Made by a program: the position numbers and the translations under genes
DNA from: Bacteroidota bacterium
GTDB lineage: Bacteria; Bacteroidota; Bacteroidia; NS11-12g; UBA9320
Direction of reading: 5' to 3'
Length of the DNA: 64,000 nt
Assembly (NCBI GenBank): GCA_002746305.1
Contig: NVWV01000008.1
Location: 125,353 to 189,352, forward strand
Notes under the pieces: generated by a model
The model's input: only the letters and a program-made list of their open reading frames with translations
Database searches by the model: none
What the model was told of the DNA's origin: nothing
In this document: in pieces, positions 1 to 64,000 of the stretch
How the letters are laid out: every line of letters begins with the position of its first letter
Position numbering within the stretch: the stretch's first letter is position 1

Positions 1-493
1 TCATCTCCCTCCTGTTCTATTTACAGAGGATGAAGCAAATGCGTTAATTACAGTGGAGCAGCTAGCTCTTAATAATAAAGATCAATCCTTTAGTGACAAT
101 GTATCCAGTGCTATTGAGAAAATAAAATCTATTTTGAGACATTCTCAAAAAGGAAATGCTGACCTACTTTCCGATAGAATTTACTTTGGAGGTAATCACA
201 ACCGAACAAAATCGAGTAATAATCTGATGAAGATTCAGTCTGCCATTATCCATTTCCAAGTCTTAAGGATAGATTATTTTTCCTCTCAAAGTAAGCGAAC
301 CACTAGAGACATTGAACCCTTTGCTATATACAGTATCAATGGCGACTTTCTCCTCATAGCCTTTTGTAGGTTGAGAGAAGATTTTCGTGCATTTAGAATC
401 GACTACATCGAAAAACTAGTTGCTCAAAGCGAATCTTTCTCTCCCCACGATATGACTTTACAAAAGTATTTCGAAAAATATGTAAAGACCTAA
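1..493 (+). CDS. WYL domain-containing transcriptional regulator, 5'-truncated by window edge
   Basis: Frame 2 is open from nt 2 to the stop at 493. The C-terminal half has WYL-like beta-rich motifs (FQVLRIDYFS, FAIYSINGDFLLIAF, FRAFRIDYIEKL). The HTH part would lie upstream of the window. Confidence 0.5.
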   Translation, partial: HLPPVLFTEDEANALITVEQLALNNKDQSFSDNVSSAIEKIKSILRHSQKGNADLLSDRIYFGGNHNRTKSSNNLMKIQSAIIHFQVLRIDYFSSQSKRTTRDIEPFAIYSINGDFLLIAFCRLREDFRAFRIDYIEKLVAQSESFSPHDMTLQKYFEKYVKT

Positions 494-566
494 AAACACC
501 CCTGACATACCTTTGTCACACACCCCATTTACCTATGCACTCATAAACATATAACAGCAAATCAAA

Positions 567-953
567 ATGGAAATTTTCAAAATCGTAACTCTATCGCTAT
601 CAGGCCTTTTACTGCTTTTTGTAGGCACAATGAGACTTATTAATCCAATTAAAACTTATTTAAAAAATTCTGGAATCAAGCTGGAAAATGATGTCAACTT
701 ACTTAACGAAATGAGAGGAGTCAGTTCTGTAATGCTATTGGCTGGAGTAATTATTTTGATGGGCACTTTTATCCCTGAGATCTCCTTAACCTCACATTCT
801 TTCGCGATCCTTTTATTCCTAGGATTCGCTGTAGGCAGAGTCGTGAGCTTTGGCTTAGATGGCAAACCAAATAGTTTGATAATTCAAGGATTGATATTTG
901 AACTAGTCCTGGGTGGAGCAAATGCTTTCTGTATAGTTAACACCTTGGCCTAA
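567..953 (+). CDS. small integral membrane protein (4 predicted TM, DUF4345-like)
   Basis: Hydrophobic helices throughout. No recognisable catalytic motif. Confidence 0.4.
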   Translation: MEIFKIVTLSLSGLLLLFVGTMRLINPIKTYLKNSGIKLENDVNLLNEMRGVSSVMLLAGVIILMGTFIPEISLTSHSFAILLFLGFAVGRVVSFGLDGKPNSLIIQGLIFELVLGGANAFCIVNTLA

Positions 954-1084
954 GGATATACATATCAACTAAAGGTTGAGTGCTGCTCCAGGATTAAAGA
1001 ATATAAAAAATAGCGAACACTATATATAGCAAAGAGCGTTCACTGCCTAACCAAAACTCTAATACAATTACCACTCTTACCTCT

Positions 1085-1112
1085 CAAACCTTTGCAAACC
1101 TTTGTAAACCTT
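1085..1112. repeat. tandem ~10-nt repeat (caaacctttg x2.8)
   Basis: Direct reading: caaacctttg caaacctttg taaacctt, in the intergenic region upstream of ORF 1196. Confidence 0.5.
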
Positions 1113-1195
1113 ATTTATGCTTATTTTCGAAACCTACTGATTGGATTAATAGAGAAAGTCCTTATCTAGTTATATGCAACCTAAAAAATTAAACA

Positions 1196-1612
1196 ATGAC
1201 AAAAGCCAATATACTACTTCTAAGACTGGGAACTCTACAAACAGTCCTCATGGGTCTATATCATTTTTTTATCCCATTCCAATTTAATTGGGGCAATTAT
1301 CTTGAACAAAAAAGTGCAACAATTAATTGGTCTCTTTATTCATTGAATAATTATTTTAGTTTTAATCTGTTAATTTTAGCTCTATTTTTAGGCTATTATT
1401 TAGTTAGAAAAAAACAAAATATTGAAGTTATCCAAGTCCTTGCCTCAATAATTCTTTTGTTTTGGATTTTCAGCACAGTCTATCAGCTAATTGAGCCAAT
1501 GCCATTACCGGAACATTTAAATTGGATAGGTTTCGTTTTGTTAGGAGTTGCCTTTCTAAATGGACTAATATTTTTCATCCCACTGATGTCTTTACTAAAA
1601 AAGAAAGAATAA
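1196..1612 (+). CDS. hypothetical membrane protein
   Basis: 138-aa ORF with 4 hydrophobic segments. Its stop overlaps the next start (TAATG). Confidence 0.4.
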   Translation: MTKANILLLRLGTLQTVLMGLYHFFIPFQFNWGNYLEQKSATINWSLYSLNNYFSFNLLILALFLGYYLVRKKQNIEVIQVLASIILLFWIFSTVYQLIEPMPLPEHLNWIGFVLLGVAFLNGLIFFIPLMSLLKKKE

Positions 1613-1902
1613 TGTACAGCATACTAATCTATATTTTCTTAACGATAGTATGTCTTTTAACCGTTTTTTTTGTTGTAAAATCCTACAAAAAAAACAAGAA
1701 AATCACCTCTATTTTATTTGCACTTTTCGTGCTAACATTTTCATCGAGTGTTCTATTAGCTGGATATTATTTCTGCTATTATTTAGGTAATAATGATGCC
1801 ATTATTCAGAAGATATACTTTGGTCTATTTTACATATCATTCATACTTTTAACAGCTTTAGTAGTTCTCTTTTTTACAAAAAAAATAAAACTACTGTACT
1901 AA
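1612..1902 (+). CDS. hypothetical membrane protein
   Basis: Start re-set to the in-frame ATG at 1612 (MYSILIYIFL...) to avoid a 90-nt overlap. Three hydrophobic helices. Confidence 0.35.
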   Translation: MYSILIYIFLTIVCLLTVFFVVKSYKKNKKITSILFALFVLTFSSSVLLAGYYFCYYLGNNDAIIQKIYFGLFYISFILLTALVVLFFTKKIKLLY

Positions 1903-2123
1903 AACCTGTAAAACAATTCTTAATTTAGTACTTAATCAAAACATAATATTTCATTGTTATGTCTTATTTCTCTGCGAAAAAATTCATACCCCAAACTCCA
2001 TTTAATTCAACCAAAGACTGACTCAAACCAATTCTTCTTTCTTGGCTCCTATTTGATTTAGGACACTAAACTTACTACTATCCCTATTCTTATGACTCCC
2101 ATTGAGGCCTAAATATACTCACG

Positions 2124-2131
2124 TATATTTG
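2124..2131 (+). promoter_or_regulatory. Bacteroidota-type -7 box TAtaTTTG for the VOC gene
   Basis: tatatttg matches the TAnnTTTG consensus. It sits inside a ~29-nt motif shared with sites at 3582 and 6544. Confidence 0.4.
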
Positions 2132-2288
2132 TCTCAATCACTAACAGACTCTAAAATCAGTTTAAGCAAGCGTTATGCCACGGCTAAAAGGAAAATTTAT
2201 TAGTAAAACTGGTTGGTAAAATGAATAACCTAATATGGATTGTAGCAGTTCTTACACGTTGCAACTCAATCAATAAAGAAACAAACAA

Positions 2289-2717
2289 ATGGAAGAACAA
2301 AACAATCAAACGGAGAGCTCTACTTCCTCTGCCGATATAACACCAAAGGTGACAGGAATTGGCGGGATTTTCTTTTTCTCTGATAATCCCAAAGAAACGA
2401 ATGAATGGTATGCCAAAAATTTAGGACTTGAAATAAATGATTGGGGTTCCTCAAGTTTTGAATCAAGAAACATTAACAGGCCAGACGAAATAAATTCTTT
2501 GCAATGGAAACCTTTCAAAAAAGGAGATGAATACTTTTCACCATCCAAAAAAGAATTTATGATTAATTACCAAGTTCAAAATATTGAAGGGCTTGTCAGT
2601 AAACTTAAAGAAAACGGAGTAACCATACTTGACAATATTGAGACTTATGACTACGGTAAATTTGTACATATCCTGGATAGTGAAGGAAACAAAATTGAAC
2701 TATGGGAACCAATTTAA
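2289..2717 (+). CDS. VOC family (glyoxalase/bleomycin-resistance fold) protein
   Basis: GIGGIFFFSDNPKETNEWYAKNLGLE ... KFVHILDSEGNKIELWEP is typical of VOC beta-alpha-beta-beta-beta modules. Confidence 0.5.
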   Translation: MEEQNNQTESSTSSADITPKVTGIGGIFFFSDNPKETNEWYAKNLGLEINDWGSSSFESRNINRPDEINSLQWKPFKKGDEYFSPSKKEFMINYQVQNIEGLVSKLKENGVTILDNIETYDYGKFVHILDSEGNKIELWEPI

Positions 2718-2804
2718 CACCCTCACTTTGGGCCTAAAACCAACTGTTAGCACATCCTAATGATAAAAACAATATGAATGAAAGAGCCGAGTGCCTAAAA
2801 TTAA

Positions 2805-3503
2805 ATGAATAAAAGTATAATTCTATCCATCTTCTGTATTTTCATCCTTCTGCCGAAGGTTGGAAAAGCTCAAATCAATGAAGACCAACTAGGGGCATGG
2901 TATATGTATTTTTTCAATACCACGTTTAAGGAAAGTCCGTGGGGCATTCAAGGAGACATTCAATATCGCAATTGGGATATTGGCGGAGACCTTGAACAGC
3001 TTTTACTTCGTGGTGGAGTAACCTATAAACCAGAATTGAGCGATATTAAACTCACACTCGGTTATGGAAATGTGACCACTGGAAGTTTTGGATCTGAAAA
3101 TTCCACTTCTTCAGAGAGTAGAATTTATCAAGAATTCCTCTACCCTGTTCAATTCGGCAATCGCATCTATACCAATCACCGATTTAGATATGAGCAAAGA
3201 TTTGTTGAAAATCAAGATTTCAGAACACGCTACAGGTACAATTTATTCCTAAACATCCCATTAAATAAAGCGAAAATGGTCGACAAGACTGTTTATCTTG
3301 CTCTTTACAATGAGCTGTTTATAAATGGACAACGGACTATTGGGAATGGGAATAGCGTAGAAATTTTTGATCGAAATAGGTTCTATGCATCGATTGGGTA
3401 TATGATAAAAAAAGGAATCAAAGTGCAGTGTGGTATTATGAACCAAACAACTGACAATTGGGGTAAGAATCAGTTACAATTAAGCTTCCATCAAAAAATT
3501 TAG
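2805..3503 (+). CDS. DUF2490-like secreted/outer-membrane protein
   Basis: Signal peptide ending KAQ. The W/Y/F-rich alternating pattern resembles DUF2490. Confidence 0.4.
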   Translation: MNKSIILSIFCIFILLPKVGKAQINEDQLGAWYMYFFNTTFKESPWGIQGDIQYRNWDIGGDLEQLLLRGGVTYKPELSDIKLTLGYGNVTTGSFGSENSTSSESRIYQEFLYPVQFGNRIYTNHRFRYEQRFVENQDFRTRYRYNLFLNIPLNKAKMVDKTVYLALYNELFINGQRTIGNGNSVEIFDRNRFYASIGYMIKKGIKVQCGIMNQTTDNWGKNQLQLSFHQKI

Positions 3504-3581
3504 CTTTACATCTCAACCAAAAATTACAGTACCTATCTCAAACAGACAAGTCTAGGTTCTTTTTGCATAAGTCTTCTAATG

Positions 3582-3589
3582 TATATTTG
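3582..3589 (+). promoter_or_regulatory. -7 box TAtaTTTG for the TPR gene
   Basis: Reading aATGTATATTTGtc. The ORF-track ATG at 3579 is part of this promoter element. Confidence 0.4.
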
Positions 3590-3647
3590 TCTTTATTGCA
3601 AACAGACTACTTTGTTGGGCGATGAAAAACCACACATTAAAGAAACA

Positions 3648-4808
3648 ATGAAAACTAAATTAACATTCCTCCTTATTTTAACGTTTGTTTTTGGATTCAT
3701 CAATGCACAAACAGTTGAAGAATTATACACCAATCAAAATTTTAAAGAACTAATAACATTTGCAAGTAAGTCTGAAGAACTAAGTAAAAACCAATTATAC
3801 TATGTTGGGTACGCCTTCTTTCAACTTGAAAATGATAAGAAAGCAATTGAGATGTACGATAAAGCCATTGCCAAAGGTTTGGACGATGACTATATTTATT
3901 TGTACAAGGGACTATCTTTAAGGTATGATAGACAGTACGCTAAGGCAATTGAAGTTTTCAAAATTGCCATTGAAAAAAATCCAAAAGGACAAAAAAACTA
4001 CACTGAGTTAGCAAATACCTTTTATTATCAAAAAAACCATGACTCGGCTTTAGTCTATTTTTATAAAGCTAGAGAATTAGAGTTTGAACTTGGCGACCCT
4101 TATTTTAAAATCCCGAACATCTACCATATTCAACAAGACTTCAAAAAGGCTCTTGATGAATATTACATAAGTGCGTCTCTAATTAACAAAGCGGACCCTT
4201 CATATATTGAAATTTTAAAATCAATTGGATTGTTAGAATATACTGACACTAAAAATTACATCAATTCAATTAAAGCATACACCGAAGTCCTTTCTATCGT
4301 ACCTAAAGAATACAACCTTTATGCTAAGCTAATTAAAGCATACTATGCGAACGAAAACTATACGAAAGGAGACAGCATTTTTGATATTCTAAAAACCCAA
4401 TATAAAAACAAACAACTTCCAGGTGACATGATGAACATTAGGGGAGAAACAGTTGACGAATTTATCTGGAATGACCAAAGGGTTAGTGTGATGAAATATT
4501 ACAAAACGCCCACAGAATTTGCTGAACCCATTTATCAGTTTTTTCTAATTGACAAATCAAATACAAAAGTCGAGAGAAAGATTCTAACTGAAAAAACAGG
4601 TTCTATGATTGATGGTACAAAACATGTACTCTGCGGAATAGACAAAGCCACAAACACACACTACACTTATCCGATTGGATGGGAAACAGATGACATAGAC
4701 TACAAAAAACTCAAAGAGTACGTAATCTTAATTCTTAATGATGAAATGAAATCTCAAGCCTCCTCCAATTTTTCAAATGGGAAAAATAAAAAAAGAAAGA
4801 AGAGATAA
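3648..4808 (+). CDS. TPR-repeat protein with signal peptide
   Basis: Start moved to ATG 3648 (MKTKLTFLLILTFVFGFINAQ signal peptide). Repeated AxxxYxKA / YYxxG TPR-like units. Lys-rich C-terminus. Confidence 0.55.
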   Translation: MKTKLTFLLILTFVFGFINAQTVEELYTNQNFKELITFASKSEELSKNQLYYVGYAFFQLENDKKAIEMYDKAIAKGLDDDYIYLYKGLSLRYDRQYAKAIEVFKIAIEKNPKGQKNYTELANTFYYQKNHDSALVYFYKARELEFELGDPYFKIPNIYHIQQDFKKALDEYYISASLINKADPSYIEILKSIGLLEYTDTKNYINSIKAYTEVLSIVPKEYNLYAKLIKAYYANENYTKGDSIFDILKTQYKNKQLPGDMMNIRGETVDEFIWNDQRVSVMKYYKTPTEFAEPIYQFFLIDKSNTKVERKILTEKTGSMIDGTKHVLCGIDKATNTHYTYPIGWETDDIDYKKLKEYVILILNDEMKSQASSNFSNGKNKKRKKR

Positions 4809-4916
4809 AAGTTTCAGCTAAAATCTTGTTGTACAACTAGATTGACTCATAAACTCATAGCTACAGCTTATGAATTGTCTATTGCATTATACTGGCATAC
4901 ATACTGTCTTTGACGT

Positions 4917-6338
4917 ATGTATAAATCAATATTATCCACTTTTGCTCTTGTAGGGTTATTCACCGCAACATTTGCCCAAAATGTCTTTATTCCAGATTCT
5001 GTTTTCAAAGCACGATTAACTCAAAATGCTGCATTAAATACAAACTCGGATGGAGAGATACAAGTAAGTGAAGCTCTAAATTTCACTGATAATCTAACCG
5101 TAGTCTCTTCAAATATTACGGATGCTACAGGAATAGAGGCATTCAAAAACATCACCTACTTAAACTTATATAATAACAAACTCGACTCAATAGATTTATC
5201 TCAAAATACGAAATTGGAAACTTTGTTTCTGAAACAGAACCAACTTCTAAAACTAGATTTAAGTCACAATCCCAAAATCAAAATATTGAATTTGACAGGA
5301 AACAGGGTAGTAATGGATAGCTTAGACCTTTCAGGAGTTACAGATTTAGAGGAATTTAATATTACCAATTCTTCAAGAAACATAAAATTTCTTAAACATC
5401 TGAATATCACTCAAAATACGAAACTAAAAAAACTCAATTTTAGTTTTGCTATTGCATTTACCATGAGTACTTTAGATTTAACTGGATGTACCAATCTAGA
5501 GTATTTAAAATTGGATAGATGTGAAATGCGTAGTTTAGACTTGAGTAAAAACACTAAACTCACTCGCCTAGAGATCGGAGGAAATAAGTTCTATACTTCA
5601 GGCTTAGACGTGAGTGTAAATACGTTGTTAGAATATATCGACGTTTCCTACTCTGGATTATCCTCCTTTGATGTTTCCACCAATAACAATTTAACCTACT
5701 TGCGACTATGGAAAAATTCACTAGCATCTGCTAACCTAGCAAATGGCAATAACGCTTTCATGGCAACGGATCTAACCCAAAACGACGGTTGCTGTTTCCA
5801 AGTAGATGACAAACAATATTGCGACACAACCTGGTTCAAAGATCTAACCTCTCGATTTAGCGAAGACTGCAGCATATGCCTTAATGAAGACTTGACATGG
5901 GAAAATGACACCTTATTCTCACGTGAAACCGATGCCACTTTTCAATGGGTACAATGTGACGATTCAGTTACCATCTTGACTGGTGATACTAACAGCTATC
6001 TAGTTCCTCAGAAAAATGGAAGCTACGCTTGTATTGTCGCTCATTCAGACTGCACCGATACTACTGATTGTATGACCATAAATTTGACAGCTTCTCTAAA
6101 CCCTATCGAACTAAAAAAAATAAAAGTTTATCCCAATCCCGTAAGCAACATTCTAACCTATGTGAGTTGGAGTAATAGTAGTGCTGGAATTAGAATAGTG
6201 ACTCCCAGTGGCAAGGTGGTAATGGACCAAGTTAAACTAGGGAACCAGCTGAAGGTATCAAATCTAGAAAAGGGTATTTATATTTTAATTGTAAGTGATG
6301 GGAAACAAGTACAATACGCCAGATTTATTAAGCAATAA
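4917..6338 (+). CDS. leucine-rich-repeat protein with T9SS type-A C-terminal sorting domain
   Basis: Signal peptide. Repeated LxLxxNxL units. C-terminal KVYPNPVSNILTYV ... GIYILIVSDGKQV matches the Por secretion tail. Confidence 0.6.
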   Translation: MYKSILSTFALVGLFTATFAQNVFIPDSVFKARLTQNAALNTNSDGEIQVSEALNFTDNLTVVSSNITDATGIEAFKNITYLNLYNNKLDSIDLSQNTKLETLFLKQNQLLKLDLSHNPKIKILNLTGNRVVMDSLDLSGVTDLEEFNITNSSRNIKFLKHLNITQNTKLKKLNFSFAIAFTMSTLDLTGCTNLEYLKLDRCEMRSLDLSKNTKLTRLEIGGNKFYTSGLDVSVNTLLEYIDVSYSGLSSFDVSTNNNLTYLRLWKNSLASANLANGNNAFMATDLTQNDGCCFQVDDKQYCDTTWFKDLTSRFSEDCSICLNEDLTWENDTLFSRETDATFQWVQCDDSVTILTGDTNSYLVPQKNGSYACIVAHSDCTDTTDCMTINLTASLNPIELKKIKVYPNPVSNILTYVSWSNSSAGIRIVTPSGKVVMDQVKLGNQLKVSNLEKGIYILIVSDGKQVQYARFIKQ

Positions 6339-6543
6339 GAATCTGGCCTAAGACCACGAACGAAGATGAGCAATTTGCCTGACACAGATGTAAACGACCA
6401 TCCTCCTTCACAAACACATCTGCATACCCATTAGACTAGCGTAGGTTTAGCATATAGTCTACTTACAAAAGTCATTTAAAGTTACTTTCAGAGCCTACTA
6501 TGAGATGAATAAAGTAATCCCAAACTTATCATTAGACTCTTGA

Positions 6544-6551
6544 GTATATTT
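6544..6551 (+). promoter_or_regulatory. -7 box TAtaTTTG for the amine oxidase gene
   Basis: gagTATATTTGtctcaattgcacacaagtctac shares the extended motif with sites 2124 and 3582. Confidence 0.4.
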
Positions 6552-6615
6552 GTCTCAATTGCACACAAGTCTACATTTCATTGGCAACTTTTTGTGAGCA
6601 TTGAAACTAAAATAA

Positions 6616-7719
6616 ATGACAAGAAAAGAGTTTATCAAAATCTGTGGAATTCTGGGAGTGGCCATTCCCATTCAACTTCCGTTAATATCTTGTTCTGATG
6701 ATGATAAAATTCAACAATCATTTAAAGGAAAAGTACTTATAATAGGTGCTGGTGCCGGAGGATTATCTGCAGGATACTTATTACAACAGCAAGGTATTGA
6801 ATATGAAATTTTGGAAGCATCAGCCATTCATGGAGGCAGAATGAAGATAAATACTGATTTCGCTGACTTCCCTATTCCTTTAGGAGCTGAATGGTTGGAA
6901 ACGGATACAACTATCTTTTCAGAAATCGTGAATAATGCCTCCGTACAAGTCAACATAGAAACTGTGGCCGATGACCCAGATCGAAAATTCGTAAATTCTT
7001 CTTGGTACTCTTTCTTTGAGGAATACATCGTTCCATCGGTGGCCAACCATATTTCTTACAACACCATTGTACAATCTATTGACTACTCAAATGATCAAGT
7101 CGTTGTGACCACGCAAAACGGAGAGCATCTAGCCGATAGAGTGATTGTTTCCGTTCCACTTAAAATCCTTCAAGATGGAGATATTAATTTCACACCGAGC
7201 CTACCACAGAGCAAGATAGATGCTATCAACGGCACAACTATTTGGGAAGGATTTAAAGCCTTTTTTGAATTTTCAACTAAATTCTATAATGATGAGCACG
7301 AGTTCCCAATTACTCCGGCTACTGATGGGGAGAAGATTTATTACAATGCCACTCTTGGCCAAAATACTGCCAAACATATTCTTGGATTGTTCGTTGTAGG
7401 GAAACCAGCTCTTGACTACATCTCACTCTCTGATAATGATTTGAAAGACTTTATTCTAAACGAGCTTGATGGTATTTATTCTAACCAAGCAACCCCAAAT
7501 TATGTTAAACACATTTCACAAAATTGGAATAACGAACCATTTATTAAATCTGGTTACATGACAGACAATGCCGACTGGAAAACAGTTAGAGAACTCGGCA
7601 CACCTGTTGCCAATAAAATACATTTTGCAGGAGGAGCTTACACCGACGGAGAAGACTGGGTTTCAGTACATACTGCAGCACAGTCAGCAAAAAAAGCAGT
7701 TGAAGAATTAAGCAATTAA
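6616..7719 (+). CDS. flavin-containing amine oxidase family oxidoreductase (lipoprotein/Tat-like leader)
   Basis: GxGxxG dinucleotide fold VLIIGAGAGGLSAGYLL. C-terminal HFAGGAYTDGEDWVSVHTAAQSA is typical of amine oxidases. N-terminal leader with LISCS. Confidence 0.55.
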   Translation: MTRKEFIKICGILGVAIPIQLPLISCSDDDKIQQSFKGKVLIIGAGAGGLSAGYLLQQQGIEYEILEASAIHGGRMKINTDFADFPIPLGAEWLETDTTIFSEIVNNASVQVNIETVADDPDRKFVNSSWYSFFEEYIVPSVANHISYNTIVQSIDYSNDQVVVTTQNGEHLADRVIVSVPLKILQDGDINFTPSLPQSKIDAINGTTIWEGFKAFFEFSTKFYNDEHEFPITPATDGEKIYYNATLGQNTAKHILGLFVVGKPALDYISLSDNDLKDFILNELDGIYSNQATPNYVKHISQNWNNEPFIKSGYMTDNADWKTVRELGTPVANKIHFAGGAYTDGEDWVSVHTAAQSAKKAVEELSN

Positions 7720-7847
7720 ACATCGGGTTACGGTAAGATACAAAGACCTTGGATCTCTATCATCCAAGAAAAATAGTACCTTTCGCTAGATAAAACTTAA
7801 GCTGAAATGCAATATCACACCACTACTCTTAGACAAAACATATACGT

Positions 7848-8627
7848 ATGAATCAAACTTCTCTAGCCCTATTTCTTGCAATACTGATATTCTCAGGATG
7901 CGATAAAAAAGAAACAGATGACTTAACACAACAGGTTACTTATGAAGTGAATGAAGATGGTGACTATCCTGACTTTCTAACGCCTCATTATTACAATATA
8001 AATGCGACTGACCTGAGAAACGACATTAACAAATTGGTCCATTTTGCTCGACTTAACGATTACAATCATCCATTTGAAAATGAGAATGACGAAATAGCCG
8101 CTCACTCAACCAAAAGAGAGTTTGGAGTTGGTATTGGAATGAGCGATACATCTCAGCATCATCCAGCAATAGACCTACATCCTACCAATCCAACTAACAT
8201 TGTTATGTATGCGGCTCATAATGGGTTAATAAAAACCTATAGAGATAGTCCAAAATACAGACACTACCTGAGCCTAACCAGTGAGATAAAAGATACCGAT
8301 AATAATATCATTGGTAAAATAGTTACGATCTATGCCCATATTGATTTGGATTTGGACAATAGCGAATCCTTGCAATTGGATGGTCAATACATCAATAAAG
8401 GAGAGGTCATATCAAAAAATTTATACTCTGGAACTATGGGTGGAGCACACTTACATTTTGAGACCAGAATCTACAGAAACTCAGAAACTGGGAATGAAGA
8501 TTTTTACTATTGGCAAAATAGTGAAAATCACACAACTCGGTCTTCTGGTGTTTGGTCCTATGGATATTGGACTAATGATCTAGGATATGGTTTTATGGAC
8601 CCGGTAAACCTTGGGATTGGATTGTAA
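7848..8627 (+). CDS. M23 (LytM) family metallopeptidase lipoprotein
   Basis: Lipobox FSGC. HxxxD (HPAIDLH) and HxH (GGAHLHFE) zinc-ligand motifs. Confidence 0.5.
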   Translation: MNQTSLALFLAILIFSGCDKKETDDLTQQVTYEVNEDGDYPDFLTPHYYNINATDLRNDINKLVHFARLNDYNHPFENENDEIAAHSTKREFGVGIGMSDTSQHHPAIDLHPTNPTNIVMYAAHNGLIKTYRDSPKYRHYLSLTSEIKDTDNNIIGKIVTIYAHIDLDLDNSESLQLDGQYINKGEVISKNLYSGTMGGAHLHFETRIYRNSETGNEDFYYWQNSENHTTRSSGVWSYGYWTNDLGYGFMDPVNLGIGL

Positions 8628-8820
8628 TCCCTGAAGAGTATTCATTTACCAATTATTCCAGATTGAGGTGCAAAATCCTTAAACTTGACAACAGGGTAAA
8701 ATTAAAAAATAAGATGTTTCGACTTTTACGAATCTCCTATTGAGCAACGAGTGTTAAACCATACAATACATTCAAGCACTCAACGTTTCATAGGTTAAGT
8801 GCTAGTAAGCAATGTAAAGA

Positions 8821-9249
8821 GTGAAAAAACTTAAGCAAATATGTCAGGTGGGAGTTGTACTTATCATCTCCGGAGTTTGTTTGTACCAATTTGATTTTAT
8901 CAAACGCGGTATAGCCTCCCAAAATCACAGGATTGATTTACCCAACTATCTAAATCACATCTCGATAAAAGAACCCAAATCAGTATTTATTTTCGGAGCT
9001 TTTAGTAACTCTATCACACATGGTCGATTAGCTTCTGATAGGTTAAAAGATTTTTATCGTGATATAAACGGGGAACAGATAGTAATAGAGGGCAAATCAA
9101 CGGGAGATATTTCCAAAAATCTGGATTTAGTTTCTAGTACTTTTTCAATTATTTTCAGGGATAATGCCAATCAGTTGAACGGAATAACCATGAAATATTC
9201 CGAGGACAACAAAACATATTTACTGAAAATTAAAAGTTCAAGAGAATAG
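8821..9249 (+). CDS. hypothetical protein with N-terminal TM anchor
   Basis: ORF only. No recognised motif. Confidence 0.3.
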   Translation: MKKLKQICQVGVVLIISGVCLYQFDFIKRGIASQNHRIDLPNYLNHISIKEPKSVFIFGAFSNSITHGRLASDRLKDFYRDINGEQIVIEGKSTGDISKNLDLVSSTFSIIFRDNANQLNGITMKYSEDNKTYLLKIKSSRE

Positions 9250-9521
9250 CAAAGAGTGCAATTTTGATAATTTAAACGAGGGATTCAGGCCCATTGGATT
9301 AAATAACCCTATGCAATATTCATTTATGGTATATAATCATTGGGGTGAAAAACATTTGAGTCTGGACAAAGTGGAGAAGCCTGGAATCGCATATACCTTA
9401 AATTGTATATCTCATACGAGACATACTATTAATAGAAGAGGAACTGTTACATTACTTAGGTAAGACTATCTAGTTATTGATTCTATTAAAATCCTCGATT
9501 ACATTACTTAAGACAACCGGA

Positions 9522-9938
9522 TCATACATCCATCAAATGTTCTTTTTCAAGTTTTTCTCGGAGGGATTTTAACAAAACGTCTCTATCATCTCTTGCTTGA
9601 GCCAAGAAGATATCATCGGCTCCAGTTTCACTGTCATGTTCCCCACTCCAAGAAATCATATCTACCATGAAAGGAAGCATTTTAATCCCCTTTTTGGTAA
9701 GGCTATATTTAATTCGTGATTTTTTAACAGTATCCTGTCCTTTACTGATTATTCCAGATTCCTCCAGTTGTTTTAATCGATCTCCTAAGACACTTGTCGA
9801 GACTTTTTCTCCGGATTCAAAAAACTCATTGTAATGCCTTTTCTCCATGAACATTAAGTCCCTTATTACTAATAAAGACCACTTATCTCCGAAGTGCTCT
9901 AAAGCATAATTTATAGGACAATGTGATCGCATTTTCAT
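9522..9938 (-). CDS. HxlR-family winged-helix transcriptional regulator
   Basis: CPINYALEHFGDKWSLLVIRDL...RHYNEF...ISKGQDTVKKSRIKYSLTKKG is the HxlR/MarR-like signature. Confidence 0.65.
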   Translation of the reverse strand: MKMRSHCPINYALEHFGDKWSLLVIRDLMFMEKRHYNEFFESGEKVSTSVLGDRLKQLEESGIISKGQDTVKKSRIKYSLTKKGIKMLPFMVDMISWSGEHDSETGADDIFLAQARDDRDVLLKSLREKLEKEHLMDV

Positions 9939-9960
9939 TTTTCAAAGGTAGTAAATAGTT

Positions 9961-10060
9961 CTCTTTTAACTTCGAAATTAAAAGTTAATTGTTCAGTTAA
10001 CTTGCTTTTTCCAAGTTAATATTTAGTTTTGCTTCGAAATAACAAGTTAAATTAACAATC
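9961..10060. promoter_or_regulatory. divergent promoter/operator region with aagttaa half-sites (probable HxlR operator)
   Basis: Perfect palindrome aagttaa-N8-ttaactt at 9982-10003. A ~21-nt direct repeat cttcgaaatt/aa(a/c)aagttaa(t/a)tt occurs at 9970-9990 and 10033-10054. Confidence 0.4.
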
Positions 10061-10068
10061 AATAAAAA

Positions 10069-10440
10069 ATGAAAAAATCACCAATGGAAGTATTCCAAGC
10101 GTTTGGACAAGGAATGATGTCTGGCACAGATTCTTGGAAAGAGGTAATATCAGATGATATTGTATTTACAGGACCAGTAGACCAAGTAAATGGACTGGAC
10201 GCCTTTGCTAAACTAAATGAGAATTTTATGCCAATGATAAGGGGTAATGAAATGAAGCAGGCCGTAGAAGCTGGGAATTTTGTGATTACTCAAATGGAAA
10301 TGCAGGTTGCCATGCCATCAGGAAAAACAATTACACTAGATATGAGCGAATGGTATGAAATCAAAGATGGTAAAATTCAAAGTGTCAAAATTTACTATGA
10401 TGCAGAGGAATTTAGACACGAATCTTCACCTACTTTGTAA
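10069..10440 (+). CDS. SnoaL/NTF2-like small protein
   Basis: 123 aa. alpha+beta cone pattern (KIQSVKIYYD). Weak recognition. Confidence 0.35.
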   Translation: MKKSPMEVFQAFGQGMMSGTDSWKEVISDDIVFTGPVDQVNGLDAFAKLNENFMPMIRGNEMKQAVEAGNFVITQMEMQVAMPSGKTITLDMSEWYEIKDGKIQSVKIYYDAEEFRHESSPTL

Positions 10441-10492
10441 TCCATCCGCTAATTTTAGGGGTAGCGTTTGTTGCCCCTTTTATATCAAAAGA

Positions 10493-11086
10493 ATGAAAAT
10501 GAAATACATACTAACTATAGTACTAGCACTTGCTATCACTACTTCAGCTTTGGCCCAAAAACAAAACATGGAAAACACAGAGAATTATATTGGCCCACAA
10601 TTAGGTAAAATCCAAGGTAAAGAATCAATAGTAATAAATGCATCACAAGAAATTGTGTGGGAAGCCATTTTCAATTCTAGTGTTCTCGAAAAATGGTCCC
10701 CTCCTACAGATAGCGTTGAAGTATTTCTTCAAGAAGGACAAATACAAGAGGGAGTCGGAACAAGAAGAAAAATCTACGCTAAATTTGGCAAAAGGAATGG
10801 TAGTTTTATGGAACACCGTATTGCACAAGAAGATGGAAGGAGTATTTCATTTATGATTGACAGTGACGAAGGTTTGGGAGTCACAAAAATTTTGAAATAC
10901 CCAGGAGCAAGTATGGCAATTACAAAGGTTGATGGTGAACAAACCACAGTTGAATTTATATTTTATCATAAAACCAAAGGGTTTATGGGATGGTTATTAA
11001 ATCCAATGATAAAATCCCAACAAAAAAAACAACGTCATGGAGCACTACTTTCATTAAAAAAATATTGCGAGTCAAAATTGGATTAG
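10493..11086 (+). CDS. secreted SRPBCC-like protein
   Basis: Start re-set to MKMKYIL (signal peptide ...ALAQ) because the longer ORF overlaps the upstream gene. Fold guess is weak. Confidence 0.35.
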   Translation: MKMKYILTIVLALAITTSALAQKQNMENTENYIGPQLGKIQGKESIVINASQEIVWEAIFNSSVLEKWSPPTDSVEVFLQEGQIQEGVGTRRKIYAKFGKRNGSFMEHRIAQEDGRSISFMIDSDEGLGVTKILKYPGASMAITKVDGEQTTVEFIFYHKTKGFMGWLLNPMIKSQQKKQRHGALLSLKKYCESKLD

Positions 11087-11189
11087 AAATCAAGACAAAC
11101 TAAAATACGCATTTTATCGTATTAAGTATATTTGTATAGCAGCCGCTTAAATGAGTAAGTGGCGATGTCGTTTGTATACCCTATTGAAA

Positions 11190-11906
11190 ATGAGATACAC
11201 AATCACCATACTATTTTTCTTATTCTGTTGGAGTTCCTTTGCCCAGCACTTATACTTAAAATGTGGGGATGTAAAAATTCGATGCTACAACGGCAACATG
11301 GATCATTTTAGCATGATTGTTCATACTCCTTATACTGAGGCGGATACAAATGAAATTCCAAAAGAAATTCGTGTCAAAAATAAAAATTACTTACTGGAAC
11401 GAGTAGGTGAGAATTTCAAATGCAAATTGAATTATTACAGTTGTCAAATCATTGATTTCAAGAACTATAAAAATATAAAAAGTGAAAGAGGGTTTACTCG
11501 TAAAGACCTCTCTGACAAACGAGCAAAGTATGCATTTCAATACTACTTTGAAGTCCAAGACAGTATGCGGTATTATCTCTCAATAGTTTATGACAAGGAG
11601 GGCAATGTAATATCTGACCACCAATTGCCTAAGGTACAAAAAAATGGGTCTTTTGACAGTATAATCACAGTCTGCCAAGCAAAACAAATTGCGGAAGACA
11701 ACAAAAAATACCAAGGAAAACTGGAAGGTATTTCATTAGAATACTCAAGCAAACACAATTCCTTCGTTTGGGAGGTAAAAAAAACAAGAATCGTCAAGGG
11801 AAAAGATGTAACGATACCATTTGTACTTGTTTGTGCACAAACTGGCAGAGTAATAGGCCATAGGATAGAACTAGGCCGCATTGTTTGTATACTCCCAGAT
11901 TTTTGA
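11190..11906 (+). CDS. hypothetical secreted Cys-containing protein
   Basis: Start re-set to MRYTITILFFLFCWSSFAQ signal peptide. No recognised domain. Confidence 0.3.
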   Translation: MRYTITILFFLFCWSSFAQHLYLKCGDVKIRCYNGNMDHFSMIVHTPYTEADTNEIPKEIRVKNKNYLLERVGENFKCKLNYYSCQIIDFKNYKNIKSERGFTRKDLSDKRAKYAFQYYFEVQDSMRYYLSIVYDKEGNVISDHQLPKVQKNGSFDSIITVCQAKQIAEDNKKYQGKLEGISLEYSSKHNSFVWEVKKTRIVKGKDVTIPFVLVCAQTGRVIGHRIELGRIVCILPDF

Positions 11907-12029
11907 CCAATTTGAGGAATAAAAGCAGAGTCTCAATAGTATTCTTAATTGTAAAAAATCATTTTGAGTAAATTCTAAAATCCGTATTTAAGCATTTGCT
12001 AAAACACGCAAGAAAGCTAGATTTGTAGT

Positions 12030-12404
12030 ATGTTAAATAACTCATGCATTCGACAACAAGCAGATATTACACAAATAAACCGTTGCAAAGAGACTGTCTC
12101 TACATTAAATGACACTTTTGATTATTTAACAAATGGGCTTTCACTCGTGGGAAACAACGTTAGATTGAAAATACTGTACCTCATCTTTGAAGAAAGGAGA
12201 CTTTGTGTTTGTGATTTAAGCGACATTCTTGGAATGAACATTTCCGCTGTCTCTCAACATTTGAGAAAAATGAAGGATAGAAACCTAATAGAAACTGAAA
12301 GGGAAGCACAAACCGTTTTTCACTCATTAACCCCTGAATATGAGCAATTACTAAATCCTTTTTTTAAGATTCTCGACAATAATAAAATTCTGGAAGTACT
12401 ATGA
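12030..12404 (+). CDS. ArsR/SmtB-family metalloregulator
   Basis: LKILYLIFEERRLCVCDLSDILGMNISAVSQHLRKMKDRNLI is an ArsR HTH with a CVC metal site in the alpha3 position. Confidence 0.6.
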   Translation: MLNNSCIRQQADITQINRCKETVSTLNDTFDYLTNGLSLVGNNVRLKILYLIFEERRLCVCDLSDILGMNISAVSQHLRKMKDRNLIETEREAQTVFHSLTPEYEQLLNPFFKILDNNKILEVL

Positions 12405-12994
12405 AGACTGAAAAAAAATTAATCGGAGCAGGTTTATTGACTGCAGCTGCAGCTTCGCTATGTTGTATAACACCTGTTATAGCACTGATAGCAGGAACAA
12501 GCGGCATTGCCTCAACGTTCTCTTGGCTTGAACCGTTCAGACCTTACTTAATCGGATTGACTATTTTGGTTCTTGGTTTTGCTTGGTATCAAAAATTAAA
12601 GCCAAAAAAAGAAATAGACTGCGATTGTGATACTGATGAAAAGCCGAAATTCATTCAATCAAAAATATTTTTAGGCTTTATAACCGTGTTCGCACTTGTT
12701 ATGTTGGCTTTTCCATACTATTCAAAAACATTCTATCCAAACACTGAAAACCAAACTAGGATAGTTGATGACTCAAACATTTCAACCATAGTATTTAAAA
12801 TAAGTGGAATGACCTGTACCAGTTGCGAACAACATGTGAATCACGAAGTTAATAAACTGAGTGGTATTGTAAGTTCAAAAGCATCCTATGAAATGGGAAA
12901 TGTGATTGTAGAATTAGACCGAACAAAGACCAGTATAACTGACATTAAGAAAGCAATTAACTCAACAGGATACACGGTAACTGACACCAAATAA
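12401..12994 (+). CDS. MerT-MerP fusion (mercuric/heavy-metal transport protein with C-terminal HMA domain)
   Basis: N-terminal AASLCCITPVIALIAG...LEPFRPYLIGLTILVLGFAWYQ parallels MerT (CC pair in TM1, LEPYRP). C-terminal GMTCTSCEQHVNHEV is an HMA (MerP-like) motif. ATGA-type overlap with ArsR. Confidence 0.6.
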   Translation: MKTEKKLIGAGLLTAAAASLCCITPVIALIAGTSGIASTFSWLEPFRPYLIGLTILVLGFAWYQKLKPKKEIDCDCDTDEKPKFIQSKIFLGFITVFALVMLAFPYYSKTFYPNTENQTRIVDDSNISTIVFKISGMTCTSCEQHVNHEVNKLSGIVSSKASYEMGNVIVELDRTKTSITDIKKAINSTGYTVTDTK

Positions 12995-12999
12995 GACTT

Positions 13000-13206
13000 A
13001 TGAAAATAACATTAAAGTCGGAAATTACTTGCCCTTCTTGCAAACATAAAAAAGTAGAAGAGATGCCTACAAATGCCTGTCAATTCTTTTACGAATGTGA
13101 CAACTGTAAAATAATTTTTAAACCAAAAGAGGGAGATTGTTGTGTCTATTGTTCTTATGGAACTGTTCCTTGTCCACCTATTCAAGAAAATAAAAATTGT
13201 TGCTAA
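13000..13206 (+). CDS. small cytoplasmic Cys-rich protein with GDCCVxCSYG motif (13 Cys in 68 aa)
   Basis: CPSC...CDNC...GDCCVYCSYGTVPC...NCC. I recall a GDCCVxC family named for mer contexts but cannot verify it. Confidence 0.45.
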   Translation: MKITLKSEITCPSCKHKKVEEMPTNACQFFYECDNCKIIFKPKEGDCCVYCSYGTVPCPPIQENKNCC

Positions 13207-13345
13207 ATGAATACTAAAACCAAAGATATAGCATGTCTTTAACCGCTTTTTATTGTTGGTGCTAATTCGAAAGAATAAAAATTGTCACACTCTCATTTAA
13301 ATTTTGTCTAAAGGGTATATAACAACTTTATAAACTCATAAAAAG

Positions 13346-13729
13346 ATGAAAAAAGCAACAACACAGACCATTAGTATTAACGCTGAATACCAAAAGGTAT
13401 TCAACTACATCTCAAATCCTTTAACTCAAAAGGAATGGGCAATTAACTTTATGAAAGACGTAAAAGAAACGGATAATGGATTTATAGCCATAACACCATT
13501 TGGAGAAATGCCATTAGAACTTAGGGCCAATGAACAAACAGGAACTATCGACATCATTCTAGGTGATGGCAAACCAATTCCAACTCGACTCATTAAAAAC
13601 CAAAATGGATGTGAATATATTTTTACATTGTTTCAACCCACAGGAATGCCTGACACTGCCTGGGAACGAGAAGGAATTCCTGGTTTAACGGAAGAATTAA
13701 AAGAACTTAAATCAATACTTGAACAATAA
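13346..13729 (+). CDS. hypothetical protein (SRPBCC-like guess)
   Basis: 127-aa ORF. No strong motif. Confidence 0.3.
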   Translation: MKKATTQTISINAEYQKVFNYISNPLTQKEWAINFMKDVKETDNGFIAITPFGEMPLELRANEQTGTIDIILGDGKPIPTRLIKNQNGCEYIFTLFQPTGMPDTAWEREGIPGLTEELKELKSILEQ

Positions 13730-13735
13730 ATAAAT

Positions 13736-14140
13736 ATGAAACAGTTCAGTTTAAGTTTAGGGCTTGGTTTTCTAGTCAACAATATTGTTGCAACAATGCT
13801 TGCAATGTTTGTTCTAAACCCGCTATTAAACCCAATGTTTGAGGGAATGATTCGAAAACAAGAAGAGGGGTTGGAAATGCCATCATTACTAAGCGGATAT
13901 TTTTTACTTACACTGTTTATGGTAATTGGTTACAGGCATTTTTCTTTAGATGCAAAATGGCTAAAAAAAGGCATAATTTGGGGTCTATTGGTTGGAGGAA
14001 TTGCTTTTATTGCAGGGCACTTAATTGTAGCTGGTTGGTCAAGCATGCCTCCGTTACCAATGCTAATTTCTGGAGTAATAGATACAGTAGCAACTTTGGC
14101 AACCGGAATACTTATTGCGTATTTTCATCGAAATGAATGA
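13736..14140 (+). CDS. hypothetical integral membrane protein (4 TM)
   Basis: Hydrophobic helices. Stop overlaps the sigma gene start (ATGAATGA). Confidence 0.4.
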   Translation: MKQFSLSLGLGFLVNNIVATMLAMFVLNPLLNPMFEGMIRKQEEGLEMPSLLSGYFLLTLFMVIGYRHFSLDAKWLKKGIIWGLLVGGIAFIAGHLIVAGWSSMPPLPMLISGVIDTVATLATGILIAYFHRNE

Positions 14141-14939
14141 TTTAGAAATAGTAGTAAAAAAGGCTGTAGAAGGAGATAAAAAAGCACTTGAAGAAGTTGT
14201 TCTTCAAATTCAAGACTTCATATATAACTTAGCAATCAGGATGCTGTGGCATCCTGATGATGCTAAAGACGCTACACAAGACATATTGATAAAGGTAATT
14301 ACTAATTTGAGCAAGTTCAACAATAAAAGTGCCTTCACTACCTGGGTTTACAGATTGTCTTCAAACAACCTAATTAACTTTAAAAAGAAAAAAAATACAG
14401 GCTCATTGAACTTTGATCAATATGAACTCCAATTAAATCAAGGCTTCTCCAACACAATAGAATATACAACCAACAAAGCAGAGCAGAGTTTATTAATTCA
14501 AGAAGCAAAAATTGGATGTTCCAATGCCATGCTACAATGTCTGAACAAAGAAAGTCGCATAACATATATCATAGGTGAAATACTAGAATTCAATGGTTAT
14601 GAAGGAGGAATAATACTAAATATTACACCCGAAAATTTTAGAAAAAAACTCTCACGGGCTCGGAAGAGTTTGCACAATTTTTTAAATAAAAATTGTGGAA
14701 TAGTCAATAAGCAAAATACATGCAGGTGTCACAAAAAAGTAGATGGTTCTATAAAAAATGGATTCATTCAACCCACTAATTTACTTTTTACAAAGAATAT
14801 AAAAGATGACAATCTTATTAATACAATTGAAAGTATTAGCCATGAAGTAAATTTATACCAAACAAACCCAAACTATACAGCTCCTGATATTTTCTTAAGT
14901 GAAGTTAGAAGAATCGTAACTACCGCCAAAAATGTATAA
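14133..14939 (+). CDS. ECF-type sigma-70 family factor with ~80-aa C-terminal extension containing CxxxxxxxxCRCH
   Basis: Region 2 (DATQDILIKVITNLSKF...FTTWVYRLSSNNLINF). Region 4 (FRKKLSRARKSLHNFL). Extension NKNCGIVNKQNTCRCHKK... Start set at ATG 14133. Confidence 0.5.
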   Translation: MNDLEIVVKKAVEGDKKALEEVVLQIQDFIYNLAIRMLWHPDDAKDATQDILIKVITNLSKFNNKSAFTTWVYRLSSNNLINFKKKKNTGSLNFDQYELQLNQGFSNTIEYTTNKAEQSLLIQEAKIGCSNAMLQCLNKESRITYIIGEILEFNGYEGGIILNITPENFRKKLSRARKSLHNFLNKNCGIVNKQNTCRCHKKVDGSIKNGFIQPTNLLFTKNIKDDNLINTIESISHEVNLYQTNPNYTAPDIFLSEVRRIVTTAKNV

Positions 14940-15010
14940 AAACATAAAACACATTGTTGCTGAATAAGTCCTAAATGTAGGGGAGTATTCTTTAAATATA
15001 AAGGGAAACC

Positions 15011-15745
15011 TTATACGAAGTGCTTACGAATGAATTGCTTTGAGACCCAAATTAAAAGGGTTATCAAAAACAGAAAACCAACTAACAAGAATGGAAGAGT
15101 TGCCGTATTATTTGCCGCACCATGAATCAATTGAAAAATCCAATGAGTAGGCAAAAATCCTAAGATATGCTTCAGATTTTCGGGAAGAAAAAAGGATGCA
15201 ATTGGCAAAAGAACAATCATATTAAAAGCTTTGATATAAACAATCCCTTGCATTCTATTTTCAACTATTGAATTAATCCCTAGTACGTATACAGGCACAA
15301 CTAAAGCTGTAAGAACAGATATAACCACGTTTGTCCCCCAATCAATAGTGTAAAATGACTGGAGCTTAATCAAAATAATATTGAGTACCACTGTTATTAG
15401 AAAGGGGATTAAGAGTCGCGACACTATATACTCCACCTTACTTAAAGGCACTATTCCATACACCTTGGCAACATCAGTCTCTTTCTCATCAATCAGAACC
15501 ATACTACTGATAAAACTAAACATTTGAGTGTTCTCAATTACCCCAACTATTAAAAAAAGAGACAGATAGGGCGTTAAAAATTCGTATTGGGCTACCATGA
15601 TTGGTAGAAACCAGATAAATACAGCAAACAAGACCAGAGGCATTGCTAAAAATACTCTTAACGATGAATCCCTAAAAATTAGTTTAAAATCTGATATGGC
15701 AAGTGTTATTATTTTCTTGTTCATGGAGTTTTCCTTTATTGGCAA
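15011..15745 (-). CDS. ABC-2 type transporter permease
   Basis: 6 TM. Operon with the ATPase at 16428. Confidence 0.5.
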   Translation of the reverse strand: MPIKENSMNKKIITLAISDFKLIFRDSSLRVFLAMPLVLFAVFIWFLPIMVAQYEFLTPYLSLFLIVGVIENTQMFSFISSMVLIDEKETDVAKVYGIVPLSKVEYIVSRLLIPFLITVVLNIILIKLQSFYTIDWGTNVVISVLTALVVPVYVLGINSIVENRMQGIVYIKAFNMIVLLPIASFFLPENLKHILGFLPTHWIFQLIHGAANNTATLPFLLVGFLFLITLLIWVSKQFIRKHFV

Positions 15746-16431
15746 ATCACCTTTCTTTTGAATAATTTATAGGCCAAACTATAAAATAGCGTAATCCAAA
15801 AAAAGATGGAAATATAAGTGGCCCATAAGTTAATTTCCGTTCCACTAATCCCATTGTCTATTAAATTGATACTACCTTGAGCTGGGAATACATACTTCAA
15901 TAATCCCATATCAAAAACTCCCAAATATTGCAATAATGGAACGTTAATAAATGTTAAAAAAACAGGAATGGATATCATGGCAAACTTCAAAAATTCGGAA
16001 GCGAAGGTGAGCATGATTAGACCTAAAAGAGCTGATAAAAGGCAAATACCTAAAGTTCCTATGGCGTAATTAATAATATCAAAATCGAAACCTTTGACAA
16101 AAAAAGCAAGACCCAGAGCACAAACTATTCCAACAACAGAAAGAGCCATTACTTTGGAAATGATGTAATGATGTAAATTAATGGGGGTAGTAAATATTGC
16201 AGGCAATATTTCATGTTTTATTTCAGTATAAATGGCTAATGCTATAAAGAAATAACCAATTACTGAAGGGTCATTTAAAACAATTGAAATCAGTACTACA
16301 TCCAAGCTACCTACATCCTTTATTAAAAATAAGATGACGCCATAAATCACAGTAACGCCAATACTGATATTGATAATATTATTTTTATGAAGTAACATCA
16401 ACTGCCACTTTAGTTGTGAAAGTATCTTCAT
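15736..16431 (-). CDS. ABC-2 type transporter permease
   Basis: 6 TM. Overlaps neighbours by 10 and 4 nt. Confidence 0.5.
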   Translation of the reverse strand: MKILSQLKWQLMLLHKNNIINISIGVTVIYGVILFLIKDVGSLDVVLISIVLNDPSVIGYFFIALAIYTEIKHEILPAIFTTPINLHHYIISKVMALSVVGIVCALGLAFFVKGFDFDIINYAIGTLGICLLSALLGLIMLTFASEFLKFAMISIPVFLTFINVPLLQYLGVFDMGLLKYVFPAQGSINLIDNGISGTEINLWATYISIFFWITLFYSLAYKLFKRKVICQ

Positions 16432-17279
16432 ATTTTCAAGGTTTTACCGGTAACATTAATGAACACTTCTTCCAAACTGGCTTCCAAAGTGTGAATCCGA
16501 TTTATTTCACCTTTTTTTAAGAAATTGATAAAATCAGCATTTTCTCCCAAGTCTTTCAAAGAGAACTCGTCACTCTCTCCATTCTTCAATTCCACATTTA
16601 CGGCTTCTTTACCATATTTAGTTTTCAGAGCTTTGGGCGTATCCGTTATTTTAAGTTCACCATCTACAATGAAAGAAACCCTATCACATAGCTCATCTGC
16701 CGTATTCATATTATGGGTTGTGATAAAAATCGTCTTCCCCGATTTCTTTAAATCCAAAATATGCTGCTTCATTTTATGTCCATTTACTGGATCTAATCCT
16801 GCAGTAGGTTCATCAAAAAATAAAATTGCAGGGTCGTGTTGAATGGCTCTAATAAAATTCAATCTCATTTTCATCCCCTTTGAATATGCCTCGACTGGTT
16901 TATTCATGTCATCTTCAAGTCCAACCATTTCAAATAATTTTAAAACGTCTCTACCGGAATTCTTAGGATAGAAAGAAGCGAATAAATCTAAATTTTCTCT
17001 CCCAGATAGTTTCAAATAATGGTTTGGCAACTCAAATCCGACTCCTATTTTTTCATAAAAAGAACTATCCCAAAGGTTCAAATCTTTTCCTTCTATTTCT
17101 ACTTTCCCCTGATAACCCGTTAATATTTTATAAAGCACCTTCTGGGCTGTACTTTTTCCAGCTCCTGAGGGTCCCAAAAATCCAAACACCTCACCCGATT
17201 GAATCTCAAAACTCAATCCTTTTAGAGTTGGAGAGTCATTCTTTGGATATTGAAATATCAAATCTTCTACTCGTATCAT
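16428..17279 (-). CDS. ABC transporter ATP-binding protein
   Basis: Walker A GPSGAGKST. Signature YSKGMKMRLNF. Walker B ILFFDEPTAGLD. H-loop ITTHNM. Confidence 0.85.
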   Translation of the reverse strand: MIRVEDLIFQYPKNDSPTLKGLSFEIQSGEVFGFLGPSGAGKSTAQKVLYKILTGYQGKVEIEGKDLNLWDSSFYEKIGVGFELPNHYLKLSGRENLDLFASFYPKNSGRDVLKLFEMVGLEDDMNKPVEAYSKGMKMRLNFIRAIQHDPAILFFDEPTAGLDPVNGHKMKQHILDLKKSGKTIFITTHNMNTADELCDRVSFIVDGELKITDTPKALKTKYGKEAVNVELKNGESDEFSLKDLGENADFINFLKKGEINRIHTLEASLEEVFINVTGKTLKI

Positions 17280-17282
17280 AGT

Positions 17283-17963
17283 TTATAATTCTTTGTCAAA
17301 TGCCCTTTTTAAGAGTTGGATATAATCATCGACTGTCTTTAATAGTACATCCACCTTCCCTTGATAAACAGGGGTGTTATTTTTTATACTCTCTTTTGGA
17401 TTGATTTCCCCAAAAACTTGCATTTGTTCTTGAATTGCAACCCCAGACTTATAGAGTAAAAAGCCCATAGTCTTAATCGGTAAATCGGCCCTGAATAAGC
17501 CTAATTTAATTTCATGTTCTATCATTTTTTCAAAACCTGCAACAGACTGATTTAACAAATCATCGTATAGGCTTTTGATAGACGGAGAATTAAGGCTGCT
17601 CACTAAATTGTGTAAAAAGTGACTTTGCAATGGGTTTTCTAAATCGAATTTTATCCCTTCGGAGTATAACAATCGGAAAAAGACCCAAAAATCAGAACAA
17701 TCCTCCCTTTTCAAATCCTTAAAATATTTCATCTTGGTACTCGTGCATTCATTTATCAAATACATAAACAAATCCAATTTATCATCAAAATATTGATAGA
17801 TACTTCCTTTAGCAATACCTAATGATTTAACAACAGAGGTTAGAGAAGCGTCATCAAAAGTATGCGTTGCAAACTCCTTTAAAAAGGCGTCTACTAGTAT
17901 CTTCTTCTTGTCTTCTTTTAGATTGGTGAAAGTTATTTTAGGCATTTGTGACTTTACGGTCAC
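17283..17963 (-). CDS. TetR/AcrR family transcriptional regulator
   Basis: N-terminal HTH FATHTFDDASLTSVVKSLGIAKGSIYQYF. Located immediately upstream of the ABC operon. Confidence 0.7.
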   Translation of the reverse strand: MTVKSQMPKITFTNLKEDKKKILVDAFLKEFATHTFDDASLTSVVKSLGIAKGSIYQYFDDKLDLFMYLINECTSTKMKYFKDLKREDCSDFWVFFRLLYSEGIKFDLENPLQSHFLHNLVSSLNSPSIKSLYDDLLNQSVAGFEKMIEHEIKLGLFRADLPIKTMGFLLYKSGVAIQEQMQVFGEINPKESIKNNTPVYQGKVDVLLKTVDDYIQLLKRAFDKEL

Positions 17964-18093
17964 AAATATACGTTACTTTATGACTAGTCAGTCATATTTT
18001 ATCTTAACACTACGACAAGGTTCGTTAATCCGAGCAAAAAAAAGCCCTTGTTGAACAAATGCAACAAGGGCCTAAACTTAATTTACTACTTTT

Positions 18094-18957
18094 CTAGTTC
18101 AGTAGGTCTTTCATCCCAAAAGCTGTGATAAAATTATCGTAACCTTCTTTCACCTGAGCATTCGCCTTTTCTATGAACTCTCCAGTCATTCCATCTACTA
18201 CTGTTCTCAATGGTCTTTCACCTTTAGGGGTCTCCATCAATTTAAAAATTGCGTCTGGAACCATTTGAGGGTCCGGTTTCATAGCCTCAAACATTTGCCC
18301 CATTCCTTGGCTAACTTGCTCAGGAACTTTCGCTAACTCTCCGTACCCTTCGGCAACAGCCTGATCAGAACCATATGCTACCTTACTGAAAATCTCAGTA
18401 GGGAACGCCCCTGGTTGCACTAATACCACATCTACTCCCAATGGTCTTACCTCATAATGCAATCCTTCTGTCAGTCCCTCAACGGCAAATTTGGTGCTAT
18501 TGTAAACGGTCATAAAAGGTGCCGAGAATCTACCTAAACCACTAGATGTATTAATAATCAAACCTTCTCCTTGCTTTCTCATTTGTGGGAGACTCGCCTT
18601 GATAGTTCTCCAGGTTCCTTTCACATTTACATCGTACATCTTTTCAAGATCTACGTCCGAATATGTTTCCGCTAATCCACCTCCAAAATAACCTGCGTTG
18701 TTAACTAAAACATCCAATCTTCCTTCCTTTTCAATTACACTTCCTAAGGCATTTTTCACACCTTCAGAATCTGTTACGTCCAACTCAATAACATTAATGT
18801 TATCAATGGATTGTAACTCATTTGCTCTTTCAGCATTTCTTCCCTTTATGTCTCTCATTGTTGCATAAACAGTATAGCCTCGTTCTGCTGCTCCCTTTGC
18901 CGTTAGGTATCCAAATCCACTGTTGGTACCTGTAATTAATACTACTTTATTACTCAT
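18094..18957 (-). CDS. short-chain dehydrogenase/reductase (SDR)
   Basis: TGxxxGxG (VVLITGTNSGFGYLTA). NNAG. YNSTK catalytic YxxxK. Confidence 0.75.
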   Translation of the reverse strand: MSNKVVLITGTNSGFGYLTAKGAAERGYTVYATMRDIKGRNAERANELQSIDNINVIELDVTDSEGVKNALGSVIEKEGRLDVLVNNAGYFGGGLAETYSDVDLEKMYDVNVKGTWRTIKASLPQMRKQGEGLIINTSSGLGRFSAPFMTVYNSTKFAVEGLTEGLHYEVRPLGVDVVLVQPGAFPTEIFSKVAYGSDQAVAEGYGELAKVPEQVSQGMGQMFEAMKPDPQMVPDAIFKLMETPKGERPLRTVVDGMTGEFIEKANAQVKEGYDNFITAFGMKDLLN

Positions 18958-18978
18958 AATTATATTTTTATATTATAT

Positions 18979-19020
18979 TTGTTACGCAAAGTTACTATTA
19001 ACAGTTACTTTATGTAACAA
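18979..19020. promoter_or_regulatory. palindromic operator ttgttac-N28-gtaacaa with internal agttact repeats between the SDR and HxlR genes
   Basis: Read directly: ttgttacgcaaagttactattaacagttactttatgtaacaa. A further gtaac half-site lies at ~19044. Confidence 0.35.
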
Positions 19021-19063
19021 ATGAATTTTATTTAGACATAAAGTGGTTACCTACAAGTAACAA

Positions 19064-19411
19064 TTGCCTAAAAATATGAATTGTAGCAATCCAACATGTT
19101 CGTTAACTCAAGCCATATCCGTAATAGGCGGAAAATGGAAACCGTTAATCATCTACAGCTTAAACAGATCCAGTAAAAGATTTGGACAGTTAGATGCTAC
19201 TATCCTTGGCATTTCTAGAAAAGTACTTACGTCACAACTGAATGAATTGCTCCGAGACAAACTAATTAGCAGAGAGGCCTTTGCTGAAACTCCACCAAGA
19301 GTTGAATACAGTTTAACCTCAAAGGGGAAAGAACTCATCCCGATATTTGGATCAATTGCAGAGTGGGGAACTTACTTAGTTGAAGAATACAAGGACGAAC
19401 TCGTTAAGTAA
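19064..19411 (+). CDS. HxlR-family transcriptional regulator
   Basis: CSLTQAISVIGGKWKPLIIYSL...KRFGQL...ISRKVLTSQLNELLRDKLISRE...PPRVEYSLTSKG. Confidence 0.7.
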   Translation: MPKNMNCSNPTCSLTQAISVIGGKWKPLIIYSLNRSSKRFGQLDATILGISRKVLTSQLNELLRDKLISREAFAETPPRVEYSLTSKGKELIPIFGSIAEWGTYLVEEYKDELVK

Positions 19412-19478
19412 CTTATAGCTACAACACTTTAAACACTTACCTTTGGGAATTTTGGAAACTACAGAACTTCACTAAATA

Positions 19479-19697
19479 ATGAACAATGCAATCAATCAAA
19501 AAATCACAGCCGTTTGTAATGATAAAATTTTGAAGAAAGGAGAAAATGTAGGACTTTCATTCTACGCCTTTTTCGCGAATAAAAACGATAATCCAAAACT
19601 ACTTATGGAAGTAGCAGAGTGGTGGATTAAGAAACATAAACTTAATCATTTCGAGAAAGCAGTAAAAATTAAAGAAATGATCCAAAATAAATTATGA
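19479..19697 (+). CDS. hypothetical small protein
   Basis: 72-aa ORF following the HxlR gene. No motif. Confidence 0.25.
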   Translation: MNNAINQKITAVCNDKILKKGENVGLSFYAFFANKNDNPKLLMEVAEWWIKKHKLNHFEKAVKIKEMIQNKL

Positions 19698-19787
19698 TTG
19701 CGAAGAGATTAAATATCTCTAGCAAATAATAGCACGACGAATCATCTTGTATCTCTACTTTACTCTTAAAATTCTTACTTTTACCCT

Positions 19788-20564
19788 ATGAAAATCCAGT
19801 TCTCACTTGTAGTCCTTTTAATTTTAGGTTTAGCCGCATGCTCATCTCATGAATATGAAAAACAAAAGGGAATATCTCTTGAGCAGACCAATGAAAATGT
19901 AAACAGCAACGAATTGGAAAATAATCAGCAATTCAAAGATCTTCAAACTCGACCAGGAAAAGTGCTTTATACCGGGCACAAGGAACATAGGCTAGTTTCC
20001 ATATTTAAGCTAAACTATAGTCCAAAAACGAAAAAGTATTTCACAGGCAGTAATGCATACCACACCATATACAGTTATAATGAATATACAGGTAATCACT
20101 ACACTAACTTTATGCCTGGACTAGAGGCTACTTATGGATACAATATGCTCAACATATCTCACTACAACAGAGATTCAAACGAGAACAATTTATTCTTCGA
20201 GAAACCAGTTCTCATTAACAACCTATATTACCCATCTGAAAGTCAAGATAGCCTCAATAATCAACCTATAACACGAGACTACTATCTTGTTTCTGTATAC
20301 GATGAAGATTCTAATAACGATAGTCTAATCAACCACAAAGACTTAAGAAGATTATATCATTTCGATATCGATGGTAAGAATAAATCATTGCTTATACCCA
20401 AAAAGTATAGTGTTATGGGTTCACAATACGACACAAATAATGATCACATGCTTATACGAGCTAGGTTGGACAAAAATGAAAATGGAAGTATTGACGAAAA
20501 CGATGCCATCCATATTTTTTGGATTGACTTAAAAAAACCCAAAGAAGGGGTTAGACTATACTAA
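19788..20564 (+). CDS. lipoprotein with EF-hand-like Ca-binding loop
   Basis: Lipobox LAACS. DKNENGSIDEND fits a 12-residue EF-hand loop (D1,N3,N5,G6,I8,D12). Confidence 0.4.
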   Translation: MKIQFSLVVLLILGLAACSSHEYEKQKGISLEQTNENVNSNELENNQQFKDLQTRPGKVLYTGHKEHRLVSIFKLNYSPKTKKYFTGSNAYHTIYSYNEYTGNHYTNFMPGLEATYGYNMLNISHYNRDSNENNLFFEKPVLINNLYYPSESQDSLNNQPITRDYYLVSVYDEDSNNDSLINHKDLRRLYHFDIDGKNKSLLIPKKYSVMGSQYDTNNDHMLIRARLDKNENGSIDENDAIHIFWIDLKKPKEGVRLY

Positions 20565-20569
20565 CACAC

Positions 20570-21067
20570 TTACTTCTCCCAAATACAAAAGTCAAATGCA
20601 AATTCATTAACTTCATTTGCCTCATACGGAACACACTGAGTTTGTTCCCAACCAATTAAATTAGGCTCTGGGAAATACGCGTCAGCTTCTGGAAACTCAG
20701 ATTTAACTTCACTCAGATACATCCTATCTACCAAGTCCAAAGACTGACGGTAAATCTCTGCACCTCCCAAAATAAAAATTTCTCCATTTTGCTCCAATTG
20801 ATGTCCCAATTCAATAGCTTCTTCAAGAGAATTGGTTACAAATGCCCCTTTTGCTTTGTAGTCTTTGTTTCGGGTGATAATGATATTACTCCTATTTGGC
20901 AATGGCCTTCCAATGCTCTCAAAACTCTTCCGACCATGTATCACTACATGGCCTGCTGTTGTGCTTTTAAATAGCTTTAAATCATCCTTTATCTTCCAAA
21001 GGAGGTCATTGTCTTTTCCTATGGCATTGTCCTGAGCTCGAGCTACGATGAGAGAAATACTGTTCAC
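20570..21067 (-). CDS. folA: dihydrofolate reductase
   Basis: LIVARAQDNAIGKDNDLLW...GRKSFESIGRPLPNRSNIIITR parallels the E. coli FolA core. Confidence 0.8.
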   Translation of the reverse strand: MNSISLIVARAQDNAIGKDNDLLWKIKDDLKLFKSTTAGHVVIHGRKSFESIGRPLPNRSNIIITRNKDYKAKGAFVTNSLEEAIELGHQLEQNGEIFILGGAEIYRQSLDLVDRMYLSEVKSEFPEADAYFPEPNLIGWEQTQCVPYEANEVNEFAFDFCIWEK

Positions 21068-21099
21068 TCTGCAAAGTAAATTTATTCTTCCTTTAATAA

Positions 21100-21765
21100 T
21101 TGACTTGGTTTGAGGTTAATTTCGCAGCTTTATTGAATACATACTTGGAGCGACAAATCACATTTGAACAAAAGGCCACACTAGAGCGGCTAGGTAGTGG
21201 GAATAAACTATTGTATGTACTTCATGGCTACGGTCAACTTGCCAAGTTCTTTATTCGGCAGTTTAAACCTGCTGAGACTATGGACTATACTATAGTGGCA
21301 CCTGAAGGTCTTCACCGATTTTATTTAGAAGGCACAAAAGGTCGAGTTGGAGCAAGCTGGATGACAAAGGAGAATCGTGAGCAGGACATTCAAAACTACC
21401 TAAGCTATTTGAATGCCATTCACCTTCAATTATCTGCTGAAAAGGATTGGGATAAAATTGTAGTTTTGGGATTTAGTCAAGGTGTAGCTACAGCCTTTCG
21501 TTGGCTTGCAGAGAGTGATATAAAACCTAGTAAATTCCTAATTTGTAGCGGGTTAGTACCTCCAGATGTTGATTTAAACATTAAGAAAGGAATCTTTGAC
21601 CCTATTAAGATGACTTATTTCAGTGGAGTGCATGATCCGTATAGAACAGAAGCGTCTGTTAAGGAGTTTTACGATGCTGTAACTAGCAGTAAGTTGGATA
21701 TGGAATTGGTTAATTTTGAGGGAGTGCATGAGATAAATGTAGATGGGGTTATGGAAAGACTCTAA
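21100..21765 (+). CDS. alpha/beta hydrolase (phospholipase/carboxylesterase family)
   Basis: Nucleophile elbow LGFSQG. About 220 aa. Confidence 0.5.
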   Translation: MTWFEVNFAALLNTYLERQITFEQKATLERLGSGNKLLYVLHGYGQLAKFFIRQFKPAETMDYTIVAPEGLHRFYLEGTKGRVGASWMTKENREQDIQNYLSYLNAIHLQLSAEKDWDKIVVLGFSQGVATAFRWLAESDIKPSKFLICSGLVPPDVDLNIKKGIFDPIKMTYFSGVHDPYRTEASVKEFYDAVTSSKLDMELVNFEGVHEINVDGVMERL

Positions 21766-22614
21766 TCAGAATTCCTTTAAGCTCAAATCCAAGCTTTTCA
21801 CTGAATGGGTTAAAGCTCCAACTGAAATGTAATCTACTCCAGTTTCTGCGTAACTACGTATAGTCTTGCCGGTAATACCCCCACTTGCTTCGGTTTCACA
21901 CTGTCCGTTAACCAGCTTCACTCCTTCTACCATTTGCTCTGGCGAAAAATTATCAAACATTATTCTGTCCACTAAACCCGTATCCATTGCCTCTTGAACT
22001 TCTTCTAAATTCCGTGTTTCCACCTCTATTTTAAGATTCTTTCCTTTGGCTTCAAGATATTCTTTAGTCCGTTTTACTCCTTTAGTAATTCCACCAGCAT
22101 AGTCGTTGTGATTATCCTTAAGCATCACCATATCCCAAAGAGCAAATCTATGATTTACACCACCACCCACTTTTACTGCGTACTTCTCAAAAGTCCTAAG
22201 TCCGGGAGTTGTTTTGCGTGTATCCAGTAACTTTGCATTCGTTCCTTCTATTTTATCTACCAATCGTTTGGTAACTGTTGCAATTCCACTCATTCGTTGC
22301 ATAAAATTTAACATTAACCTCTCTGCCTGTAAAATACTATGTACACTTCCTTTAACTGTAAATGCAATATCTCCAAATTTCACTTCCGCTCCCTCCTCTA
22401 TCAATTGATTAAAAGCAACCTCAGAGTCCATTCGTTCCATAATGTGCTTTGCCAACGGAATACCACAAAGAACCCCCTCATCTTTCACCAAAAGACGTGC
22501 TTGGCCTTGTGTCCCTTCAGGTATTGACCCCAAACTCGAATGGTCTCCATCTCCAATATCTTCCGCTATTGCCAAGTCAATAAGTTGTACTACAAACGGG
22601 TCTTTAAAATCCAT
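21766..22614 (-). CDS. nadC: nicotinate-nucleotide pyrophosphorylase (carboxylating)
   Basis: Matches QPRTase length and fold motifs (LLDTRKTTPGLR, MLKDNH, GGITGKTI). Confidence 0.75.
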   Translation of the reverse strand: MDFKDPFVVQLIDLAIAEDIGDGDHSSLGSIPEGTQGQARLLVKDEGVLCGIPLAKHIMERMDSEVAFNQLIEEGAEVKFGDIAFTVKGSVHSILQAERLMLNFMQRMSGIATVTKRLVDKIEGTNAKLLDTRKTTPGLRTFEKYAVKVGGGVNHRFALWDMVMLKDNHNDYAGGITKGVKRTKEYLEAKGKNLKIEVETRNLEEVQEAMDTGLVDRIMFDNFSPEQMVEGVKLVNGQCETEASGGITGKTIRSYAETGVDYISVGALTHSVKSLDLSLKEF

Positions 22615-22658
22615 GAAACAAAACTAACAATTGAATAATTGAATCATAGAATAATTGA

Positions 22659-23342
22659 ATGCTTTATTTTCGTCTCAAAATAAAATCTGTGGTACATATA
22701 CTTTCTAAGGAATTTTCTCTTATCAATGAGTTTCTGCGTGAACTAAGAGACAAAGACATACAACAAGACCGTGCTCGTTTTCGTAAAAACATAGAACGCA
22801 TTGGACAAATTGCTGCATACGAAATAAGTAAACAAATGGAAAGTGAACTTCATTTTACGACAACACCTTTGGGTATTGCTCAAGCCAAAAAAATGAAAGA
22901 ACAGCCCATCATTGCAACAATACTTCGGGCCGGATTACCTCTACAACGCGGTATGAATGAAATGTTTGACCAAGCTGATTTGGCTTACATTTCTGCATAT
23001 AGAAAGCACACATCAAAAACAAACAGTAGTCTTTTTAAAATAATTTTGGAATATGTTGCGACCCCAGATATAAATGACCGCATTCTTATTATATGTGACC
23101 CTATGCTTGCCACTGGTCAAAGTCTTGTTGAGACCTATGAAGCTTTTATGCAAAAAGGGAAGCCAAGTAAGGTGTTTTTAGTATCTGTAATAGGTAGTCA
23201 ACAAGGTGTAGACTATGTAACTTCCAATATCCCCAATGCTGATTTATGGATTGGTGTAATAGATGAAACACTAGACAAAAATGGATACATTGTCCCTGGA
23301 TTAGGAGATGCTGGAGATTTATCATTTGGCACTAAACTTTAG
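22659..23342 (+). CDS. upp: uracil phosphoribosyltransferase
   Basis: ILRAGL, DPMLATG and YIVPGLGDAGDLSFGTK match the E. coli Upp motifs almost exactly. Confidence 0.85.
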   Translation: MLYFRLKIKSVVHILSKEFSLINEFLRELRDKDIQQDRARFRKNIERIGQIAAYEISKQMESELHFTTTPLGIAQAKKMKEQPIIATILRAGLPLQRGMNEMFDQADLAYISAYRKHTSKTNSSLFKIILEYVATPDINDRILIICDPMLATGQSLVETYEAFMQKGKPSKVFLVSVIGSQQGVDYVTSNIPNADLWIGVIDETLDKNGYIVPGLGDAGDLSFGTKL

Positions 23343-23353
23343 ATCATAAAAAA

Positions 23354-24043
23354 ATGCCAAAAAATATTTTTTTTGATTTAGATCATACCATTTGGGACTT
23401 TAATGCTAACGCAGACGAGACTTTACGAGAATTGTATGATGTTTATAAAATCAAAGAGCTTACAGGAAGAAACATAGACGATTTTATAGCTATATACATT
23501 CGTCACAATCACAACCTTTGGTCGCTCTACAGACAAAATAAGGTAGACAAAGAAGTTCTTAGAACAAAACGATTTGAAGATACATTCCGTGAAATGGGAG
23601 TACCTGAAGACAAAATCCCCTTTAATATTTGGGAGACATATCTAGAAATCTGCCCAACAAAAACGAAACTCTTACCTGGTGCGAGAGAAACCCTTGACTA
23701 TCTCTCTGGAAAGTATGACATCCACATGATCACCAATGGGTTTGCAGAAACACAAAGAAGAAAATTAAAACATTCTGACTTGGGTAAATACTTTAAAACA
23801 CTGACAATATCTGAAGAGGTGGGAGTGCAAAAGCCACATCCTTTAATTTTTAAAACAGCTCTTCTAAATGCAGGAAGCAGTCTAAAGACAAGTCATTATG
23901 TCGGAGACAATTTTGAAGCAGATATTAAAGGAGCTCTGGGTTCTGGCTGGAAGGCATACTGGATTTGTGATGATTGGAATGATTTCGTGCACGAAGACTG
24001 CAGAATAATCTTAGATTTAAGGGATTTAAAGAAATATTTCTAA
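23354..24043 (+). CDS. HAD-IA hydrolase, YjjG-like pyrimidine 5'-nucleotidase
   Basis: FFDLDHTIWDF (DxDxT). Sits adjacent to upp. Confidence 0.6.
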   Translation: MPKNIFFDLDHTIWDFNANADETLRELYDVYKIKELTGRNIDDFIAIYIRHNHNLWSLYRQNKVDKEVLRTKRFEDTFREMGVPEDKIPFNIWETYLEICPTKTKLLPGARETLDYLSGKYDIHMITNGFAETQRRKLKHSDLGKYFKTLTISEEVGVQKPHPLIFKTALLNAGSSLKTSHYVGDNFEADIKGALGSGWKAYWICDDWNDFVHEDCRIILDLRDLKKYF

Positions 24044-25323
24044 ATTCTGAAGAAGCTAAAAAACAGCCCCCAATTCCAATTGTTTTCTGACTGCCAGCAA
24101 CCGTCAAAATTAAATTGAGCTACAAACAGAAGTGCTGCTACAACTATGACTCCTATCCAAGTTATTCTCACTATTGGTTTAGACAAACTTGAGAAAAAAC
24201 CTGCAATGGGAAGGGCAAAAAATGCCAAATGTTCTGTAAACCCTCTGTGACCAAATCCACATCCCAACTCTGGGGACCACCATGCAGCATAGGTAAAACT
24301 GATTACTAAAAAGAAAATCGGATAAATCAAAGACAGATAGTTCTTCACTCGAAATTGCTGAATGACAGCCACAAAAACGAGCACTAATAATGGGCTGTAT
24401 AAAAGGGCTCCGTTATTAGGTGAAAACCATAACATCAACAAATCCATACTGCTTAAATTGGAAAAACTCTCATTTTCATATCCATCTGCTATTGGTTTAC
24501 CATAGGCATAGTAATTATAGCTTATCTGTAAAAGAAGTGGAATAGCTCCTAGTATCACTCCAACAATCCATCCCCAAAGGCGTATGCTAAATTTCAGCCT
24601 CTTAATCTTATTTCTATGAATTAATAGGATATAAGTCAAAGGCAGTAAAACGAACAGTAAATTTAGAGGTCGAAGTACTATGAGCAATGAGAATAAAGGT
24701 AGAAGCAAAAGGACATCCCTAGTTGCAATTTTCTGTCTATCCAAACAACTAAAAACTAGGTACTGGATTGCCGCAAAAACAGTAAACGAATAGGTATGAG
24801 ACATTCCACAATCTCTGGTCATATAGTAAAGAAGGTTTGTTGTAAACAACAGAGTAAACACCAACAAATAGGCTCTATTCCTTGATAGACTCCAATATCT
24901 GATAGCCGTTAAAAAAATCAAAACAAGACCCAATACACCCCAGACAGCAGTTGCCCAGTTTAATGCAAGATGATGAGTATCCGTAAAGCCTTGATTCGAG
25001 TTTATCTCTTTTACAGCATCTACACCGCTAGCTAAAGCAAAGAAAGGCAACTGGCATATTGCCACTCCAATTGGATACTTGGTAATAATCTTATTCTCCT
25101 CAAACCTAAATCCATTACCAGTCTTCTCAACCAAGGACTTCTCCATACTATCCGCCTCCATATCATAATAAAAGTAGCCTGGTAGATAGACGTGATATCC
25201 TGCTTTATCCGCAAAAATTTGAGAATGATAATTAAAAATAGGATGATGTGAATGTCTATTGAGACTTATGAAAAGTAGTCCTACAAAAAGAAGTAGAAAT
25301 ATTATTTTGTCTAAAAGTCTCAT
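24040..25323 (-). CDS. polytopic membrane protein, possibly GT-C-type glycosyltransferase-like
   Basis: 427 aa with ~11 TM and an N-terminal loop containing acidic and aromatic residues. Assignment is weak. Confidence 0.3.
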   Translation of the reverse strand: MRLLDKIIFLLLFVGLLFISLNRHSHHPIFNYHSQIFADKAGYHVYLPGYFYYDMEADSMEKSLVEKTGNGFRFEENKIITKYPIGVAICQLPFFALASGVDAVKEINSNQGFTDTHHLALNWATAVWGVLGLVLIFLTAIRYWSLSRNRAYLLVFTLLFTTNLLYYMTRDCGMSHTYSFTVFAAIQYLVFSCLDRQKIATRDVLLLLPLFSLLIVLRPLNLLFVLLPLTYILLIHRNKIKRLKFSIRLWGWIVGVILGAIPLLLQISYNYYAYGKPIADGYENESFSNLSSMDLLMLWFSPNNGALLYSPLLVLVFVAVIQQFRVKNYLSLIYPIFFLVISFTYAAWWSPELGCGFGHRGFTEHLAFFALPIAGFFSSLSKPIVRITWIGVIVVAALLFVAQFNFDGCWQSENNWNWGLFFSFFRI

Positions 25324-25447
25324 TTAAGACGCAAAGCTAAAAATATAATCACCAACCCATTACTAAAACTCTCTTTACCAAGAATATACTGTTTCCACTC
25401 TTATCCACCTAATATTGGTTTTCCCCTATTATTAGTATTTTAGCGAT

Positions 25448-26155
25448 ATGAAAACAATTCTAACTAGCTTGTTAACTCTATTTTTTTGTTCCAACATCTG
25501 TGCTCAAGACCCTTATGGTACTCCACTCTCTGAGGTAAAACAAATGCTATCTGACCATCCATCTTTGTACGATAGTCTTAGAACACAATTATTTGCTGGA
25601 GACTCTTTGGGTGGTGGAGACCTATTTACTATCTATTATGGCGTCGCTTATCAAGATAATTACTCTCCCTATGGACAAGGGTCCGAAATCAAAATAATTT
25701 CCGAGTTACTTGACGAGAAAGAGTATAATAAAGCAGCCCAAGAAGGGGTCAAACTCATCGAATCCTCAGCATTAAACTTAAAAGCCATTCTCTACACTGC
25801 CTACTCTTATAGAATGGCAGACGACTCTCTTTCTTCGGCCAAATATTATAAGATGTACTACTCCATATTCTCTATTCCATATAACAGTGGTGATGGAGAA
25901 TCTGAAGAATCGGCTTTCGTAGTATCCTCGGTGCAAGATGAGTATCTGATTATAGATAAACTCGACGGGAAATTTAGCGGTCAAGCATTAGTAAGCAAAA
26001 ATGGATCTAGCTACGACGTTATGACCCTAAAGATAGATGATGAAGAAAAGCAACTTTACTTTAACATAGACCAACCATTTGGTATAGGTTTAGCAGGTAT
26101 GTTCAAGGATACAAAGTCTTCTAAGAAGAAAAAACGAAGGGAAAGAAGAAAGTAG
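25448..26155 (+). CDS. hypothetical secreted protein with basic C-terminal tail
   Basis: Signal peptide ...CAQ. KSSKKKKRRERRK tail. Confidence 0.35.
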   Translation: MKTILTSLLTLFFCSNICAQDPYGTPLSEVKQMLSDHPSLYDSLRTQLFAGDSLGGGDLFTIYYGVAYQDNYSPYGQGSEIKIISELLDEKEYNKAAQEGVKLIESSALNLKAILYTAYSYRMADDSLSSAKYYKMYYSIFSIPYNSGDGESEESAFVVSSVQDEYLIIDKLDGKFSGQALVSKNGSSYDVMTLKIDDEEKQLYFNIDQPFGIGLAGMFKDTKSSKKKKRRERRK

Positions 26156-26157
26156 GT

Positions 26158-27150
26158 CTAGTCATTCATCATACTCCAAAGCTTGTCTTTGAGCTCTAGA
26201 ATATTTTTACCTGAAACAGCAGATATAAATTCGTAATCGCAATCTACATCAATTTCTTTTCGCATAGCCGCTTCAAGTTCGTCATCCAACATATCACTTT
26301 TAGTAATTGCTAAAATTCGTTCTTTAAACATCAATTCTTCGTTGAATTTTTTCAACTCGTCCAATAGTATTTGATACTCTTTATTAATATCGTCACTATC
26401 AGCAGGTATCATAAATAACAAAACTGCATTTCGTTCTATGTGCCTTAAAAAGCGATGTCCCAAACCTTTACCTTCACTTGCTCCTTCAATTATTCCAGGA
26501 ATATCTGCCATTACGAATGACTTATACTCCCGATATTTTACTATCCCAAGATTGGGAGTTAGCGTTGTAAATGCATAATCTGCTATTTCAGGTTTAGCTG
26601 CAGAGACTACAGATAACAGTGTTGATTTTCCAGCATTGGGGAGACCGACAAGGCCAACATCTGCCAGTACTTTCAATTCTAAAACAAACCACTCTTCTTT
26701 ACCTGGCTGTCCCGGTTGAGCATATCGAGGAGTTTGATTGGTAGCACTTTTAAAATTGGTATTTCCCAATCCACCTTTACCACCTTTGAGCAAAACTATT
26801 TCTTGTCCATCTTCGGTAATTTCGCCCAGAACTTCAAATGTTTCGGGATGCTTTGCCACTGTTCCAAGAGGAACCTCCACGATTTGATTTTGACCACTTT
26901 TGCCTGTTTGGTGTTTCTTTTTACCTGGTGCTCCATCTCGACAAACTACATGGCGTTTATATTTTAAATGGAGCAGAGTCCAAAGTTGAGAATTCCCCTT
27001 TAAAACAATAGAGCCTCCTTTACCTCCATCGCCTCCATCAGGTCCTCCCTTAGCATTTAAGTTATCCCTAAAATAGCTATGACTTCCGGCTCCCCCTTTA
27101 CCACTCTTGCCATTGATCTTTACATAGTCTATAAAATTTTGATTGCTCAT
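26158..27150 (-). CDS. obg: GTPase Obg
   Basis: Gly-rich N-terminal Obg fold ([15 protein letters not shown]). G-domain [13 protein letters not shown]. Confidence 0.85.
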
Positions 27151-27195
27151 GGTTTACGATTTTCAGTATCTCTAGATAAATAAGAAGTTATAGAA

Positions 27196-27777
27196 TTACT
27201 CTTCTGATCGTGAGTCTATTGCATGCGTCAATCTCTCAAATATTTCATCAACAGAACCCATTCCATGTACTCCACGATACTTTTCTTGATCAGAATAAAA
27301 CACTGCTACAGGTGCTGTCTCTTCTTGATACACCTTAAATCTATTGCGAATGGTGTCTTCATTTTGATCATCAGCACGACCACTTGTTTTTCCCCTTTCA
27401 ATTAAACGCTTAACTAATTCGTCTTCATCCACCTCAAGAGCCACCATCATTGTAACTGTCGTATTATGCTCAGTAAGCATTCTATCAAGGGCCTCCCCTT
27501 GTGCAATAGTTCTTGGGTATCCATCAAATATAAAACCTTGCTCGTTCACGTTTCTTATGATAAAATCCTTTACCATATCATTTGTAACTTCATCAGGCAC
27601 TAACTCTCCTTTGTCTATGTAGCTTCTAGCCAACACACCAAGATCTGTTTCGTTCTTAATATTATAACGAAATACATCCCCAGTAGACAAATGTATTAGG
27701 TTATATTTTTCAATTAATTTAGCACTCTGGGTACCTTTTCCTGCACCTGGAGGGCCAAATAAAATAATGTTCAACAT
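27196..27777 (-). CDS. adk: adenylate kinase
   Basis: GPPGAGKGTQ P-loop. GFIFDGYPRT. LID region. Confidence 0.9.
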   Translation of the reverse strand: MLNIILFGPPGAGKGTQSAKLIEKYNLIHLSTGDVFRYNIKNETDLGVLARSYIDKGELVPDEVTNDMVKDFIIRNVNEQGFIFDGYPRTIAQGEALDRMLTEHNTTVTMMVALEVDEDELVKRLIERGKTSGRADDQNEDTIRNRFKVYQEETAPVAVFYSDQEKYRGVHGMGSVDEIFERLTHAIDSRSEE

Positions 27778-27843
27778 TGTTTCAATTAGTTGTGGTGCAA
27801 AGGTATAGAGAAATAGAAGATTGTAAAAAATTTACATGCTTTT

Positions 27844-29340
27844 TTATCTGCCAAATAAAGAATATACTTTTTTAAGAATGTTATTAAATATTAAATTAAC
27901 ATCTTCAGAAACATTCATTTTCAATATTGCAAACACATATAGACCAAGAGTTAACGCAGGAGGTATGAATAAATTCATCAATTCAGATCCAAATTTTGGC
28001 GAATACTCTAACATAATAAAAATCATTACCCCTAGAACTCCTACTTTAAATAAATCCAAAGTAATTGGATCCAAATTATATTTATACTTGACATAGAAAT
28101 ATTTCAATAAATTGAATGCACTTAGTGATATCAAAGTGGAAATAGCAGCTCCATTAATCCCAAATAAAGGAATAAGCTTAATATTTAAAAAAACATTGAG
28201 AAAAGATAAACCTAATACAAAATAAAAAAAAACAACATACTTCGGAGACATTGAGAGTATTTGACTGTTCAAACCAGACGCCATATCAAGCAATTTAGCA
28301 ACGCCTAAAATCAGTATAACCATTTTTCCTGCCTTAAACTCTGAACCTCTCGGCATCATAGCAAAAAGAGGGTCAATAGCAGCCCATATAACCAAGAAGA
28401 CTCCAAGACCCAATACAAATAAATTGATAGATGATTTACGATATATGATATTTAGTTCATCCATGTTTTTAGATTGCCAATGAGAAGCAATAAGTGGTGT
28501 TGCAATAGCTGCAACAAGGGTAAGTGGTACCATCACGGTATTGGAAATAAACATTGCTACTGAATATATCCCATTATCATAAGTAGATTTTAATGTAGTT
28601 ACCATTACACTATCTATTCGAGTGGCTACCTGACTGCCTATAGACGCAAGAACACCAAAACTGGCAAATTTTAACATTCCCAATAATCTTGGTTTATTCA
28701 GGCTTCTTGTAAATTTAGTGTTAAGACTAATTTTACTGATACTTTTAATATATAAAAAGAAAATAACGATAAGTATTAAGTAGAACAACACTAAAACTAA
28801 ATAAATAATACTAAAATCAAATAGCTTAAAGTAATACCCAAGGCACAAAATGGGCAATATTATTTTTATAAGATTGTTTAAAAAATTGGGTATTGCTATT
28901 CTTTTCAGATTGGCAGAAAAACTACTTGAAATAGAACTAAACGACATAAAAATAGCGATAAGTGGGATAGCATTTAAAGCTTCCTTACTTACCTCCTTAT
29001 CTGTATTAAAAAAATCAAATATTGACTCATGAAACAAATAATACAGGACTATCAATGAAAAACCTGTTAGAATGGGCGGGATATATAAAAAGGTTAAAAA
29101 ACCTGAAACTTCTTTGTTTGAACCATTATACTTTGAAAAAAACTTAGAACTAACTGAGGAGAAACCAAAGAGTAAAAAAGGTAGGATAAGTATTGCAGAT
29201 TGCAACACAAATTGTATTTCCCCAAGTTGTTCAATTTCAAGAGTAAGCGGATAAATTATTATAGTGTTTACAAAACCTAATATTATTGAAAAATAACTTA
29301 CTACACTTGATTTAGCTCCTTGCCTTATAACTACACCCAT
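27844..29340 (-). CDS. polysaccharide biosynthesis protein / Wzx-like flippase (MOP superfamily)
   Basis: 498 aa with ~14 TM, at the head of the glycan operon. Confidence 0.55.
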   Translation of the reverse strand: MGVVIRQGAKSSVVSYFSIILGFVNTIIIYPLTLEIEQLGEIQFVLQSAILILPFLLFGFSSVSSKFFSKYNGSNKEVSGFLTFLYIPPILTGFSLIVLYYLFHESIFDFFNTDKEVSKEALNAIPLIAIFMSFSSISSSFSANLKRIAIPNFLNNLIKIILPILCLGYYFKLFDFSIIYLVLVLFYLILIVIFFLYIKSISKISLNTKFTRSLNKPRLLGMLKFASFGVLASIGSQVATRIDSVMVTTLKSTYDNGIYSVAMFISNTVMVPLTLVAAIATPLIASHWQSKNMDELNIIYRKSSINLFVLGLGVFLVIWAAIDPLFAMMPRGSEFKAGKMVILILGVAKLLDMASGLNSQILSMSPKYVVFFYFVLGLSFLNVFLNIKLIPLFGINGAAISTLISLSAFNLLKYFYVKYKYNLDPITLDLFKVGVLGVMIFIMLEYSPKFGSELMNLFIPPALTLGLYVFAILKMNVSEDVNLIFNNILKKVYSLFGR

Positions 29341-29346
29341 TTGTAT

Positions 29347-30084
29347 TTAAGGTTCTAAATCTAACAGAGCACTACTAATTCCTCCATCTATACTTATTAC
29401 GGAGCCATTTAGATAGCGATTGTTATGAGTTGTAAGCTGTAATACAAATTCAGCAATATGTTCTGGTTTCCCGATAATTTGTGAAGGATGCAGCTCTGCA
29501 AGTTCTGTCAGCAATTCTGGTTTGTTATCAAACCCAGCTTTTAACATTTTTGTACCTACGGCAGCAGGACTAATTGCATTTACAGTTATTTTTCCTTTAA
29601 ATTCTACTGCCAATGATTTTGTCATGCCTACTAGTGCCGACTTTGATGTAGCATATGCAAAGAAATTAGGCTTGGTAAGTTGACTATGTATACTCGCTAT
29701 GTTAACTACTTGACCCTCGTTCGCACAAAGCTGACTATAAAGACTTTTTATTAAAACAAAACCAGCAGATACATTCACATTCATGGTTTTTGTCCATTCT
29801 TCTATGGTGAAATCTTCAAAATCATTAACGATTTGAGTAGCTGCATTGTTTATCAAAATAGATACACTCTCACTTGATATTTCTGAGAATTTGACTTTTC
29901 TGTAAGTCTCATCCGAAACAAATTTATCGAGGTCAACGCTATGATAATTTGAGAAGTATGAATGGGAACATTCCCCTTGTAAATCTGATGCTATGACAAA
30001 GTGATTTGACTCATAGTACGCTTTACAAAGTTCAGACCCTATACCTCCATTTGCCCCAGATATATAAACTTGCTTTTGCTTCAT
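29347..30084 (-). CDS. SDR family oxidoreductase
   Basis: VYISGANGGIGSEL. YATSKSAL (YxxxK). Confidence 0.7.
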   Translation of the reverse strand: MKQKQVYISGANGGIGSELCKAYYESNHFVIASDLQGECSHSYFSNYHSVDLDKFVSDETYRKVKFSEISSESVSILINNAATQIVNDFEDFTIEEWTKTMNVNVSAGFVLIKSLYSQLCANEGQVVNIASIHSQLTKPNFFAYATSKSALVGMTKSLAVEFKGKITVNAISPAAVGTKMLKAGFDNKPELLTELAELHPSQIIGKPEHIAEFVLQLTTHNNRYLNGSVISIDGGISSALLDLEP

Positions 30085-30085
30085 A

Positions 30086-31009
30086 TTATTTAATATCTAA
30101 AAAACCATATAACAAACCAATGGCTTTATAACTTGTTTTATCTACTGCTTCTTTTGTGTTTGACCCATTATGACTTCCAAAAAAGCAGTTGTCCAAATCC
30201 ATCAATTCTGATGATACTGAAAGTGGTTCATTTTCAAAAACATCTAAACCCACACCTCCTATACTTCCTTTTCTTAGACAATCTATAAGTTTTTTTTCAT
30301 CAATCAACGGACCACGAGATACGTTGACAATAATAACTGTGCTCTTAAGTTTATTCAAAATATCAGCGTTTATCAAATGATGAGTAGAGTCATTTAATGC
30401 ACAAGCCAAAAACAAATAATCCAATTCTTCAATTCCTTCTGGAAATTTCTTTACGGGGATTCCAAACTCAGTTTTTGCATTTGGGTCATAGGCAATTATA
30501 TTCATTTCAAATGCTTTTAGTTTGCGACCTATTGCCTTTCCAATATCTCCAAAACCTATTATCCCTACCTTTTTGTATACTGTAGAATTGCCAACTGGTT
30601 TAACCCAATTTCCTTTTCTTACTTCAGAATCTATAATGTGTAGTTTTCTTGTGAGATTGAGCATCATACCTATGGCCACATCAGACACTTCATTGCCAAA
30701 CATACCAGGGGTATTAATAATCGGAATATTAAATTTCTTGCAAGCCTCAAAATCTACATTATCTACTCCTACCCCCCATTTTACAGCAGCTTTAAGATTC
30801 CCATCCACTCCCGCCTTAAAAACTCTTTCTGTGGCAGGATCATCCCCTATAATCCATCCATCCATATCAGGGAGAATCTCTATTAGTTCGTCCTCCGTCA
30901 TTACCTGTAGTACCTGAGGAGCTACAAGCTCAATATTTTTTTCTTCAAACAAATAACGATATGCGTCTATTTGTTTTAACATAGGTGGACAGGTTACTAG
31001 TATTTTCAT
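30086..31009 (-). CDS. D-isomer-specific 2-hydroxyacid dehydrogenase
   Basis: NAD site GIIGFGDIGKAIG. VSRGPLID. Catalytic GSH near the C-terminus. Confidence 0.75.
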   Translation of the reverse strand: MKILVTCPPMLKQIDAYRYLFEEKNIELVAPQVLQVMTEDELIEILPDMDGWIIGDDPATERVFKAGVDGNLKAAVKWGVGVDNVDFEACKKFNIPIINTPGMFGNEVSDVAIGMMLNLTRKLHIIDSEVRKGNWVKPVGNSTVYKKVGIIGFGDIGKAIGRKLKAFEMNIIAYDPNAKTEFGIPVKKFPEGIEELDYLFLACALNDSTHHLINADILNKLKSTVIIVNVSRGPLIDEKKLIDCLRKGSIGGVGLDVFENEPLSVSSELMDLDNCFFGSHNGSNTKEAVDKTSYKAIGLLYGFLDIK

Positions 31010-31701
31010 TTCACTTGACTATTATGAATGGCTTCTGCTATCAGATATTCTTGTTCTGTGTCTATGTCTTGAGCTTCTATCGGCTCTATTTCATGCATCA
31101 TGGGTCTATCTCCTATTCTATTGTGTTTTTGTCGCAGTATTTCTTCTGTAAACAAATAAATGCACGAATTTTCTTCAAACACAGGCGGCAAATCTTGAGT
31201 AGGTAGTAAGATATTTGGATTATGGTTCAAAGGCATCGACAGCTCATTCCATAACCTAGTCTGTAATCTCGTTACACTAAACAAGGAGTCATAAATGGGA
31301 TACTTCCCAAGAAATTTATCAATTGCGATATCTATACTCTCCTTGGTAAGCAAAGGATTGGTACTATGCGTTTGCAAATAAAACTTGGACGGTACTTGAC
31401 TTATGGTATTAAGCAGTACATCATTCATAGGAGTATCCCCAGGTCTAAGATTTTCTGGCCTTTCCAAAATTTTAACTGTTGGGTAATCCGATTTCAACCT
31501 ATCTACAATAGTTTCACTATCAGTGTCTACCACGACAAAGTCTATCTTTTCGCAAGATAAAAGTGTCTGTAGTATATGCTCAAACAACAACTTATCTCCA
31601 AATTTTCTATAATTTTTACCTGGCACCCTTTCCGAAGAATGCTTCATAGGTAGTATGGCTACGATATTATTCATTAAATATTTTTCAATATAGCTCTGCA
31701 A
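31006..31701 (-). CDS. acylneuraminate/Kdo-type cytidylyltransferase (CTP_transf_3 family)
   Basis: N-terminal VAILPMKHSSERVPGKNY parallels the NeuA/KdsB IPARxxSxRxPGKN motif. 4-nt overlap with the downstream dehydrogenase. Confidence 0.6.
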   Translation of the reverse strand: MQSYIEKYLMNNIVAILPMKHSSERVPGKNYRKFGDKLLFEHILQTLLSCEKIDFVVVDTDSETIVDRLKSDYPTVKILERPENLRPGDTPMNDVLLNTISQVPSKFYLQTHSTNPLLTKESIDIAIDKFLGKYPIYDSLFSVTRLQTRLWNELSMPLNHNPNILLPTQDLPPVFEENSCIYLFTEEILRQKHNRIGDRPMMHEIEPIEAQDIDTEQEYLIAEAIHNSQVK

Positions 31702-32306
31702 GGAGCTGCTTCTATTTTATCTAACTTGAGTGGTAAGCAGTATAACTCATACCATCCTTCATCAACATTTGTTAAATTTATTCCCTCTAAAAGAACTACT
31801 TTTTGAAGTAGCAAATTTCTATGTGTATCATTATGCTCAAAAAAACCTTGGATAGACAAATAATCTACTCCTATCAAATCTACATTTCTATCAGCAAGTA
31901 TTTTGGCACCATGCTTATCCAAAGCAACAAATTTTTCCTTAAATCCGTGATTGGGATTTGACCAAAGTAACGAATTAGTAGTTTTAAACAATACTTTTTG
32001 AGCATCCTCTGGAATACTAGATGCCAATTCTTTTGAAATAACACTAGCTGTTTTACAATCTTTTACAAAACATTTACCCACCAATTTACTCAATGGCATA
32101 GTGCTCATATCCTCTCCATTTTCTAAAAAATGTAAAGGAGCATCTACATGAGTACCAAAATGTACATCCATTTCTATTTTAGTAACATTGGCCTCAATGT
32201 CTCCACCTATTTTAAGCATAGGAGCTGTATTATATCCAAAACTATCTGGCCATTTCACCAAATCAGGAGTGATGGATAATGAAATATCTATAAGTTCATT
32301 ATTCAT
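31674..32306 (-). CDS. cyclase-family (kynurenine formamidase-like) metal hydrolase
   Basis: HFGTHVDAPLHF is the cyclase-family signature. Confidence 0.6.
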   Translation of the reverse strand: MNNELIDISLSITPDLVKWPDSFGYNTAPMLKIGGDIEANVTKIEMDVHFGTHVDAPLHFLENGEDMSTMPLSKLVGKCFVKDCKTASVISKELASSIPEDAQKVLFKTTNSLLWSNPNHGFKEKFVALDKHGAKILADRNVDLIGVDYLSIQGFFEHNDTHRNLLLQKVVLLEGINLTNVDEGWYELYCLPLKLDKIEAAPCRAILKNI

Positions 32307-33237
32307 TGTAATCTATAGGTTGTTGATTTAAAGAAGATTTTGCAATCACATTTCTTTTGGGAGGATAATAGTATTTGTTCCGTAGTTTTTCATTTAGGTT
32401 AACCTCTTTTTCCCTATATCCATTATATGTTCCAATAAACTGGTTGTACCTGAACATAAATATTTCTCCAAAAAATTTAGATATCACACGTTCTTCAATC
32501 GCCTGAGATATATCATGAAAAATGTTTATTACCAGAAGACGAGTCATTGTTAGAAAACCAAAAGAAGTGTCTGGATTTATACGTTTCAGTGCTATTGCCT
32601 CACGCATATACCTGTTTCTAATATTTGCAGCTTTTTCTTCATGCACATGTATAATAGTTGCATTACTTTCATACACTAATTTATACCCTTTCACTTGAAT
32701 TTTTTTTGCCCAATCTAAGTCTTCTAAGCCAGTGAGGAGCTCATCAAATGGTTGCTCTTTCCAAAGGCTTGTCCGCACTGCACAATTTGCATTATTACAA
32801 AAAGGTATTTTTTGATTATTGTTAGACTCTTCAGGAAACCACTGCTTAAAAATCTGATGCTCAGAATACTTATTCCTAGAATCTCCACGTTGCTTTCCAT
32901 ATACCAAGGCTACTTCTTTATCCTTTATAAATGGTGCTGCCATTTTGCTCAACCAATCTTCGTAAAGGGGATAAACGTGAGCACTCCCAAACAATAAAAT
33001 ATCTCCAGTAGCTGCTGCACAACCCACATTTAACGCATATCCAAATGAAAAATCCTCTGGCTTTATTTTAATAAGTTTTATATTAAACTTAGAAGCAATA
33101 GCAACAGTAGAATCTGTAGAACCGGAGTCTACGACTATAACTTCATGGTTTTTGTAATCTTGATGCTCTAACCCTGTAAGGAGCTTCCCAATATGCTCCT
33201 CCTCATTAAAGCACCTAATAACAATGGATATTTTCAA
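32299..33237 (-). CDS. glycosyltransferase family 2
   Basis: ISIVIRCFNEEEHI...VIVVDSGSTDST. GT-A fold. Confidence 0.65.
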   Translation of the reverse strand: MKISIVIRCFNEEEHIGKLLTGLEHQDYKNHEVIVVDSGSTDSTVAIASKFNIKLIKIKPEDFSFGYALNVGCAAATGDILLFGSAHVYPLYEDWLSKMAAPFIKDKEVALVYGKQRGDSRNKYSEHQIFKQWFPEESNNNQKIPFCNNANCAVRTSLWKEQPFDELLTGLEDLDWAKKIQVKGYKLVYESNATIIHVHEEKAANIRNRYMREAIALKRINPDTSFGFLTMTRLLVINIFHDISQAIEERVISKFFGEIFMFRYNQFIGTYNGYREKEVNLNEKLRNKYYYPPKRNVIAKSSLNQQPIDYNE

Positions 33238-33254
33238 GAATGCAAATTTAAGAA

Positions 33255-34472
33255 CTATTTACGTCTAAGGAACAATGATATTTTTCTAATAGTTGGTTGA
33301 TACATAAACATTCTCACTTTATCCATTAGGGATATTTTTTTTACAGGTATTTGGACAGATTTCAATATGTTAGCAATAGTATCAGAAGGCAACAGAGTAC
33401 CCTTTGGACTTAAGCAATTTCTGTATAAATATGTATCAAACTCTTTTTCATCTACTTCAGAAGCTTTAAATGACTTCACTTCTGATAGCAGTTCGTCAAA
33501 ATTTCGTGCAAGACGTACTACTACACCATCAATTTCTACATTATCAGTTTGAGATTCATTGTGAGGGTTATAATAGATTACTGGTATTTTAAAAAAAAGT
33601 GCTTCATGAATAAGTGAGCTAAATCTTGTAATTACCAAGCTAGAGTCTTTAAGTTGACTATGAATGCTTGATGCAGAACTAGATAAAACATTTTTAAATG
33701 CATCTAAGTTGCCCCTATCTCTAGGATGTTGAGAGATATTAAATGGGATATTTAACCCATCTAAAACATTGGATATATCAGACAGCCATGATTCTCTTAC
33801 CTCCTCATATATCCCATATGTAAAGTTGCAATTAATCAAAACACTATTTTTCTTATTTGAGCTTTCTTGTAGTAAGTGCTCATATCTAGGATTCCCTGTA
33901 ATAAATGATAGTTTGACATCTAACTTGCTCAAATACCATAATCCTTGTAAAAATACGGCATCAGAAAATTGCATTCGTCCCTTTGTACCAAAATCTATCA
34001 TAGACTCCTGTATACAAATAGTCGGCACATTAAGCTTTCTAGCCTTTAGTATTACATACTTCGCAAGCTTAGTCCAATCATTGAGAACTACTAAGATGTC
34101 AGGTTTGTATGCTTTTAATTTCGTCACAGAAAAAACCTCATAAGAAATACCCTCTTGGACTAGCTGAGTATCACTATTCTCCCGATCCATTTCTGGTATA
34201 AAAATTATAAATTCACTATCAGCAAATTTTGAAAGGATAGGCAGGACACTCTTCACCAATGTATCACTCTGAAGATAGAAGGCTATTTTATTTTGTCTTA
34301 CACTCTTAATATCATCTTCTATATGAATGGCCCAATTATAAGTAGGGCACAAATTTTCTATATCTTTAAAAGGAGCAAGTGTATTATTATTCTTTTCTAC
34401 AAATACAAGTTTATCGAATTGAACCGAGAGTAATGAAGTAGCACTTAGATTAGAATATTTTATCCCTTTCAC
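33255..34472 (-). CDS. hypothetical protein, possible GT-B/TagF-like transferase
   Basis: 405 aa. The C-terminal SSLIHEAL...PVIYYNP pattern resembles GT-B donor-binding halves. Weak. Confidence 0.35.
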   Translation of the reverse strand: MKGIKYSNLSATSLLSVQFDKLVFVEKNNNTLAPFKDIENLCPTYNWAIHIEDDIKSVRQNKIAFYLQSDTLVKSVLPILSKFADSEFIIFIPEMDRENSDTQLVQEGISYEVFSVTKLKAYKPDILVVLNDWTKLAKYVILKARKLNVPTICIQESMIDFGTKGRMQFSDAVFLQGLWYLSKLDVKLSFITGNPRYEHLLQESSNKKNSVLINCNFTYGIYEEVRESWLSDISNVLDGLNIPFNISQHPRDRGNLDAFKNVLSSSASSIHSQLKDSSLVITRFSSLIHEALFFKIPVIYYNPHNESQTDNVEIDGVVVRLARNFDELLSEVKSFKASEVDEKEFDTYLYRNCLSPKGTLLPSDTIANILKSVQIPVKKISLMDKVRMFMYQPTIRKISLFLRRK

Positions 34473-35473
34473 TCGTTCGAGATCTTATTCAAGATTTTTT
34501 TCCAAACCTCGTGTTGATTGTATTCCGTTTTTATTCTTTTCTGAATTGCCTGAATGTAAGGCAATTGCTTCTCAACATTATTCATATAATAAATACTTTT
34601 TGAAATATATTCATCTGGGTCCATTTCTAAAACTACTTCATTTTCATTATAAAAATCAAGCACGCCTTCATTATCCACCACACCAAATCTTCCTAATGAG
34701 AATACGGTCCAAAAACGATCCATAATACCTTTTTCTACTTTCCAAGAGGTTGCATGTATAATAGGACATAACCTTGATTTTTCAAGAAACTCAACGTGCT
34801 TACTTACTGAAACGGCACCTACTTTAGTGCCTCTACCCGCTAATATGGTGTTTTCACTCGCATCTAATACTGGTTGAAGATATCTCTCCCATTCCTTAAT
34901 ATTACCCCTAGTTGCTGTGCCCCATTTACTTCCTACAAAGGCTGCATCATATTCAAAACCGTTCATTATCGGCTCAGATTGCATAATCTTATCATAGGAC
35001 AATGTCATCGTCCCCCATGGTATCCAGAAAATTCTATCTGCATGTCTATTCACAATTTCAGATTTAACTGGAAACGTCTCTATATCAGATTTAGCTCCAA
35101 AAGCATAATATCGATATCCACTTTTAGCAAGATAATCCAACTTTTTATACTGAGGCCAATGCCAGTTTTTAAAGAACGTGAGTGGATCATCAGTCCAATC
35201 TCCTTCCGACTCTTTACTCGCATCAAATGAGGTTAATTTTTGGATTATAACACTATCTTTATGAGGCTTATATTTCTCAATCAACTCTATGCTATCAGGA
35301 GCATTCCAACATATAAAAATGGCAGGTTTTTTAAAATTTATTTTAGAAGCATTTATATGTTCTGCTTCATAGCCTAACTCATTAAAAGTAGTGGTCAAGT
35401 AATTCCAAGGCCAAAAATTAGTATGTTTCTTTTTGTAGAATGGTGGAATATAACCTAGGAGATAAACTTTCAT
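34469..35473 (-). CDS. hypothetical protein in glycan operon
   Basis: 334 aa, W-rich, no recognised motif. 4-nt overlap with the upstream gene. Confidence 0.35.
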   Translation of the reverse strand: MKVYLLGYIPPFYKKKHTNFWPWNYLTTTFNELGYEAEHINASKINFKKPAIFICWNAPDSIELIEKYKPHKDSVIIQKLTSFDASKESEGDWTDDPLTFFKNWHWPQYKKLDYLAKSGYRYYAFGAKSDIETFPVKSEIVNRHADRIFWIPWGTMTLSYDKIMQSEPIMNGFEYDAAFVGSKWGTATRGNIKEWERYLQPVLDASENTILAGRGTKVGAVSVSKHVEFLEKSRLCPIIHATSWKVEKGIMDRFWTVFSLGRFGVVDNEGVLDFYNENEVVLEMDPDEYISKSIYYMNNVEKQLPYIQAIQKRIKTEYNQHEVWKKILNKISNE

Positions 35474-36333
35474 TATTTACTTAACAAATTTAAAGTTTTT
35501 AAGAACCTATTGTTTCTTGAATCTACAGCGATAAAATTCCCCCATTCATTTTGTTTGATAGTAAATGGGTATTTTTCAATTCTTGAAAACGAATGTTTCA
35601 CACCATATCTAACGATTGGATCCCATATTGAGGCAAACACTTCATATCCCTCGCTAATCAATAAATCAACTATATCTTCCTTTGTATTTTCAGCCATTTT
35701 CCTATCTTCAAATTCAATTAATATTACTTCAGGGCTACATTTTTTAAAATTTAGACCTTTTAACACTTCATAATCTGCACCCTCTACATCTATTTTTAAA
35801 AACTGAACAGAGTCAATTTTTTTTTCTAGCAAAAAATCTGTGAGCGAAACAGTCTTAACAGTATCGGATTTTTGATGTTGTGGAGTAAAGTTAAGAGTTG
35901 AAGATATTCCTTTTGATTCAGGAGAAATAAAAAAATCTATAAAATTTCCGCTCTCACTTGTTACTGCTAAATTATGAAGTTTAAAATCACTAAACCTTCC
36001 TGTTAAAGAAATTAATTTTTCCGTCTTAATAGAGTCTTTATCTGGCTCAAATGCATGAACTTTCCAATTACCGTGAAGTAGAAATGGTAAAGAGCACTCT
36101 CCGAACATTGCTCCTACATCAAGCATAACTCCACCACTTTTCCCAATGTGTGAGAAAATCAATTTATTTTCATTTAAGTCACTTAATTCTGTTTCCCTAA
36201 ATTTCTGATTATCCCAATTAGCTGACTTTACATTGAACCACGATTTATAAACCCGTTCTTTAAAATACTGAGGATAGTCAAATCCCGATATATTGATAAT
36301 TTTTTCTCTTACAGATTTTGACAAAAATGACAT
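35473..36333 (-). CDS. FkbM-family methyltransferase
   Basis: MLDVGAMFGECSLPF...HAFEP SAM-binding pattern. 1-nt overlap. Confidence 0.5.
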   Translation of the reverse strand: MSFLSKSVREKIINISGFDYPQYFKERVYKSWFNVKSANWDNQKFRETELSDLNENKLIFSHIGKSGGVMLDVGAMFGECSLPFLLHGNWKVHAFEPDKDSIKTEKLISLTGRFSDFKLHNLAVTSESGNFIDFFISPESKGISSTLNFTPQHQKSDTVKTVSLTDFLLEKKIDSVQFLKIDVEGADYEVLKGLNFKKCSPEVILIEFEDRKMAENTKEDIVDLLISEGYEVFASIWDPIVRYGVKHSFSRIEKYPFTIKQNEWGNFIAVDSRNNRFLKTLNLLSK

Positions 36334-36481
36334 AAGTTAAACGAAAATAGTACAGAAACTGAGATATTCTTTGCAAAAGAATTTATAAACCATAAATATT
36401 TATATTCAAGCTCAATTCCCTGTTTAGACATTGTAATATCACCTTCTCAATTCAATACTTTTTTAGTTAAAATCCATATAT

Positions 36482-38974
36482 TTGTTGCAGATTATGACCA
36501 ATACTCAACTCTCTTTATTAAAAAATTATGTAAACATACAATCTGCTAAGAATTGGAGCATTTTACTGCTCATACTATTTTCTTTTACTAGTAAATCAAG
36601 TTTTAGTCAAGTAGATTCTATATTTTGGTTTGCAGCTCCAGAAATCTCAGAACACACTTCTAATTTTGATAAGCCAATAATTATTAGGATCACTACTTTA
36701 GATAAATCAGCTAAAGTAGTCATTACCCAGCCTGCCAACCCTTCTTTTGTTCAAATCACGGTAAACATTCCTGCATCATCAACTAAATCAGTTGATTTAA
36801 CATCATACATTAACAATATAGAAACAAGGCCTTCAAATGAGATTTTGAAGACAGGATTACTTATAAAATCAGACAATTACATCACTGCTTACTACGAGGT
36901 AGCTAGTCAACAATGTAATTGCAACCCTGAGATTTTTAGTTTAAAAGGCGGCAATGCACTAGGTGAATTATTCTATATTCCTACTCAAATGACTTATGAA
37001 AATTCAACTAGGTATTCACCACAAGCTACGAGCTCATTTGACATAGTTTCCACACAAGATAATAACCAAATTACTATCACTCCAAACAAGTCAATAGTTG
37101 GTCATGCTAAAGATATTTCATTTAGCATTACACTAAACAAAGGAGAAACATATTCAGCTGTTGCTACATCAAGATTAGGATCAGGGCATTTAGCAGGGTC
37201 AAAGGTCCAAGCAACCTATCCAATAGCAATTACAGTCAAAGATGATTTACTAGAGGGACTAGGACAGTGCAGAGATGTAGCAGGCGATCAAATAGTTTCA
37301 ATAAATAATATTGGCCTTGAATATATTGCCGTAAAAGGATTTCTCGATGGAAATAGAGAGTTAGCCACAATAGTAGCTACAGAACCCAATACGAAAATTT
37401 TTATAGGTTCCTCAGTTGTACCAAGTGCTATTCTAAATGAGGGCCAGTACTATGAGTTTAATCTTACGCAAAATTCAACTTATATTCGGAGTTCTAAACC
37501 CATATACGTATGGCATACTTCTGGTTTCGGTTGCGAATTAGCTGGAGCGATATTACCTCCTGTCAATTGCACTGGAACATTTTCCACATCAGTGGTCAGG
37601 TCTACACCAGATCAGTTAGGAATAGTACTGTTTACAAGTAAAGCAGGAATCAATTCATTTACAAACAATAGAGGTTTGACAATAAACTCTACAACCTTTA
37701 CATCTGTCCCTGGCACAAATAACCGATGGTATGCTGCGAGGATTGAGCTCACACAATCTCAAATTTCAGCCGGAGAAGTTCTTAATATTTCAAATCCCTC
37801 TCACCTATTTCATTTGGGATTTATAAACGGTGTTGCAGGTTCAGGAACTCGTTATGGCTATTTTTCTGATTATCGAAAAGTAACAGGTACAATTGAAAAT
37901 ATCATTGAGTGTAATCAATCTGAAATAGTGTTACAACACAAAAAGGGGAATTTAGATCAATGGAGTACTGGGAGTACTATTGATTCAATAATGCTCCAAA
38001 AAAGCGGCACATATTGGGTAAATTATACTATAAATAATTGCCCAGCATCTGACACCTTTCACGTGAGCATAACCAAAAACAATAGTCTTAATTTTATTGA
38101 TACAGTTCTTTGTAAAGGGGAAGTCCTAAAGCTTGATTTAACAAATAGCGAATTACTGTTAGACTCAAATAAATTGCAGGTAATAGACAATAAAATAGTT
38201 GCAGAAGGATTCTATTTTAGAACGGTTAAGAATTGTCCCAACGTAGATTCTTTCTACGTCTACCAATCAAAAATTGATTTAGATTTAGGTCCGGATAGCA
38301 CCTTCTGCGACAGCATAGAATTGGTCCTAAGTCTTTCCGACTTTGTCTCATACCAGTGGTCTACGGGTTCCGATTCTTCAAGTACAGTATTAATATCTGA
38401 AGGCACATTCTCAGTAATCGTAGAAGATGAATTCTCTTGTAAAGAGTCAGACACAATCAAAATCATAAAAGGAGTAGTGCCTAAAGTAAACTTGGGTCAG
38501 GACACCACCTTATGTAAAAGTTCAACAGCTTTTCTTGATGCTGGACATTTTGCGAAATATCAATGGAGCAATGGTTCAAATAAAAGATATTCTCCACTAA
38601 ATCAGTTTGGCGAAATTTGGGTTATGGTAACAAATGATGATGGATGCTTAGCTGCTGACACAATATTAATTTCCGAGTCTACCAAGACAAATTTTGATGA
38701 ACTATTAATTCCTAATTCTTTTAGTCCAGACCAAAATAATTTGAACGAGAATTTTCCTTTTTATAAATCAATAATTGAGGTTGAAGATTTTACTTTAAAA
38801 ATTTATAACCTATGGGGTCAACAAATTTTTGAAAGTCATTCCCCCTTAAATAATTGGAATGGCACTTTTCAAAATGAACCATCTGCACTTGGAACATACA
38901 TTTATACAATTAGTTGGAAAGATTGCAGCAATAGAATTAAAAACAAAAAAGGAGCATTCCACTTACTTAGATAA
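36482..38974 (+). CDS. large surface protein with T9SS type-B (gliding-motility-associated, CHU_C) C-terminal domain
   Basis: C-terminal LLIPNSFSPDQNNLNENF...IYNLWGQQIF...WNGTF...GTYIYTISW matches the type-B CTD. Ig-like repeats (DTxLCxG...). Confidence 0.65.
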   Translation: MLQIMTNTQLSLLKNYVNIQSAKNWSILLLILFSFTSKSSFSQVDSIFWFAAPEISEHTSNFDKPIIIRITTLDKSAKVVITQPANPSFVQITVNIPASSTKSVDLTSYINNIETRPSNEILKTGLLIKSDNYITAYYEVASQQCNCNPEIFSLKGGNALGELFYIPTQMTYENSTRYSPQATSSFDIVSTQDNNQITITPNKSIVGHAKDISFSITLNKGETYSAVATSRLGSGHLAGSKVQATYPIAITVKDDLLEGLGQCRDVAGDQIVSINNIGLEYIAVKGFLDGNRELATIVATEPNTKIFIGSSVVPSAILNEGQYYEFNLTQNSTYIRSSKPIYVWHTSGFGCELAGAILPPVNCTGTFSTSVVRSTPDQLGIVLFTSKAGINSFTNNRGLTINSTTFTSVPGTNNRWYAARIELTQSQISAGEVLNISNPSHLFHLGFINGVAGSGTRYGYFSDYRKVTGTIENIIECNQSEIVLQHKKGNLDQWSTGSTIDSIMLQKSGTYWVNYTINNCPASDTFHVSITKNNSLNFIDTVLCKGEVLKLDLTNSELLLDSNKLQVIDNKIVAEGFYFRTVKNCPNVDSFYVYQSKIDLDLGPDSTFCDSIELVLSLSDFVSYQWSTGSDSSSTVLISEGTFSVIVEDEFSCKESDTIKIIKGVVPKVNLGQDTTLCKSSTAFLDAGHFAKYQWSNGSNKRYSPLNQFGEIWVMVTNDDGCLAADTILISESTKTNFDELLIPNSFSPDQNNLNENFPFYKSIIEVEDFTLKIYNLWGQQIFESHSPLNNWNGTFQNEPSALGTYIYTISWKDCSNRIKNKKGAFHLLR

Positions 38975-39131
38975 AACAACTTCTGACATTTATTTAAGAC
39001 TTCACTTTCAAAAATTAACTCCTTGTTTTTAAGTACCTCTTTGATTAAACTAGAGTTATTTAATCATGTATATTTTATTAGCATCCAGAATTAATAATAA
39101 TCATCGTTCCTAAGAATTAAAATATTCAGAA

Positions 39132-39938
39132 CTAAAATAGCTGTGAAAACTTAAGGATTATCCGCTCAAAATATAAACGACTAAGGGACCAAGATCTAAC
39201 TACACCCATTTTAAAGTCTTTAATCGTTAGAAAAGGAAAAACCCTATTGGTTAACCTTGAATTCTTACTACCTGAATACACTTCAAAATCCAGACCATTC
39301 TTTAAGGAAATAGCCATTTTTATCCAAGCCAAAAAATGTCCATCTCCAAATGGTTTACTATACACAGTACCTTTCCCAAAATAATCCGGTCTGAAATGGT
39401 TCAAATCATTGTCTTCTGACGAAACATACTCATTACCAGTTATCTTGACACCCTTAAGTTTTTTCTCTTCATAATTTGCATCACAACCTAGCACAAGGAC
39501 ACGTTTATACCCAAGCAAATAAAGGACCTGCAAACTACATACACTTACATCACCAAAGTACCCCATATCTTCAAAGGAAACATTGGCTTTCATTCCTTTA
39601 ATAAGTTCATTAGTTGTAATAAACGTCACTTTATCAGATTTCACAATGTGTTCTCTTGTAGAAAAACATGAGTGATTCCAGTCTTCTGTACCATCTACAT
39701 CCCTAATAAAAAAACGCTTTATTTTCGAGTGTGTTATTAATCTATTCACATCTTCGTAAATATTCTCTAAAACACGAATATCAATAATCATATAATAGGT
39801 TGGATCAAACCCCCAATCTTCATATGCGATGTAAGCTCTGTTAAATGAAATTGTAATATCATTTTTCAAAGCAGCAACATCTATCTCATTCAAACTAGGG
39901 CCATTACCTATTAAGTAGACCGTTTTATTATTATTCAT
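39132..39938 (-). CDS. CstII-like (GT42) sialyl/nonulosonate transferase family protein
   Basis: N-terminal VYLIGNGPSLNEIDVAALKNDITISFNRAYIAYED parallels C. jejuni Cst-II (IIAGNGPSLKEIDYSRLPNDFDVFRCNQFYFED). Confidence 0.5.
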   Translation of the reverse strand: MNNNKTVYLIGNGPSLNEIDVAALKNDITISFNRAYIAYEDWGFDPTYYMIIDIRVLENIYEDVNRLITHSKIKRFFIRDVDGTEDWNHSCFSTREHIVKSDKVTFITTNELIKGMKANVSFEDMGYFGDVSVCSLQVLYLLGYKRVLVLGCDANYEEKKLKGVKITGNEYVSSEDNDLNHFRPDYFGKGTVYSKPFGDGHFLAWIKMAISLKNGLDFEVYSGSKNSRLTNRVFPFLTIKDFKMGVVRSWSLSRLYFERIILKFSQLF

Positions 39939-39940
39939 CT

Positions 39941-39958
39941 ATTTTCGGACGCGAAAAT
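39941..39958. promoter_or_regulatory. 7-bp inverted repeat attttcg-N4-cgaaaat in the 35-nt divergent intergenic region
   Basis: Read directly. It lies 3 nt from the GT42 start and 16 nt from the GT2 start. Confidence 0.3.
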
Positions 39959-39973
39959 AAATATTATTCACAC

Positions 39974-40894
39974 ATGATTCTAAGTATCATTATATGCACG
40001 TACAATAGAGTAAGGTTACTACCATATTGTATCGACAGTATTTTCAATCAAAACTATGATAAAAACGATATTGAAATAATATTTATAGACAATAATTCTA
40101 CCGATGGGTCCGGAGATTATTTTAAAAATCTAATGGATAAAGACCCTCGGTTTACTTTTAAATATTTCTTGGAAACAAAACAAGGTCTTTCCTATGCTAG
40201 AAATAGAGGGATACAAGAATCTATAGGTAAATATGTCGCTTTTGTGGATGATGATGCTATTATGAAAGAGGATTATTTTCAAAAAATATCAGATTTCATA
40301 TATCAACACCCAAAGTGCCAGGCATTTGGAGGGATAATAAACGTACACTTCGAGTCCACTCCTCCAAGGTGGGAAAACAAATATATTAATACCATGTTTG
40401 GATATTACTACCGTGGTAATGAGTCATTTATCTATAAGAACAGTGACTACCCTAGAGGATCAAATATGATTTTTCTTAAAACACTTTTTGACGAAGTAGG
40501 CATCTTTAATCCCAAACTCGGCAGAATAAAAAGAGGACTACAAGGCAATGAAGAAAAGGACCTATTTCAGCGTATCTATGCAAAAAGACACATCGTAAGA
40601 TATGACCCTAATTTAATAGTAGATCATATTGCACCACCAGAACGCACTGAAATCTCATTTGTAAAGCGTCAAGCTACTGGTACAGGAAATTCTGAAAGAA
40701 TTAGAACACAAGAACTAGGCCTTTTTTATTACATAAAAGCTCTGATCTTAGAAAGTTTAAAATGGATAGCGACCTTTTTATTAGCAATATTGTATTTCTT
40801 TAAACTTACCCCAATGAAGGGTATAATTTTAATTCGTTTTAGGTACTGGATTAGTTCAGGTTTGGTAGGTAAAATAGGTGTTTCTGAAATTTAG
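39974..40894 (+). CDS. glycosyltransferase family 2
   Basis: LSIIICTYNRVRLL...IEIIFIDNNSTDGS...FVDDDA (DxD). Confidence 0.7.
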   Translation: MILSIIICTYNRVRLLPYCIDSIFNQNYDKNDIEIIFIDNNSTDGSGDYFKNLMDKDPRFTFKYFLETKQGLSYARNRGIQESIGKYVAFVDDDAIMKEDYFQKISDFIYQHPKCQAFGGIINVHFESTPPRWENKYINTMFGYYYRGNESFIYKNSDYPRGSNMIFLKTLFDEVGIFNPKLGRIKRGLQGNEEKDLFQRIYAKRHIVRYDPNLIVDHIAPPERTEISFVKRQATGTGNSERIRTQELGLFYYIKALILESLKWIATFLLAILYFFKLTPMKGIILIRFRYWISSGLVGKIGVSEI

Positions 40895-40970
40895 TCATCC
40901 TAATACTTACTAATTCTCTTTGGAAATATCATATTTGTCTTACTTCTTTAAATAATAAATTATTGTAAAA

Positions 40971-43460
40971 ATGAAACTGACATTTAATAAATATAAAAAA
41001 CATTTATTGGCTATTTTAGTATTTGCCGTACTAACTTATGCATATATGCCACCAGTATTAAGCGGGAAAGCAATTCAACAAGGTGATGTAGTTAACTTCA
41101 AAGGGTCTGTCTCTGAAACTGATGCATATTATAAAAAAGAAGGTAAAACTCCGCTCTGGACGAATGCTATTTTTGGAGGAATGCCCACCTATCAAATAAG
41201 CACGAAAGGGCATAGTAACCCTGTAAAGGTGCTTATGAAGCCCTCATTTCATCACCCATTCAACAAATTATTTATTGGCTTGATATGTGCATACATCATG
41301 TTTTTAGCTTTTAAAGTAGAGCATTGGTTGGCTATTATTGGAGCATTTGCATTTACATATACTACAGGAAATCTTATTTTCTTAGAAGCCGGACACAACA
41401 CAAAAATGCAAGCAATTGCATACGCTCCATTGGTCTTAGCCGGACTAAAATTCTTACTAAACAAAAGGTATCTTCTAGGCTCCAATATCCTTGCAGTAGG
41501 GATAGCCCTAGAGCTGGTATCAAATCATATTCAGATATCATTTTACCTAGCTATAATGGTAACGATTTGGATGATAGCCGAATTTATCACACACCTTAAA
41601 AACAAAGACCTCAGTTCCTACTTTAAAGTTGTTGGGATATCCTTGTTGTTAGCCTTGTTGGGCATTGCTATTAGTTCTCCAAATATTCTTTTAACAAAAG
41701 AATATTCAGAATCTACTATTCGTGGCCAGTCAGATTTAACTATTTCTAAGGGAGTCAGCGGAGTGCAGGTTAAAGAAAACAGCGGCAGCGGATTAGACTA
41801 TAACTACGCCTTTCAATGGAGCAATGGCTGGCAGGATGTAATGGCTATTATCATACCAAACTATGCTGGAAGTGGAGGAGTTGTTGACCTTGGTAAAAAT
41901 TCTGCTTTTGAAGGAAAACTAAATAAGAAAGCTATCAAAAATTTTCCGTTTGCATATTGGGGGGAACTTCCATTCACGGTGGGCCCTGTTTACCTTGGTG
42001 CGAGCGTATTTCTTCTTTTTATTCTGGCATTTATCTTTATTCGAGGCCCCATTAGATGGTGGATACTTATAGCTTTTATTTTATCTCTAGTTATGTCAAT
42101 GGGTAAGAATAATTTTGCTTGGTTCAATGATTTCCTATTCAATCACTTTCCACTTTATAATAAATTCAGAGTACCAAGTATGTCACTTACCCTTGGTCAA
42201 TGGTGTGTGCCTCTCCTTGCTATCGTAGGATTATCTCACTTTATAAAGAGTACAGATAAAGAGAGACTTCAAAAGAGTCTTAAATTTTCAGGTATAATAG
42301 TAGGTGCTTTTTTAGTTCTACTTACTTTCATGAGCAGTATGTTTACAGACTTTAGTCATAAAGTGACTGATCCAATAACTGGAAATGTCTTAAAAGATTT
42401 TGATAAAGATATATACGACCAATATAAAATAGAAACCTACTTGCTAGAAGAGGCAAGATCAGACCTTATTCAGTCTGATGGATTAAGATCCTTATTCTTT
42501 GCCGGGACAGTATTTTTGCTGTTATGGTTGTTCATTAAAAATAAAGTTAAAAAAGAGTATTTAATTCTGGGAATTGGTCTTGCTATATTGGTTGATTTAT
42601 GGTCTATTGACAAAAGATACTTAAACAATGAAGATTTTGTAAAGAAAAGAGTCTATGAAAAGAAGGCAACTCCTTCCGCAGCTGATCTAGCCATCCTAAC
42701 AGACACCAGTTATTATCGAGTTTTGGATGTGAGAACTTCTAATGTAATGTCTAATTCAAAGGCAGCATTGTTCCATAAGTCGATAGGAGGTTATCACCCA
42801 GCAAAGCTTAGAAGATACCAAGAACTTTACGATTGGCATATTGTTAATGATATAAGAAACAACAGTTACGAAAATAGTTCTGTTCTCAATATGCTTAATA
42901 CTAAATACATAATTGGGAAAGACCAAAAAGGGGCAGATTTATATAGGATAAATTCAAACAATCTAGGTCATGCGTGGTTTGTAAATAACATTAATACTTT
43001 AAAAAACGCAGATAGTGTAATTCTTGCTTTGGCTACGTTTAATCCAAAGTCTACAGCAATACTTGAAGCAACACAATCTGATGTTTCATCGAAACAGCTA
43101 GAAATTGATAGTTCGGCCTCTATTTCGTTAATAAGTTATCATCCAGATAAAATGATTTACAAATCGAATAGTATTCACTCTGGATTCGCAGTATTTTCAG
43201 AAATCTTTTATAAAGATGGATGGGTAGCTTCAATAAACGGGAATCCTGCTACCATAGAAAATGCCAACTTTGTTTTAAGAGGACTTTCATTACCTAAGGG
43301 AGAAAACGAGATAATCTTTAGTTTTGAGCCGAGAACTTATTCAATTAGTAGAGGTATAATGCTAGGAGGTAATACAATCTTGTATTTACTGCTAATTGGT
43401 TCATTATTCTTTTGGATTAAAAAAGAGTTCTTTACCAAAAGCAAAGAGGCTAGAGCATAG
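40971..43460 (+). CDS. YfhO-like large polytopic membrane protein (putative glycan/glycolipid transferase)
   Basis: 829 aa with a many-TM N-terminal half, a large extracytoplasmic C-terminal domain and a final TM. Confidence 0.45.
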   Translation: MKLTFNKYKKHLLAILVFAVLTYAYMPPVLSGKAIQQGDVVNFKGSVSETDAYYKKEGKTPLWTNAIFGGMPTYQISTKGHSNPVKVLMKPSFHHPFNKLFIGLICAYIMFLAFKVEHWLAIIGAFAFTYTTGNLIFLEAGHNTKMQAIAYAPLVLAGLKFLLNKRYLLGSNILAVGIALELVSNHIQISFYLAIMVTIWMIAEFITHLKNKDLSSYFKVVGISLLLALLGIAISSPNILLTKEYSESTIRGQSDLTISKGVSGVQVKENSGSGLDYNYAFQWSNGWQDVMAIIIPNYAGSGGVVDLGKNSAFEGKLNKKAIKNFPFAYWGELPFTVGPVYLGASVFLLFILAFIFIRGPIRWWILIAFILSLVMSMGKNNFAWFNDFLFNHFPLYNKFRVPSMSLTLGQWCVPLLAIVGLSHFIKSTDKERLQKSLKFSGIIVGAFLVLLTFMSSMFTDFSHKVTDPITGNVLKDFDKDIYDQYKIETYLLEEARSDLIQSDGLRSLFFAGTVFLLLWLFIKNKVKKEYLILGIGLAILVDLWSIDKRYLNNEDFVKKRVYEKKATPSAADLAILTDTSYYRVLDVRTSNVMSNSKAALFHKSIGGYHPAKLRRYQELYDWHIVNDIRNNSYENSSVLNMLNTKYIIGKDQKGADLYRINSNNLGHAWFVNNINTLKNADSVILALATFNPKSTAILEATQSDVSSKQLEIDSSASISLISYHPDKMIYKSNSIHSGFAVFSEIFYKDGWVASINGNPATIENANFVLRGLSLPKGENEIIFSFEPRTYSISRGIMLGGNTILYLLLIGSLFFWIKKEFFTKSKEARA

Positions 43461-44590
43461 TGCAATTATCCCAAATATACGGTCTTCAAAAAATCAAACA
43501 AAAGCTACTCGCTAATGTAAGGGACAATAGGTTACCACATGCCCAGCTATTCCTAGGACCTGAGGGGAGTGGTAAACTTGGATTAGCATTGGCTCTTACA
43601 CAATATTTATACTGCTCGAATAAATCTGAAACAGACTCTTGTGGAGAATGTAGCTCTTGTCGTAAAATAAGTTCTCATACTCATCCTGATGTTCATTTCA
43701 CATTTCCCACTGTTGTGAAATCATCTGGGAAGGAACCCGTGAGTAACGATTTTTTGGAAGCATGGAGAAAAGAATTACAAGAAAGCATATATTTCAATAC
43801 GTCCGATTGGATTAAGAACATTGCTGACGACGAAAACAAGAAACCCAATATAACACGTAAGGAGACCCGCGATATTATCTCAAAACTCTCGCTCAAACCC
43901 TATGAAGGTGAAGCTAAAACACTCATAATCTGGATGCCTGAGTATTTAGCAGGACAAAGCAATGCTTTGCTAAAACTGATTGAAGAACCACCTCAAAAAA
44001 CGTATTTTATATTAGTTGCCGAAAATTCAGATGCCTTGCTAGCTACAATAACAAGTAGAACACAATTGGTAAAAATACCGAAGTATACTGAAGAAGAAAC
44101 TATGGCATTTTTACAAGCCAAGTATTCATTAGATCCTCAAAAGGCCGAACAAATTGCATATTTAGCAGAAGGAAACTTTAGAAAAGCAATTGATTTAGTA
44201 GAAAGTGTAGAGGACAACTATTCTGAAATGTTTAGAGACTGGATGTTAGCATGTTATAGCAACAACCTCAAAACGGTAAGCTCTCTTGTAGACTCCATGC
44301 ATAAACTAGGAAGAGTACAATTGCAAATATTCTTGACCAATGGATTGTCAATACTTCGAGAAAGCTTACTTTATAAAACCATTGATAACTACACTATAAA
44401 AGCAGAAAAAGACCAACAAGATTTTATTCGGAAATTTTCAGGTACGTTAAATGCTGCGTGTATTGAAAAGAGTTATGAGCAAATCAATGAAGTAATTTAT
44501 CATATTCAGCGAAATGCAAATGCTAAGATTGCCATTTTTAACCTTTCTCTAAACTTGAGGTATAACTTTGTACGTAAGAAAGATGCTTAA
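43460..44590 (+). CDS. holB: DNA polymerase III subunit delta'
   Basis: HAQLFLGPEGSGKLGLA. Zinc module CGECSSC. SHTHPDVHF. Confidence 0.75.
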   Translation: MQLSQIYGLQKIKQKLLANVRDNRLPHAQLFLGPEGSGKLGLALALTQYLYCSNKSETDSCGECSSCRKISSHTHPDVHFTFPTVVKSSGKEPVSNDFLEAWRKELQESIYFNTSDWIKNIADDENKKPNITRKETRDIISKLSLKPYEGEAKTLIIWMPEYLAGQSNALLKLIEEPPQKTYFILVAENSDALLATITSRTQLVKIPKYTEEETMAFLQAKYSLDPQKAEQIAYLAEGNFRKAIDLVESVEDNYSEMFRDWMLACYSNNLKTVSSLVDSMHKLGRVQLQIFLTNGLSILRESLLYKTIDNYTIKAEKDQQDFIRKFSGTLNAACIEKSYEQINEVIYHIQRNANAKIAIFNLSLNLRYNFVRKKDA

Positions 44591-45218
44591 TTCATTTCAA
44601 AAAATACTAATTCTGGCACCTCATACTGATGATGGGGAATTTGGCTGTGGTGCAAGCATCAACAAATGGGTGGAGGAAGGAAAAGACGTCTATTATGCTA
44701 CATTCTCTGCTTGCAAGCAATCCGTTTTACCGCAGTTTCCAGAAGACATTCTAATCACGGAAGTTAAGGCAGCAACTCTTACTTTGGGAATTAAACCTTC
44801 GAACCTAATTATGTACGATTATGAGGTTCGTACATTCACGTACCACCGACAAGAAATACTAGATGACCTAATACAATTAAGAGAGACTATAGCTCCAGAT
44901 TTAGTTCTCATGCCCTCTCTTAATGATATACATCAGGACCATAAAACAATTGCAGAAGAAGGACTCCGAGCATTTAAGTTTGGCAGCATTCTTTGCTACG
45001 AAATGCCCTGGAATAACTTAGTATTTAATACAACATGTTTTAATACACTAGAAGCACGGCATATAAATAAGAAAATAGAAGCACTCAAAGAGTATAAATC
45101 TCAGGCTCATAGACCTTATTGTAATCCGGAATTTATTAAAGGTTTATCTTTAAGTCGAGGAGTGCAAATCAATGCTGATTTTGCTGAAGTTTTCGAGGTA
45201 GTACGATGGAAATTATAA
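44568..45218 (+). CDS. PIG-L/LmbE family N-acetylglucosaminyl deacetylase
   Basis: ILILAPHTDDGEFGCGASI (AHPDDE-type motif). HQDH. 23-nt overlap with holB. Confidence 0.65.
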   Translation: MYVRKMLNSFQKILILAPHTDDGEFGCGASINKWVEEGKDVYYATFSACKQSVLPQFPEDILITEVKAATLTLGIKPSNLIMYDYEVRTFTYHRQEILDDLIQLRETIAPDLVLMPSLNDIHQDHKTIAEEGLRAFKFGSILCYEMPWNNLVFNTTCFNTLEARHINKKIEALKEYKSQAHRPYCNPEFIKGLSLSRGVQINADFAEVFEVVRWKL

Positions 45219-46249
45219 AAAGAGTTCTTGTAACTGGAGGCGGTGCTCCTGGTGCTCCTGGAATTCTTAATGCTCTTAAACAAAGTAACTCATCCACTGA
45301 AATCTTTTCTTGTGATATACAAGAAAATACAGCTGGAAAGATCTTAGCTGACAGCTATTTTACAGTGCCTTCTGGTGATACAGAACAGTATATACCCGAA
45401 ATACTACAGAAGTGCATTGAGCATAAAATATCTACTATCCTACCCATTACGACTAAGGAACTCTTACCCCTTTCAAAAAACAAAAAACTATTTATCCAAA
45501 ACAACATCAACGTTCTTGTATCTGAATTTGATGAACTCAGTGTTGCCAATGATAAAGGTAAACTTTACGCACATTTGGATAAGCACCATATTGCAACCCC
45601 ATCATTCTGTGTGGTAAATAACCACTTAGAATATATAGAAGCTGCAAAACCCTATATCAACTCGGACACAACGTTTATTGTCAAACCTTGCTTTGCAAAT
45701 GGAAGTAGAGGTTTTAGAATTGTTGGTTCGGATATAAACGAAGGGGATTTACTTTTTAATCACAAACCAAACTCAACCCATATATCCAGCAGTAAACTGA
45801 ATTCAATATTATCAAGTTACAGATTTCCTCAGTTGTTGGTTTCAGAATACCTGCCTGGGAGAGAATATACCGTAGATTGTCTCATTCAAAATGGTGATGT
45901 TAAATTCATCATTCCGCGTTTAAGAGAAAAAATGAATAATGGAATAAGCGTTGAGGGAACCATTGAGAAGAATGATGAGGTTATTGATTACTGCTACAAA
46001 ATATTACAAAGCTTGAGACTCGATGGACCAATAGGAATTCAAGTAAAATATAGTATTAAAGACAAACCACTTATTGTTGAAATAAATCCTAGAATTCAGG
46101 GCACTACTGTTGCCTTAATGGGAGCAGGAGTGAACATACCTGCACTCTGTACAGATGTACAGCACTTGCAAAATTTCACAAAACCAAATGAATTCCCAAT
46201 CAAGTGGGGAACTAAATTTATTAGACACTACAACGAGCTTTATTTCTAA
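45206..46249 (+). CDS. ATP-grasp domain protein
   Basis: Rossmann-like pre-domain (VLVTGGGAPGAPGIL). Central KPCFANGSRGFRIV and C-terminal EINPRIQG are ATP-grasp-like. 13-nt overlap with the PIG-L gene. Confidence 0.5.
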   Translation: MEIIKRVLVTGGGAPGAPGILNALKQSNSSTEIFSCDIQENTAGKILADSYFTVPSGDTEQYIPEILQKCIEHKISTILPITTKELLPLSKNKKLFIQNNINVLVSEFDELSVANDKGKLYAHLDKHHIATPSFCVVNNHLEYIEAAKPYINSDTTFIVKPCFANGSRGFRIVGSDINEGDLLFNHKPNSTHISSSKLNSILSSYRFPQLLVSEYLPGREYTVDCLIQNGDVKFIIPRLREKMNNGISVEGTIEKNDEVIDYCYKILQSLRLDGPIGIQVKYSIKDKPLIVEINPRIQGTTVALMGAGVNIPALCTDVQHLQNFTKPNEFPIKWGTKFIRHYNELYF

Positions 46250-46368
46250 GCCTTTTACCCTTTTTTGGATATATTTGACAATTGTATAAATAATCATTTA
46301 TACATATTAGGAGCAGTATAGATAATACGCTCTTTACCAATGAACTAAAACCAAGAAGAGATATAAAT

Positions 46369-47709
46369 ATGGGATGTGGAAGTTGCGGAAATAACAACGG
46401 AAGTCATAGCCCCGGTTGCAAGAGCAACGGTGGGTGTAGCACTGGAAGTTGTAATAAGTTAAACGTATACAACTGGTTAACGGACATGGTCTTGCCAGAA
46501 GACTATACGCCATTTAATATAGTAGAGGTTAGATTTAAGGGCAGTAAAAAACAATTTTATAAGAATATAAATAACTTAGAGCTATTTACTGGAGACAAAG
46601 TAATAGTGGATTCAGACATCGGTTATGATGTTGGTGAAGTATCTTTAAGTGGGGAACTCGTAAAACTACATCTGAAAAAATATGGAGTTGATGAGAACAA
46701 CTCTGAAATGAGAACAATAAAGAGTAAAGCCACTGAACAGCAAATAGCCAAGTATCAAGAATTCAAAGATGCCGAACAAAAGACATTGGAAGAAGCTCGG
46801 ACTATTGCCCTTCAACTTCAGTTAAAAATGAAAATAAGTGATATTGAATACCAAGGAGATGGTAAAAAAGTCACTTTTTACTATACCTCTGAGGGTCGCG
46901 TAGATTTTAGAGACCTTATTCGTCGATATGCATCTTCTTTCAAAAGCAGAATTCAAATGCTTCAAGTTAGCTATAGGGAAGAAGCTTCAAGACTTGGAGG
47001 AATCGGATCTTGTGGTAGGGAGTTGTGCTGTAGTACATGGCTTACAGATTACAAAGTTGTAAGTATGAGTGCTCCTAAAACACAAAACCTGTCCATTAAT
47101 ATGCTTAAGCTAAGTGGACAATGTGGTAGGCTTAAATGCTGCTTAAACTATGAACTTGAACTGTACAGTGAAAAACTAAAAGAATTCCCTTCTGAAAAGG
47201 TGAAATTAAAAACTGAATCTGGTCTGGCAAGTCTTCGCAAAATTGATATTCTCAAAGGAACCGCTTGGTACTGCTATGAAAATAGCTTTGACTGGATTCC
47301 TGTAAACATTGACCGAGTAAACGAAATCATTGCTGAGAACAAAAAAGGTAAGACTCCTATGACATTAAGCGATACAGCCAAAGGTGCTGAAATAGCGTTT
47401 AAGACTTTAGAGTTTAAAGACGATTTGTTAGGTGATACGGACCTCACCCGAATGGATAATAAAAACAGAAAATCTAAAGGAAAGGGTGGCAATAGAAAAC
47501 CTCAAAACAGAAATAGCAGCAACCGTAAAAAAATACCCAATAACAAAAAGGGTGACAGGAGCGGAGGGAATAGGAATGACCCAAATAAGCCTAAAAATGA
47601 GAATAAGCCCAAGGTAGAAAAAAGCACTCAGTCAAAGAAAAAGTCAAACTACAATCCCAATCGTAGAAACAACAGAAAAGATGAATCTAAACCCGATGAC
47701 CAAAATTAA
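46369..47709 (+). CDS. PSP1 C-terminal domain protein with Cys-rich N-terminus and K/N/R-rich tail
   Basis: PSP1 core (FYYTSEGRVDFRDLIR...GSCGRELCCSTWL...GRLKCCLNYE). N-terminal MGCGSCGNNNGSHSPGCKSNGGCSTGSC. ~90-aa basic low-complexity C-terminus. Confidence 0.6.
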   Translation: MGCGSCGNNNGSHSPGCKSNGGCSTGSCNKLNVYNWLTDMVLPEDYTPFNIVEVRFKGSKKQFYKNINNLELFTGDKVIVDSDIGYDVGEVSLSGELVKLHLKKYGVDENNSEMRTIKSKATEQQIAKYQEFKDAEQKTLEEARTIALQLQLKMKISDIEYQGDGKKVTFYYTSEGRVDFRDLIRRYASSFKSRIQMLQVSYREEASRLGGIGSCGRELCCSTWLTDYKVVSMSAPKTQNLSINMLKLSGQCGRLKCCLNYELELYSEKLKEFPSEKVKLKTESGLASLRKIDILKGTAWYCYENSFDWIPVNIDRVNEIIAENKKGKTPMTLSDTAKGAEIAFKTLEFKDDLLGDTDLTRMDNKNRKSKGKGGNRKPQNRNSSNRKKIPNNKKGDRSGGNRNDPNKPKNENKPKVEKSTQSKKKSNYNPNRRNNRKDESKPDDQN

Positions 47710-47727
47710 CCTTTAGGCCAAAAGATA

Positions 47728-48516
47728 ATGCAGGAAAGACATTCCAATAGAAAACAATATTTTGATGAGCAAGCACTGACTACAAAAAAATATGTAATCC
47801 CATACCTTAACACATTAAAGAAAATTGACAAAAACACCTCCGTTTTAGAGATTGGTTGTGGCGAAGCAGGAAATCTAAAACCTTTCTTAGACTTGGGTTG
47901 CCAAAGAGTTGTAGGCATAGATCTCTCATTAGGAAGAATTGAAAACGGAAGAAAATTCTTTAGTGACCATCCCAATCTAGCAAATCTCGAACTCATTGCA
48001 GAAAACATATATGACTCTGTCATCTCAGAGGAATTTGACATTATCATATCTCGGGATGTGATAGAACATATTCCAAACCAAACTAAGTTCATGGCCAGAT
48101 GTCGAGACTTTATCAAACCAGACGGACTCTATTTTATTGGTTTTCCCCCTTGGTACAATCCTTTTGGTGGACACCAGCAGCTTTTAAAAAGCAAACTACT
48201 CTCTAAGCTACCGTACTTTCATATTGTCCCTAGACCTATTTACAAAAGAATACTTAAACTCTTTGGTGAAACTGATGGACAAATAAAAGGAATGCTGGAA
48301 ATTTACGATACCCGTATCACCATCGATCGACTAAATAGGATTCTAAAAGAGAATAACTATACAGTTCTTAAAAAAACAGATTATGTTATCAATCCCAACT
48401 ATGAAACCAAATTCGGTCTGAAACCTAGAAAGCAAATTGGTCTAATAAGTGCCATACCCTTTATACGAAATTTTTTCACTACAGCCTCGTATTACGTAGT
48501 ACAAGCAAATAAATAG
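47728..48516 (+). CDS. class I SAM-dependent methyltransferase
   Basis: Motif I VLEIGCGEAGN. Motif II IIISRDVIEH. Confidence 0.6.
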   Translation: MQERHSNRKQYFDEQALTTKKYVIPYLNTLKKIDKNTSVLEIGCGEAGNLKPFLDLGCQRVVGIDLSLGRIENGRKFFSDHPNLANLELIAENIYDSVISEEFDIIISRDVIEHIPNQTKFMARCRDFIKPDGLYFIGFPPWYNPFGGHQQLLKSKLLSKLPYFHIVPRPIYKRILKLFGETDGQIKGMLEIYDTRITIDRLNRILKENNYTVLKKTDYVINPNYETKFGLKPRKQIGLISAIPFIRNFFTTASYYVVQANK

Positions 48517-49122
48517 TCAGGAATCTAGACTTACTCTATTTCTAATAGATCGAGCAAGAGTCATTTCATCTGCATATTCTAACTCACCTCCAACCGATAT
48601 GCCTTTGGAAAGAGTCGAAACTTTCACCCCCAACGCTTTAAGTTTCTTAGCAATGTAATACTCTGTCGTATCACCTTCTAATGTAGAACTGAGAGCTATA
48701 ATAGCTTCTGTTATTGTCCCCTCAGAAACTCTCTCCAATAATTCTGGGATTTTAACATCACTGGGCCCTACTCCATCTACTGGCGATACAAGACCACCTA
48801 ATACGTGAAATAGACCATTGTACTGGCCTGTATTTTCTATCGCAATAACATCTTGAAAGTCCTTTACTATGCAAACTAGACCCTGATCTTTAGAGGGAGA
48901 CTTACACACATTACATAAATCAGCATCACTAAGATTAAAACACTGCTTACAGAATTTTATCTCGGTTCTTAGTTTAAGAATTGCCTGACTCAATTCCACC
49001 GTATCAGCCTCGGGTCTTTTAAGTAAATGTAGAGCCATTCTTAGAGCACTTTTCTGCCCAATTCCAGGAAACTTCGAAAGTTGTTCTACAGCCTTATTGA
49101 TGAGATTGGAAGATGTACTCAT
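48517..49122 (-). CDS. recR: recombination protein RecR
   Basis: HhH N-terminus. C4 zinc finger CKQCFNLSDADLCNVC. Toprim. Confidence 0.85.
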   Translation of the reverse strand: MSTSSNLINKAVEQLSKFPGIGQKSALRMALHLLKRPEADTVELSQAILKLRTEIKFCKQCFNLSDADLCNVCKSPSKDQGLVCIVKDFQDVIAIENTGQYNGLFHVLGGLVSPVDGVGPSDVKIPELLERVSEGTITEAIIALSSTLEGDTTEYYIAKKLKALGVKVSTLSKGISVGGELEYADEMTLARSIRNRVSLDS

Positions 49123-49178
49123 TTCTATCCTACAAATGTAAATACTGACAATAATAATACAACATATATGAAAATCAT

Positions 49179-49595
49179 GTGTTTAACTTGTACCTAGTTT
49201 ACAAAGTGGAAAAATATTCAGATATACGTACACAAATTAAGGTGCTCGCAAAGCCAAAGCACGAAAAAGGTCATACCGTCCAAGGGGCAAGCTATGTCTT
49301 TAGCTACCGCATAACTATAGAAAACTTCTCCAATGTATCCATCAGACTAACGCGGCGACAATGGTATATCTCTGATGGCCTTTTTGGAGAAAGAGAAGTA
49401 GAAGGAGAAGGTGTAATAGGCCAAATGCCCACTATAGATCCTGGTGAGAAATTTGAATATGAATCTTGGTGTCCAGTATCTTCTGAATACGGATCAATGA
49501 CTGGTTACTTCACATTTGAAAATTTAAAAAATAACGAAGTGTTTTATGTAGACATACCACCAATGGTATTGCTACCTGAGTTTGTCTTAAACTAG
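49179..49595 (+). CDS. apaG: ApaG (DUF525) protein
   Basis: YVFSYRITIEN...VEGEGVIGQMPTIDPGEKFEYES parallels E. coli ApaG. Confidence 0.75.
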   Translation: MFNLYLVYKVEKYSDIRTQIKVLAKPKHEKGHTVQGASYVFSYRITIENFSNVSIRLTRRQWYISDGLFGEREVEGEGVIGQMPTIDPGEKFEYESWCPVSSEYGSMTGYFTFENLKNNEVFYVDIPPMVLLPEFVLN

Positions 49596-50393
49596 TGAGG
49601 AAATGATTCCAATGAGTCCCACTGCCCAACAGTAATAAGCAAAATAAGACAGCTTACTCTTTTTCACTATTTCTATCATCCATTTACAAGCAAAGTATCC
49701 AGCAACAAGAGCTGCAACAAATCCCGCTAGTATCGTAGAATCAAGAATTAAGGCACTTGCTTGTTCAGCAACCGAAAGATCAAAATAATCTTTAAACTCT
49801 TTTGCCATTGCTCCAAAAATGAGGGGCAGTACCATTAAAAAACTAAATCGTGCAGCTTTTTCTCTATCAATACCTAGCATTACAGCTGAAGCTATAGTAC
49901 TTCCACTCCTACTTATACCTGGCATAATTGCAATTGCTTGCACCACACCAAGAATAAAAGCATCTTTAAACGTTACAGGTCCTACAGGATTTTTAGCTCT
50001 ATCTGAAAAGAATAAAATGACACCTGTAATAAGCAACATAATACTTACTAGGAATACATTGCCATTGTAAAAGTGATCTATGTGATCCTTTAACAGCATT
50101 CCTACAAGTGCTGCGGGAACCATAGATATTATAACCAGTAGACCAAACTTCGTCTCATCATTCCACTTAAACTGGAATAAGCCTTTAAAGATTTGAACGA
50201 TATCTTTCCATAAAACAATGATGGTACTTAAGGCAGTTGCAAAATGAAGTACAATAGTAAAAAGCAATCCTGCTTCTTTTTCTTCAATCCCAAAGATTGC
50301 TTTGCCTAATTCAATATGACCGCTACTACTTACCGGTAAAAATTCGGTAAGACCTTGGATGATTCCAAGGATAATGGACTCAATTAAAGTCAT
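49587..50393 (-). CDS. uppP: undecaprenyl-diphosphate phosphatase
   Basis: IIQGLTEFLPVSSSGH BacA signature. 8 TM. Confidence 0.8.
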   Translation of the reverse strand: MTLIESIILGIIQGLTEFLPVSSSGHIELGKAIFGIEEKEAGLLFTIVLHFATALSTIIVLWKDIVQIFKGLFQFKWNDETKFGLLVIISMVPAALVGMLLKDHIDHFYNGNVFLVSIMLLITGVILFFSDRAKNPVGPVTFKDAFILGVVQAIAIMPGISRSGSTIASAVMLGIDREKAARFSFLMVLPLIFGAMAKEFKDYFDLSVAEQASALILDSTILAGFVAALVAGYFACKWMIEIVKKSKLSYFAYYCWAVGLIGIISSLV

Positions 50394-50632
50394 TATTTGG
50401 GTTTCTTCATAATAGCATATATTTCTATTATAAAGCCTCCTATTACTACAATTGGAGCCAAGGTAATTCTTCTAAAATCATCAATATCGCCTTCAGCACC
50501 AGACATTAAGATAAAACCTAATACAATTACCGCAAAGCCAATAATCATCCACTTATAGTTTTGCTTATCAAATACAAACTGTGATTTCACTGTATTTTGA
50601 GCTTCTGTATTATTGCTTTTATCCTTTGACAT
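50393..50632 (-). CDS. DUF3098-like small membrane protein
   Basis: 79 aa, 2 TM. Conserved position between ftsX and uppP. Confidence 0.45.
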   Translation of the reverse strand: MSKDKSNNTEAQNTVKSQFVFDKQNYKWMIIGFAVIVLGFILMSGAEGDIDDFRRITLAPIVVIGGFIIEIYAIMKKPK

Positions 50633-50636
50633 AGTA

Positions 50637-51518
50637 TTAATTGTATAAGTTATCCGAATCTAAATTTAAATATTTTCTAGTCGCTAAGTGTGTTGAAACA
50701 TATATCACAACCGAGCCACCAATTAGGAGCAAAAATAACATCAAAATGTATTGATACCAGTTTTCTGTAAAATGATACCCTATTGCTCTCATATTTAAGT
50801 CCATAGATGCATTAAGCCACGAAAAAAACATCCAGATTGTACTTACAAGTAACAGCACCCCAATGACAAAACTAATCAAGGTCCAAAACAATGCCTTTCT
50901 TTTATATGGCTTCATAATAAACTTTTCAGTCGCACCTATTAACTGTTGATTCCTTATTAAAAATCGATCAGAATAAATCAGAATCCGGATAGTATTAGAC
51001 ATAAGTACTGCTGCTATTGAGACCAATATAATACTCAATGCAATTAACCATAGACTAATTGCACGTCTATTTTCATCTATTTGTTGAAATACATTTCTAG
51101 GATAGCTCACTTCCAATATCCCCTTACCTCCAGCAAGTTCTCGCTCAAGTCGCATAAGACTTACTTCATCAGTGAACTCCTGGTTCAACGTAATTTCCAA
51201 GCTTGCGGGAAGAGGATTATCACCTAAAACTTCTACAAAATCCTCACCAATTTCATTCTTGAAATTAAAAACAGCATCTTCACTACTTACAAATTTTCCC
51301 TCATTAACAAATGGAAGTCTTTGGATACTATCGCTGATACTATGAGCCTGTTTATCCTGTAAACCAATATCAAAAAAAACCGTTACCTGAAGGTTTTCTT
51401 TGATGTGATTATTGAGTTGAGTGGCATTGATAATAAGAACCCCTAGTAAGCCAAGCAAGAAAATTACCAACGAAAGTGTAGCAATAATTGTAAAACCTCC
51501 TGGCTTAGTCCCGCTCAT
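50637..51518 (-). CDS. ftsX: cell division protein FtsX-like permease
   Basis: N-terminal TM then LQVTVFFD (FtsX itvYL-like), a periplasmic domain and 3 C-terminal TM. No ftsE adjacent. Confidence 0.55.
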   Translation of the reverse strand: MSGTKPGGFTIIATLSLVIFLLGLLGVLIINATQLNNHIKENLQVTVFFDIGLQDKQAHSISDSIQRLPFVNEGKFVSSEDAVFNFKNEIGEDFVEVLGDNPLPASLEITLNQEFTDEVSLMRLERELAGGKGILEVSYPRNVFQQIDENRRAISLWLIALSIILVSIAAVLMSNTIRILIYSDRFLIRNQQLIGATEKFIMKPYKRKALFWTLISFVIGVLLLVSTIWMFFSWLNASMDLNMRAIGYHFTENWYQYILMLFLLLIGGSVVIYVSTHLATRKYLNLDSDNLYN

Positions 51519-51615
51519 TCTACTTCAAATGTAGTTCAACTACCCTACTTAAAAATCAAGAAGATTTCCACTAAATAACCCTTGTTCTACTACCTTTGCA
51601 GCTTTCCAAAAATCA

Positions 51616-54600
51616 ATGAGTTCATACGATTTTAAAGCTATAGAAAGCAAATGGCAAGGTGAATGGTCTGCCAAAGACATTTACAAAACGACTATAGACC
51701 ACAGTAAGCCAAAGTATTATGCTTTGGATATGTTCCCCTATCCCAGTGGAGCAGGCTTACATGTCGGACACCCTTTGGGCTACATAGCTTCCGACATAGT
51801 AAGTAGATACAAACGGCTCAATGGTTTTAATGTATTACATCCAATGGGGTTTGATGCATTTGGTCTACCCGCAGAACAATATGCTATCCAAACTGGACAA
51901 CATCCCGCAGTAACTACAGAAGAGAATCTTGCTCGTTACAAGGAACAATTAAACAGAATTGGTTTTTGTTATGACTGGAGTCGAGAGATAAAAACCACTG
52001 ACCCTTCTTACTACAAATGGACACAATGGATTTTTATTCAACTCTTTGAGTCTTGGTACAATGCCAAAACAGATAAGGCCGAAGACATAAACTCCTTGAT
52101 TACCATTTTCGAAAATGAAGGGAATGTAAGTATCCAACACAACGGAGATGAAGTAGAAAAATTCACCGCTGAAGACTGGGAAAATAAGAATAAACAAGAG
52201 CGAGAAGCTGTTTTACAATCCTACAGACTTGCTTTTCAAAAAGAAACTACGGTTAACTGGTGCGAAGCTCTTGGTACTGTTTTAGCAAATGATGAGGTCA
52301 AAGATGGTTTATCTGAAAGAGGTGGACATCCAGTAACTCAAAAACTCATGAAGCAATGGTACTTGCGTATCACCGCCTATTCTGACCGTTTACTCGAAGG
52401 ACTAAACAGAATAGATTGGACTGATAGTATCAAAGAAACGCAACGCAACTGGATAGGAAGAAGTGAAGGAGCCAGTATCCAATTTAATCTCATAGGTTCA
52501 AAATCCAAGATCGAGGTATTTACAACTAGACCTGACACCATTTTTGGTAGTACGTTTATGGTTTTAGCACCCGATCATGAACTGGTAATTGAAATTATAA
52601 CCGCTGAACAAAAAGAGGAGATTGAGGCATACGCAAAAACTGCTGCAAACAAAACAGAGCTTGAACGCAAAAAGGATAAAAAAGTAAGTGGCGTTTTTAC
52701 AGGAACGTATGCGGAGCACCCATTTACAAAAAAGAAACTACCCGTTTATATATCTGAATATGTATTAAGTGGATACGGTACAGGAGCTATTATGGCTGTA
52801 CCTGCTCATGATGAGCGAGATCATGCATTCGCAAAGAAATTTGGATTAGAGATTATACAGGTAATCGGTGGGGGTTCGGTTCGTGAGGACACGAATGATG
52901 AAGACGAAATAAACGTGCAAGAAGAAAGCTACGATGCTAAAAGTGGTCGTTTGATGAATAGCGAAAACTTTGACAGATTATCTGTAAAAGAAGGAGCTGC
53001 TGCCATCATTCAACTTTCTGAGGAACGTGGTTTTGGAACACGAAAGATAAATTTCAAACTGCGTGATGCAGGATATAGTCGTCAACGGTATTGGGGAGAA
53101 CCTTTTCCAATCATCCATCAAGATGGAATACCTACAGTAGACACTAATCTACCTACGGAATTACCGAAAGTAGAAAGCTATGAACCTACAGGTACAGGAG
53201 AAAGCCCTTTGGCTAGTAATGAAGAATGGGTAAATACCCCTTCTGGTAGGAGAGAAACGGATACCATGCCTGGATATGCGGGAAGTAGTTGGTATTTCCT
53301 ACGTTATATGGACCCCAACAACGATACTGAGTTTGCAGGAAAGGAAAGCTTGGAATACTGGAATCAAGTGGACTTGTACATAGGAGGAACCGAACATGCC
53401 ACAGGTCACTTACTGTACAGCCGTTTCTGGACTAAGTTTTTGTATGACAGAGGCTACATTCAATTTGACGAACCGTTCAAGAAACTGGTAAATCAAGGAA
53501 TGATTCAAGGGGAGAGTATGATGGCCTACCTTTTGTCAGTAAGTCTTAAAGCCAAAAAGGGAAACTTTAAAGTCTTTCAAGATGCTAAAGTAGTTAAAAC
53601 ACAGTATATACTAATCTCAAAAAACAGAATTAGCGATTTTAAAACAACCGATGATATTTTCCAAGCCAATCCATTATTTAAGAAGAGTTTTGATGATTTC
53701 ATCAAACAGGAGGAAGAAAATGCACTAAACTCCCTTAAGCCTTTTAACCAAACAGAGTATAGCTACGGAAGATTAGAACCATCAATCATATATAAGCGAC
53801 ACATTGATATTAATCTTGTAAAAAGGAACATAGTAAATTTAGATGGTCTTAAAGCAGATTCAAAATACAGCCATTTCTCAGACTCAAATATAATCACCGA
53901 GCTTGACGGTACTTTCATCTGTGAACCACAAGTCGAAAAAATGTCCAAGTCCAAGTTCAATGTTGTCAACCCAGACGACATCTGTGCGGAGTACGGAGCA
54001 GATACGCTTCGACTGTATGAAATGTTCCTCGGACCACTGGAAGATAGTAAGCCTTGGAGCACCAAAGGAATAGACGGTACACACCGTTTCTTGCGTAAGC
54101 TATGGGCATTGTTCTTTGACTTGGACGGGAACACACTGTGGAAAGATGATGAAGCGAGCAAAGACTCATTAAAAACTTTGCACAAGACCATTAAGAAGAT
54201 TACAGACGATATAAACAACTTCTCTTTCAATACTTCTGTAGCTCAGTTTATGATTTGTGTAAACGAACTAGGCAGTCAAAAATGCTCGAACAAAGAAGTT
54301 TTGGAACAGGTGCTTGTACTATTAGCTCCTTTCGCTCCTCATATCACAGAAGAATTGTGGAATGCAATAGGCAACGAAGGTTTCATTGCTGATGCAAAAT
54401 GGCCAGTGTATAATGAAAGCCATGTTGTAGAGAGTAGCAAGGTCTACCCTATTTCTATCAACGGCAAAACGAGAACAAATCTTGAATTCCCTCTTGACAT
54501 GAGCAAAGAAGACATTGAGAAAAATGTACTTGCCAATGAAGTGGTACTGAAATGGCTAGACGGCAAACCACCTAAGAAAGTAATAGTAGTACCTGGCAGG

Positions 54601-54621
54601 ATTGTGAATGTGGTGATGTAG
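51616..54621 (+). CDS. leuS: leucine--tRNA ligase
   Basis: HVGHPLGY (HIGH). KMSKSK. CP1 editing domain. 1001 aa. Confidence 0.95.
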   Translation: MSSYDFKAIESKWQGEWSAKDIYKTTIDHSKPKYYALDMFPYPSGAGLHVGHPLGYIASDIVSRYKRLNGFNVLHPMGFDAFGLPAEQYAIQTGQHPAVTTEENLARYKEQLNRIGFCYDWSREIKTTDPSYYKWTQWIFIQLFESWYNAKTDKAEDINSLITIFENEGNVSIQHNGDEVEKFTAEDWENKNKQEREAVLQSYRLAFQKETTVNWCEALGTVLANDEVKDGLSERGGHPVTQKLMKQWYLRITAYSDRLLEGLNRIDWTDSIKETQRNWIGRSEGASIQFNLIGSKSKIEVFTTRPDTIFGSTFMVLAPDHELVIEIITAEQKEEIEAYAKTAANKTELERKKDKKVSGVFTGTYAEHPFTKKKLPVYISEYVLSGYGTGAIMAVPAHDERDHAFAKKFGLEIIQVIGGGSVREDTNDEDEINVQEESYDAKSGRLMNSENFDRLSVKEGAAAIIQLSEERGFGTRKINFKLRDAGYSRQRYWGEPFPIIHQDGIPTVDTNLPTELPKVESYEPTGTGESPLASNEEWVNTPSGRRETDTMPGYAGSSWYFLRYMDPNNDTEFAGKESLEYWNQVDLYIGGTEHATGHLLYSRFWTKFLYDRGYIQFDEPFKKLVNQGMIQGESMMAYLLSVSLKAKKGNFKVFQDAKVVKTQYILISKNRISDFKTTDDIFQANPLFKKSFDDFIKQEEENALNSLKPFNQTEYSYGRLEPSIIYKRHIDINLVKRNIVNLDGLKADSKYSHFSDSNIITELDGTFICEPQVEKMSKSKFNVVNPDDICAEYGADTLRLYEMFLGPLEDSKPWSTKGIDGTHRFLRKLWALFFDLDGNTLWKDDEASKDSLKTLHKTIKKITDDINNFSFNTSVAQFMICVNELGSQKCSNKEVLEQVLVLLAPFAPHITEELWNAIGNEGFIADAKWPVYNESHVVESSKVYPISINGKTRTNLEFPLDMSKEDIEKNVLANEVVLKWLDGKPPKKVIVVPGRIVNVVM

Positions 54622-54825
54622 GTCCATCATCCATGTTCGAATAGCAGTATTTAAGCCATCCAACATCATTTTCTTTAGTATGAGACAATTAAAAGTCTCA
54701 AATGGAGTACTTGCATTAAAATAATTCCTTCCAAATGCAACCCTCTCCTATTATCCTTGTATATCATTTAAAACAACAAAGGTATTAGCACGCCCAAAGA
54801 GCATATCGTAATAATACAGCAGTGT

Positions 54826-55335
54826 ATGACAGGTAATCCTGATGCAGAGTACCAATTGTACCAACTGTATTCTGGTGCTTTGTACAACACCTGTCTGCGA
54901 ATGCTCCGATATGTGCCAGAAGCAGAAGATATGTTACAAGAGACATTCATAAAGATTTTTAAAAACTTGAAGAGTTTCAAGTTAGATTCTAATTTTTATA
55001 CGTGGACCAATAGAATAGCAATCAACAGCTGTATCAACCATCAGAGTAAGAAAGGAATAGACTATACAATGGACTATGAGCATGAAGTGGCCATGAAAGC
55101 TGCTGATGAGGAATATAATGAAGACGAAATAGAATATTCTGTAGAAATGGTGAACAGAGGGATCATGAATCTCCCCAATGGATACAGAGAAATAATAAGT
55201 TTATACCTACTGGAAGGGTATGACCACAAAGAAATAGGTGAGATACTTGGCATAAGTAACTCCACCAGCAAATCACAGTATGCCCGAGCTAAAAAGAAAT
55301 TAAAAGAACTATTATCAGCACAAGCACATGGATAA
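54826..55335 (+). CDS. ECF sigma-70 factor
   Basis: Region 2 (EDMLQETFIKIFKNLKSF...YTWTNRIAINSCINHQ). Region 4 (EIGEILGISNSTSKSQYARAKKKLKELL). Confidence 0.75.
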   Translation: MTGNPDAEYQLYQLYSGALYNTCLRMLRYVPEAEDMLQETFIKIFKNLKSFKLDSNFYTWTNRIAINSCINHQSKKGIDYTMDYEHEVAMKAADEEYNEDEIEYSVEMVNRGIMNLPNGYREIISLYLLEGYDHKEIGEILGISNSTSKSQYARAKKKLKELLSAQAHG

Positions 55336-55888
55336 TTTAGAAGATTTTATTAAAAAAAACAAAGGTGAGTTTGATTCTAAAACCCCTAGTCCAGATCTCT
55401 GGAACCGCATTAAGGAGGAACGTGAAGAAGAAAAAGTCATCCCTATAGCTACGGGCAAACGGGCTGGAATACCAATGCAAATAATGAGAGTGGCTGCAAG
55501 CTTTTTGATACTTGCATTAGCAGCTTTTGGTGGATATCAGTTACTGAATGATAGCAACAACGAAATGGATAATGAAGTTACTCTTGAGACTTCTAACCTT
55601 CCTACTGAATTAGTAGAATTGGACCAATACTACGAAAGTCAAGTAACCGTTTCATTAACTCAAATCAATCTAATTATATCTGATACTTCCATTCTAAATG
55701 AAGTAAAATCTGAATTGAAAATGCTAGATGACGAGAAGGGAAAACTATTCTCTGAATATGGAAAAGAAATGGATGACCAACAGATTGTTGAAGCCTTAAT
55801 GAATACGTATAGAATGAAACTTCAAGTTTTGGAAAATATATTATCACTTTTAAACGAAAATGAAAATGAAGCAGATTTATCAATATAG
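55328..55888 (+). CDS. putative anti-sigma factor (single-pass membrane protein)
   Basis: ATGGATAA overlap with the sigma gene. One TM (VAASFLILALAAFGGY). Coiled-coil C-terminus. Confidence 0.4.
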   Translation: MDNLEDFIKKNKGEFDSKTPSPDLWNRIKEEREEEKVIPIATGKRAGIPMQIMRVAASFLILALAAFGGYQLLNDSNNEMDNEVTLETSNLPTELVELDQYYESQVTVSLTQINLIISDTSILNEVKSELKMLDDEKGKLFSEYGKEMDDQQIVEALMNTYRMKLQVLENILSLLNENENEADLSI

Positions 55889-56930
55889 TCTAGTATGTAT
55901 CCTACTAATTAGTGTACCTACTCTTTGCTCTGCTCAGTTCAAAGACTCAAAAACTTACACCAAAGCCATTAGTCTAAGAGAGGGAGGACGACTGTCTTTA
56001 AGAAATAAACACGGGAATATAAATATTACGAGTTGGGACAAGGATTCCGTAGTGCTAACCGCAACCATAAGTGGTCGGTCTAAATCTTTAGCTAAACTGC
56101 AAGAGAGTATTGCTAAGACGAATATTAATTTTAGACAATCAGGAAACTCAGTGGATATAGCAACAGTCATATCGGAAACCTCTTTTAGCAAAGGATTGAA
56201 TCAAATTATGTCGGCAGTTGGAGTGGAGAATGAAATCACAATCAACTATGAAATAAAAGTGCCTAGGGGAATGCGAATGGCTATTACCAATAAATATGGA
56301 GATATATACCTTGACAATCATACTGGAAAGCTTGACATTGAACTGAGCCATGGTAATTTGAGAGCCAATTCACTCAAAGAAGTAAACCATCTGCGTTCAA
56401 ACTTTGGGAATATATATATCATTGAGGTTGAAAAACTAAAAGGGAATCTCCTTTTCAGTCAATTGGAAATAGAGAAAGCAGATATTTTAGACCTCTCATC
56501 CAAAAGCACAGAATATGAATTTGAAACCGTTAATCAATTGAGAATATCCTCATCCAACGACAAAATAGATATAGACGAGGTGGGAGATTTCAATCTGGTA
56601 GGGTCTCTTAGCAAAGTATCTATTGATGACTTGCTAAATTCCTCTTCCATTAGTTTAAAATACGGTAAGGTCCGCATTAAAAAAGTACACAAAGAGGTGT
56701 GTTCATTTATGGCAACTACTACACGCTGCACTTTAGAAATAGGTCTAGAAAAGGGTAGTAATAACAAAAAAATCAGTGGTATGATTGGCGAGGGGCAGAT
56801 TCAGAATGTAAATCCTGACCTCAAAATAATTTCTAAAAGTCTCAATTTGGATGCACATATAGGTGATGTCAATGCTGCGAACTGCACCTATCACTTCACT
56901 TGTCAAAAAACTAAAATTTATTTCAAGTAA
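55860..56930 (+). CDS. DUF4097-like beta-solenoid protein (putative adhesin / LiaF-YvlB-like)
   Basis: Signal peptide. Repeated GNI/GDI/GKL...I units (HGNINITSWD, GDIYLDNHTGKLDIELSHGNL, NFGNIYIIEVE). Confidence 0.45.
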   Translation: MKMKQIYQYSLVCILLISVPTLCSAQFKDSKTYTKAISLREGGRLSLRNKHGNINITSWDKDSVVLTATISGRSKSLAKLQESIAKTNINFRQSGNSVDIATVISETSFSKGLNQIMSAVGVENEITINYEIKVPRGMRMAITNKYGDIYLDNHTGKLDIELSHGNLRANSLKEVNHLRSNFGNIYIIEVEKLKGNLLFSQLEIEKADILDLSSKSTEYEFETVNQLRISSSNDKIDIDEVGDFNLVGSLSKVSIDDLLNSSSISLKYGKVRIKKVHKEVCSFMATTTRCTLEIGLEKGSNNKKISGMIGEGQIQNVNPDLKIISKSLNLDAHIGDVNAANCTYHFTCQKTKIYFK

Positions 56931-56967
56931 AATGCAACCCTACCAGATCTTCTCGGTATATGTTAAT

Positions 56968-57609
56968 ATGAGATCAATAAGAAACTATATTTCTATCATC
57001 ATCCTAGCAATCGTATCACTTAATAGTATAGATGTAAAAGCTCAAAGTAGACAAGATGAAGAGGATTATAATGCACTTTTTAAACTTAAAAACATACGAG
57101 GTTATGCAGGATTTACTGCTGGAGTTCTCAACATTGAAGGAGATAACATTACGGCTAAGACAGGAGGTTCTGTTGCTGTGATATTGAACCACCGATTGGC
57201 ACTAGGAGTAACAGGTAGTGGATTTGCTGGCTTTCAAAACACTGTTATTGATAACAAAAAGTATTCGATGGTTGGAGGATATGGAGGTTTACTTATTGAA
57301 CCTATTATATTTCCAAAGAGAGTGGTTCATCTCAGTTTTCCTATTGCATTTGGCGGTGGAGAAAATCAATACTTTAAGGACTCTTTGGGTTACCGAGATT
57401 GGGACCATAATTACAGAGACGAATTTGTCCAAGATTTCATCTACATAGAACCTGGAATAAATCTAGAATTCAATCTTACCAAGTTTATGAGATTTGGAAT
57501 CACCAGTTCATATATGTTCACCAACACAATTAACACCTCTCCCATGGACGTTACTCAGCTTGACGGATTTAGCATAGCAGCCAATTTAAAACTTGGTTGG
57601 TTTAAATAG
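56968..57609 (+). CDS. small outer-membrane beta-barrel protein
   Basis: Start re-set to MRSIRNYISIIILAIVSLNSIDVKAQ. Alternating hydrophobic beta-strand pattern with Gly-rich turns. Confidence 0.35.
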   Translation: MRSIRNYISIIILAIVSLNSIDVKAQSRQDEEDYNALFKLKNIRGYAGFTAGVLNIEGDNITAKTGGSVAVILNHRLALGVTGSGFAGFQNTVIDNKKYSMVGGYGGLLIEPIIFPKRVVHLSFPIAFGGGENQYFKDSLGYRDWDHNYRDEFVQDFIYIEPGINLEFNLTKFMRFGITSSYMFTNTINTSPMDVTQLDGFSIAANLKLGWFK

Positions 57610-57688
57610 AGTACCCCTTGTAACTTAATACTCCCTCATTCTATATACAAATAGGACACTTAACACCGATAAAATAAATCTTACCATA

Positions 57689-60079
57689 ATGAAAAAAATA
57701 ATTGCAATTGTATTGCTCATTGGAACCTCCTTGTCTGGATTTTCTCAACTTACCCAAAACATTAGAGGCTCTATAAAAGATGCGGACACCAAGACTCCAC
57801 TTATTGGAGCGACGGTTACGGTTTTCTATGGAGAGAATAAAACAGGGGGTATAAGTAATGAAGAAGGGCTATTTATTGTCAAGAATGTTCCAGTTGGAAG
57901 AATAAACATTACGGTGCAGATGTTGGGTTATGAGAACCAAATAAGAACCCAAATTGAACTGAAATCTGCAAAAGAACTCGTACTTGATTTGGAACTCCAA
58001 GAATCCTTTGCGAGTGTTGGAACAATTGTAGTGACAGGCAAGATAAGCAAGGAAAAACCACTAAATGAAATGGCTACATTAAGTGCCCGATCATTTACCG
58101 TGGAAGAAACCAGTAGATATGCAGCAGCAGCATTTGACCCTGCACGTATGGCACAAAATTTTGCGGGTGTCTCTAGTGGTGGTAACGACTTATTCAATGA
58201 AATAGTTGTGCGAGGTAATTCTCCCAAAGGTGTACTCTGGAGACTGGAAGGAATAGAGATTGCAAATCCAAATCACTTTGCAGCTGGAGGCGGATCAGGA
58301 GGAGCAATAAGCATGCTTAGTAGCAGTACACTAGGCGGTTCTGATTTCTTCACAGGAGCATTTCCTGCGGAGTACGGCAACGCTCTATCTGGAGTTTTTG
58401 ATTTACGATTGCGAAAAGGTAATAACGAGAAAAGAGAAAATTCATTTATGATAGGAGCTTTAGGAGTTGAACTATCTACAGAAGGTCCTTTCAGTAAAAA
58501 CTACAACGGATCTTACCTAATAAACTATCGCTATTCTACTTTAGGAATTCTAAATGCCGTGGGACTTAATCCAGTTGGAGATTTGCTGCCTACCTATCAG
58601 GATTTATCCTATAACTTTTACTTTCCCACCAAAAAGCTTGGTCAATTTAGCATTTTCGGTGTAATGGGTCAAAACGGTACAGAAAACTATGATGACTTTA
58701 TTGCTACTGATACTTCTGAAGAGACCAGAGATGATTACGACGGATTTACAGAAACCGGTTTTGTGAATACTACAGGCATCAAGCACATTTACAATTTTAG
58801 TAACAAAGGATATCTTAAGACAGTGGCTTCCCATTCTTACAACAAAATATCCATTTTGGATGAATCCCTCGTTATTGACACTCTAAAAAATACCGTTTTT
58901 AGATTTAATGAGGATGACATATCCAATGTAGAAACACAGGCTCGATTAAGTATGATGTTCAACTACAAATTCAATTCTAGAAATACACTTAGAGCAGGAG
59001 TTGTACTTTCTCAACTGGACTATAATTTCTTAAGTAAATTTCATGACTATGAAGACGACAGTACGTTCATCGCTTTTGATGATAAAAATAGCTCATTACA
59101 ATACCAAGCTTATGCTCAATGGAAATACAGATTAACCAAAGAGTTAACACTAAATACAGGTGTCCATCTTACTCGTTTAGGAGCGACGAGTGCCAACAGC
59201 ATAGAACCTAGAGTATCACTTAGCTATAAAGCCTCACCCAAACTTTCGGTGTCTGCATCCATTGGTAAACACTCCCGTCCAGAACATATTGCTCTTTACC
59301 TTTTCAAATCTAAAGATGCAAATGGAAATGAAACAAGACCTAATAAAAATTTAGAACTTACAAAGGCATGGCATTATGTAGTTGCAGTGGATTATAAGCT
59401 AAATCCAAATGTGCGAATCAAAACAGAAGTGTATTATCAGTCTCTTTTTGATGTCCCAATATCCATTGCATCAGGCTCTAACGTTTCTGTACTAAATACC
59501 AGTAACTACTGGGATGCCATTTTCAATAGCGACACTACTCATCTCATGAATGGTGGTACTGGGGCAAATGTTGGCTTAGACTTTACTTTGGAAAGGTTCT
59601 TTAACAAAAACTACTATTATCTTCTTACGGCGACCATATTCAATAGTTCATACAAGACAGCTACCAACAAATCATTTAGCACCAAATACAACGGAAACTA
59701 TCAGTTTAACTTACTAGGCGGAAAAGAATTTAACTTGAGGAAGAAGAATCGAAAGATTGGAATCAATGGGAAAGCAAATTTTTACGGCGGCAACCGATAT
59801 ACTCCTATCCTATTGCAAGAATCAATAGCTGAAGGTGGTACAGTAAGAGATAAAGAAAATCCATTTGGAGAACAAACTCCTCTTTACTACAGATTCGATG
59901 TAGGGTTTAGCTACAAGTTTAATAGAGCAAAATCCAACCATAGCATAATGCTGGATATACAAAATGTCTCCGCTAGAGAAAATATTGGAGGGACTTATTA
60001 CAACAGTAAAAAACAAACTATAGAAAGCTGGACTATGACGGGACTCTTTCCATTTTTCAACTACAGAATAGAATTTTAA
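57689..60079 (+). CDS. TonB-dependent receptor with N-terminal carboxypeptidase-regulatory-like domain
   Basis: Signal peptide. IRGSIKDADTKTPLIGATVTV...GLFIVKNVPVG (CarbopepD_reg). Plug (VVTGKISKEKP...SFTVEE). C-terminal aromatic ...NYRIEF. Confidence 0.7.
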   Translation: MKKIIAIVLLIGTSLSGFSQLTQNIRGSIKDADTKTPLIGATVTVFYGENKTGGISNEEGLFIVKNVPVGRINITVQMLGYENQIRTQIELKSAKELVLDLELQESFASVGTIVVTGKISKEKPLNEMATLSARSFTVEETSRYAAAAFDPARMAQNFAGVSSGGNDLFNEIVVRGNSPKGVLWRLEGIEIANPNHFAAGGGSGGAISMLSSSTLGGSDFFTGAFPAEYGNALSGVFDLRLRKGNNEKRENSFMIGALGVELSTEGPFSKNYNGSYLINYRYSTLGILNAVGLNPVGDLLPTYQDLSYNFYFPTKKLGQFSIFGVMGQNGTENYDDFIATDTSEETRDDYDGFTETGFVNTTGIKHIYNFSNKGYLKTVASHSYNKISILDESLVIDTLKNTVFRFNEDDISNVETQARLSMMFNYKFNSRNTLRAGVVLSQLDYNFLSKFHDYEDDSTFIAFDDKNSSLQYQAYAQWKYRLTKELTLNTGVHLTRLGATSANSIEPRVSLSYKASPKLSVSASIGKHSRPEHIALYLFKSKDANGNETRPNKNLELTKAWHYVVAVDYKLNPNVRIKTEVYYQSLFDVPISIASGSNVSVLNTSNYWDAIFNSDTTHLMNGGTGANVGLDFTLERFFNKNYYYLLTATIFNSSYKTATNKSFSTKYNGNYQFNLLGGKEFNLRKKNRKIGINGKANFYGGNRYTPILLQESIAEGGTVRDKENPFGEQTPLYYRFDVGFSYKFNRAKSNHSIMLDIQNVSARENIGGTYYNSKKQTIESWTMTGLFPFFNYRIEF

Positions 60080-60090
60080 AACATATAATC

Positions 60091-60819
60091 ATGAAAAACA
60101 CACTAAAATTATCTTTAATCGTGGCTGTATTGGTCATCTTTTCCGCTTGTGAAAGAAGTATTTGCATAAAAGGAAACGGAGAAAGAGATACCCGAAACAT
60201 AGATGTTGCGGACTTTACTGGAGTAGAACTTGACGGATCATTTGATGTAGTCATACTCCAAGGGAATCGTTTCAAAGTTGAAGCAATCGGGGATGAAAAC
60301 ATCCTTGAGAGTATCCATGCAAGAGAAGTTGGGGGAGTTTGCAAATTGGATTTGAATAGAGGTTGTTACAAAGACTATAAACTCACTATTGAGGTAACTA
60401 TGCCTGAACTTACTGACGTATTTTTGGATGGATCTGGAGACTTCACTATTGAAGATTTCAATAACATTAACACCCTAAATCTAGAAATAAGTGGAAGTGG
60501 AAGCATTGAACTCTATGACCTTTCAGGATTGCAAAACATAAACTCTAAAATAGATGGCAGTGGTGATATAAATTTCAAACGAATTATTGGAGGAATAGAT
60601 AATGTGAAGACTATCATAAATGGCTCTGGCGATTACAACGGATTTGGCCTCCAAGCAGATAATGTCATCACCCGTATTAGCGGAAGTGGTACTTCTGAAG
60701 TAAATGCGAGTACCACACTGAATGCAACTATAGAAGGTAGCGGAAACATCTTATACAAAGGCACTCCAACAATAAGCAAGAGTATCACGGGATCAGGAAG
60801 TTTGATAAATGCAAATTAG
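60091..60819 (+). CDS. DUF2807-like (GIN-domain) beta-helical lipoprotein
   Basis: Lipobox FSAC. Repeated xGSGxI units (LDGSGDFTI, ISGSGSIEL, IDGSGDINF, INGSGDYN, ISGSGTSEV, IEGSGNIL, ITGSGSLIN). Confidence 0.55.
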   Translation: MKNTLKLSLIVAVLVIFSACERSICIKGNGERDTRNIDVADFTGVELDGSFDVVILQGNRFKVEAIGDENILESIHAREVGGVCKLDLNRGCYKDYKLTIEVTMPELTDVFLDGSGDFTIEDFNNINTLNLEISGSGSIELYDLSGLQNINSKIDGSGDINFKRIIGGIDNVKTIINGSGDYNGFGLQADNVITRISGSGTSEVNASTTLNATIEGSGNILYKGTPTISKSITGSGSLINAN

Positions 60820-60838
60820 TTTCATGCATTTGTCAATC

Positions 60839-60866
60839 GGAGAAATTAGGTAAGAGTTTCTCCTTT
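60839..60866 (+). terminator. hairpin ggagaaa-N11-tttctcc followed by TTT
   Basis: Read directly, 20 nt downstream of the DUF2807 stop. Confidence 0.35.
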
Positions 60867-61210
60867 AACCCCACTATTTGAGAGCATTATAAAACCTGAA
60901 GACAGGTCACTGTTAAAGGTAAAAAAAGTAGAATGGGCCACTCACATGAGTATTTTGGAAGAGGTTTATAAATTGGATTTGTAATCGTAATCCTAAAGTA
61001 GAATTAATTCAATTGCTCACTTAGAATGAGTTAAGAATAATTCCTACATTCAATATAGATACAAGTTTTCATCACCTTTCAATCTCATTATTTGCATTCT
61101 TTTACAAATTCAATTCGCTAGTTGTCAGCCACTTAGTAATGATTAATAAATTAAATGTAACGTTTATCTCTGTTCTTATACTAATGAATCCGAACAATGA
61201 ACTTATTAAT

Positions 61211-61405
61211 ATGAAACTAAAATCAATCACCACTTTATTCCTCCTAGTTGTGGGACTTTTATCTCAGGCTCAATTACCTGATATGATAAAGGATAAAAGC
61301 AATTTCATTGCGGTAGATGCCGCTCATCTTGTTGGTGTTAATGGATTAATCCAACTTCTAAAAAACAAAGGATATACTATTACGCCAAAATACTCAGTCA
61401 AATAA
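61211..61405 (+). CDS. small secreted protein (about 64 aa)
   Basis: MKLKSITTLFLLVVGLLSQAQ signal peptide. Short and unverifiable. Confidence 0.25.
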   Translation: MKLKSITTLFLLVVGLLSQAQLPDMIKDKSNFIAVDAAHLVGVNGLIQLLKNKGYTITPKYSVK

Positions 61406-61426
61406 TAAATTTGATCCGACAACATT

Positions 61427-61912
61427 GTGGACCACACGGAATCTAATTTCTTAAATCTGATTAATGAGCATAGAGGCATACTGCATAAAATATGCAATAT
61501 GTACACAGACTCATTTGAAGATAAAGAAGACTTAAGACAGGAAATCACCCTTCAACTTTGGCGATCTTTCTCTTCCTTTAAAGGAAGCAGCAAATTCTCA
61601 ACATGGATGTATACTGTATCCCTTAATACGGCAATTCTTTTCCTTAAAAAAGATAAAAAAAGAATTCAAACTTCAGAAATCACTGTGAACACACCTGATG
61701 TTGCAACGACCCGTTTTGAAGATGATAAAATGGCGACCTTCTACCAAGCCGCTAAAAAATTAACCAAAATAGAAAGAGCTGTGGTATTCCTATACCTTGA
61801 AGGTCTGTCGCACAAAGAAATAGCACTAAATCTTGGACTTACAACGGTAAACGCCAGAGTACGTCTTTCAAGATCAAAAAATAAATTAAGAAAAATTATA
61901 GATAAAACATGA
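61427..61912 (+). CDS. ECF sigma-70 factor
   Basis: Region 2 (EDLRQEITLQLWRSFSSF...FSTWMYTVSLNTAI). Region 4 (LEGLSHKEIALNLGLTTVNARVRLSRSKNKLRKII). Confidence 0.7.
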   Translation: MDHTESNFLNLINEHRGILHKICNMYTDSFEDKEDLRQEITLQLWRSFSSFKGSSKFSTWMYTVSLNTAILFLKKDKKRIQTSEITVNTPDVATTRFEDDKMATFYQAAKKLTKIERAVVFLYLEGLSHKEIALNLGLTTVNARVRLSRSKNKLRKIIDKT

Positions 61913-62526
61913 ATTTAGAAGAAATAAAAGAAAATTGGGAAGAAGACAACCCAACGACCGCAGAGATAATATCGTTAAAGGATAAAAAAAGAGTAGCCTC
62001 TCCAATACAAAAAATCAGCACTAATTTAATCATGGAGATTATCGGGTATGCAATCTCTGGGATTCTTTTGGCCACTTATATGGTATTATCCGAAGAACGG
62101 GAACCTATATCCCAAACCTTATTCGTTATTTTATCCTTTATTGGATGTATAAACATAGCTCTATATCTTGTACGAGCAATCAAAGTATATCTGAGTATTA
62201 AGAAAATAAACCTAACAGACCCAAATAGTTTAAAGAAGTTTTGTTTCAACTTTAATGTTAGTTTAGAAATGTACAAGGCATACAATAACACCATGATGCC
62301 CGTTGCGATTTTCCTAGGAGCAAGTATTGGTTCTCACAACTTATTCGATCATTTTTATGCTGACTATATTAGCAATGGATTTACGCCTCAATTCCTACTG
62401 ATAATGTTAATCGTATTTCTAATTGTTCTTGCAGCAGCATATTTCCTCACTTGGTTAGCTGCACATTGGTTCTATGGTAAACACATTAAATCAATTGAAG
62501 AATTAACAAACGATTTATATTCGTAA
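61909..62526 (+). CDS. polytopic membrane protein, candidate anti-sigma partner
   Basis: ATGA overlap with the sigma gene. 4 TM. No ChrR/RskA/FecR motif. Confidence 0.35.
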   Translation: MNLEEIKENWEEDNPTTAEIISLKDKKRVASPIQKISTNLIMEIIGYAISGILLATYMVLSEEREPISQTLFVILSFIGCINIALYLVRAIKVYLSIKKINLTDPNSLKKFCFNFNVSLEMYKAYNNTMMPVAIFLGASIGSHNLFDHFYADYISNGFTPQFLLIMLIVFLIVLAAAYFLTWLAAHWFYGKHIKSIEELTNDLYS

Positions 62527-62548
62527 ATATAGGATAGACTAAAGTTCC

Positions 62549-63049
62549 ATGGCCAACAAATTCAGAATAGAGACTAAAAGGCTCATTCTTCGGGAAATAA
62601 CAGTACATGACGCTTCTGCCATGTATGAGTTAAATCTCGACCCACTTATTAAGCAGTACACTTTAGATGACCCGTATACATCCATAGAAGCTGCTGCCGA
62701 GTCGTGGGCTACCTACGATCATTACAAAAAACATGGCTATGGAAGATGGGCTGTTGTTTTGAAAGAAACAAATGAAATACTTGGCTGGTGCGGTTTAAAA
62801 AACAATGGTAATTTTATTGATATAGGATACCGATTGATTCCTCGGTTTAGAGGAAATGGATATACAACAGAAGCTGCCAAAGCCTGCATAGAGTATGGAT
62901 TTAAGACACTAAATATGCAGGAAATAATAGCTAGAACAATTAAGGACAATACAGCATCTATTAAAGTCATAAAAAAGCTTGGCATGCACTACTGGAAAGA
63001 GGAGACATGCAAAAACCATCCAGCCATATACTATAGAATTTCGAAATAG
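62549..63049 (+). CDS. GNAT family N-acetyltransferase (RimJ/RimL-like)
   Basis: RLILREIT...GWCGL...IGYRLIPRFRGNGYTTEAAKACIEYGF is the acetyl-CoA motif A region. Confidence 0.65.
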   Translation: MANKFRIETKRLILREITVHDASAMYELNLDPLIKQYTLDDPYTSIEAAAESWATYDHYKKHGYGRWAVVLKETNEILGWCGLKNNGNFIDIGYRLIPRFRGNGYTTEAAKACIEYGFKTLNMQEIIARTIKDNTASIKVIKKLGMHYWKEETCKNHPAIYYRISK

Positions 63050-63117
63050 TCTTCTTCTCTTTATCATTTTTGCGAAGTGATTTCATACCTTCGGACCACT
63101 TTAAATAACTATTAAAA

Positions 63118-64000
63118 TGAATAGCTGGATAGATATACCCCAAAACTCTGATTTTAGTATACATAATCTTCCATACGGAATCTTCTTGAGGGATGAAAAG
63201 CCTACTCCAGGAGTAGCAATTGGTGATTATATAATTGACCTTAACGCAGCTGCAAAGGTTGGAGTGTTTACGGATTTAGAATTTGACACTTCTGTATTTG
63301 AATCTGACTTTCTAAATGATTTTATAGATTGTGGTAAAGATGCATGGACGTCATTAAGACACTGCCTAATTAAAGAATTGACTGCTCAAGGTAATCTCTT
63401 TGAATTTAAGGAAAAGGTAATTGTAGACAGGTTGTCTGCGGATATGTGTATGCCTGTTCGAATTGGAGACTACACTGATTTTTACAGCAGTATTGAACAT
63501 GCCACAAATCTCGGAAAACTATTCAGGCCAGATAGTGAACCACTACTTCCAAACTGGAGACACATTCCTGTAGGATACCATGGCAGGGCTAGTAGTATTA
63601 TCATTAGTGGGACACCAATTAAGCGTCCTAGTGGTCAGAGTAAAGCACCTACGGCAGATACTCCCAGTTTTGGCAAAAGCAAACGACTTGACATTGAACT
63701 GGAAATGGCTTTTATAATAGGTAAATCAACCACTCTTGGTGATTCTATTAACATTAACAATGCCGAAGATCACATTTTCGGGAAGGTTATATTCAACGAT
63801 TGGAGTGCTCGAGATATTCAAGGCTGGGAATACGTACCATTGGGTCCCTTCCTTGGTAAAAGCTTTGCAAGCACCATTTCTCCTTGGATTGTTACGATGG
63901 AAGCTTTAGAACCGTTTAGATGTGAGAGTATACCACAAGAGCCTACCGTTCTTCCGTACTTACAATATGAAGGTCAAAAGAATTTTAATATCAACTTAGA
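63118..64000 (+). CDS. fumarylacetoacetase, 3'-truncated by window edge
   Basis: Not in the ORF track (runs off the window). Translation MNSWIDIPQNSDFSIHNLPYGIF...IGDYTDFYSSIEHATN...HIPVGYHGRAS...FGKVIFNDWSARDIQGWEYVPLGPF matches FAH N-terminal and catalytic regions. Confidence 0.8.

Follow-up and report, generated by a model that had tools for sequence, protein, structure and literature searches.

Within the window, the 64 kb stretch of DNA analysed here, lies a three-gene cassette of 1.22 kb (11985-13206) that encodes an ArsR/SmtB repressor, a MerTP importer and a GDCCVxC protein, with a 22-bp palindromic operator at its start (Table 1). All three ORFs reported in the first-pass annotation are present, and the translational coupling it described is borne out by a 4 nt overlap of ORF1 and ORF2 (ATGA), while 5 nt separate ORF2 (MerTP) from ORF3 (GDCCVxC). 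When the window was scanned for Rfam families and for tRNAs, no match was obtained. The parts of the cassette are already named in databases; its kind is annotated but uncharacterised, and the window locus is one further copy of a widely shared cassette, found here in a marine Bacteroidota MAG.

Table 1. Features of the cassette and its control region (window positions)
Feature	Position	Strand	Description
Putative operator	11985..12006	+	22-bp imperfect palindrome TATTTAAGCA-TT-TGCTAAAACA, 10-2-10, 8/10 arm positions complementary
Same operator, as predicted ArsR binding site			22 bp, sequence TATTTAAGCATTTGCTAAAACA
Bacteroidetes-type -33 element TTTG	11995..11998	+	Inside operator; kept within palindrome of related loci
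Bacteroidetes-type -7 element	12018..12025	+	TAGATTTG (TAnnTTTG); 19 nt past -33 TTTG; ends 4 nt before ATG
ArsR/SmtB metalloregulator, CadC-like (ORF1)	12030..12404	+	124 aa; invariant Cys C6, C19, C59, C61
MerTP (ORF2)	12401..12994	+	197 aa; three-helix MerT-type importer with C-terminal periplasmic HMA/MerP domain
GDCCVxC-domain protein (ORF3)	13000..13206	+	68 aa, 11 Cys; NF041374

Boundaries, selection and control region

More than 20 related loci share nucleotide homology with the window from 11984/5, which is the operator start, as far as 13206/7, at 72-79% identity. The gene junctions are likewise conserved, the ArsR-MerTP junction being -4 nt in 32 of 44 related loci and the MerTP-GDCCVxC junction -1, +5 or -4 nt in 55 of 65. 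Purifying selection acts on all three genes, with dN/dS of 0.04-0.07 for ArsR, 0.05-0.15 for MerTP and 0.07-0.14 for GDCCVxC (0.04-0.15 overall); synonymous sites are near saturation. Because of these sharp homology edges, the conserved operator and promoter and the low dN/dS, the cassette is, by comparison of sequences, a discrete unit. Genes of mobile elements such as RteC and MobC, which many relatives have, were not found near the cassette in the window.

The promoter was found by comparative alignment of upstream regions, a sigma-70 promoter/terminator scan being uninformative for a Bacteroidota genome. The operator consensus TATTTAAGTATTTGCTTAAATA lies 5' of the ArsR gene in 38 of 38 distinct related upstream regions, with 8-10 of 10 arm positions matching. 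At up to 3 mismatches the window contains four matches to the operator, and only the one given in Table 1 is placed upstream of a regulator gene. As in ArsR/SmtB operators, the predicted site is an imperfect inverted repeat that overlaps its own promoter and encloses the -33 TTTG, and its position and the protein family suggest that the repressor binds this palindrome. The -33 assignment of TTTG rests on the Bacteroidetes promoter consensus, which we take to be TTTG / TAnnTTTG. Of the 38 upstream regions aligned, 33 have a TAnnTTT[G/A] box 19-20 nt past the -33 TTTG, and in 24 of those it ends 3-5 nt 5' of the ATG; a -7 box so close to the start codon implies that the cassette mRNA is probably leaderless or near-leaderless.

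The three encoded proteins

The assignment of ORF1 to the ArsR/SmtB family with a CVC site was upheld by matches to Pfam HTH_5 (54.6 bits, cut-off 22) and NF033788 (71.5 bits, cut-off 55) and by the motif LCVCD. Its four cysteines listed in Table 1 are invariant across 36 distinct ArsR orthologues. The closest solved structure is CadC of S. aureus pI258 (1U2W, E 4.4e-10), a modest match of 43 bits over query residues 13-105 in which the alpha-3 L-C-V-C-D motifs are aligned. C59 and C61 thus fall on the CVC of CadC and, with the N-terminal C6 and C19 also present, the arrangement is that of a thiolate site of the alpha-3N (CadC) type. The spacing of the N-terminal cysteines differs, however, from that of CadC, where we take them to be C7 and C11. 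CadC senses Cd, Pb and Zn and controls the CadA efflux pump, whereas the genes under the window regulator encode an importer and a Cys-rich protein.

The MerT-MerP fusion recognised in ORF2 at first reading matches the NCBIfam equivalog NF033556 'mercuric transport protein MerTP' at 299.4 bits (cut-off 180) and over its full length, residues 10-194 covering profile positions 1-186 of 186. Pfam MerT scores 58.1 bits on the same ORF and Pfam HMA 53.3 bits on residues 131-192, where GMTCTSC starts at residue 136 and supplies the cysteines C139 and C142. A vicinal pair, C21-C22, lies in the hydrophobic segment 12-30 (TM1), and C74 and C76 lie in a Lys-rich loop at 65-88, as hydropathy and charge distribution show; the topology, with this loop cytoplasmic, is presumably that of MerT, by homology. 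Judging from its family membership, MerTP would transport Hg(II) inward.

The 68-aa product of ORF3 contains the cysteines counted in Table 1 and not the 13 first reported. The GDCCVxC family, whose name had been given with reserve in the first-pass annotation, does exist as NCBIfam NF041374 'GDCCVxC domain-containing (seleno)protein'; the window protein scores 103 bits against a cut-off of 40, its residues 7-63 covering profile positions 1-57 of 58. The motif GDCCVYC occupies residues 45-51. The N-terminal half is zinc-ribbon-like, the C-terminal half carries GDCCVYCSYG, and the protein ends in CC, a tail present in 55% of diverse GDCCVxC representatives and so not universal. C11, C14, C27, C33, C36, C47, C48, C51 and C58 are all present, and each is at least 99% conserved among 150 diverse cluster representatives. 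The protein has no signal peptide, membrane segment or hydrophobic segment. In a Pfam search it matched no family, and its AlphaFold2 model (pLDDT 78) gave only generic zinc ribbons as fold matches. Metallothioneins are Cys-rich proteins of low complexity with almost no aromatic residues, and metallothionein identity was rejected on the basis of the missing Pfam match, 3 Phe and 3 Tyr residues and the zinc-ribbon-like model. A literature search on 'GDCCVxC' found no paper. Selenocysteine variants (GDCU) carry Sec at the second Cys of GDCC and occur in MerR/MerT/MerP and MerF contexts; when the sequence 3' of the in-frame TGA was folded in search of a SECIS hairpin, Sec and Cys variants could not be told apart.

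Related loci and the search for a reductase

The related-locus set comprised 86 fetched loci and was dominated by Bacteroidota. Of 82 loci, 61 have MerTP as the gene directly 5' of GDCCVxC, as do at least four further ones, with junctions of -4 to +6 nt, and the pair is retained under three regulators: ArsR (45 loci), a Fur-like protein (about 18 loci) and, in Proteobacteria, MerR. In other genomes the GDCCVxC domain is fused to the C-terminus of MerC (Pfam MerC 45 and 42 bits, above cut-off), and its other fusion partners are MerT/MerF-like proteins with two helices, an HMA domain that has no leader, and a PAS-GGDEF protein; because the helix number is even, the domain would be cytoplasmic in all transporter fusions. 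Conserved adjacency, translational coupling and gene fusions together show, at the level of genome comparison, that MerTP and GDCCVxC are partners. The same gene set occurs in more than 60 species-level genomes and in several phyla, and the GDCCVxC cassette recurs in at least 586 stretches of species-representative genomes and on 355 plasmids, some of them clinical plasmids of the IncP-6 and IncP-2 groups. The relatives are surrounded by resistance islands, ICEs, plasmids and transposons. The proteobacterial plasmid counterpart, of which Tn5563 is an example, has the order MerR-MerT-MerP-GDCCVxC without merA.

The absence of merA from the window, already remarked upon at first reading, held when two MerA-like flavoprotein queries were searched with phmmer against a six-frame translation of all 64 kb, which gave no match. 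No class I pyridine nucleotide-disulfide oxidoreductase was recognised by Pfam among the six largest MerA-sized ORFs of the window, three of which had no match of any kind, and MerB was not among the Pfam-scanned ORFs (the cassette flanks and the largest ORFs in the window). MerA is recognised by CxxxxC, two active-site tyrosines and a C-terminal Cys pair (PMC3466566), and the MerA of a canonical mer operon is missing from the 64 kb window. A canonical MerA with the C-terminal CC was found within 10 kb at none of the 86 related loci, and eight distinct plasmid contexts had no reductase in the operon.

A class I flavoprotein adjoins the cassette genes in only 6 of the 86 loci. At five loci a flavoprotein of 448 aa, known for instance from Leeuwenhoekiella blandensis MED217, is encoded between MerTP and GDCCVxC, inside the same cassette; it has CxxxxC and a C-proximal Tyr at the position of a MerA active-site Tyr (His in glutathione reductase), and in an alignment with plasmid MerA it ends 15 residues before the position of the C-terminal CC. 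This protein was rejected as MerA (TIGR02053 285.9 against a cut-off of 454.45; second Tyr and C-terminal CC absent), it scores below all NCBIfam cut-offs, and no source was found that names it MerA. At a further related locus, L067, a 119-nt remnant of the gene for this 448-aa protein lies between MerTP and GDCCVxC; therefore at least one reductase-less cassette arose through reductase loss. On an Emticicia plasmid a thioredoxin is followed by a Grx-Grx-TrxR fusion and then by GDCCVxC.

Two readings had initially been offered for the locus. The first, in which a mer operon has been separated from its reductase, finds no support at the window locus, because the cassette recurs with sharp edges in dozens of species under purifying selection, and because the proteobacterial counterpart also lacks merA and no canonical MerA stands within the distance searched around any relative. 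The other reading, an uptake and sequestration module, is the one the evidence favours, sequestration being its conjectural part.

Interpretation and relation to known systems

The reading that we consider somewhat probable is of a self-contained cassette, inducible by metal, which imports and captures a thiophilic metal (most likely Hg(II)) and was never designed to hold a reductase. In the absence of metal, a dimer of the CadC-like ArsR/SmtB protein would occupy the 22-bp palindrome over the -33 element and repress the three co-translated genes, as its position and family suggest, and metal bound by the invariant cysteines, two of them N-terminal and two belonging to the alpha-3 CVC, would free the repressor, by homology with CadC. 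By homology with MerP and MerT, the periplasmic HMA domain of MerTP would take the metal and pass it to the Cys-Cys pair of TM1 and on to the CxC of the cytoplasmic loop. At the cytoplasmic face the 68-aa GDCCVxC protein would receive it on its invariant cysteines, among which the GDCC pair may be key. From there the metal might be stably sequestered, or it might be passed on to reductases encoded elsewhere, to thiol systems or to P1B efflux pumps.

Among the candidate metals, the Mer-type partners favour Hg(II), and so does the Tn5563 regulator, a bona fide Hg(II)-MerR. In other mer operons, regulators of the ArsR type are known to respond to Hg (PMC3466566). Cd, Pb, Zn and Cu are also possible, given that the sensor resembles CadC and that genes for Zn/Cd/Pb and Cu efflux neighbour the cassette in other genomes. 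Two considerations count against import and capture: cells that express MerT/MerP without MerA are classically Hg-hypersensitive, and a sink of 68 aa produced at about the same level as its importer would have limited capacity. The flavoprotein disulfide reductase neighbours in a minority of loci and the Sec in the vicinal pair are as compatible with a redox or hand-off role as with a sink.

A role of that kind is the substance of an alternative that we hold to be rather unlikely, in which GDCCVxC is not a sink and instead serves as a mobile Hg(II)/redox carrier for a flavoprotein disulfide reductase, in the manner of the C-terminal Cys-Cys tail of MerA or of NmerA, the reductase being encoded elsewhere in the genome or being a housekeeping enzyme. 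It draws on the five loci with the intervening 448-aa flavoprotein, which has MerA-like features and no tail CC of its own, and on the CC at the end of the GDCCVxC protein in the window and in just over half of its representatives, on the reductase-gene remnant of L067, on the Emticicia gene order and on the vicinal Cys-Sec pair of the GDCU variants, which recalls the tail of thioredoxin reductase (GCUG in mammals, with Sec in the vicinal pair). Yet adjacent flavoproteins are confined to the few loci counted above and the window has none, the 448-aa protein falls short of MerA in score, second Tyr and tail, and the terminal CC of GDCCVxC is not a constant feature. Improbable, though more far-reaching, is a trans-acting Hg(II)/redox shuttle that replaces both the NmerA and the Cys-Cys tail of MerA, running from MerT/MerC/MerF-type importers via Cys-Cys or Cys-Sec to tail-less flavoprotein reductases; in some genomes that reductase would be the neighbouring 448-aa enzyme, and in genomes like that of the window an unlinked or housekeeping enzyme. 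If this were true, there would be a widespread 'split' mercuric reductase pathway, and 'defective' loci such as that of Tn5563 would be complete.

It is also unlikely that the pair is devoted to a soft metal other than Hg (Cd, Pb, Zn or Cu), with GDCCVxC as a cytoplasmic chaperone feeding P1B-type efflux ATPases and the name 'Mer' misleading. About 18 loci with the order CzcA-CzcB-Fur-like-MerTP-GDCCVxC-P1B ATPase, in which the ATPase is of the ZntA/Cd type and has no N-terminal HMA domain of its own, speak for such a role, as do the CadC-like sensor and a widely spread island that places the ArsR cassette beside CsoR, thioredoxin, a second MerT/HMA fusion and a CopA-like ATPase. The cassette is nevertheless conserved in the window, where no P1B ATPase, Czc or Fur homologue was found; import merely to re-export would be futile; and the fusion partners of GDCCVxC are of the MerC, MerT and MerF types, while the Tn5563 regulator passes the Hg(II)-MerR equivalog cut-off. 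Nutritional uptake of an essential metal that GDCCVxC would then store is scarcely credible: MerT-type proteins do carry metal inward and a Fur-family gene lies 5' of the pair in some genomes, but the genomic company is that of resistance islands, ICEs, plasmids and transposons, and ArsR/SmtB and MerR sensors induce their genes at metal excess, the opposite of an uptake logic. Decay of a standard mer operon that has lost merA is very improbable and is largely refuted by the conservation data. The deleted reductase gene at one related locus is in keeping with such decay, as is the description of Tn5563 merR-merT-merP as defective or partial, in which the small ORF goes unmentioned (PMC4785139, PMC4133298), but all three genes have low dN/dS (0.04-0.15), intact frames, overlapping junctions and a conserved promoter and operator, the same gene set is shared across phyla, and the MerTP-GDCCVxC gap is too short, at 5 nt, to hold a remnant here.

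According to standard teaching, mercury resistance consists of import and then reduction by MerA, and transporter loci without MerA are usually dismissed as broken. The reductase-less version always has a conserved Cys-rich partner, GDCCVxC, in a discrete mobile cassette. Should GDCCVxC render Mer-type import harmless in the absence of reduction, or supply a reductase that has escaped recognition, then surveys that count merA would underestimate microbial mercury handling, and the cassette would be a ready-made natural import-and-capture module for bioremediation.

Among known systems, the mer locus of Tn5563 (Pseudomonas/IncP-6 and IncP-2 plasmids, e.g. p10265-KPC and pTTS12) resembles the cassette in having a regulator, a Mer-type importer and a periplasmic HMA protein, and its operon, in which the GDCCVxC gene lies 7 nt after merP, is without merA, as in the window. 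Its GDCCVxC protein is 58% identical to that of the window (NF041374 105.6 bits). In contrast to the window locus, its regulator is not an ArsR but a bona fide MerR (TIGR02051 178.8 bits, cut-off 150.85), an activator/repressor, its MerT and MerP are separate instead of fused, and it is borne on a transposon of the Tn3 family. The Bacteroidetes mer operon of Tenacibaculum discolor 9A5 reportedly (Allen et al. 2013, FEMS Microbiol Ecol 83:135) combines an ArsR/SmtB-type Hg-responsive regulator with a MerT-MerP fusion, a transporter said to be the basis of the name MerTP, and is said to include a mercuric reductase as well as an extra MerP, and to confer Hg resistance; the window locus has neither reductase nor extra MerP and has GDCCVxC instead. 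Canonical mer operons of the Tn21/Tn501 type (Boyd and Barkay 2012, PMC3466566) share with the cassette the MerP-to-MerT thiol relay, metal-responsive control and the mobile contexts seen in its relatives; they are, however, defined by MerA and regulated by MerR, whereas the window locus has no MerA, a regulator of the ArsR family and an extra gene of an uncharacterised family. MerT/P expressed together with metallothionein has been engineered to give Hg-accumulating E. coli (Chen and Wilson 1997 and later; reviewed in PMC6215804). Although the sink in those strains is a metallothionein and GDCCVxC, with its aromatic residues and predicted zinc-ribbon-like fold, is not one, the import-storage logic is the same: a Mer importer coupled with a cytoplasmic Cys-rich sink and no reductase.

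Genes and control region of the cassette

The cassette comprises three genes on the same strand, at exactly the coordinates of the first-pass annotation, which had proposed an ArsR/SmtB regulator, a MerT-MerP fusion and a cysteine-rich small protein. Pfam and NCBIfam matches support the first two assignments, and the NCBIfam equivalog NF033556 ('mercuric transport protein MerTP') covers ORF2 over its full length. A Pfam scan returned no family for ORF3; its NCBIfam match, NF041374, is the 'GDCCVxC domain-containing (seleno)protein', so the family that could not be verified earlier is a real, curated one. The small protein's cysteines number 11, not the 13 first counted. The proposed coupling of ArsR to MerT is borne out by the ATGA shared by ORF1 and ORF2, and 5 nt separate ORF2 from ORF3. 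In database records, identical proteins carry only the labels 'transcriptional regulator', 'heavy metal transporter' and 'hypothetical protein'.

Coordinates of the cassette features in the window and of example homologues with an in-frame TGA
Feature	Sequence	Coordinates	Strand	Basis
Putative operator palindrome, TATTTAAGCATTTGCTAAAACA	Window	11985-12006	+	Upstream alignment
TTTG (-33 element)	Window	11995-11998	+	Inside palindrome
TAGATTTG (-7 element)	Window	12018-12025	+	TAnnTTTG-type box
ORF1, ArsR/SmtB regulator	Window	12030-12404	+	Pfam HTH_5 54.6 bits; NCBIfam NF033788 71.5 bits (cut-off 55)
ORF2, MerTP	Window	12401-12994	+	Pfam MerT and HMA; NF033556 299.4 bits (cut-off 180)
ORF3, GDCCVxC protein	Window	13000-13206	+	NCBIfam NF041374 103 bits (cut-off 40)
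In-frame-TGA GDCCVxC homologue	L111	1751-2038		TGA at second Cys of GDCC
In-frame-TGA GDCCVxC homologue	L112	33-269		TGA at second Cys of GDCC
In-frame-TGA GDCCVxC homologue	L114	2887-3339		TGA at second Cys of GDCC

When window positions 11000-14500 were compared with related loci by blastn, homology started at 11984/5 and stopped at 13206/7 (72-79% identity), with no flank similarity beyond these limits; GC content stays level over the region. By the Nei-Gojobori method, dN/dS against 11 related loci was 0.04-0.07 for ArsR, 0.05-0.15 for MerTP and 0.07-0.14 for GDCCVxC, showing purifying selection on all three genes.

The 110 nt 5' of the ArsR start were aligned across related loci, giving 38 distinct regions. 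All 38 contain a 22-bp palindrome (consensus TATTTAAGTATTTGCTTAAATA) with a 10-2-10 layout and 8-10 of 10 complementary arm positions. In 33 regions the internal TTTG of the palindrome is followed 19-20 nt later by a TAnnTTT[G/A] box, which in 24 of those ends 3-5 nt before the ATG. Since Bacteroidetes promoters have TTTG as their -33 and TAnnTTTG as their -7 element, the palindrome would be a repressor site overlying the promoter, at which a repressor may bind and be released; with the -7 box this close to the ATG, a leaderless mRNA is probable.

With two MerA-like flavoproteins from related loci as queries, phmmer gave no match in a six-frame translation of the full 64 kb, in agreement with the earlier statement that no merA follows in the window. 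Homologues of P1B ATPase, Fur, CzcB, RteC and MobC were likewise absent from the 64-kb translation. Pfam identified three of the six largest MerA-sized ORFs, as LRR/T9SS, TPR and PSP1 proteins, and gave no or weak unrelated matches for the other three; a smaller flavoprotein (6616-7719) is an amine oxidase. Downstream of the cassette, a DUF1761-like membrane protein ORF (13736-14140) runs 26 nt into the gene, begun by TTG, of an ECF-type sigma factor (14115-14939, 274 aa, ~80-residue C-terminal extension with a CRCH motif) that has no obvious anti-sigma gene; other genomes do not keep this pair beside the cassette. The whole window (1-64000) gave neither tRNA genes nor Rfam families at the gathering threshold.

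Distribution and neighbours of GDCCVxC genes

Searching 1.84 billion cluster representatives with a GDCCVxC profile gave 2,900 clusters at E up to 1e-3. Pattern matching in one genome per species yielded at least 586 stretches confirmed as relatives (among those listed, mostly from Bacteroidota and in some cases from Proteobacteria and Ignavibacteriota), and tblastn placed the gene on 355 plasmid records. The gene directly 5' of GDCCVxC was MerTP in 61 of 82 loci, plus at least four more of the 86 fetched; MerTP-GDCCVxC junctions were mostly -1, +5 or -4 nt. Two contexts predominate: the ArsR-MerTP-GDCCVxC context of the window accounted for 45 of these 86 loci, and a CzcA-CzcB-Fur-like-MerTP-GDCCVxC-ZntA-like P1B ATPase context for about 18; both often stand beside ICE genes, e.g. 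RteC and MobC. In the Czc islands (L001-L006, L011, L025, L027, L030, L032, L037 and L039, from Tenacibaculum and other Flavobacteriaceae) a divergent Fur-family gene replaces ArsR, and the ATPase directly after GDCCVxC is ZntA/Cd-type and ~650 aa long, and Pfam detects no HMA domain at its N-terminus.

The third context is a widespread island with the ArsR cassette beside CsoR, thioredoxin, a second MerT/HMA fusion and a CopA-like ATPase. In L087-L094 (~6553-9832; e.g. Zunongwangia profunda CP001650) the adjoining genes code for a CsoR-like repressor, a thioredoxin_3 protein, a CopA-like ATPase, a small HMA protein and another MerT/HMA fusion, more divergent than the first; an apparent copper module can thus contain MerT-HMA fusions too.

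Proteobacterial units open with a MerR-family regulator, continue with MerT (alone or with MerP) or MerF, and close with GDCCVxC. In the plasmid contexts read, no merA belongs to the GDCCVxC operon itself. Carriers are Agrobacterium, Methylobacterium, Xanthomonas and Alteromonas, and also Sphingobium, which has a separate, complete merRTPA operon next to the unit. On Cupriavidus necator H16 pHG1 (L096 3523-5222), DUF1326 and DUF2182 genes, not a Mer-type transporter, precede GDCCVxC, and their products are possibly another membrane partner.

The MerR-type unit also lies on Tn5563, a transposon common on clinical IncP-6 and IncP-2 plasmids, where the regulator scores 178.8 bits against the MerR equivalog cut-off of 150.85. 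There the GDCCVxC gene starts 7 nt after merP (L097 4995-5207 on p10265-KPC; L098 5995-6207 on pTTS12). The accounts in PMC4785139, PMC4133298 and PMC9537497 give Tn5563 merR, merT and merP only, speak of a 'defective' mer locus or of 'part of this operon', and make no mention of the small ORF.

Domain fusions, conserved residues and in-frame TGA variants

GDCCVxC occurs as the C-terminal domain of MerC fusions (Pfam MerC 45 and 42 bits, both exceeding the cut-off; three genomic loci in addition), of two-helix MerT/MerF-like proteins and of a leaderless HMA domain. Because the helix number of the transporter partners is even, the fused domain is cytoplasmic, attached where the thiol relay ends, a relay that the window has in MerTP. 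A metagenomic protein of 793 aa (P0305) is a PAS-PAS-PAS-GGDEF diguanylate cyclase with C-terminal GDCCVxC, which suggests that the domain can also be a metal or redox input to c-di-GMP signalling.

Across 150 diverse representatives, C11, C14, C27, C33, C36, C47, C48, C51 and C58 are at least 99% conserved, and 55% have a CC near the C-terminus. Metagenome contigs scanned with GD-C-TGA-V-[FY]-C-S-[FY]-G yielded 15 matching loci (L110-L124), of which L110 has a Mer context (divergent MerR, then MerT, MerP and GDCU), as does L114 (MerF and GDCU). Since the conserved motif continues in frame past the TGA in at least six distinct sequences, these variants are probably selenoproteins (GDCU) with selenocysteine at the position of C48; folding 3' of the TGA gave no SECIS-like hairpin that set them apart from Cys controls.

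Proposed relay and alternatives

C6, C19, C59 and C61 of ArsR are invariant across 36 distinct orthologues. Among solved structures the nearest is that of the Cd/Pb/Zn sensor CadC (1U2W, E 4.4e-10), whose alpha-3 helix CVC aligns with LCVCD; this thiolate-rich site suits soft metals as a class. MerTP carries C21-C22 inside its first hydrophobic segment (12-30), C74 and C76 in a Lys-rich loop with seven Lys/Arg, and, after a third hydrophobic segment (89-107), an HMA domain with C139 and C142. By homology with MerT we take the loop to be cytoplasmic and the HMA domain to lie in the periplasm, like MerP.

Most likely, the cassette works as a relay that metal derepresses. Metal would release the repressor, and the periplasmic HMA domain would pass metal to the membrane Cys pair, which would hand it to the cytoplasmic loop pair and thence to GDCCVxC, the presumed metal acceptor; Hg(II) is the most probable substrate. 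Of the lower-ranked rivals, decay from a mer operon (third) is largely excluded, and nutritional uptake (fourth) is unlikely because of the sensor types.

Foremost among the rivals, GDCCVxC may be a shuttle for a flavoprotein reductase encoded elsewhere, which is favoured by a few loci with flavoprotein or Grx-TrxR genes beside it. In five loci (L015, L017, L019, L045, L084) a 448-aa class I flavoprotein lies between MerTP and GDCCVxC of the same cassette, and in one Ignavibacteriota locus (L070) a 457-aa one. The 448-aa protein is glutathione-reductase-like (CxxxxC = CALRGC); in alignment with a plasmid MerA, CxxxxC and the C-proximal active-site Tyr are retained, the second Tyr is missing and the chain stops short of the C-terminal CC. 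The protein falls below every NCBIfam cut-off (MerA 286 vs 454) and is never named MerA. In L067 (9882-10000) a 119-nt remnant of the gene's 3' end (last ~40 codons) separates MerTP from GDCCVxC; the flavoprotein gene has therefore been lost at least once. On Emticicia oligotrophica plasmid pEMTOL01 (L109 3136-5207), with no Mer-type transporter nearby, a thioredoxin-family gene precedes a 471-aa fusion of two glutaredoxin/NrdH-like domains and thioredoxin reductase, with GDCCVxC 7 nt downstream. Such minority contexts keep a possible redox or hand-off role alive. Ranked next is a chaperone for another soft metal, feeding P1B pumps.

Curated NCBIfam families cover both MerTP and GDCCVxC, and the cassette is common, yet its kind is functionally uncharacterised. 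The literature searched does not recognise reductase-less mer loci as modules in their own right, each with a conserved partner dedicated to it. The metal relay proposed here resembles engineered MerT/P with metallothionein, in which import plus a cytoplasmic sink can work (PMC6215804).

Follow-up and report, generated by a model that had tools for sequence, protein, structure and literature searches.

The question raised by this locus is what an extracytoplasmic function (ECF) sigma factor, ending in a cysteine-containing extension and encoded beside a MerTP operon, is likely to sense and to control. An earlier note on this DNA described the protein as CorE-like in architecture and proposed a metal-responsive sigma circuit with the neighbouring mer genes. 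To our knowledge, few ECF sigma factors sense through a fused tail, and the only ones studied are CorE/CorE2, OrbS, ECF41 and ECF42. Here we examined the window (the whole 64-kb stretch of DNA that was analysed), 80 related loci and the full-length relatives of the sigma factor. The protein belongs to a large, multi-phylum and experimentally uncharacterised sigma family, whose tail has no Pfam model, and its closest known kind appears to be the ECF288 group rather than the CorE-like factors.

Gene organization of the locus

Three tightly packed genes on the forward strand encode a small SRPBCC-like protein, a protein with four transmembrane segments (4-TM protein) and the ECF sigma factor (Table 1). 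The open reading frame of the latter opens at a TTG (14115), the conserved start being the ATG at 14133, and closes with the stop codon at 14937-14939. This ATG gives the overlap ATGAATGA with the stop codon of the 4-TM gene (14138-14140), so that the overlap of the two genes reported earlier holds. The distance of about 1 kb to the mer genes was likewise correct: the sigma gene starts 0.93-1.14 kb downstream of the ends of the GDCCVxC gene (13206) and of MerTP (12994). The operon itself begins 140 bp downstream of the GDCCVxC gene, all genes from ArsR through the sigma gene lie on one strand, and a terminator was not detected in the 139 nt that separate the mer cluster from the sigma operon. 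Read-through from the mer promoter into the sigma operon may thus occur in this genome. A separate ArsR/SmtB regulator belongs to the mer operon. Gene order and the promoter motif described below suggest a self-promoted three-gene operon, presumably under autoregulation.

Table 1. Coordinates of the features of the sigma operon within the window.
Feature	Position	Strand	Basis or remark
Predicted sigma-specific promoter, GTCACAC-N14-TTGTCTAA	13284..13311	+	sequence motif
SRPBCC-like (START/Bet v 1-type) cytoplasmic protein, 127 aa	13346..13729	+	first operon gene
4-TM protein, 134 aa, four predicted TM segments	13736..14140	+	stop overlaps sigma start
ECF (group 4) sigma factor, 268 aa plus stop	14133..14939	+	
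Sigma2 domain, about residues 25-88	14205..14396	+	Pfam PF04542
Sigma4 domain, about residues 115-187, four helices	14475..14693	+	AlphaFold2 model, SigW region 4 alignment
C-terminal extension, ~80 aa, residues 186-268, two parts	14688..14936	+	conservation, AlphaFold2 model

The sigma factor and its C-terminal extension

The third gene encodes an ECF (group 4) sigma factor, with sigma2 and sigma4 domains only and neither region 1 nor region 3. The Pfam Sigma70_r2 match (9e-11), which spans residues 31-94 of the TTG-started frame and hence 25-88 from the ATG, was accompanied by a TIGR02937 score above its cut-off, and structure searches with the protein returned ECF sigma factors only. Among solved structures, the sequence of the sigma core is nearer to SigW and AlgU than to SigJ. 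In an AlphaFold2 model (111 sequences; mean pLDDT 83.4), sigma4 consists of helices at residues 115-136, 139-150, 155-162 and 166-187, the last being the recognition helix. The motif IGCSNAMLQCL of sigma4 holds two cysteines, C129 (14517-14519) and C136 (14538-14540).

Domains and coordinates agree with the initial description of regions 2 and 4 followed by a cysteine-containing extension of ~80 residues that begins with NKNCGIVNKQNTCRCHKK. This segment (residues 185-202) comes immediately after the sigma4 recognition helix, and the extension continues to residue 268. Its first part (188-220) opens with the Cys knuckle C188-G-x7-C197-R-C199 (14694-14729), continues in a short helix (199-208) and includes the motif P214..L217-L-F219; its second part has two helices (226-243 and 252-267) of lower conservation, with P246 and P251 invariant. 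The Cys knuckle and the first tail helix were modelled with pLDDT >90 and continuous with the recognition helix (pLDDT >90 for residues 181-210), and values fall to 50-75 for residues 221-268.

Searches of the extension and the neighbouring genes with Pfam, NCBIfam and PADLOC matched nothing to the extension, in the case of Pfam even at E-values up to 10, and an extension-only profile run against PDB sequences returned noise only. A fused ZAS domain was also looked for in the extension, with no H-x3-C-x2-C motif and no match to zf-HC2 or any other anti-sigma Pfam family. An exhaustive search with the extension profile recovered 642 protein clusters at 50% identity, with more than 1,100 proteins. 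The clusters listed or inspected were sigma factors of the same architecture or their fragments, with the exception of P0157, in which the tail is fused to an alcohol-dehydrogenase-like N-terminus and which is likely a chimera. Matches of about 95 residues might have indicated a stand-alone tail domain; all those inspected start with M-x3-CG, and because this start corresponds to an internal methionine of the full-length FMxxxCG motif we regard them as fragmentary gene calls.

Conservation and distribution of the family

The extension is full-length in more than 350 relatives, and in every one of the matches listed down to 35-45% identity; its conservation in orthologs, which the earlier note had left to be checked, is therefore established. 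The relatives span at least eight phyla (Bacteroidota, Planctomycetota, Calditrichota, Myxococcota, Chloroflexota, Bacillota, Acidobacteriota and Gemmatimonadota), the family being found mainly in Bacteroidota, plus about seven other phyla. It is also found on plasmids of Leptospira interrogans, Enterococcus and Runella, and its members occur in aerobes and anaerobes with no obvious pattern. Many of them come from marine, alga-associated flavobacteria, bacteria that meet halogenated metabolites. Cultured carriers include Aquimarina, Maribacter and Dokdonia pacifica.

All five cysteines (C129, C136, C188, C197 and C199) are invariant in the 80 related loci. In the wider set, 351 of 354 full-length relatives have C188, C197 and C199, and of these 351 all keep C129 and 347 keep C136. 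Mean-field direct coupling analysis of the 351 sequences for contacts between tail and core yielded mostly artefacts from gaps at the termini and indels and gave no usable result.

A predicted promoter shared by the related operons

The putative promoter of the operon combines a -35-like GTCACA with a -10-like GTCTAA and lies 35 nt ahead of the SRPBCC-like gene. The window contains no other perfect match to the motif, and 0.03 would be expected by chance. A one-mismatch match on the reverse strand (50995-51023) was treated as chance because it lies inside an FtsX-like gene. In 70 of the 80 related loci, the 1.1 kb upstream contains the family motif GTCACAC-N15/16-GTCTAA on the same strand, ahead of the first gene of the operon, with just three further matches elsewhere in 852 kb; its GTCACA element is 97-100% conserved and is preceded by a T in 75% of sites. 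Two loci carry an extra copy, one ahead of a downstream TM147-TfoX-DsrE gene set (L051) and one ahead of a paralogous sigma operon (L017), which fits the motif as the cognate promoter of the sigma factor. From its sequence and position we infer that the motif in the window acts as the promoter of the operon.

Partner genes across the family

The protein encoded first in the operon has a weak Pfam match to Polyketide_cyc2 (0.023), and the profile of its family matched the PDB entry 2qpv, the uncharacterised protein Atu1531 (2.6e-14). Its gene directly precedes the sigma gene in 24-25 of the 80 loci, a pairing that reaches Acidobacteria, Gemmatimonadales and Anaerolineales, and in a single metagenomic protein (P0374) the SRPBCC-like domain is fused to the N-terminus of the sigma factor. 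A 4-TM gene stands between the two in 11 of the 80 loci. The 4-TM protein shows weak similarity to DUF1761 (Pfam 0.005, below the cut-off), and no soluble anti-sigma-type domain was found in it. Two candidate connections of this protein were rejected: homology to the downstream 147-aa membrane protein of another sub-branch (hhalign probability 0.2%), and a Leptospira transcriptome paper featuring DUF1761 and a sigma factor, whose loci are unrelated.

Recurrent partners of the family comprise SRPBCC-like proteins, small membrane proteins, Atl/MGMT-like proteins, alpha/beta hydrolases, SnoaL, DinB and ABM proteins, and a cluster with the look of short-chain dehydrogenases was present in 6 of the 80 loci; a DUF2461 partner was seen beside the Enterococcus homologue. 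The alkyltransferase-like partner has the MGMT DNA-binding domain without the active cysteine, and the alpha/beta hydrolase looks haloalkane-dehalogenase-like by eye, Pfam confirming the generic fold only. No anti-sigma domain was recognised in any neighbour gene, in agreement with the earlier remark that a classical anti-sigma factor is missing nearby; ECF sigma factors that work with a cysteine-containing extension and no anti-sigma factor are indeed a known kind (PMC6851896, PMC7826278). Partners differ between the sub-branches of the family and some of the 80 loci lack given partner proteins, while the tail remains constant. The absolute invariance of the cysteines beside such different partners fits a structural zinc site as well as a sensor.

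Proposed mode of action and alternative explanations

On balance we lean towards a sigma factor that dispenses with an anti-sigma factor, is gated by a Cys/metal centre within the protein itself and acts chiefly on the small operon to which it belongs. The N-terminal pair of sigma4 (C129 and C136) and the trio of the tail (C188, C197 and C199) would jointly bind a metal ion or cluster, and this centre would staple the knuckle and its helix, ~35 residues in all, onto sigma4, with the other two tail helices hanging from it. Whether the centre is metallated or not, or reduced as opposed to oxidised or alkylated, would then decide whether sigma4 engages core RNA polymerase and the -35 element, making the protein a one-protein cytoplasmic sensor with no need of an anti-sigma factor. 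The active factor would transcribe chiefly the operon that encodes it, with the neighbouring small proteins as an output that varies by sub-branch. Here we infer that the protein binds metal, that its activity is gated and that the operon is autoregulated, and likewise what kind of signal would be sensed. On-board Cys sensors have precedents among ECF sigma factors in CorE and CorE2 (PMC3107203, PMC6851896) and in OrbS (PMC9023288).

The five cysteines might instead form a structural zinc site holding the tail on sigma4, with regulation residing elsewhere, an alternative that we judge rather unlikely and yet the most serious one. Control would be purely transcriptional, or a small operon protein would act on the distal tail helices as a non-classical anti-sigma factor or co-sensor, the candidates being the SRPBCC, SnoaL, DinB, DUF2461 and small membrane proteins, in what would amount to a 'split' version of the SnoaL domain fused to ECF41 factors. 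Such a site would agree with cysteines that are kept whatever the partner genes, with partners that are mostly small ligand-binding folds, a free-standing SnoaL protein included, and with the weaker conservation and lower model confidence of the distal tail, which would suit a partner-binding segment. The fusion in P0374 points in the same direction, as do a promoter resembling the TGTCACA-n16-CGTC of ECF41 and an operon layout matching ECF41 loci (PMC3426412). However, the fusion is one metagenomic gene call that could reflect a lost stop codon, and the genes neighbouring ECF41 factors turned out to be their targets, not their regulators (PMC3426412). Furthermore, the partners are non-homologous between branches and missing from some loci, so that none of them can be a universal regulator.

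Three further readings concern what the centre would respond to, and we regard the metal circuit of the earlier note, in which a CorE-like tail would bind Hg, Cd, Zn or Cu and act together with the MerTP operon, as improbable. It has in its favour a Cys-containing tail without an anti-sigma factor, as in CorE and CorE2 (PMC6851896), a C-x8-C-x-C spacing that resembles C184..C192-x-C194 of the CorE tail (PMC3107203), and the place of the operon just downstream of the ArsR-MerTP-GDCCVxC cluster, on the same strand and with no terminator detected between. The CorE-like architecture itself is not supported, however. The defining mark of CorE-like (ECF44) factors is a CxC, strictly conserved, that lies between sigma2 and sigma4 (PMC6851896), and their tails of 21-50 residues have at least four conserved cysteines, C181, C184, C192 and C194 in CorE (PMC3107203, PMC6851896), whereas the window sigma factor has no CxC before residue 197, with an invariant C129-x6-C136 in the first sigma4 helix of the family, and has three cysteines in a tail of ~80 residues. 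The Cys pattern is moreover invariant here and varies among CorE-like factors of different metal specificity. Nor does the context support the circuit: in the 80 related loci, MerTP and ArsR gave one weak match each and GDCCVxC none, HMA and P-type ATPase motifs occurred in 1/80 each, although most CorE-like genes have a metal context (PMC6851896), no copy of the family promoter lies ahead of the mer operon in the window, and the mer cluster has a metalloregulator of its own. We take the proximity of the ArsR-MerTP-GDCCVxC cluster to be incidental, a peculiarity of this genome, and the neighbouring genes are no ground for annotating the sigma factor as a regulator of mercury or metal. Similarly doubtful is ligation of an iron-sulfur cluster by the cysteines, which would make the protein an oxygen, NO or iron sensor. 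Four to five invariant cysteines from two segments are compatible with cluster ligation, and for the Cys-rich tail of OrbS, too, a cluster could not be ruled out by those who studied that ECF factor (PMC9023288); against this, no iron-sulfur assembly or iron genes are conserved nearby and the family occurs in aerobes and anaerobes alike. We also know of no cluster-binding motif that matches the Cys spacing of the family. Finally, the Atl-like, alpha/beta hydrolase, DinB, SnoaL, ABM, DsrE and SRPBCC partners prompted the idea that the Cys5 centre could be a reactive thiolate/zinc site sensing electrophiles or alkylating agents, with different branches switching on different detoxification or repair modules. 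Its analogue would be the Cys4-zinc methyl-acceptor site of the Ada protein, and we hold this possibility to be speculative and of low probability.

Under the favoured reading of an on-board Cys/metal centre, the family offers three testable handles: a five-Cys centre spanning sigma4 and tail, a sharply defined predicted promoter, and a regulon that presumably amounts to one operon. Together they would make it a convenient model and possibly an orthogonal synthetic switch.

Comparison with known ECF sigma factors

CorE and CorE2 of Myxococcus xanthus belong to the CorE-like factors, formerly ECF44 and now within ECF238. Like the window sigma factor they lack an anti-sigma factor, have cysteines in the tail as well as ahead of or inside sigma4, and include a CxC element in the tail; in the logic proposed here, a core-tail metal centre that would gate activity is a further common trait. 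The window tail is about twice as long as that of CorE, with two extra helices, and CorE-like genes mostly lie in metal contexts, in contrast to the absence of conserved metal-homeostasis neighbours in the window family. In addition, corE is only partly autoregulated (PMC6851896), whereas a clear self-promoter is predicted in the window family, and the -35 element of CorE contains AAC (PMC3107203) instead of GTCACA.

The promoter signature of ECF41, TGTCACA-n16(+/-1)-CGTC (PMC3426412), is nearly the same as the (T)GTCACAC-N15/16-GTCTAA of the window family, with a shared -35 element and a -10 element of CGTC as opposed to GTCTAA, a likeness that does not establish ECF41 membership. For both groups, the promoter often belongs to a target gene placed ahead of the sigma gene within its operon, one operon makes up the apparent regulon, and an anti-sigma factor is lacking. 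The extension of ECF41 factors (SigJ, Ecf41Bli) is SnoaL-like, unlike that of the window sigma factor, which has no Pfam match, and none of the usual ECF41 neighbours (carboxymuconolactone decarboxylase, oxidoreductase or epimerase) was recognised in the recurrent neighbour clusters. OrbS, an iron-starvation ECF sigma factor from Burkholderia cenocepacia, carries its Fe(II) sensor on board and has a Cys cluster right after region 4.2 that controls core RNA polymerase binding without an anti-sigma factor (PMC9023288), a placement similar to that found here. It differs in its motif (C-x2-C-x3-C-x5-C), group (ECF243) and siderophore context, and lacks the N-terminal Cys pair of sigma4.

The closest likeness is to ECF288, a group described as 100% Firmicutes and with no member experimentally characterised, whose factors have a Cys-rich C-terminal extension with the motif CGxxGxGxCxC and DUF2461 at position +1 (Casas-Pastor et al. 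2021, PMC7826278). A homologue from Enterococcus raffinosus aligns over its whole length, tail included (35% identity, 96% query coverage), keeps C129, C136, C188, C197 and C199, and has the tail motif CGVAGGSCEC. Its gene is followed by a DUF2461 gene (Pfam 5.7e-50), the signature context of ECF288 (PMC7826278), and a GTCACAC-N14-TTGTCTAA promoter lies 21 nt upstream; like the window sigma factor, it is without an anti-sigma factor. The two kinds are not identical. The ECF288 motif (C-x7-C-x-C) contrasts with CGxxNxxNxCRC (C-x8-C-x-C) in the window branch, where the inner glycines are missing, a tblastn search with the Enterococcus DUF2461 protein gave no match in the 80 related loci or the window, and ECF288 is reported to be wholly Firmicutes, as against a family found mainly in Bacteroidota and in about seven other phyla. 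With the Enterococcus protein placed in ECF288 by context and motif, the sequence comparison suggests that the window family is homologous to the ECF288 type, its closest known kind.

Gene organization and identity of the sigma factor

Three tightly packed genes occupy positions 13346-14939 of the forward strand, the last of which encodes the sigma factor with the Cys-containing tail. When this gene is read from the ATG at 14133, its start forms an ATGAATGA overlap with the stop of the preceding four-segment membrane protein (4-TM) gene.

Coordinates of the sigma operon, its predicted promoter and the adjacent mer cluster
Feature	Positions	Strand	Basis or remark
ArsR/SmtB regulator	12030-12404	+	NCBIfam
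MerTP fusion	12401-12994	+	NF033556, 299 bits
GDCCVxC-domain protein	13000-13206	+	NF041374
Predicted family promoter	13284-13311	+	Single window occurrence; 35 nt ahead of the SRPBCC-like gene
127-aa SRPBCC-like protein	13346-13729	+	Gene call
134-aa protein, four hydrophobic segments (4-TM)	13736-14140	+	Gene call
Cys-tail sigma factor, 268 aa	ORF opens at TTG 14115; conserved start ATG 14133; end 14939	+	Conserved N-terminus MNDLE...

The protein matched Sigma70_r2 in Pfam (9e-11) and, among NCBIfam models, only the ECF superfamily model TIGR02937 (47.8 bits, cut-off 42.9), no equivalog model coming near its own cut-off. Structure searches with two AlphaFold2 models retrieved ECF sigma factors exclusively (SigW, AlgU, SigK, SigH and sigma-E). 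Beyond the sigma4 recognition helix (H166-187), some 80 further residues run to the C-terminus, and this tail opens with NKNCGIVNKQNTCRCHKK (residues 185-202), the string cited in the earlier note; its description of an ECF sigma factor carrying a Cys-containing C-terminal extension of about 80 residues was correct as written.

Convergent with the sigma gene, at 15011-17963 on the reverse strand, lie genes for a TetR-family regulator, an ABC ATPase and two membrane proteins, one an FLQE3-type (fluoroquinolone-export family) permease and the other without a Pfam match; this set is not kept beside the sigma factor in relatives.

Conservation and architecture of the tail

A word-indexed search identified 447 relatives, the best 120 of which covered 96-100% of the query at identities down to 45%. 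Scanning a single genome for each species gave 171 relatives, and another search, started from a high-GC family member, yielded more than 1,130 further proteins. The loci of 80 of these 171 were kept for comparison, the majority from Bacteroidota and others from Planctomycetota (Scalindua), Calditrichia, Myxococcales, Chloroflexia/Anaerolineales, Bacillota, Acidobacteria and Gemmatimonadales.

Five Cys residues (C129, C136, C188, C197 and C199) were kept in all 80 loci. The last three occur together in 351 of 354 full-length relatives; of these 351, all carry C129 and 347 carry C136. C129 and C136 fall within IGCSNAMLQCL, in the first sigma4 helix, and the others within the tail motif C-G-x2-N-x2-N-x-C-R-C; full or near-full invariance also holds for G189, P214, L217, F219, P246 and P251. 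The extension is thus conserved across the family. An exhaustive HMMER search with an extension-only profile gave 642 clusters at 50% identity, and the matches listed or inspected were sigma factors of 260-300 aa with the C-terminal domain, or fragments, the one exception (P0157) being a likely chimera. No match to the tail was found in Pfam, NCBIfam or PDB.

The AlphaFold2 models, built from a 111-sequence alignment, were mutually consistent (mean pLDDT 82-83), with values above 90 at residues 181-210 and of only 50-75 in the two final helices (226-243 and 252-267). The tail thus falls into two parts: a rigid Cys knuckle with a helix that carries on from sigma4, and a distal pair of helices under less constraint.

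Variable partners of the sigma factor

When every ORF lying up to 3.5 kb from the sigma gene was clustered across the 80 loci, two main layouts emerged. In the first, that of the window, the SRPBCC-like gene directly precedes the sigma gene (24-25 loci, including Acidobacteria, Gemmatimonadales and Anaerolineales), with the 4-TM gene between them in 11. In the second the sigma gene leads, followed by a 147-aa 4-TM protein in 37 loci and, in 28, by a 138-aa protein whose MGMT-type DNA-binding domain (PF01035, 1.4e-5) lacks the active-site Cys (PFWRV). Homology between the membrane proteins of the two layouts was rejected on comparison. Minor layouts place an alpha/beta hydrolase or an ABM/YdhR-like protein upstream, or a free-standing SnoaL, a DinB or a membrane protein of about 100 aa downstream. 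In PDB, the SRPBCC-like family hits 2qpv (Atu1531, an uncharacterised protein; 2.6e-14), and in one metagenomic protein (P0374, 427 aa) a domain of this family lies in frame N-terminal to a family sigma factor, representing either a true fusion or a lost stop codon.

No neighbour is universal in the 80 loci, the tail being the sole constant element, and none contains an anti-sigma domain, which bears out the proposal that a classical anti-sigma factor is absent.

A conserved putative promoter motif

Alignment of the sequences preceding the first gene of each operon brought out a two-part motif, (T)GTCACAC-N14/15-(T)GTCTAA. The pattern GTCAC-N16-18-GTCTAA lies on the same strand within 1.1 kb upstream in 70 of the 80 loci, and only three matches occur elsewhere in 852 kb. 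One of these, in Labilibaculum (L051, 6850-8073), is a second copy of the motif, situated after the sigma gene and ahead of genes for the 147-aa 4-TM, a TfoX N-terminal-domain and a DsrE-like protein, which suggests that these genes are direct targets; another (L026) is the operon's own promoter, ahead of a hydrolase gene. The third, in a Ferruginibacter MAG (L017), precedes an ABM-like gene and a second, paralogous Cys-tail sigma factor. This paralogue (290 aa, subtype PCRCPKKTKGF; locus at 10827-12427) has the same promoter type, and the MAG also holds a window-type operon; paralogues with overlapping predicted promoter specificity hence coexist in one genome.

In the window the motif occurs once, against 0.03 expected by chance; the sole one-mismatch match, within an FtsX-like gene, was discarded. 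These sequence patterns lead us to infer autoregulation of the sigma factor, with its own operon as the local regulon.

Possible signal and mode of regulation

The earlier note suggested a metal-responsive circuit for this sigma factor beside the MerTP operon. All six genes from ArsR to sigma share one orientation, no terminator was found in the 139-nt gap between the two clusters, and read-through into the sigma operon is conceivable in this organism. Across the 80 loci, however, MerTP and ArsR gave one weak tblastn match each and the GDCCVxC protein none, while a motif scan found an HMA site in one locus and a P-type ATPase signature in one, so that the adjacency is peculiar to this genome. 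The mer cluster has its own metalloregulator, ArsR/SmtB, and no copy of the family promoter upstream; as a crude regular-expression search of the 64-kb window found no MerA-type redox-active-site motif, it looks restricted to transport and binding. That the conserved contexts hold no metal genes speaks against metal homeostasis as the signal, and we hold the metal circuit to be improbable: the general kind of sigma factor was recognized, but neither CorE membership nor the mercury link found support.

Several features bear on mechanism: an ECF sigma factor whose five Cys are split between the first sigma4 helix and residues just past the recognition helix, a confidently modelled knuckle and helix, a cognate-type promoter, no anti-sigma and variable partners. 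The five Cys may hold a single metal ion, zinc being the simplest choice, or else a cluster, and this centre would tie the tail to sigma4, presumably beside its beta-flap-binding surface and near the -35-binding helix. Its state could then gate core binding or promoter recognition. That the sigma factor carries such a sensor on board is, in our judgement, somewhat probable. A purely structural zinc site would fit the data equally well, regulation then passing through the distal helices and a partner encoded in the operon, a reading that we consider possible but rather unlikely; that the five Cys hold an Fe-S cluster seems more doubtful still. For a gating Cys centre, precedents exist in CorE, with its proposed activation by metal, and in OrbS, where Fe(II) was shown to impair core binding (PMC9023288). 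The partner folds (SRPBCC, SnoaL, DinB, ABM, alpha/beta hydrolase, Atl-like and DsrE) point loosely to small-molecule, redox or electrophile stress. While no surprise in principle, the family is large and widespread, its tail is unannotated, and it offers clear experimental handles.

Comparison with known ECF groups

Two traits define CorE-like (ECF44) factors, a CxC that is strictly conserved between sigma2 and sigma4 and a C-terminal Cys-rich domain of 21-50 residues with four conserved Cys (C181, C184, C192 and C194 in CorE); their usual setting is a metal context (PMC3107203, PMC6851896). The window protein shows none of the three, which speaks against the CorE-like assignment; what is shared is a similar logic, with Cys in both core and tail. 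The promoter motif closely resembles the ECF41 signature TGTCACA-n16-CGTC, the -35 element of which was described as group-specific (PMC3426412), and ECF41 loci show the same layout, a target gene with the promoter upstream followed by the sigma gene; however, the core is nearer to SigW and AlgU than to SigJ (ECF41), and the tail is not SnoaL-like.

The 2021 ECF reclassification introduced two groups with 'Cys-rich C-terminal extensions', ECF287 from Actinobacteria and ECF288 from Firmicutes, the latter with a CGxxGxGxCxC motif and DUF2461 at position +1 (PMC7826278). Experimental work on ECF288 or any relative was not apparent in the literature available. A tblastn search of plasmids identified an Enterococcus raffinosus megaplasmid sigma factor (L082; 35% identity over 96% of the query) directly followed by a DUF2461 gene (Pfam 5.7e-50). 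Its alignment with the window protein spans the entire length including the tail, the five Cys are all retained (tail motif CGVAGGSCEC), and GTCACAC-N14-TTGTCTAA stands 21 nt upstream of its start. Homologues also occur on Leptospira interrogans plasmid pGui2 (L081), where the family motif was not found upstream, and on Runella slithyformis pRUNSL01 (L083), where a variant, GTAACAC-N15-GGTCTAA, precedes a YdhR/ABM-like gene upstream of sigma; plasmid carriers thus comprise one pathogen and two other genera.

The whole-length homology, five Cys, promoter and DUF2461 neighbour of the Enterococcus protein lead us to place the window sigma factor in a superfamily including ECF288. Its branch has a Cys spacing one residue longer, lacks the inner glycines of the motif and differs in taxonomic range, and, whereas ECF288 has DUF2461 at +1, none was found in the 80 loci or in the window; on these sequence comparisons, we regard it as a separate branch of that superfamily.

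Follow-up and report, generated by a model that had tools for sequence, protein, structure and literature searches.

A synthase-less cytidylyltransferase-dehydrogenase cassette in a Bacteroidota surface-glycan locus, and a possible route to a non-canonical CMP-activated keto-sugar

What substrate does a NeuA-family cytidylyltransferase serve when its locus encodes a sialyltransferase-like protein but no synthase for a nonulosonic acid or Kdo? The question is raised by the region 27844-43460 of a 64 kb stretch of DNA from a marine Bacteroidota bacterium (the whole stretch is referred to as the window), in which the original prediction had described twelve tightly coupled genes. All of the gene types that it listed are present, as judged by Pfam and NCBIfam matches, but the region contains 13 ORFs, the one overlooked encoding an IgGFc_binding and CHU_C protein on the plus strand:

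27844-29340, minus strand: Wzx-type (MATE-like) oligosaccharide flippase, last gene of a nine-gene operon (PF01554 MatE, 27.5 bits; TIGR00797)
29347-30084, minus strand: classical SDR oxidoreductase (adh_short_C2, 125 bits)
30086-31009, minus strand: D-isomer 2-hydroxyacid dehydrogenase, PGDH/GhrB-like, here 2HADH (2-Hacid_dh_C, 174 bits)
31006-31674, minus strand: NeuA-family (CTP_transf_3) cytidylyltransferase, here CT (PF02348, 93 bits; the ORF extends to a TTG at 31701)
31674-32306, minus strand: cyclase-family (kynurenine-formamidase-like) metal hydrolase (PF04199, 64.6 bits)
32299-33237, minus strand: soluble GT2 glycosyltransferase, here GT2a (Glycos_transf_2, 87 bits)
33255-34472, minus strand: Pfam-less 405-residue protein of GT-B fold (faint PF04464 (TagB/F) and TIGR04396 matches)
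34469-35473, minus strand: GT-B-like glycosyltransferase (Glyco_trans_1_2, PF13524, 27.1 bits)
35473-36333, minus strand: FkbM-family methyltransferase, first gene of the nine-gene operon (PF05050, 68 bits; TIGR01444, 90.5 bits)
36482-38974, plus strand: T9SS type-B cargo protein of 830 residues, IgGFc_binding and CHU_C (PF17517, 117 bits; PF13585, 52.6 bits; TIGR04131)
39132-39938, minus strand: MptE-like/DUF115 protein, 268 residues, single domain (PF01973, 28.0 bits, cut-off 34.6)
39974-40894, plus strand: GT2 with a C-terminal membrane anchor, here GT2b (Glycos_transf_2, 108.6 bits; hydrophobic segment 254-288)
40971-43460, plus strand: YfhO-like polytopic membrane protein with many transmembrane segments (PF09586, 30.5 bits, cut-off 28.5)

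Tight coupling holds for the nine minus-strand genes that run from 36333 to 27844, which overlap by 1-8 nt or are separated by at most 17 nt, but not for the other four ORFs (the T9SS cargo gene, the MptE-like ORF previously called 'GT42-like', and the GT2b/YfhO pair), whose strands alternate and which are spaced 35-160 nt apart. The 28-nt overlap described earlier is an artefact of the upstream TTG start of the CT ORF; starting from the ATG at 31674 the overlap is 1 nt, and this ATG is the likely start because all homologues are 212-230 residues long and begin there. Housekeeping genes flank this lineage-conserved surface-glycan locus, adk and obg to one side and holB and PSP1 to the other, and its full architecture is reproduced in two further loci, L094 and L095. 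Neither a Wzy polymerase nor an initiating transferase nor Wza/Wzc can be recognised in the region, so that it looks like a locus for an oligosaccharide or side-chain. The T9SS cargo gene sits between the operon and the MptE-like gene, as it does in L095; it is missing from L094, in which the operon begins directly with the MptE-like gene, and its product is probably not a biosynthetic part.

The predicted membership of CT in the NeuA family is borne out by the PF02348 match and by a profile of the CT family, which aligns end-to-end with NeuA structures (mouse, N. meningitidis and others), sugar-binding half included, and takes in the QxTxP, RxQD(L/W)P and DID motifs. With KdsB, in contrast, only the N-terminal ~110 residues, the nucleotide-binding part, can be aligned. 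CT scores 65.6 bits against the PseF model (cut-off 205.7) and about 29 bits against the KdsB models (cut-offs 193-255), and homologues at least 60% identical occur across Bacteroidota, Alphaproteobacteria and other groups. As judged by these sequence comparisons, CT represents an uncharacterised, highly conserved subfamily that is NeuA-like over its full length and matches no known equivalog.

The proposed GT42 transferase stands less simply. By sequence it is not a member of GT42: Pfam PF06002 (GT42/CST-I) gave no match even at E ≤ 10, and the protein scores as MptE-like/DUF115. A phmmer comparison with CstII reached E = 0.045 and was confined to the N-terminal GNGPSL stretch; among the homologues listed, most carry PF01973 and one also carries PF06002. 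The fold tells otherwise. The AF2 model (pLDDT 91.8) has as its top Foldseek matches the Maf protein 5MU5, CstII, ST6GalNAc2, a P. multocida sialyltransferase and ST8SiaIII (GT29 included), and the family profile aligns with the CstII motifs GNGPSL, N31, GxD154 and Y156. The original prediction had held that a DUF115 score would refute it, which is too strict: with fold matches to Maf and CstII and shared CstII motifs, the functional link to CMP-donors survives, and the modelled protein is a candidate transferase for a CMP-activated acid.

The absence of a NeuB/KdsA-type synthase or PseC-type aminotransferase was confirmed. Searches by tblastn with seed proteins found no NeuB/PseI-type synthase, KdsA, PseB-type dehydratase or PseC-type aminotransferase in the 64 kb, and Pfam scans covering the flanking and the larger ORFs gave the same picture. 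These searches were sensitive enough for two NeuB-family seeds of 28% identity to detect each other (E about 1e-17). Collection of CT loci initially yielded 85, of which 45 have a syntenic cassette and 40 have the cytidylyltransferase alone; neither these 85 nor the window gave a single tblastn match to a NeuB-family protein, PseI, HpcH aldolase or KdsA. Within 10 kb of the 45 cassettes no NeuB, KdsA or HpcH condensing enzyme was found, and none of the recurrent neighbour clusters scanned is an aldolase. In two genuine nonulosonic acid (NulO) loci recovered by the same search (L089, L090), the synthase adjoins CT. The occurrence of CT and a sialyltransferase-fold protein with no synthase nearby, in the window and in 45 syntenic loci, favours the earlier suggestion of a non-canonical CMP-activated substrate, without proving it.

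What the original prediction did not pick out is the narrower conserved cassette GT2-cyclase-CT-2HADH-SDR at the core of the locus. This core, GT2a-[cyclase]-CT-2HADH-SDR, is mobile and widely distributed, and we found no published description of it. The 45 cassette loci belong to at least four phyla, being found in Bacteroidota, Alphaproteobacteria, one Anaerolineae MAG and one cyanobacterial MAG. Among complete genomes, Mucilaginibacter sp. X5P1 (NZ_CP183230.1) and M. mallensis (LT629740.1) are examples with the cassette. 2HADH lies directly downstream of CT in all 45, the SDR immediately follows 2HADH in 35, and GT2a (48-82% identity) adjoins CT in 44, making it, and not the MptE-like gene, the partner most regularly found with CT-2HADH. 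The cyclase lies between GT2a and CT in 9 of the initial 85 loci, as well as in L094, L095 and the L092 variant. In Alphaproteobacteria the cassette is at its minimum, GT2a-CT-2HADH only. Two sister variants, L087 and L092, keep CT-2HADH but also encode an HpcH aldolase and a HAD phosphatase, so that 2HADH is there not evidently responsible for forming the keto acid.

The cassette is strongly associated with sialyltransferase-fold MptE-like proteins. Of the 45 cassette loci, 28 have an MptE-like gene in the vicinity, as against none of the 40 CT-alone loci (Fisher p = 2e-11, calculated on an earlier count of 29/45). It belongs to the cassette's gene string in L094, L007, L061, L067 and L081, directly adjacent in all except L094. 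In 14 of the 45, neither this nor the other candidate transferase, the 405-residue protein, lies within 10 kb. The AF2 model of the latter (pLDDT 92.7) is closest by Foldseek to UDP-GlcNAc 2-epimerases and GT-B transferases (TM about 0.53). Its family has an invariant H249-P250, and it is always accompanied by the upstream GT-B gene and a flippase (L008, L091, L092, L093, L094). The GT-B-like protein of the window is 65-66% identical to its counterparts in L092 and L008, and the L092 copy in turn shares 74-76% identity with those of L091 and L093. Of the remaining genes, the flippase has many predicted transmembrane segments and its orthologues follow the SDR in L007 and L008; FkbM genes occur in at least eight cassette loci, directly upstream of CT in the Anaerolineae locus L067.

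Among the cassette partners of CT, the SDR and 2HADH have generic assignments by sequence, every specific NCBIfam model for them scoring below its cut-off. 2HADH, whose gene overlaps that of CT by 4 nt and to which CT is translationally coupled, matches the models for phosphoglycerate dehydrogenase (TIGR01327, 198 bits), glyoxylate reductase (156 bits) and GhrB (147 bits); its best PDB match is 1WWK, with the 2-ketogluconate reductase 9M0T also matched. A precedent within the family is given by GhrB/TkrA, KguD and PdxB, whose substrates are aldonates or aldonate phosphates. The best NCBIfam matches of the SDR are glucose 1-dehydrogenase, FabG and aldose dehydrogenase, and its PDB matches are generic. 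The cyclase-family hydrolase scores 140.7 bits against TIGR03035 (cut-off 223), with 1R61 and kynurenine formamidases as PDB matches; we know of no lactonase in this family. GT2a has no transmembrane segment and best matches TarS (5TZ8/5TZE, E = 3e-15).

Comparison with known systems places the locus near, but not within, several of them. The Campylobacter jejuni LOS sialylation module consists of the GT42 enzyme CstII with NeuA, NeuB and NeuC. The window likewise pairs a NeuA-family CT with a small single-domain transferase of CstII-type fold, the two transferases having in common GNGPSL, the Asn of FxxN, LGYxxxxxxGxD and the following Tyr. However, the window lacks the NeuB synthase and the NeuC epimerase, 2HADH, the SDR and the cyclase-family hydrolase replacing the neu genes, and its transferase, without a PF06002 match, is about 15% identical to CstII. 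Maf proteins (DUF115/PF01973) share the Pfam family of the MptE-like protein at family level and provide its best structural match. According to PMC5420450, they are linked to flagellin glycosylation and thought to use CMP-nonulosonates, Maf1 then being the only candidate Pse transferase. The solved 5MU5 chain has 632 residues, against 268 in the MptE-like protein, whose gene lies in a non-flagellar poly- or oligosaccharide locus without pse or leg genes.

Within the same phylum, the Tannerella forsythia glycan locus comprises wzx together with several glycosyltransferase and methyltransferase genes (PMC6120980, PMC5420450), the text consulted mentioning no polymerase. There, a dedicated transferase adds a CMP-activated acidic sugar; these transferases are GT-B/TagB-like with an HP motif, and the 405-residue protein of the window likewise has faint TagB/F matches and an invariant His-Pro. 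T. forsythia also encodes a dedicated nonulosonic-acid biosynthesis locus (PMC5378307). The window differs in having no synthase, aminotransferase or dehydratase and a CT of a different, uncharacterised subfamily.

Kdo capping uses KdsA, KdsC and KdsB, and WbbB-type terminators put beta-Kdo on ABC-transporter-dependent O-antigens. Here too a CMP-activated 2-keto-acid sugar may be the terminal residue: in L067, Wzm, Wzt (with Wzt_C) and methyltransferases precede CT-2HADH-SDR-MptE, an arrangement consistent with a chain-end cap, and in four more cassette loci with the same Wzt-like cluster the cassette probably also lies beside Wzm/Wzt. The present cassette differs in that CT resembles KdsB only in its nucleotide-binding part, no KdsA is present, and the fold of the candidate transferase is unlike the GT-B-like beta-Kdo transferases. 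Lastly, CsbB (a GtrB-like GT2) and YfhO of Bacillus subtilis and Listeria form an extracytoplasmic glycosylation pair, which the membrane-anchored GT2b directly upstream of a polytopic YfhO-family protein resembles. The present host is, however, a Gram-negative member of the Bacteroidota, and its PF09586 match is C-terminal only and just above threshold. GT2b is likely a polyprenyl-phosphate sugar synthase paired with YfhO, itself a candidate GT-C-type glycosyltransferase; the pair is kept in L094 and L095, and a YfhO homologue (37% identity) lies directly upstream of CT in L092.

Our favoured reading, to which we give a probability of about 0.45, is that the synthase-less cassette makes and CMP-activates an acidic keto-sugar by means of its dehydrogenases, the 2-keto-acid function arising, we infer, from dehydrogenation and not from aldol condensation. 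Against it weigh the generic SDR and 2HADH assignments, the want of a known lactonase in the cyclase family, the lone CT orthologues described below, the aldolase-bearing variants L087 and L092, and the greater constancy of GT2a than of the MptE-like gene, with 14 cassette loci lacking both candidate transferases within 10 kb.

A less probable explanation is ordinary NulO- or Kdo-type decoration, in which Pse, Leg, Neu, Kdn or Kdo comes from a synthase elsewhere in the genome, CT only activates it, and 2HADH, the SDR and the cyclase serve either to modify the sugar or to produce or trim a substituent such as a glyceroyl, lactoyl or hydroxybutyryl group. The full-length likeness of CT to NeuA and the presence of sialyltransferase-fold and GT-B candidates suit it. 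Kdo is, moreover, available in nearly all phyla hosting the cassette. Some 40 orthologous CTs occur singly among housekeeping genes, for the most part in Saprospiraceae, which is what a substrate supplied from another locus would predict; these are 66% identical on average, with no discriminating columns. Either their partners are encoded elsewhere or the substrate is a common metabolite. Against the NulO or Kdo explanation stand the missing synthases in all 45 cassette loci and the window, when genuine NulO loci keep theirs beside CT, and the PseF and KdsB scores far below cut-off. The cassette also has no aminotransferase, acyltransferase or UDP-GlcNAc dehydratase, and CT-2HADH coupling is kept across phyla, even in an Anaerolineae MAG, a group generally thought to lack LPS and Kdo. 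A precedent in favour of such decoration exists in T. forsythia, which caps its protein O-glycan with a modified Pse or Leg (PMC6120980, PMC5420450).

Rather improbable is the activation of a small hydroxy acid, in which CT would act on a non-sugar acid or phosphate such as D-glycerate or 3-phosphoglycerate from a PGDH-like 2HADH, giving a CMP- or CDP-linked donor for phosphodiester-type or aglycone decoration, with the TarS-like GT2a and the TagB/F-like GT-B protein acting as in teichoic-acid-like chemistry. The best scores of 2HADH are indeed against phosphoglycerate dehydrogenase; TarS is the nearest structural relative of GT2a by sequence, and GT2a also weakly matches glucosyl-3-phosphoglycerate synthase; the 405-residue protein has faint PF04464 (CDP-glycerol glycerophosphotransferase) matches and two of its homologues carry that Pfam; and the minimal alphaproteobacterial cassette consists of GT2a-CT-2HADH alone. 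These matches are, however, all weak or generic, and to our knowledge no characterised CTP_transf_3 member activates a phosphate, all of them acting on the anomeric hydroxyl of 2-keto-acid sugars. The NeuA-like sugar-binding half of CT argues the same way, as does the strongest accessory association, with sialyltransferase-fold proteins. That this is an ordinary variable glycan locus in which CT, the dehydrogenases and the MptE-like gene have unrelated roles is very improbable: glycan loci are mosaics, and in the window the MptE-like gene is its own transcription unit beyond the T9SS cargo gene, but order-conserved synteny in 45 loci across phyla, the MptE-like gene's place in five gene strings and its co-occurrence with the cassette all speak against it.

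Under the favoured reading, dehydrogenase-based synthesis, the stepwise chemistry can be put forward as a hypothesis. The SDR would oxidise a free aldose to a lactone, which the optional cyclase-family metal hydrolase would open; lactones also open spontaneously, which fits the hydrolase being dispensable. 2HADH would then oxidise C2 of the aldonate to give a 2-ulosonic acid, the reverse of the reaction of the same-family GhrB/TkrA/KguD-type 2-ketoaldonate reductases, and CT would convert this to CMP-ulosonate. The acceptor would be a lipid-linked oligosaccharide that GT2a and the GT-B enzyme assemble, FkbM methylates and Wzx flips, and transfer to it would fall to the MptE-like enzyme or to the 405-residue protein as a candidate second transferase. 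GT2b and YfhO would probably attach one more sugar at the outer face of the inner membrane. Our best guess for the substrate is therefore an ulosonic acid made by dehydrogenases and not by an aldolase-type synthase, and the cassette would, we infer, supply its hosts with a CMP-activated acidic keto-sugar other than Neu, Pse, Leg or Kdo.

The glycan locus between positions 27844 and 43460 comprises 13 ORFs set between housekeeping genes. Nine of them make up a compact minus-strand string running from 36333 to 27844, separated by gaps of no more than 17 nt or overlapping by 1-8 nt.

Genes of the locus and its flanks
Left flank: adk and obg (housekeeping)
36333 to 27844, minus strand: nine-gene string, as follows
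Gene 1, minus strand: FkbM methyltransferase
Gene 2, minus strand: GT-B-like protein (Glyco_trans_1_2)
Gene 3, 33255-34472, minus strand: 405-aa protein without a Pfam match
Gene 4, minus strand: soluble GT2 glycosyltransferase (GT2a)
Gene 5, minus strand: cyclase-family hydrolase
Gene 6, minus strand: CTP_transf_3 cytidylyltransferase (CT)
Gene 7, minus strand: D-2-hydroxyacid dehydrogenase (2HADH)
Gene 8, minus strand: classical SDR
Gene 9, minus strand: MATE-like Wzx flippase, polytopic, matching MatE and TIGR00797
36482-38974, plus strand: T9SS type-B cargo protein, 830 aa, IgGFc_binding and CHU_C domains
39132-39938, minus strand: MptE-like ORF, 268 aa, first labelled GT42-like
Plus strand: membrane-anchored GT2 glycosyltransferase (GT2b)
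Plus strand, after GT2b: YfhO-like polytopic protein
Right flank: holB, PIG-L deacetylase, ATP-grasp protein and PSP1 (housekeeping)

The original prediction described twelve tightly coupled genes that pair a CstII-like GT42 transferase with a NeuA-family CT in a window with no nonulosonate or Kdo synthase. In substance this stands, with gene number, coupling and one family label corrected. The 830-aa cargo ORF had been left out of the gene list, and a reported 28-nt overlap stems from an upstream TTG, homologues placing the CT start at the ATG at 31674. Wzx, GT2b and the YfhO-like protein are the only membrane proteins encoded in 27844-43460, and no match to Wzy_C, a sugar-transferase or Wza/Wzc was found there. 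Without a Wzy, Wza/Wzc or initiating transferase that can be recognised, the locus looks like an oligosaccharide or side-chain type rather than one for a polymerised O-antigen. GT2b, anchored in the membrane by its C terminus, is encoded ahead of the YfhO-like protein; CsbB and YfhO form an extracytoplasmic glycosylation pair, which these two genes resemble. The whole is reminiscent of Bacteroidota protein O-glycosylation clusters (PMC6120980). A promoter and terminator scan of 27000-44000, using a consensus other than that of Bacteroidota, returned counts no higher than expected from shuffled sequence (70 against 74 and 7 against 8).

The PIG-L-family deacetylase overlaps a Ter-type/PylC-like ATP-grasp ligase (44568-46249), and the pair is kept beside the YfhO end of the locus in one relative (L095, 3880-5525); it may be a further glycan-modification pair, acting by de-N-acetylation and then amide ligation. 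On the other side, 2.5 kb from the locus and past obg and adk, a 427-aa ORF without a Pfam match (24040-25323, minus strand) weakly matches the LA_3751/LA_3752 putative glycosyltransferase family. A HAD hydrolase at 23354-24043 was considered as a missing phosphatase and rejected, being dissimilar to the HAD proteins of the aldolase-type cassettes and lying beyond obg and adk.

The CT matches PF02348 (CTP_transf_3) with 93.2 bits (cut-off 22.6), and falls far below the equivalog cut-off of TIGR03584 PseF (65.6 bits against 205.7) and those of the KdsB models (27-30 bits against 193-255). Positions 3-215 of its family profile align with the NeuA structures 9T4Z, 1QWJ and 1EYR over both the nucleotide-binding and sugar-binding halves, sharing the motifs QxTxP, RxQD(L/W)P and DID; alignment to KdsB is limited to the N-terminal nucleotide-binding part. 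By sequence the CT is thus NeuA-like and belongs to a subfamily outside the assigned equivalogs, whose members are at least 60% identical between Bacteroidota, Alphaproteobacteria and others.

The window encodes no recognisable condensing synthase, epimerase or aminotransferase, as had been noticed at the outset. Searches (tblastn) of the 64 kb with a NeuB-family protein, PseI, KdsA, PseB, PseC and HpcH aldolase as seeds, the KdsA sequence being hand-entered, found nothing, Pfam scans of the remaining larger ORFs likewise detected no such enzyme, and none of the scanned ORFs matched Epimerase_2 or DegT. Two NeuB-family seeds found each other at 28% identity, which gives the search a reasonable reach. 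Among 85 CT loci, none had a NeuB, PseI, KdsA or HpcH homologue detectable by tblastn within 10 kb. In bona fide nonulosonate loci recovered by a plasmid search, the synthase adjoins the CT. One such plasmid, from Enterobacter roggenkampii (NZ_CP058198.1, L089, 10367-11911), encodes a 514-aa NeuB-family protein that starts with a GKGPS motif resembling the one in the MptE/CstII fold. Copies of ISAs1 flank the capsule-export region in which its gene adjoins an inositol-monophosphatase-family gene and a CT with 35% identity to that of the window.

These 85 loci are the best-scoring 80 of 382 matches, obtained by scanning one genome per species, together with five from an exact protein look-up; their ORFs were called crudely, by six-frame translation and greedy selection, and some contigs are short. 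In this sample the CT shows conserved coupling to 2HADH, SDR and GT2a. The 2HADH gene lies directly downstream of the CT in 45 of the 85, SDR follows 2HADH in 35, and a cyclase-family gene sits between GT2a and CT in nine. A GT2a orthologue (48-82% identity) adjoins the CT in 44 of the 45 loci with this cassette, GT2a-(cyclase-family hydrolase)-CT-2HADH-SDR, in which the hydrolase is optional. Bacteria that carry it include members of the Bacteroidota (Pedobacter, Mucilaginibacter, Larkinella, Spirosoma, Arcicella, Limnovirga and some Saprospiraceae), Alphaproteobacteria (Roseibium, Niveispirillum, Azospirillum, Rhizobium, Asaia, Hyphomonadaceae and Hyphomicrobiaceae), one Anaerolineae MAG and one cyanobacterial MAG. 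The recurring clusters of neighbour genes, as far as scanned, comprise WecG/TagA-type, GT2 and GT4 glycosyltransferases, UDP-glucose dehydrogenase, an epimerase, CpsB phosphatase and regulators, with no aldolase among them. Wza-, Wzc-, WbaP- and Wzy-like neighbours were read from sequence in other cassette loci (the first three in Pedobacter, Larkinella and Mucilaginibacter), and Pfam confirms a Wzy_C polymerase in L003 and a CpsB phosphatase in L009.

The cassette is associated with sialyltransferase-fold proteins, and a known synthase is consistently absent nearby. An MptE-superfamily ORF occurs within 10 kb of 28 of the 45 cassette loci, versus none of the 40 loci among the 85 in which the CT lacks cassette partners (Fisher p = 2e-11, from an earlier count of 29/45). 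It lies directly beside the cassette in L007, L061, L067, L070 and L081. GT2a is the more constant partner, and in 14 of the 45 neither candidate transferase, MptE-like or 405-aa, is nearby. Two close relatives reproduce the whole architecture of the window: L094 reads YfhO-GT2b, then MptE-FkbM-GT-B-405aa-GT2a-cyclase-CT-2HADH, without the cargo gene, and L095 has the same order with an IgGFc_binding/CHU_C cargo gene inserted. Most likely, therefore, the MptE-like gene belonged to the operon ancestrally, and the cargo gene arrived by insertion. T9SS type-B (CHU_C) cargo is found in or beside three glycan loci (window 36482-38974; L095 10761-13190; L092 10764-14051), the IgGFc_binding and CHU_C protein being at the same position in L095 and absent from L094.

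Two further loci broaden the picture. The Anaerolineae MAG (DAOTTQ010000060.1, L067, 6252-13177) carries CT-2HADH-SDR-MptE after genes for Wzm, for a Wzt bearing the carbohydrate-binding domain Wzt_C and for methyltransferases. This gene string hints that glycan chains exported by an ABC transporter may be capped, and so terminated, with the activated acid. Four more cassette loci have a similar Wzt-like cluster (c44). A more distant version on Gemmobacter fulvus plasmid p5 (L088, 7135-13843), with a CT 41% identical to the window's, runs MptE-like gene, glycosyltransferase, CT, NAD(P)-dependent oxidoreductase and a 910-aa MptE-like protein, followed by GDP-fucose genes and a sulfotransferase. 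The association of CT with MptE-like proteins thus reaches past the 60%-identity subfamily.

About 40 CT orthologues of the 85, mostly from Saprospiraceae and 60-64% identical to the window CT, stand alone (L011, L014, L019, L022-L025, L027, L028 and L031-L033 among them). Next to them lie what read as housekeeping genes (RdgB/Ham1-, PrmC-, enoyl-CoA hydratase- and ferredoxin-NADP reductase-like), and no dehydrogenase or transferase is nearby. Mean identity is similar among cassette CTs (68%) and between cassette and stand-alone CTs (66%), and no alignment column discriminates the two groups, so that genomic context cannot be used to infer different CT substrates.

The GT42 label of the 268-aa ORF did not hold: it has no match to PF06002 (GT42/CST-I) even at E<=10, and scores 28.0 bits against PF01973 (MptE-like/DUF115), under the cut-off of 34.6. 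With PF01973 its orthologues reach 47.9 bits in L007 and 44.4 bits in L067, most of its listed homologues carry that domain in precomputed annotation, and one distant homologue (P0215) has both PF01973 and PF06002. A phmmer search of PDB sequences matched only CstII (E=0.045), over residues 5-36, which include the N-terminal GNGPSL stretch. An AlphaFold (AF2) model from 46 sequences (pLDDT 91.8, pTM 0.90) was compared with the PDB using Foldseek; ranks 1-15 (TM 0.32-0.54) had as best matches Maf 5MU5, several CstII entries, human ST6GalNAc2, the Pasteurella multocida sialyltransferase, the mammalian sialyltransferase 2WNF and ST8SiaIII. The archaeal MptE kinase, namesake of the Pfam family, appeared no higher than rank 16. 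Model and matches together predict a modified GT-A fold of the sialyltransferase type.

The MptE-like family profile also aligns to residues 2-185 of CstII, whose sequence was hand-entered, two stretches of it being confirmed by phmmer. On this sequence the profile matches GNGPSL, the Asn of FxxN, LGYxxxxxxGxD and the Tyr that follows. The catalytic and CMP-binding residues of CstII are N31, D154, Y156, Y162 and H188; in the alignment to the hand-entered sequence the profile's N33, D153 and Y156 pair with N31, D154 and Y156, and its invariant H181 falls on H184, four residues before the catalytic H188. The ORF is thus not a member of GT42 and is probably a small DUF115-type protein with a predicted sialyltransferase fold. 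Scoring as MAF/DUF115 formally counts against the original prediction, yet the proposed link to CMP-donors survives. Unlike Maf, which has about 600 aa and several domains and belongs to a flagellin-glycosylation context, this protein is a single domain, and its locus holds Wzx, glycosyltransferases and methyltransferases and no flagellar genes.

The 405-aa protein is a second candidate transferase for the CMP-donor. Its model (pLDDT 92.7) has a GT-B fold, the nearest structures being UDP-GlcNAc 2-epimerases and GT-B transferases (TM ~0.53, ~15% identity), and its score against PF02350 is only 12.7 bits. We considered and rejected a hidden UDP-GlcNAc 2-epimerase, given these values and the protein's travelling with a glycosyltransferase and a flippase. 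The candidacy stems from faint TagB/F (PF04464) matches and an invariant His-Pro, as in Tannerella forsythia, where one paper (PMC5420450) describes genetically implicated Pse/Leg transferases as GT-B/TagB-like with an HP motif. The protein is always accompanied by an upstream GT-B gene and a flippase. This conserved trio, of a GT-B protein (Glyco_trans_1_2, 65-76% identical), a Pfam-less GT-B-fold protein of ~420 aa and a Polysacc_synt flippase, stands by itself in housekeeping neighbourhoods of other Bacteroidota (L091, 6976-10744; L093, 406-4174). In the window (GT-B and 405-aa genes, 33255-35473) the trio is split by an insertion of the CT cassette, with the flippase after it and the other two genes before it.

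A sister cassette contains an aldolase. In a Flavobacteriales MAG (JAOABX010000011.1, L092, 1-10753) the order is YfhO-CT-methyltransferase-HpcH/HpaI aldolase-epimerase-cyclase-HAD phosphatase-2HADH-methyltransferase-GT-B-405aa homologue-flippase, and an Acuticoccus plasmid (NZ_CP094833.1, L087, 9210-13662) has HpcH aldolase-CT-PGDH-like-HAD and then an NAD(P)-dependent oxidoreductase. Relative to the first cassette, the sister keeps CT-2HADH and gains a class II HpcH/HpaI aldolase along with a HAD phosphatase and an extended-SDR epimerase; L092 has a cyclase-family gene and two methyltransferases in addition. Identity of the two CTs to the window family, and to one another, is 42-49%. Pairing of CT with 2HADH is thus also found in systems with a condensing enzyme, of the class II pyruvate-aldolase type and not NeuB/KdsA, which suggests that pyruvate aldolases build a family of CMP-activated keto acids. 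As a general idea, non-canonical CMP-activated keto acids gain support from these systems, which show at the same time that 2HADH need not create the keto group.

We infer that what the cassette makes and transfers is an acidic keto-sugar, activated with CMP and other than Neu, Pse, Leg or Kdo, and give a non-canonical CMP-acid formed independently of a synthase, broadly stated, a probability of about 0.45. The scheme that we prefer, a hypothesis, gives every gene a role. SDR would oxidise an aldose to a lactone, whose opening to the aldonate would be spontaneous or catalysed by the optional cyclase-family hydrolase; 2HADH would oxidise the aldonate to a 2-ulosonic acid, the CT would form the CMP-ulosonate, and the MptE-like enzyme or the GT-B 405-aa protein would transfer it to the glycan. 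GhrB/TkrA and KguD are 2-ketoaldonate reductases of the 2HADH family, and the 2HADH step would be the reverse of theirs; the window's 2HADH scores 147 bits against the GhrB model and also matches a 2-ketogluconate reductase structure. NCBIfam gives no specific assignment for SDR or 2HADH, and a PDB search with the SDR returned generic SDRs only. This specific chemistry we consider unlikely to be correct as drawn.

The preferred reading of a non-canonical acid is weakened by the 40 orthologous CTs, among the 85, that stand alone in housekeeping contexts, by GT2a being a more constant partner than the MptE-like gene, and by the 14 of 45 loci without either candidate transferase nearby. Somewhat improbable, in our estimate, is that a canonical sugar is made elsewhere in the genome and tailored by the dehydrogenases; the window and its relatives have no synthase close by, and the bona fide nonulosonate loci keep theirs beside the CT. 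A CMP- or CDP-linked small hydroxy acid such as glycerate, in teichoic-like chemistry, is a poor prospect: PGDH-like, TarS-like and TagF-like similarities favour it, but its support is limited to those three. Chance juxtaposition of CT, dehydrogenases and MptE-like gene, set beside their recurrence across loci, is very improbable.

The system we favour, with its non-canonical acid, would work like known CMP-dependent addition of acidic sugars by a sialyltransferase-fold enzyme; what is new is that the defining synthase is absent and dehydrogenases stand in its place. To our knowledge, CMP-dependent glycosylation with sialic, pseudaminic and legionaminic acids and Kdo all rests on aldolase-type synthases. 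Searches of the literature on CT with 2HADH, DUF115 or HpcH proteins, on MptE-like proteins with glycosyltransferases and on hexulosonic acids found no description of the cassette. Some capsules do contain hexulosonic acids, such as the 4-deoxy-2-hexulosonic acid of E. coli K3, and the same literature yielded no gene link for them. Tentatively, and with the odds against it, the cassette and its aldolase-containing sister (L087, L092) may together represent an unrecognised, phylogenetically widespread route to new CMP-activated ulosonic or ulosaric acids, made by dehydrogenases or class II HpcH aldolases rather than NeuB/KdsA-type synthases and installed by small DUF115-type sialyltransferase-fold enzymes.

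Genome mining for CMP-activated acidic sugars uses NeuB or KdsA as its marker, and a cassette coupling a NeuA-like CT and a sialyltransferase-fold transferase to dehydrogenases would escape it. The cassette may mark an unknown acidic surface sugar on common soil and marine bacteria (Pedobacter, Mucilaginibacter, Larkinella, Saprospiraceae, Roseibium, Niveispirillum and Rhizobium), and several of its hosts are culturable type strains. Hosts that can be cultured include Roseibium suaedae DSM 22153, Niveispirillum irakense DSM 11586, Pedobacter frigiditerrae, M. mallensis and Larkinella spp., and complete genomes with the cassette include those of Mucilaginibacter sp. X5P1 (NZ_CP183230.1), sp. 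Mucisp86 (NZ_CP168503.1), sp. X4EP1 (NZ_CP183229.1), M. mallensis (LT629740.1) and Pararhizobium sp. A13 with its pPspA13b. If the substrate proves to be a canonical sugar made elsewhere, a role for DUF115-type proteins outside flagellin glycosylation and the definition of a new CT subfamily would still be of value. According to a 2012 review, the activated form of some keto-acid sugars, such as Dha, was still unidentified at that time (PMC3355719). If the new route exists, the cassette would offer candidate enzymology for such sugars, and a whole family of acidic terminal sugars on the glycans of environmental bacteria would have been overlooked.
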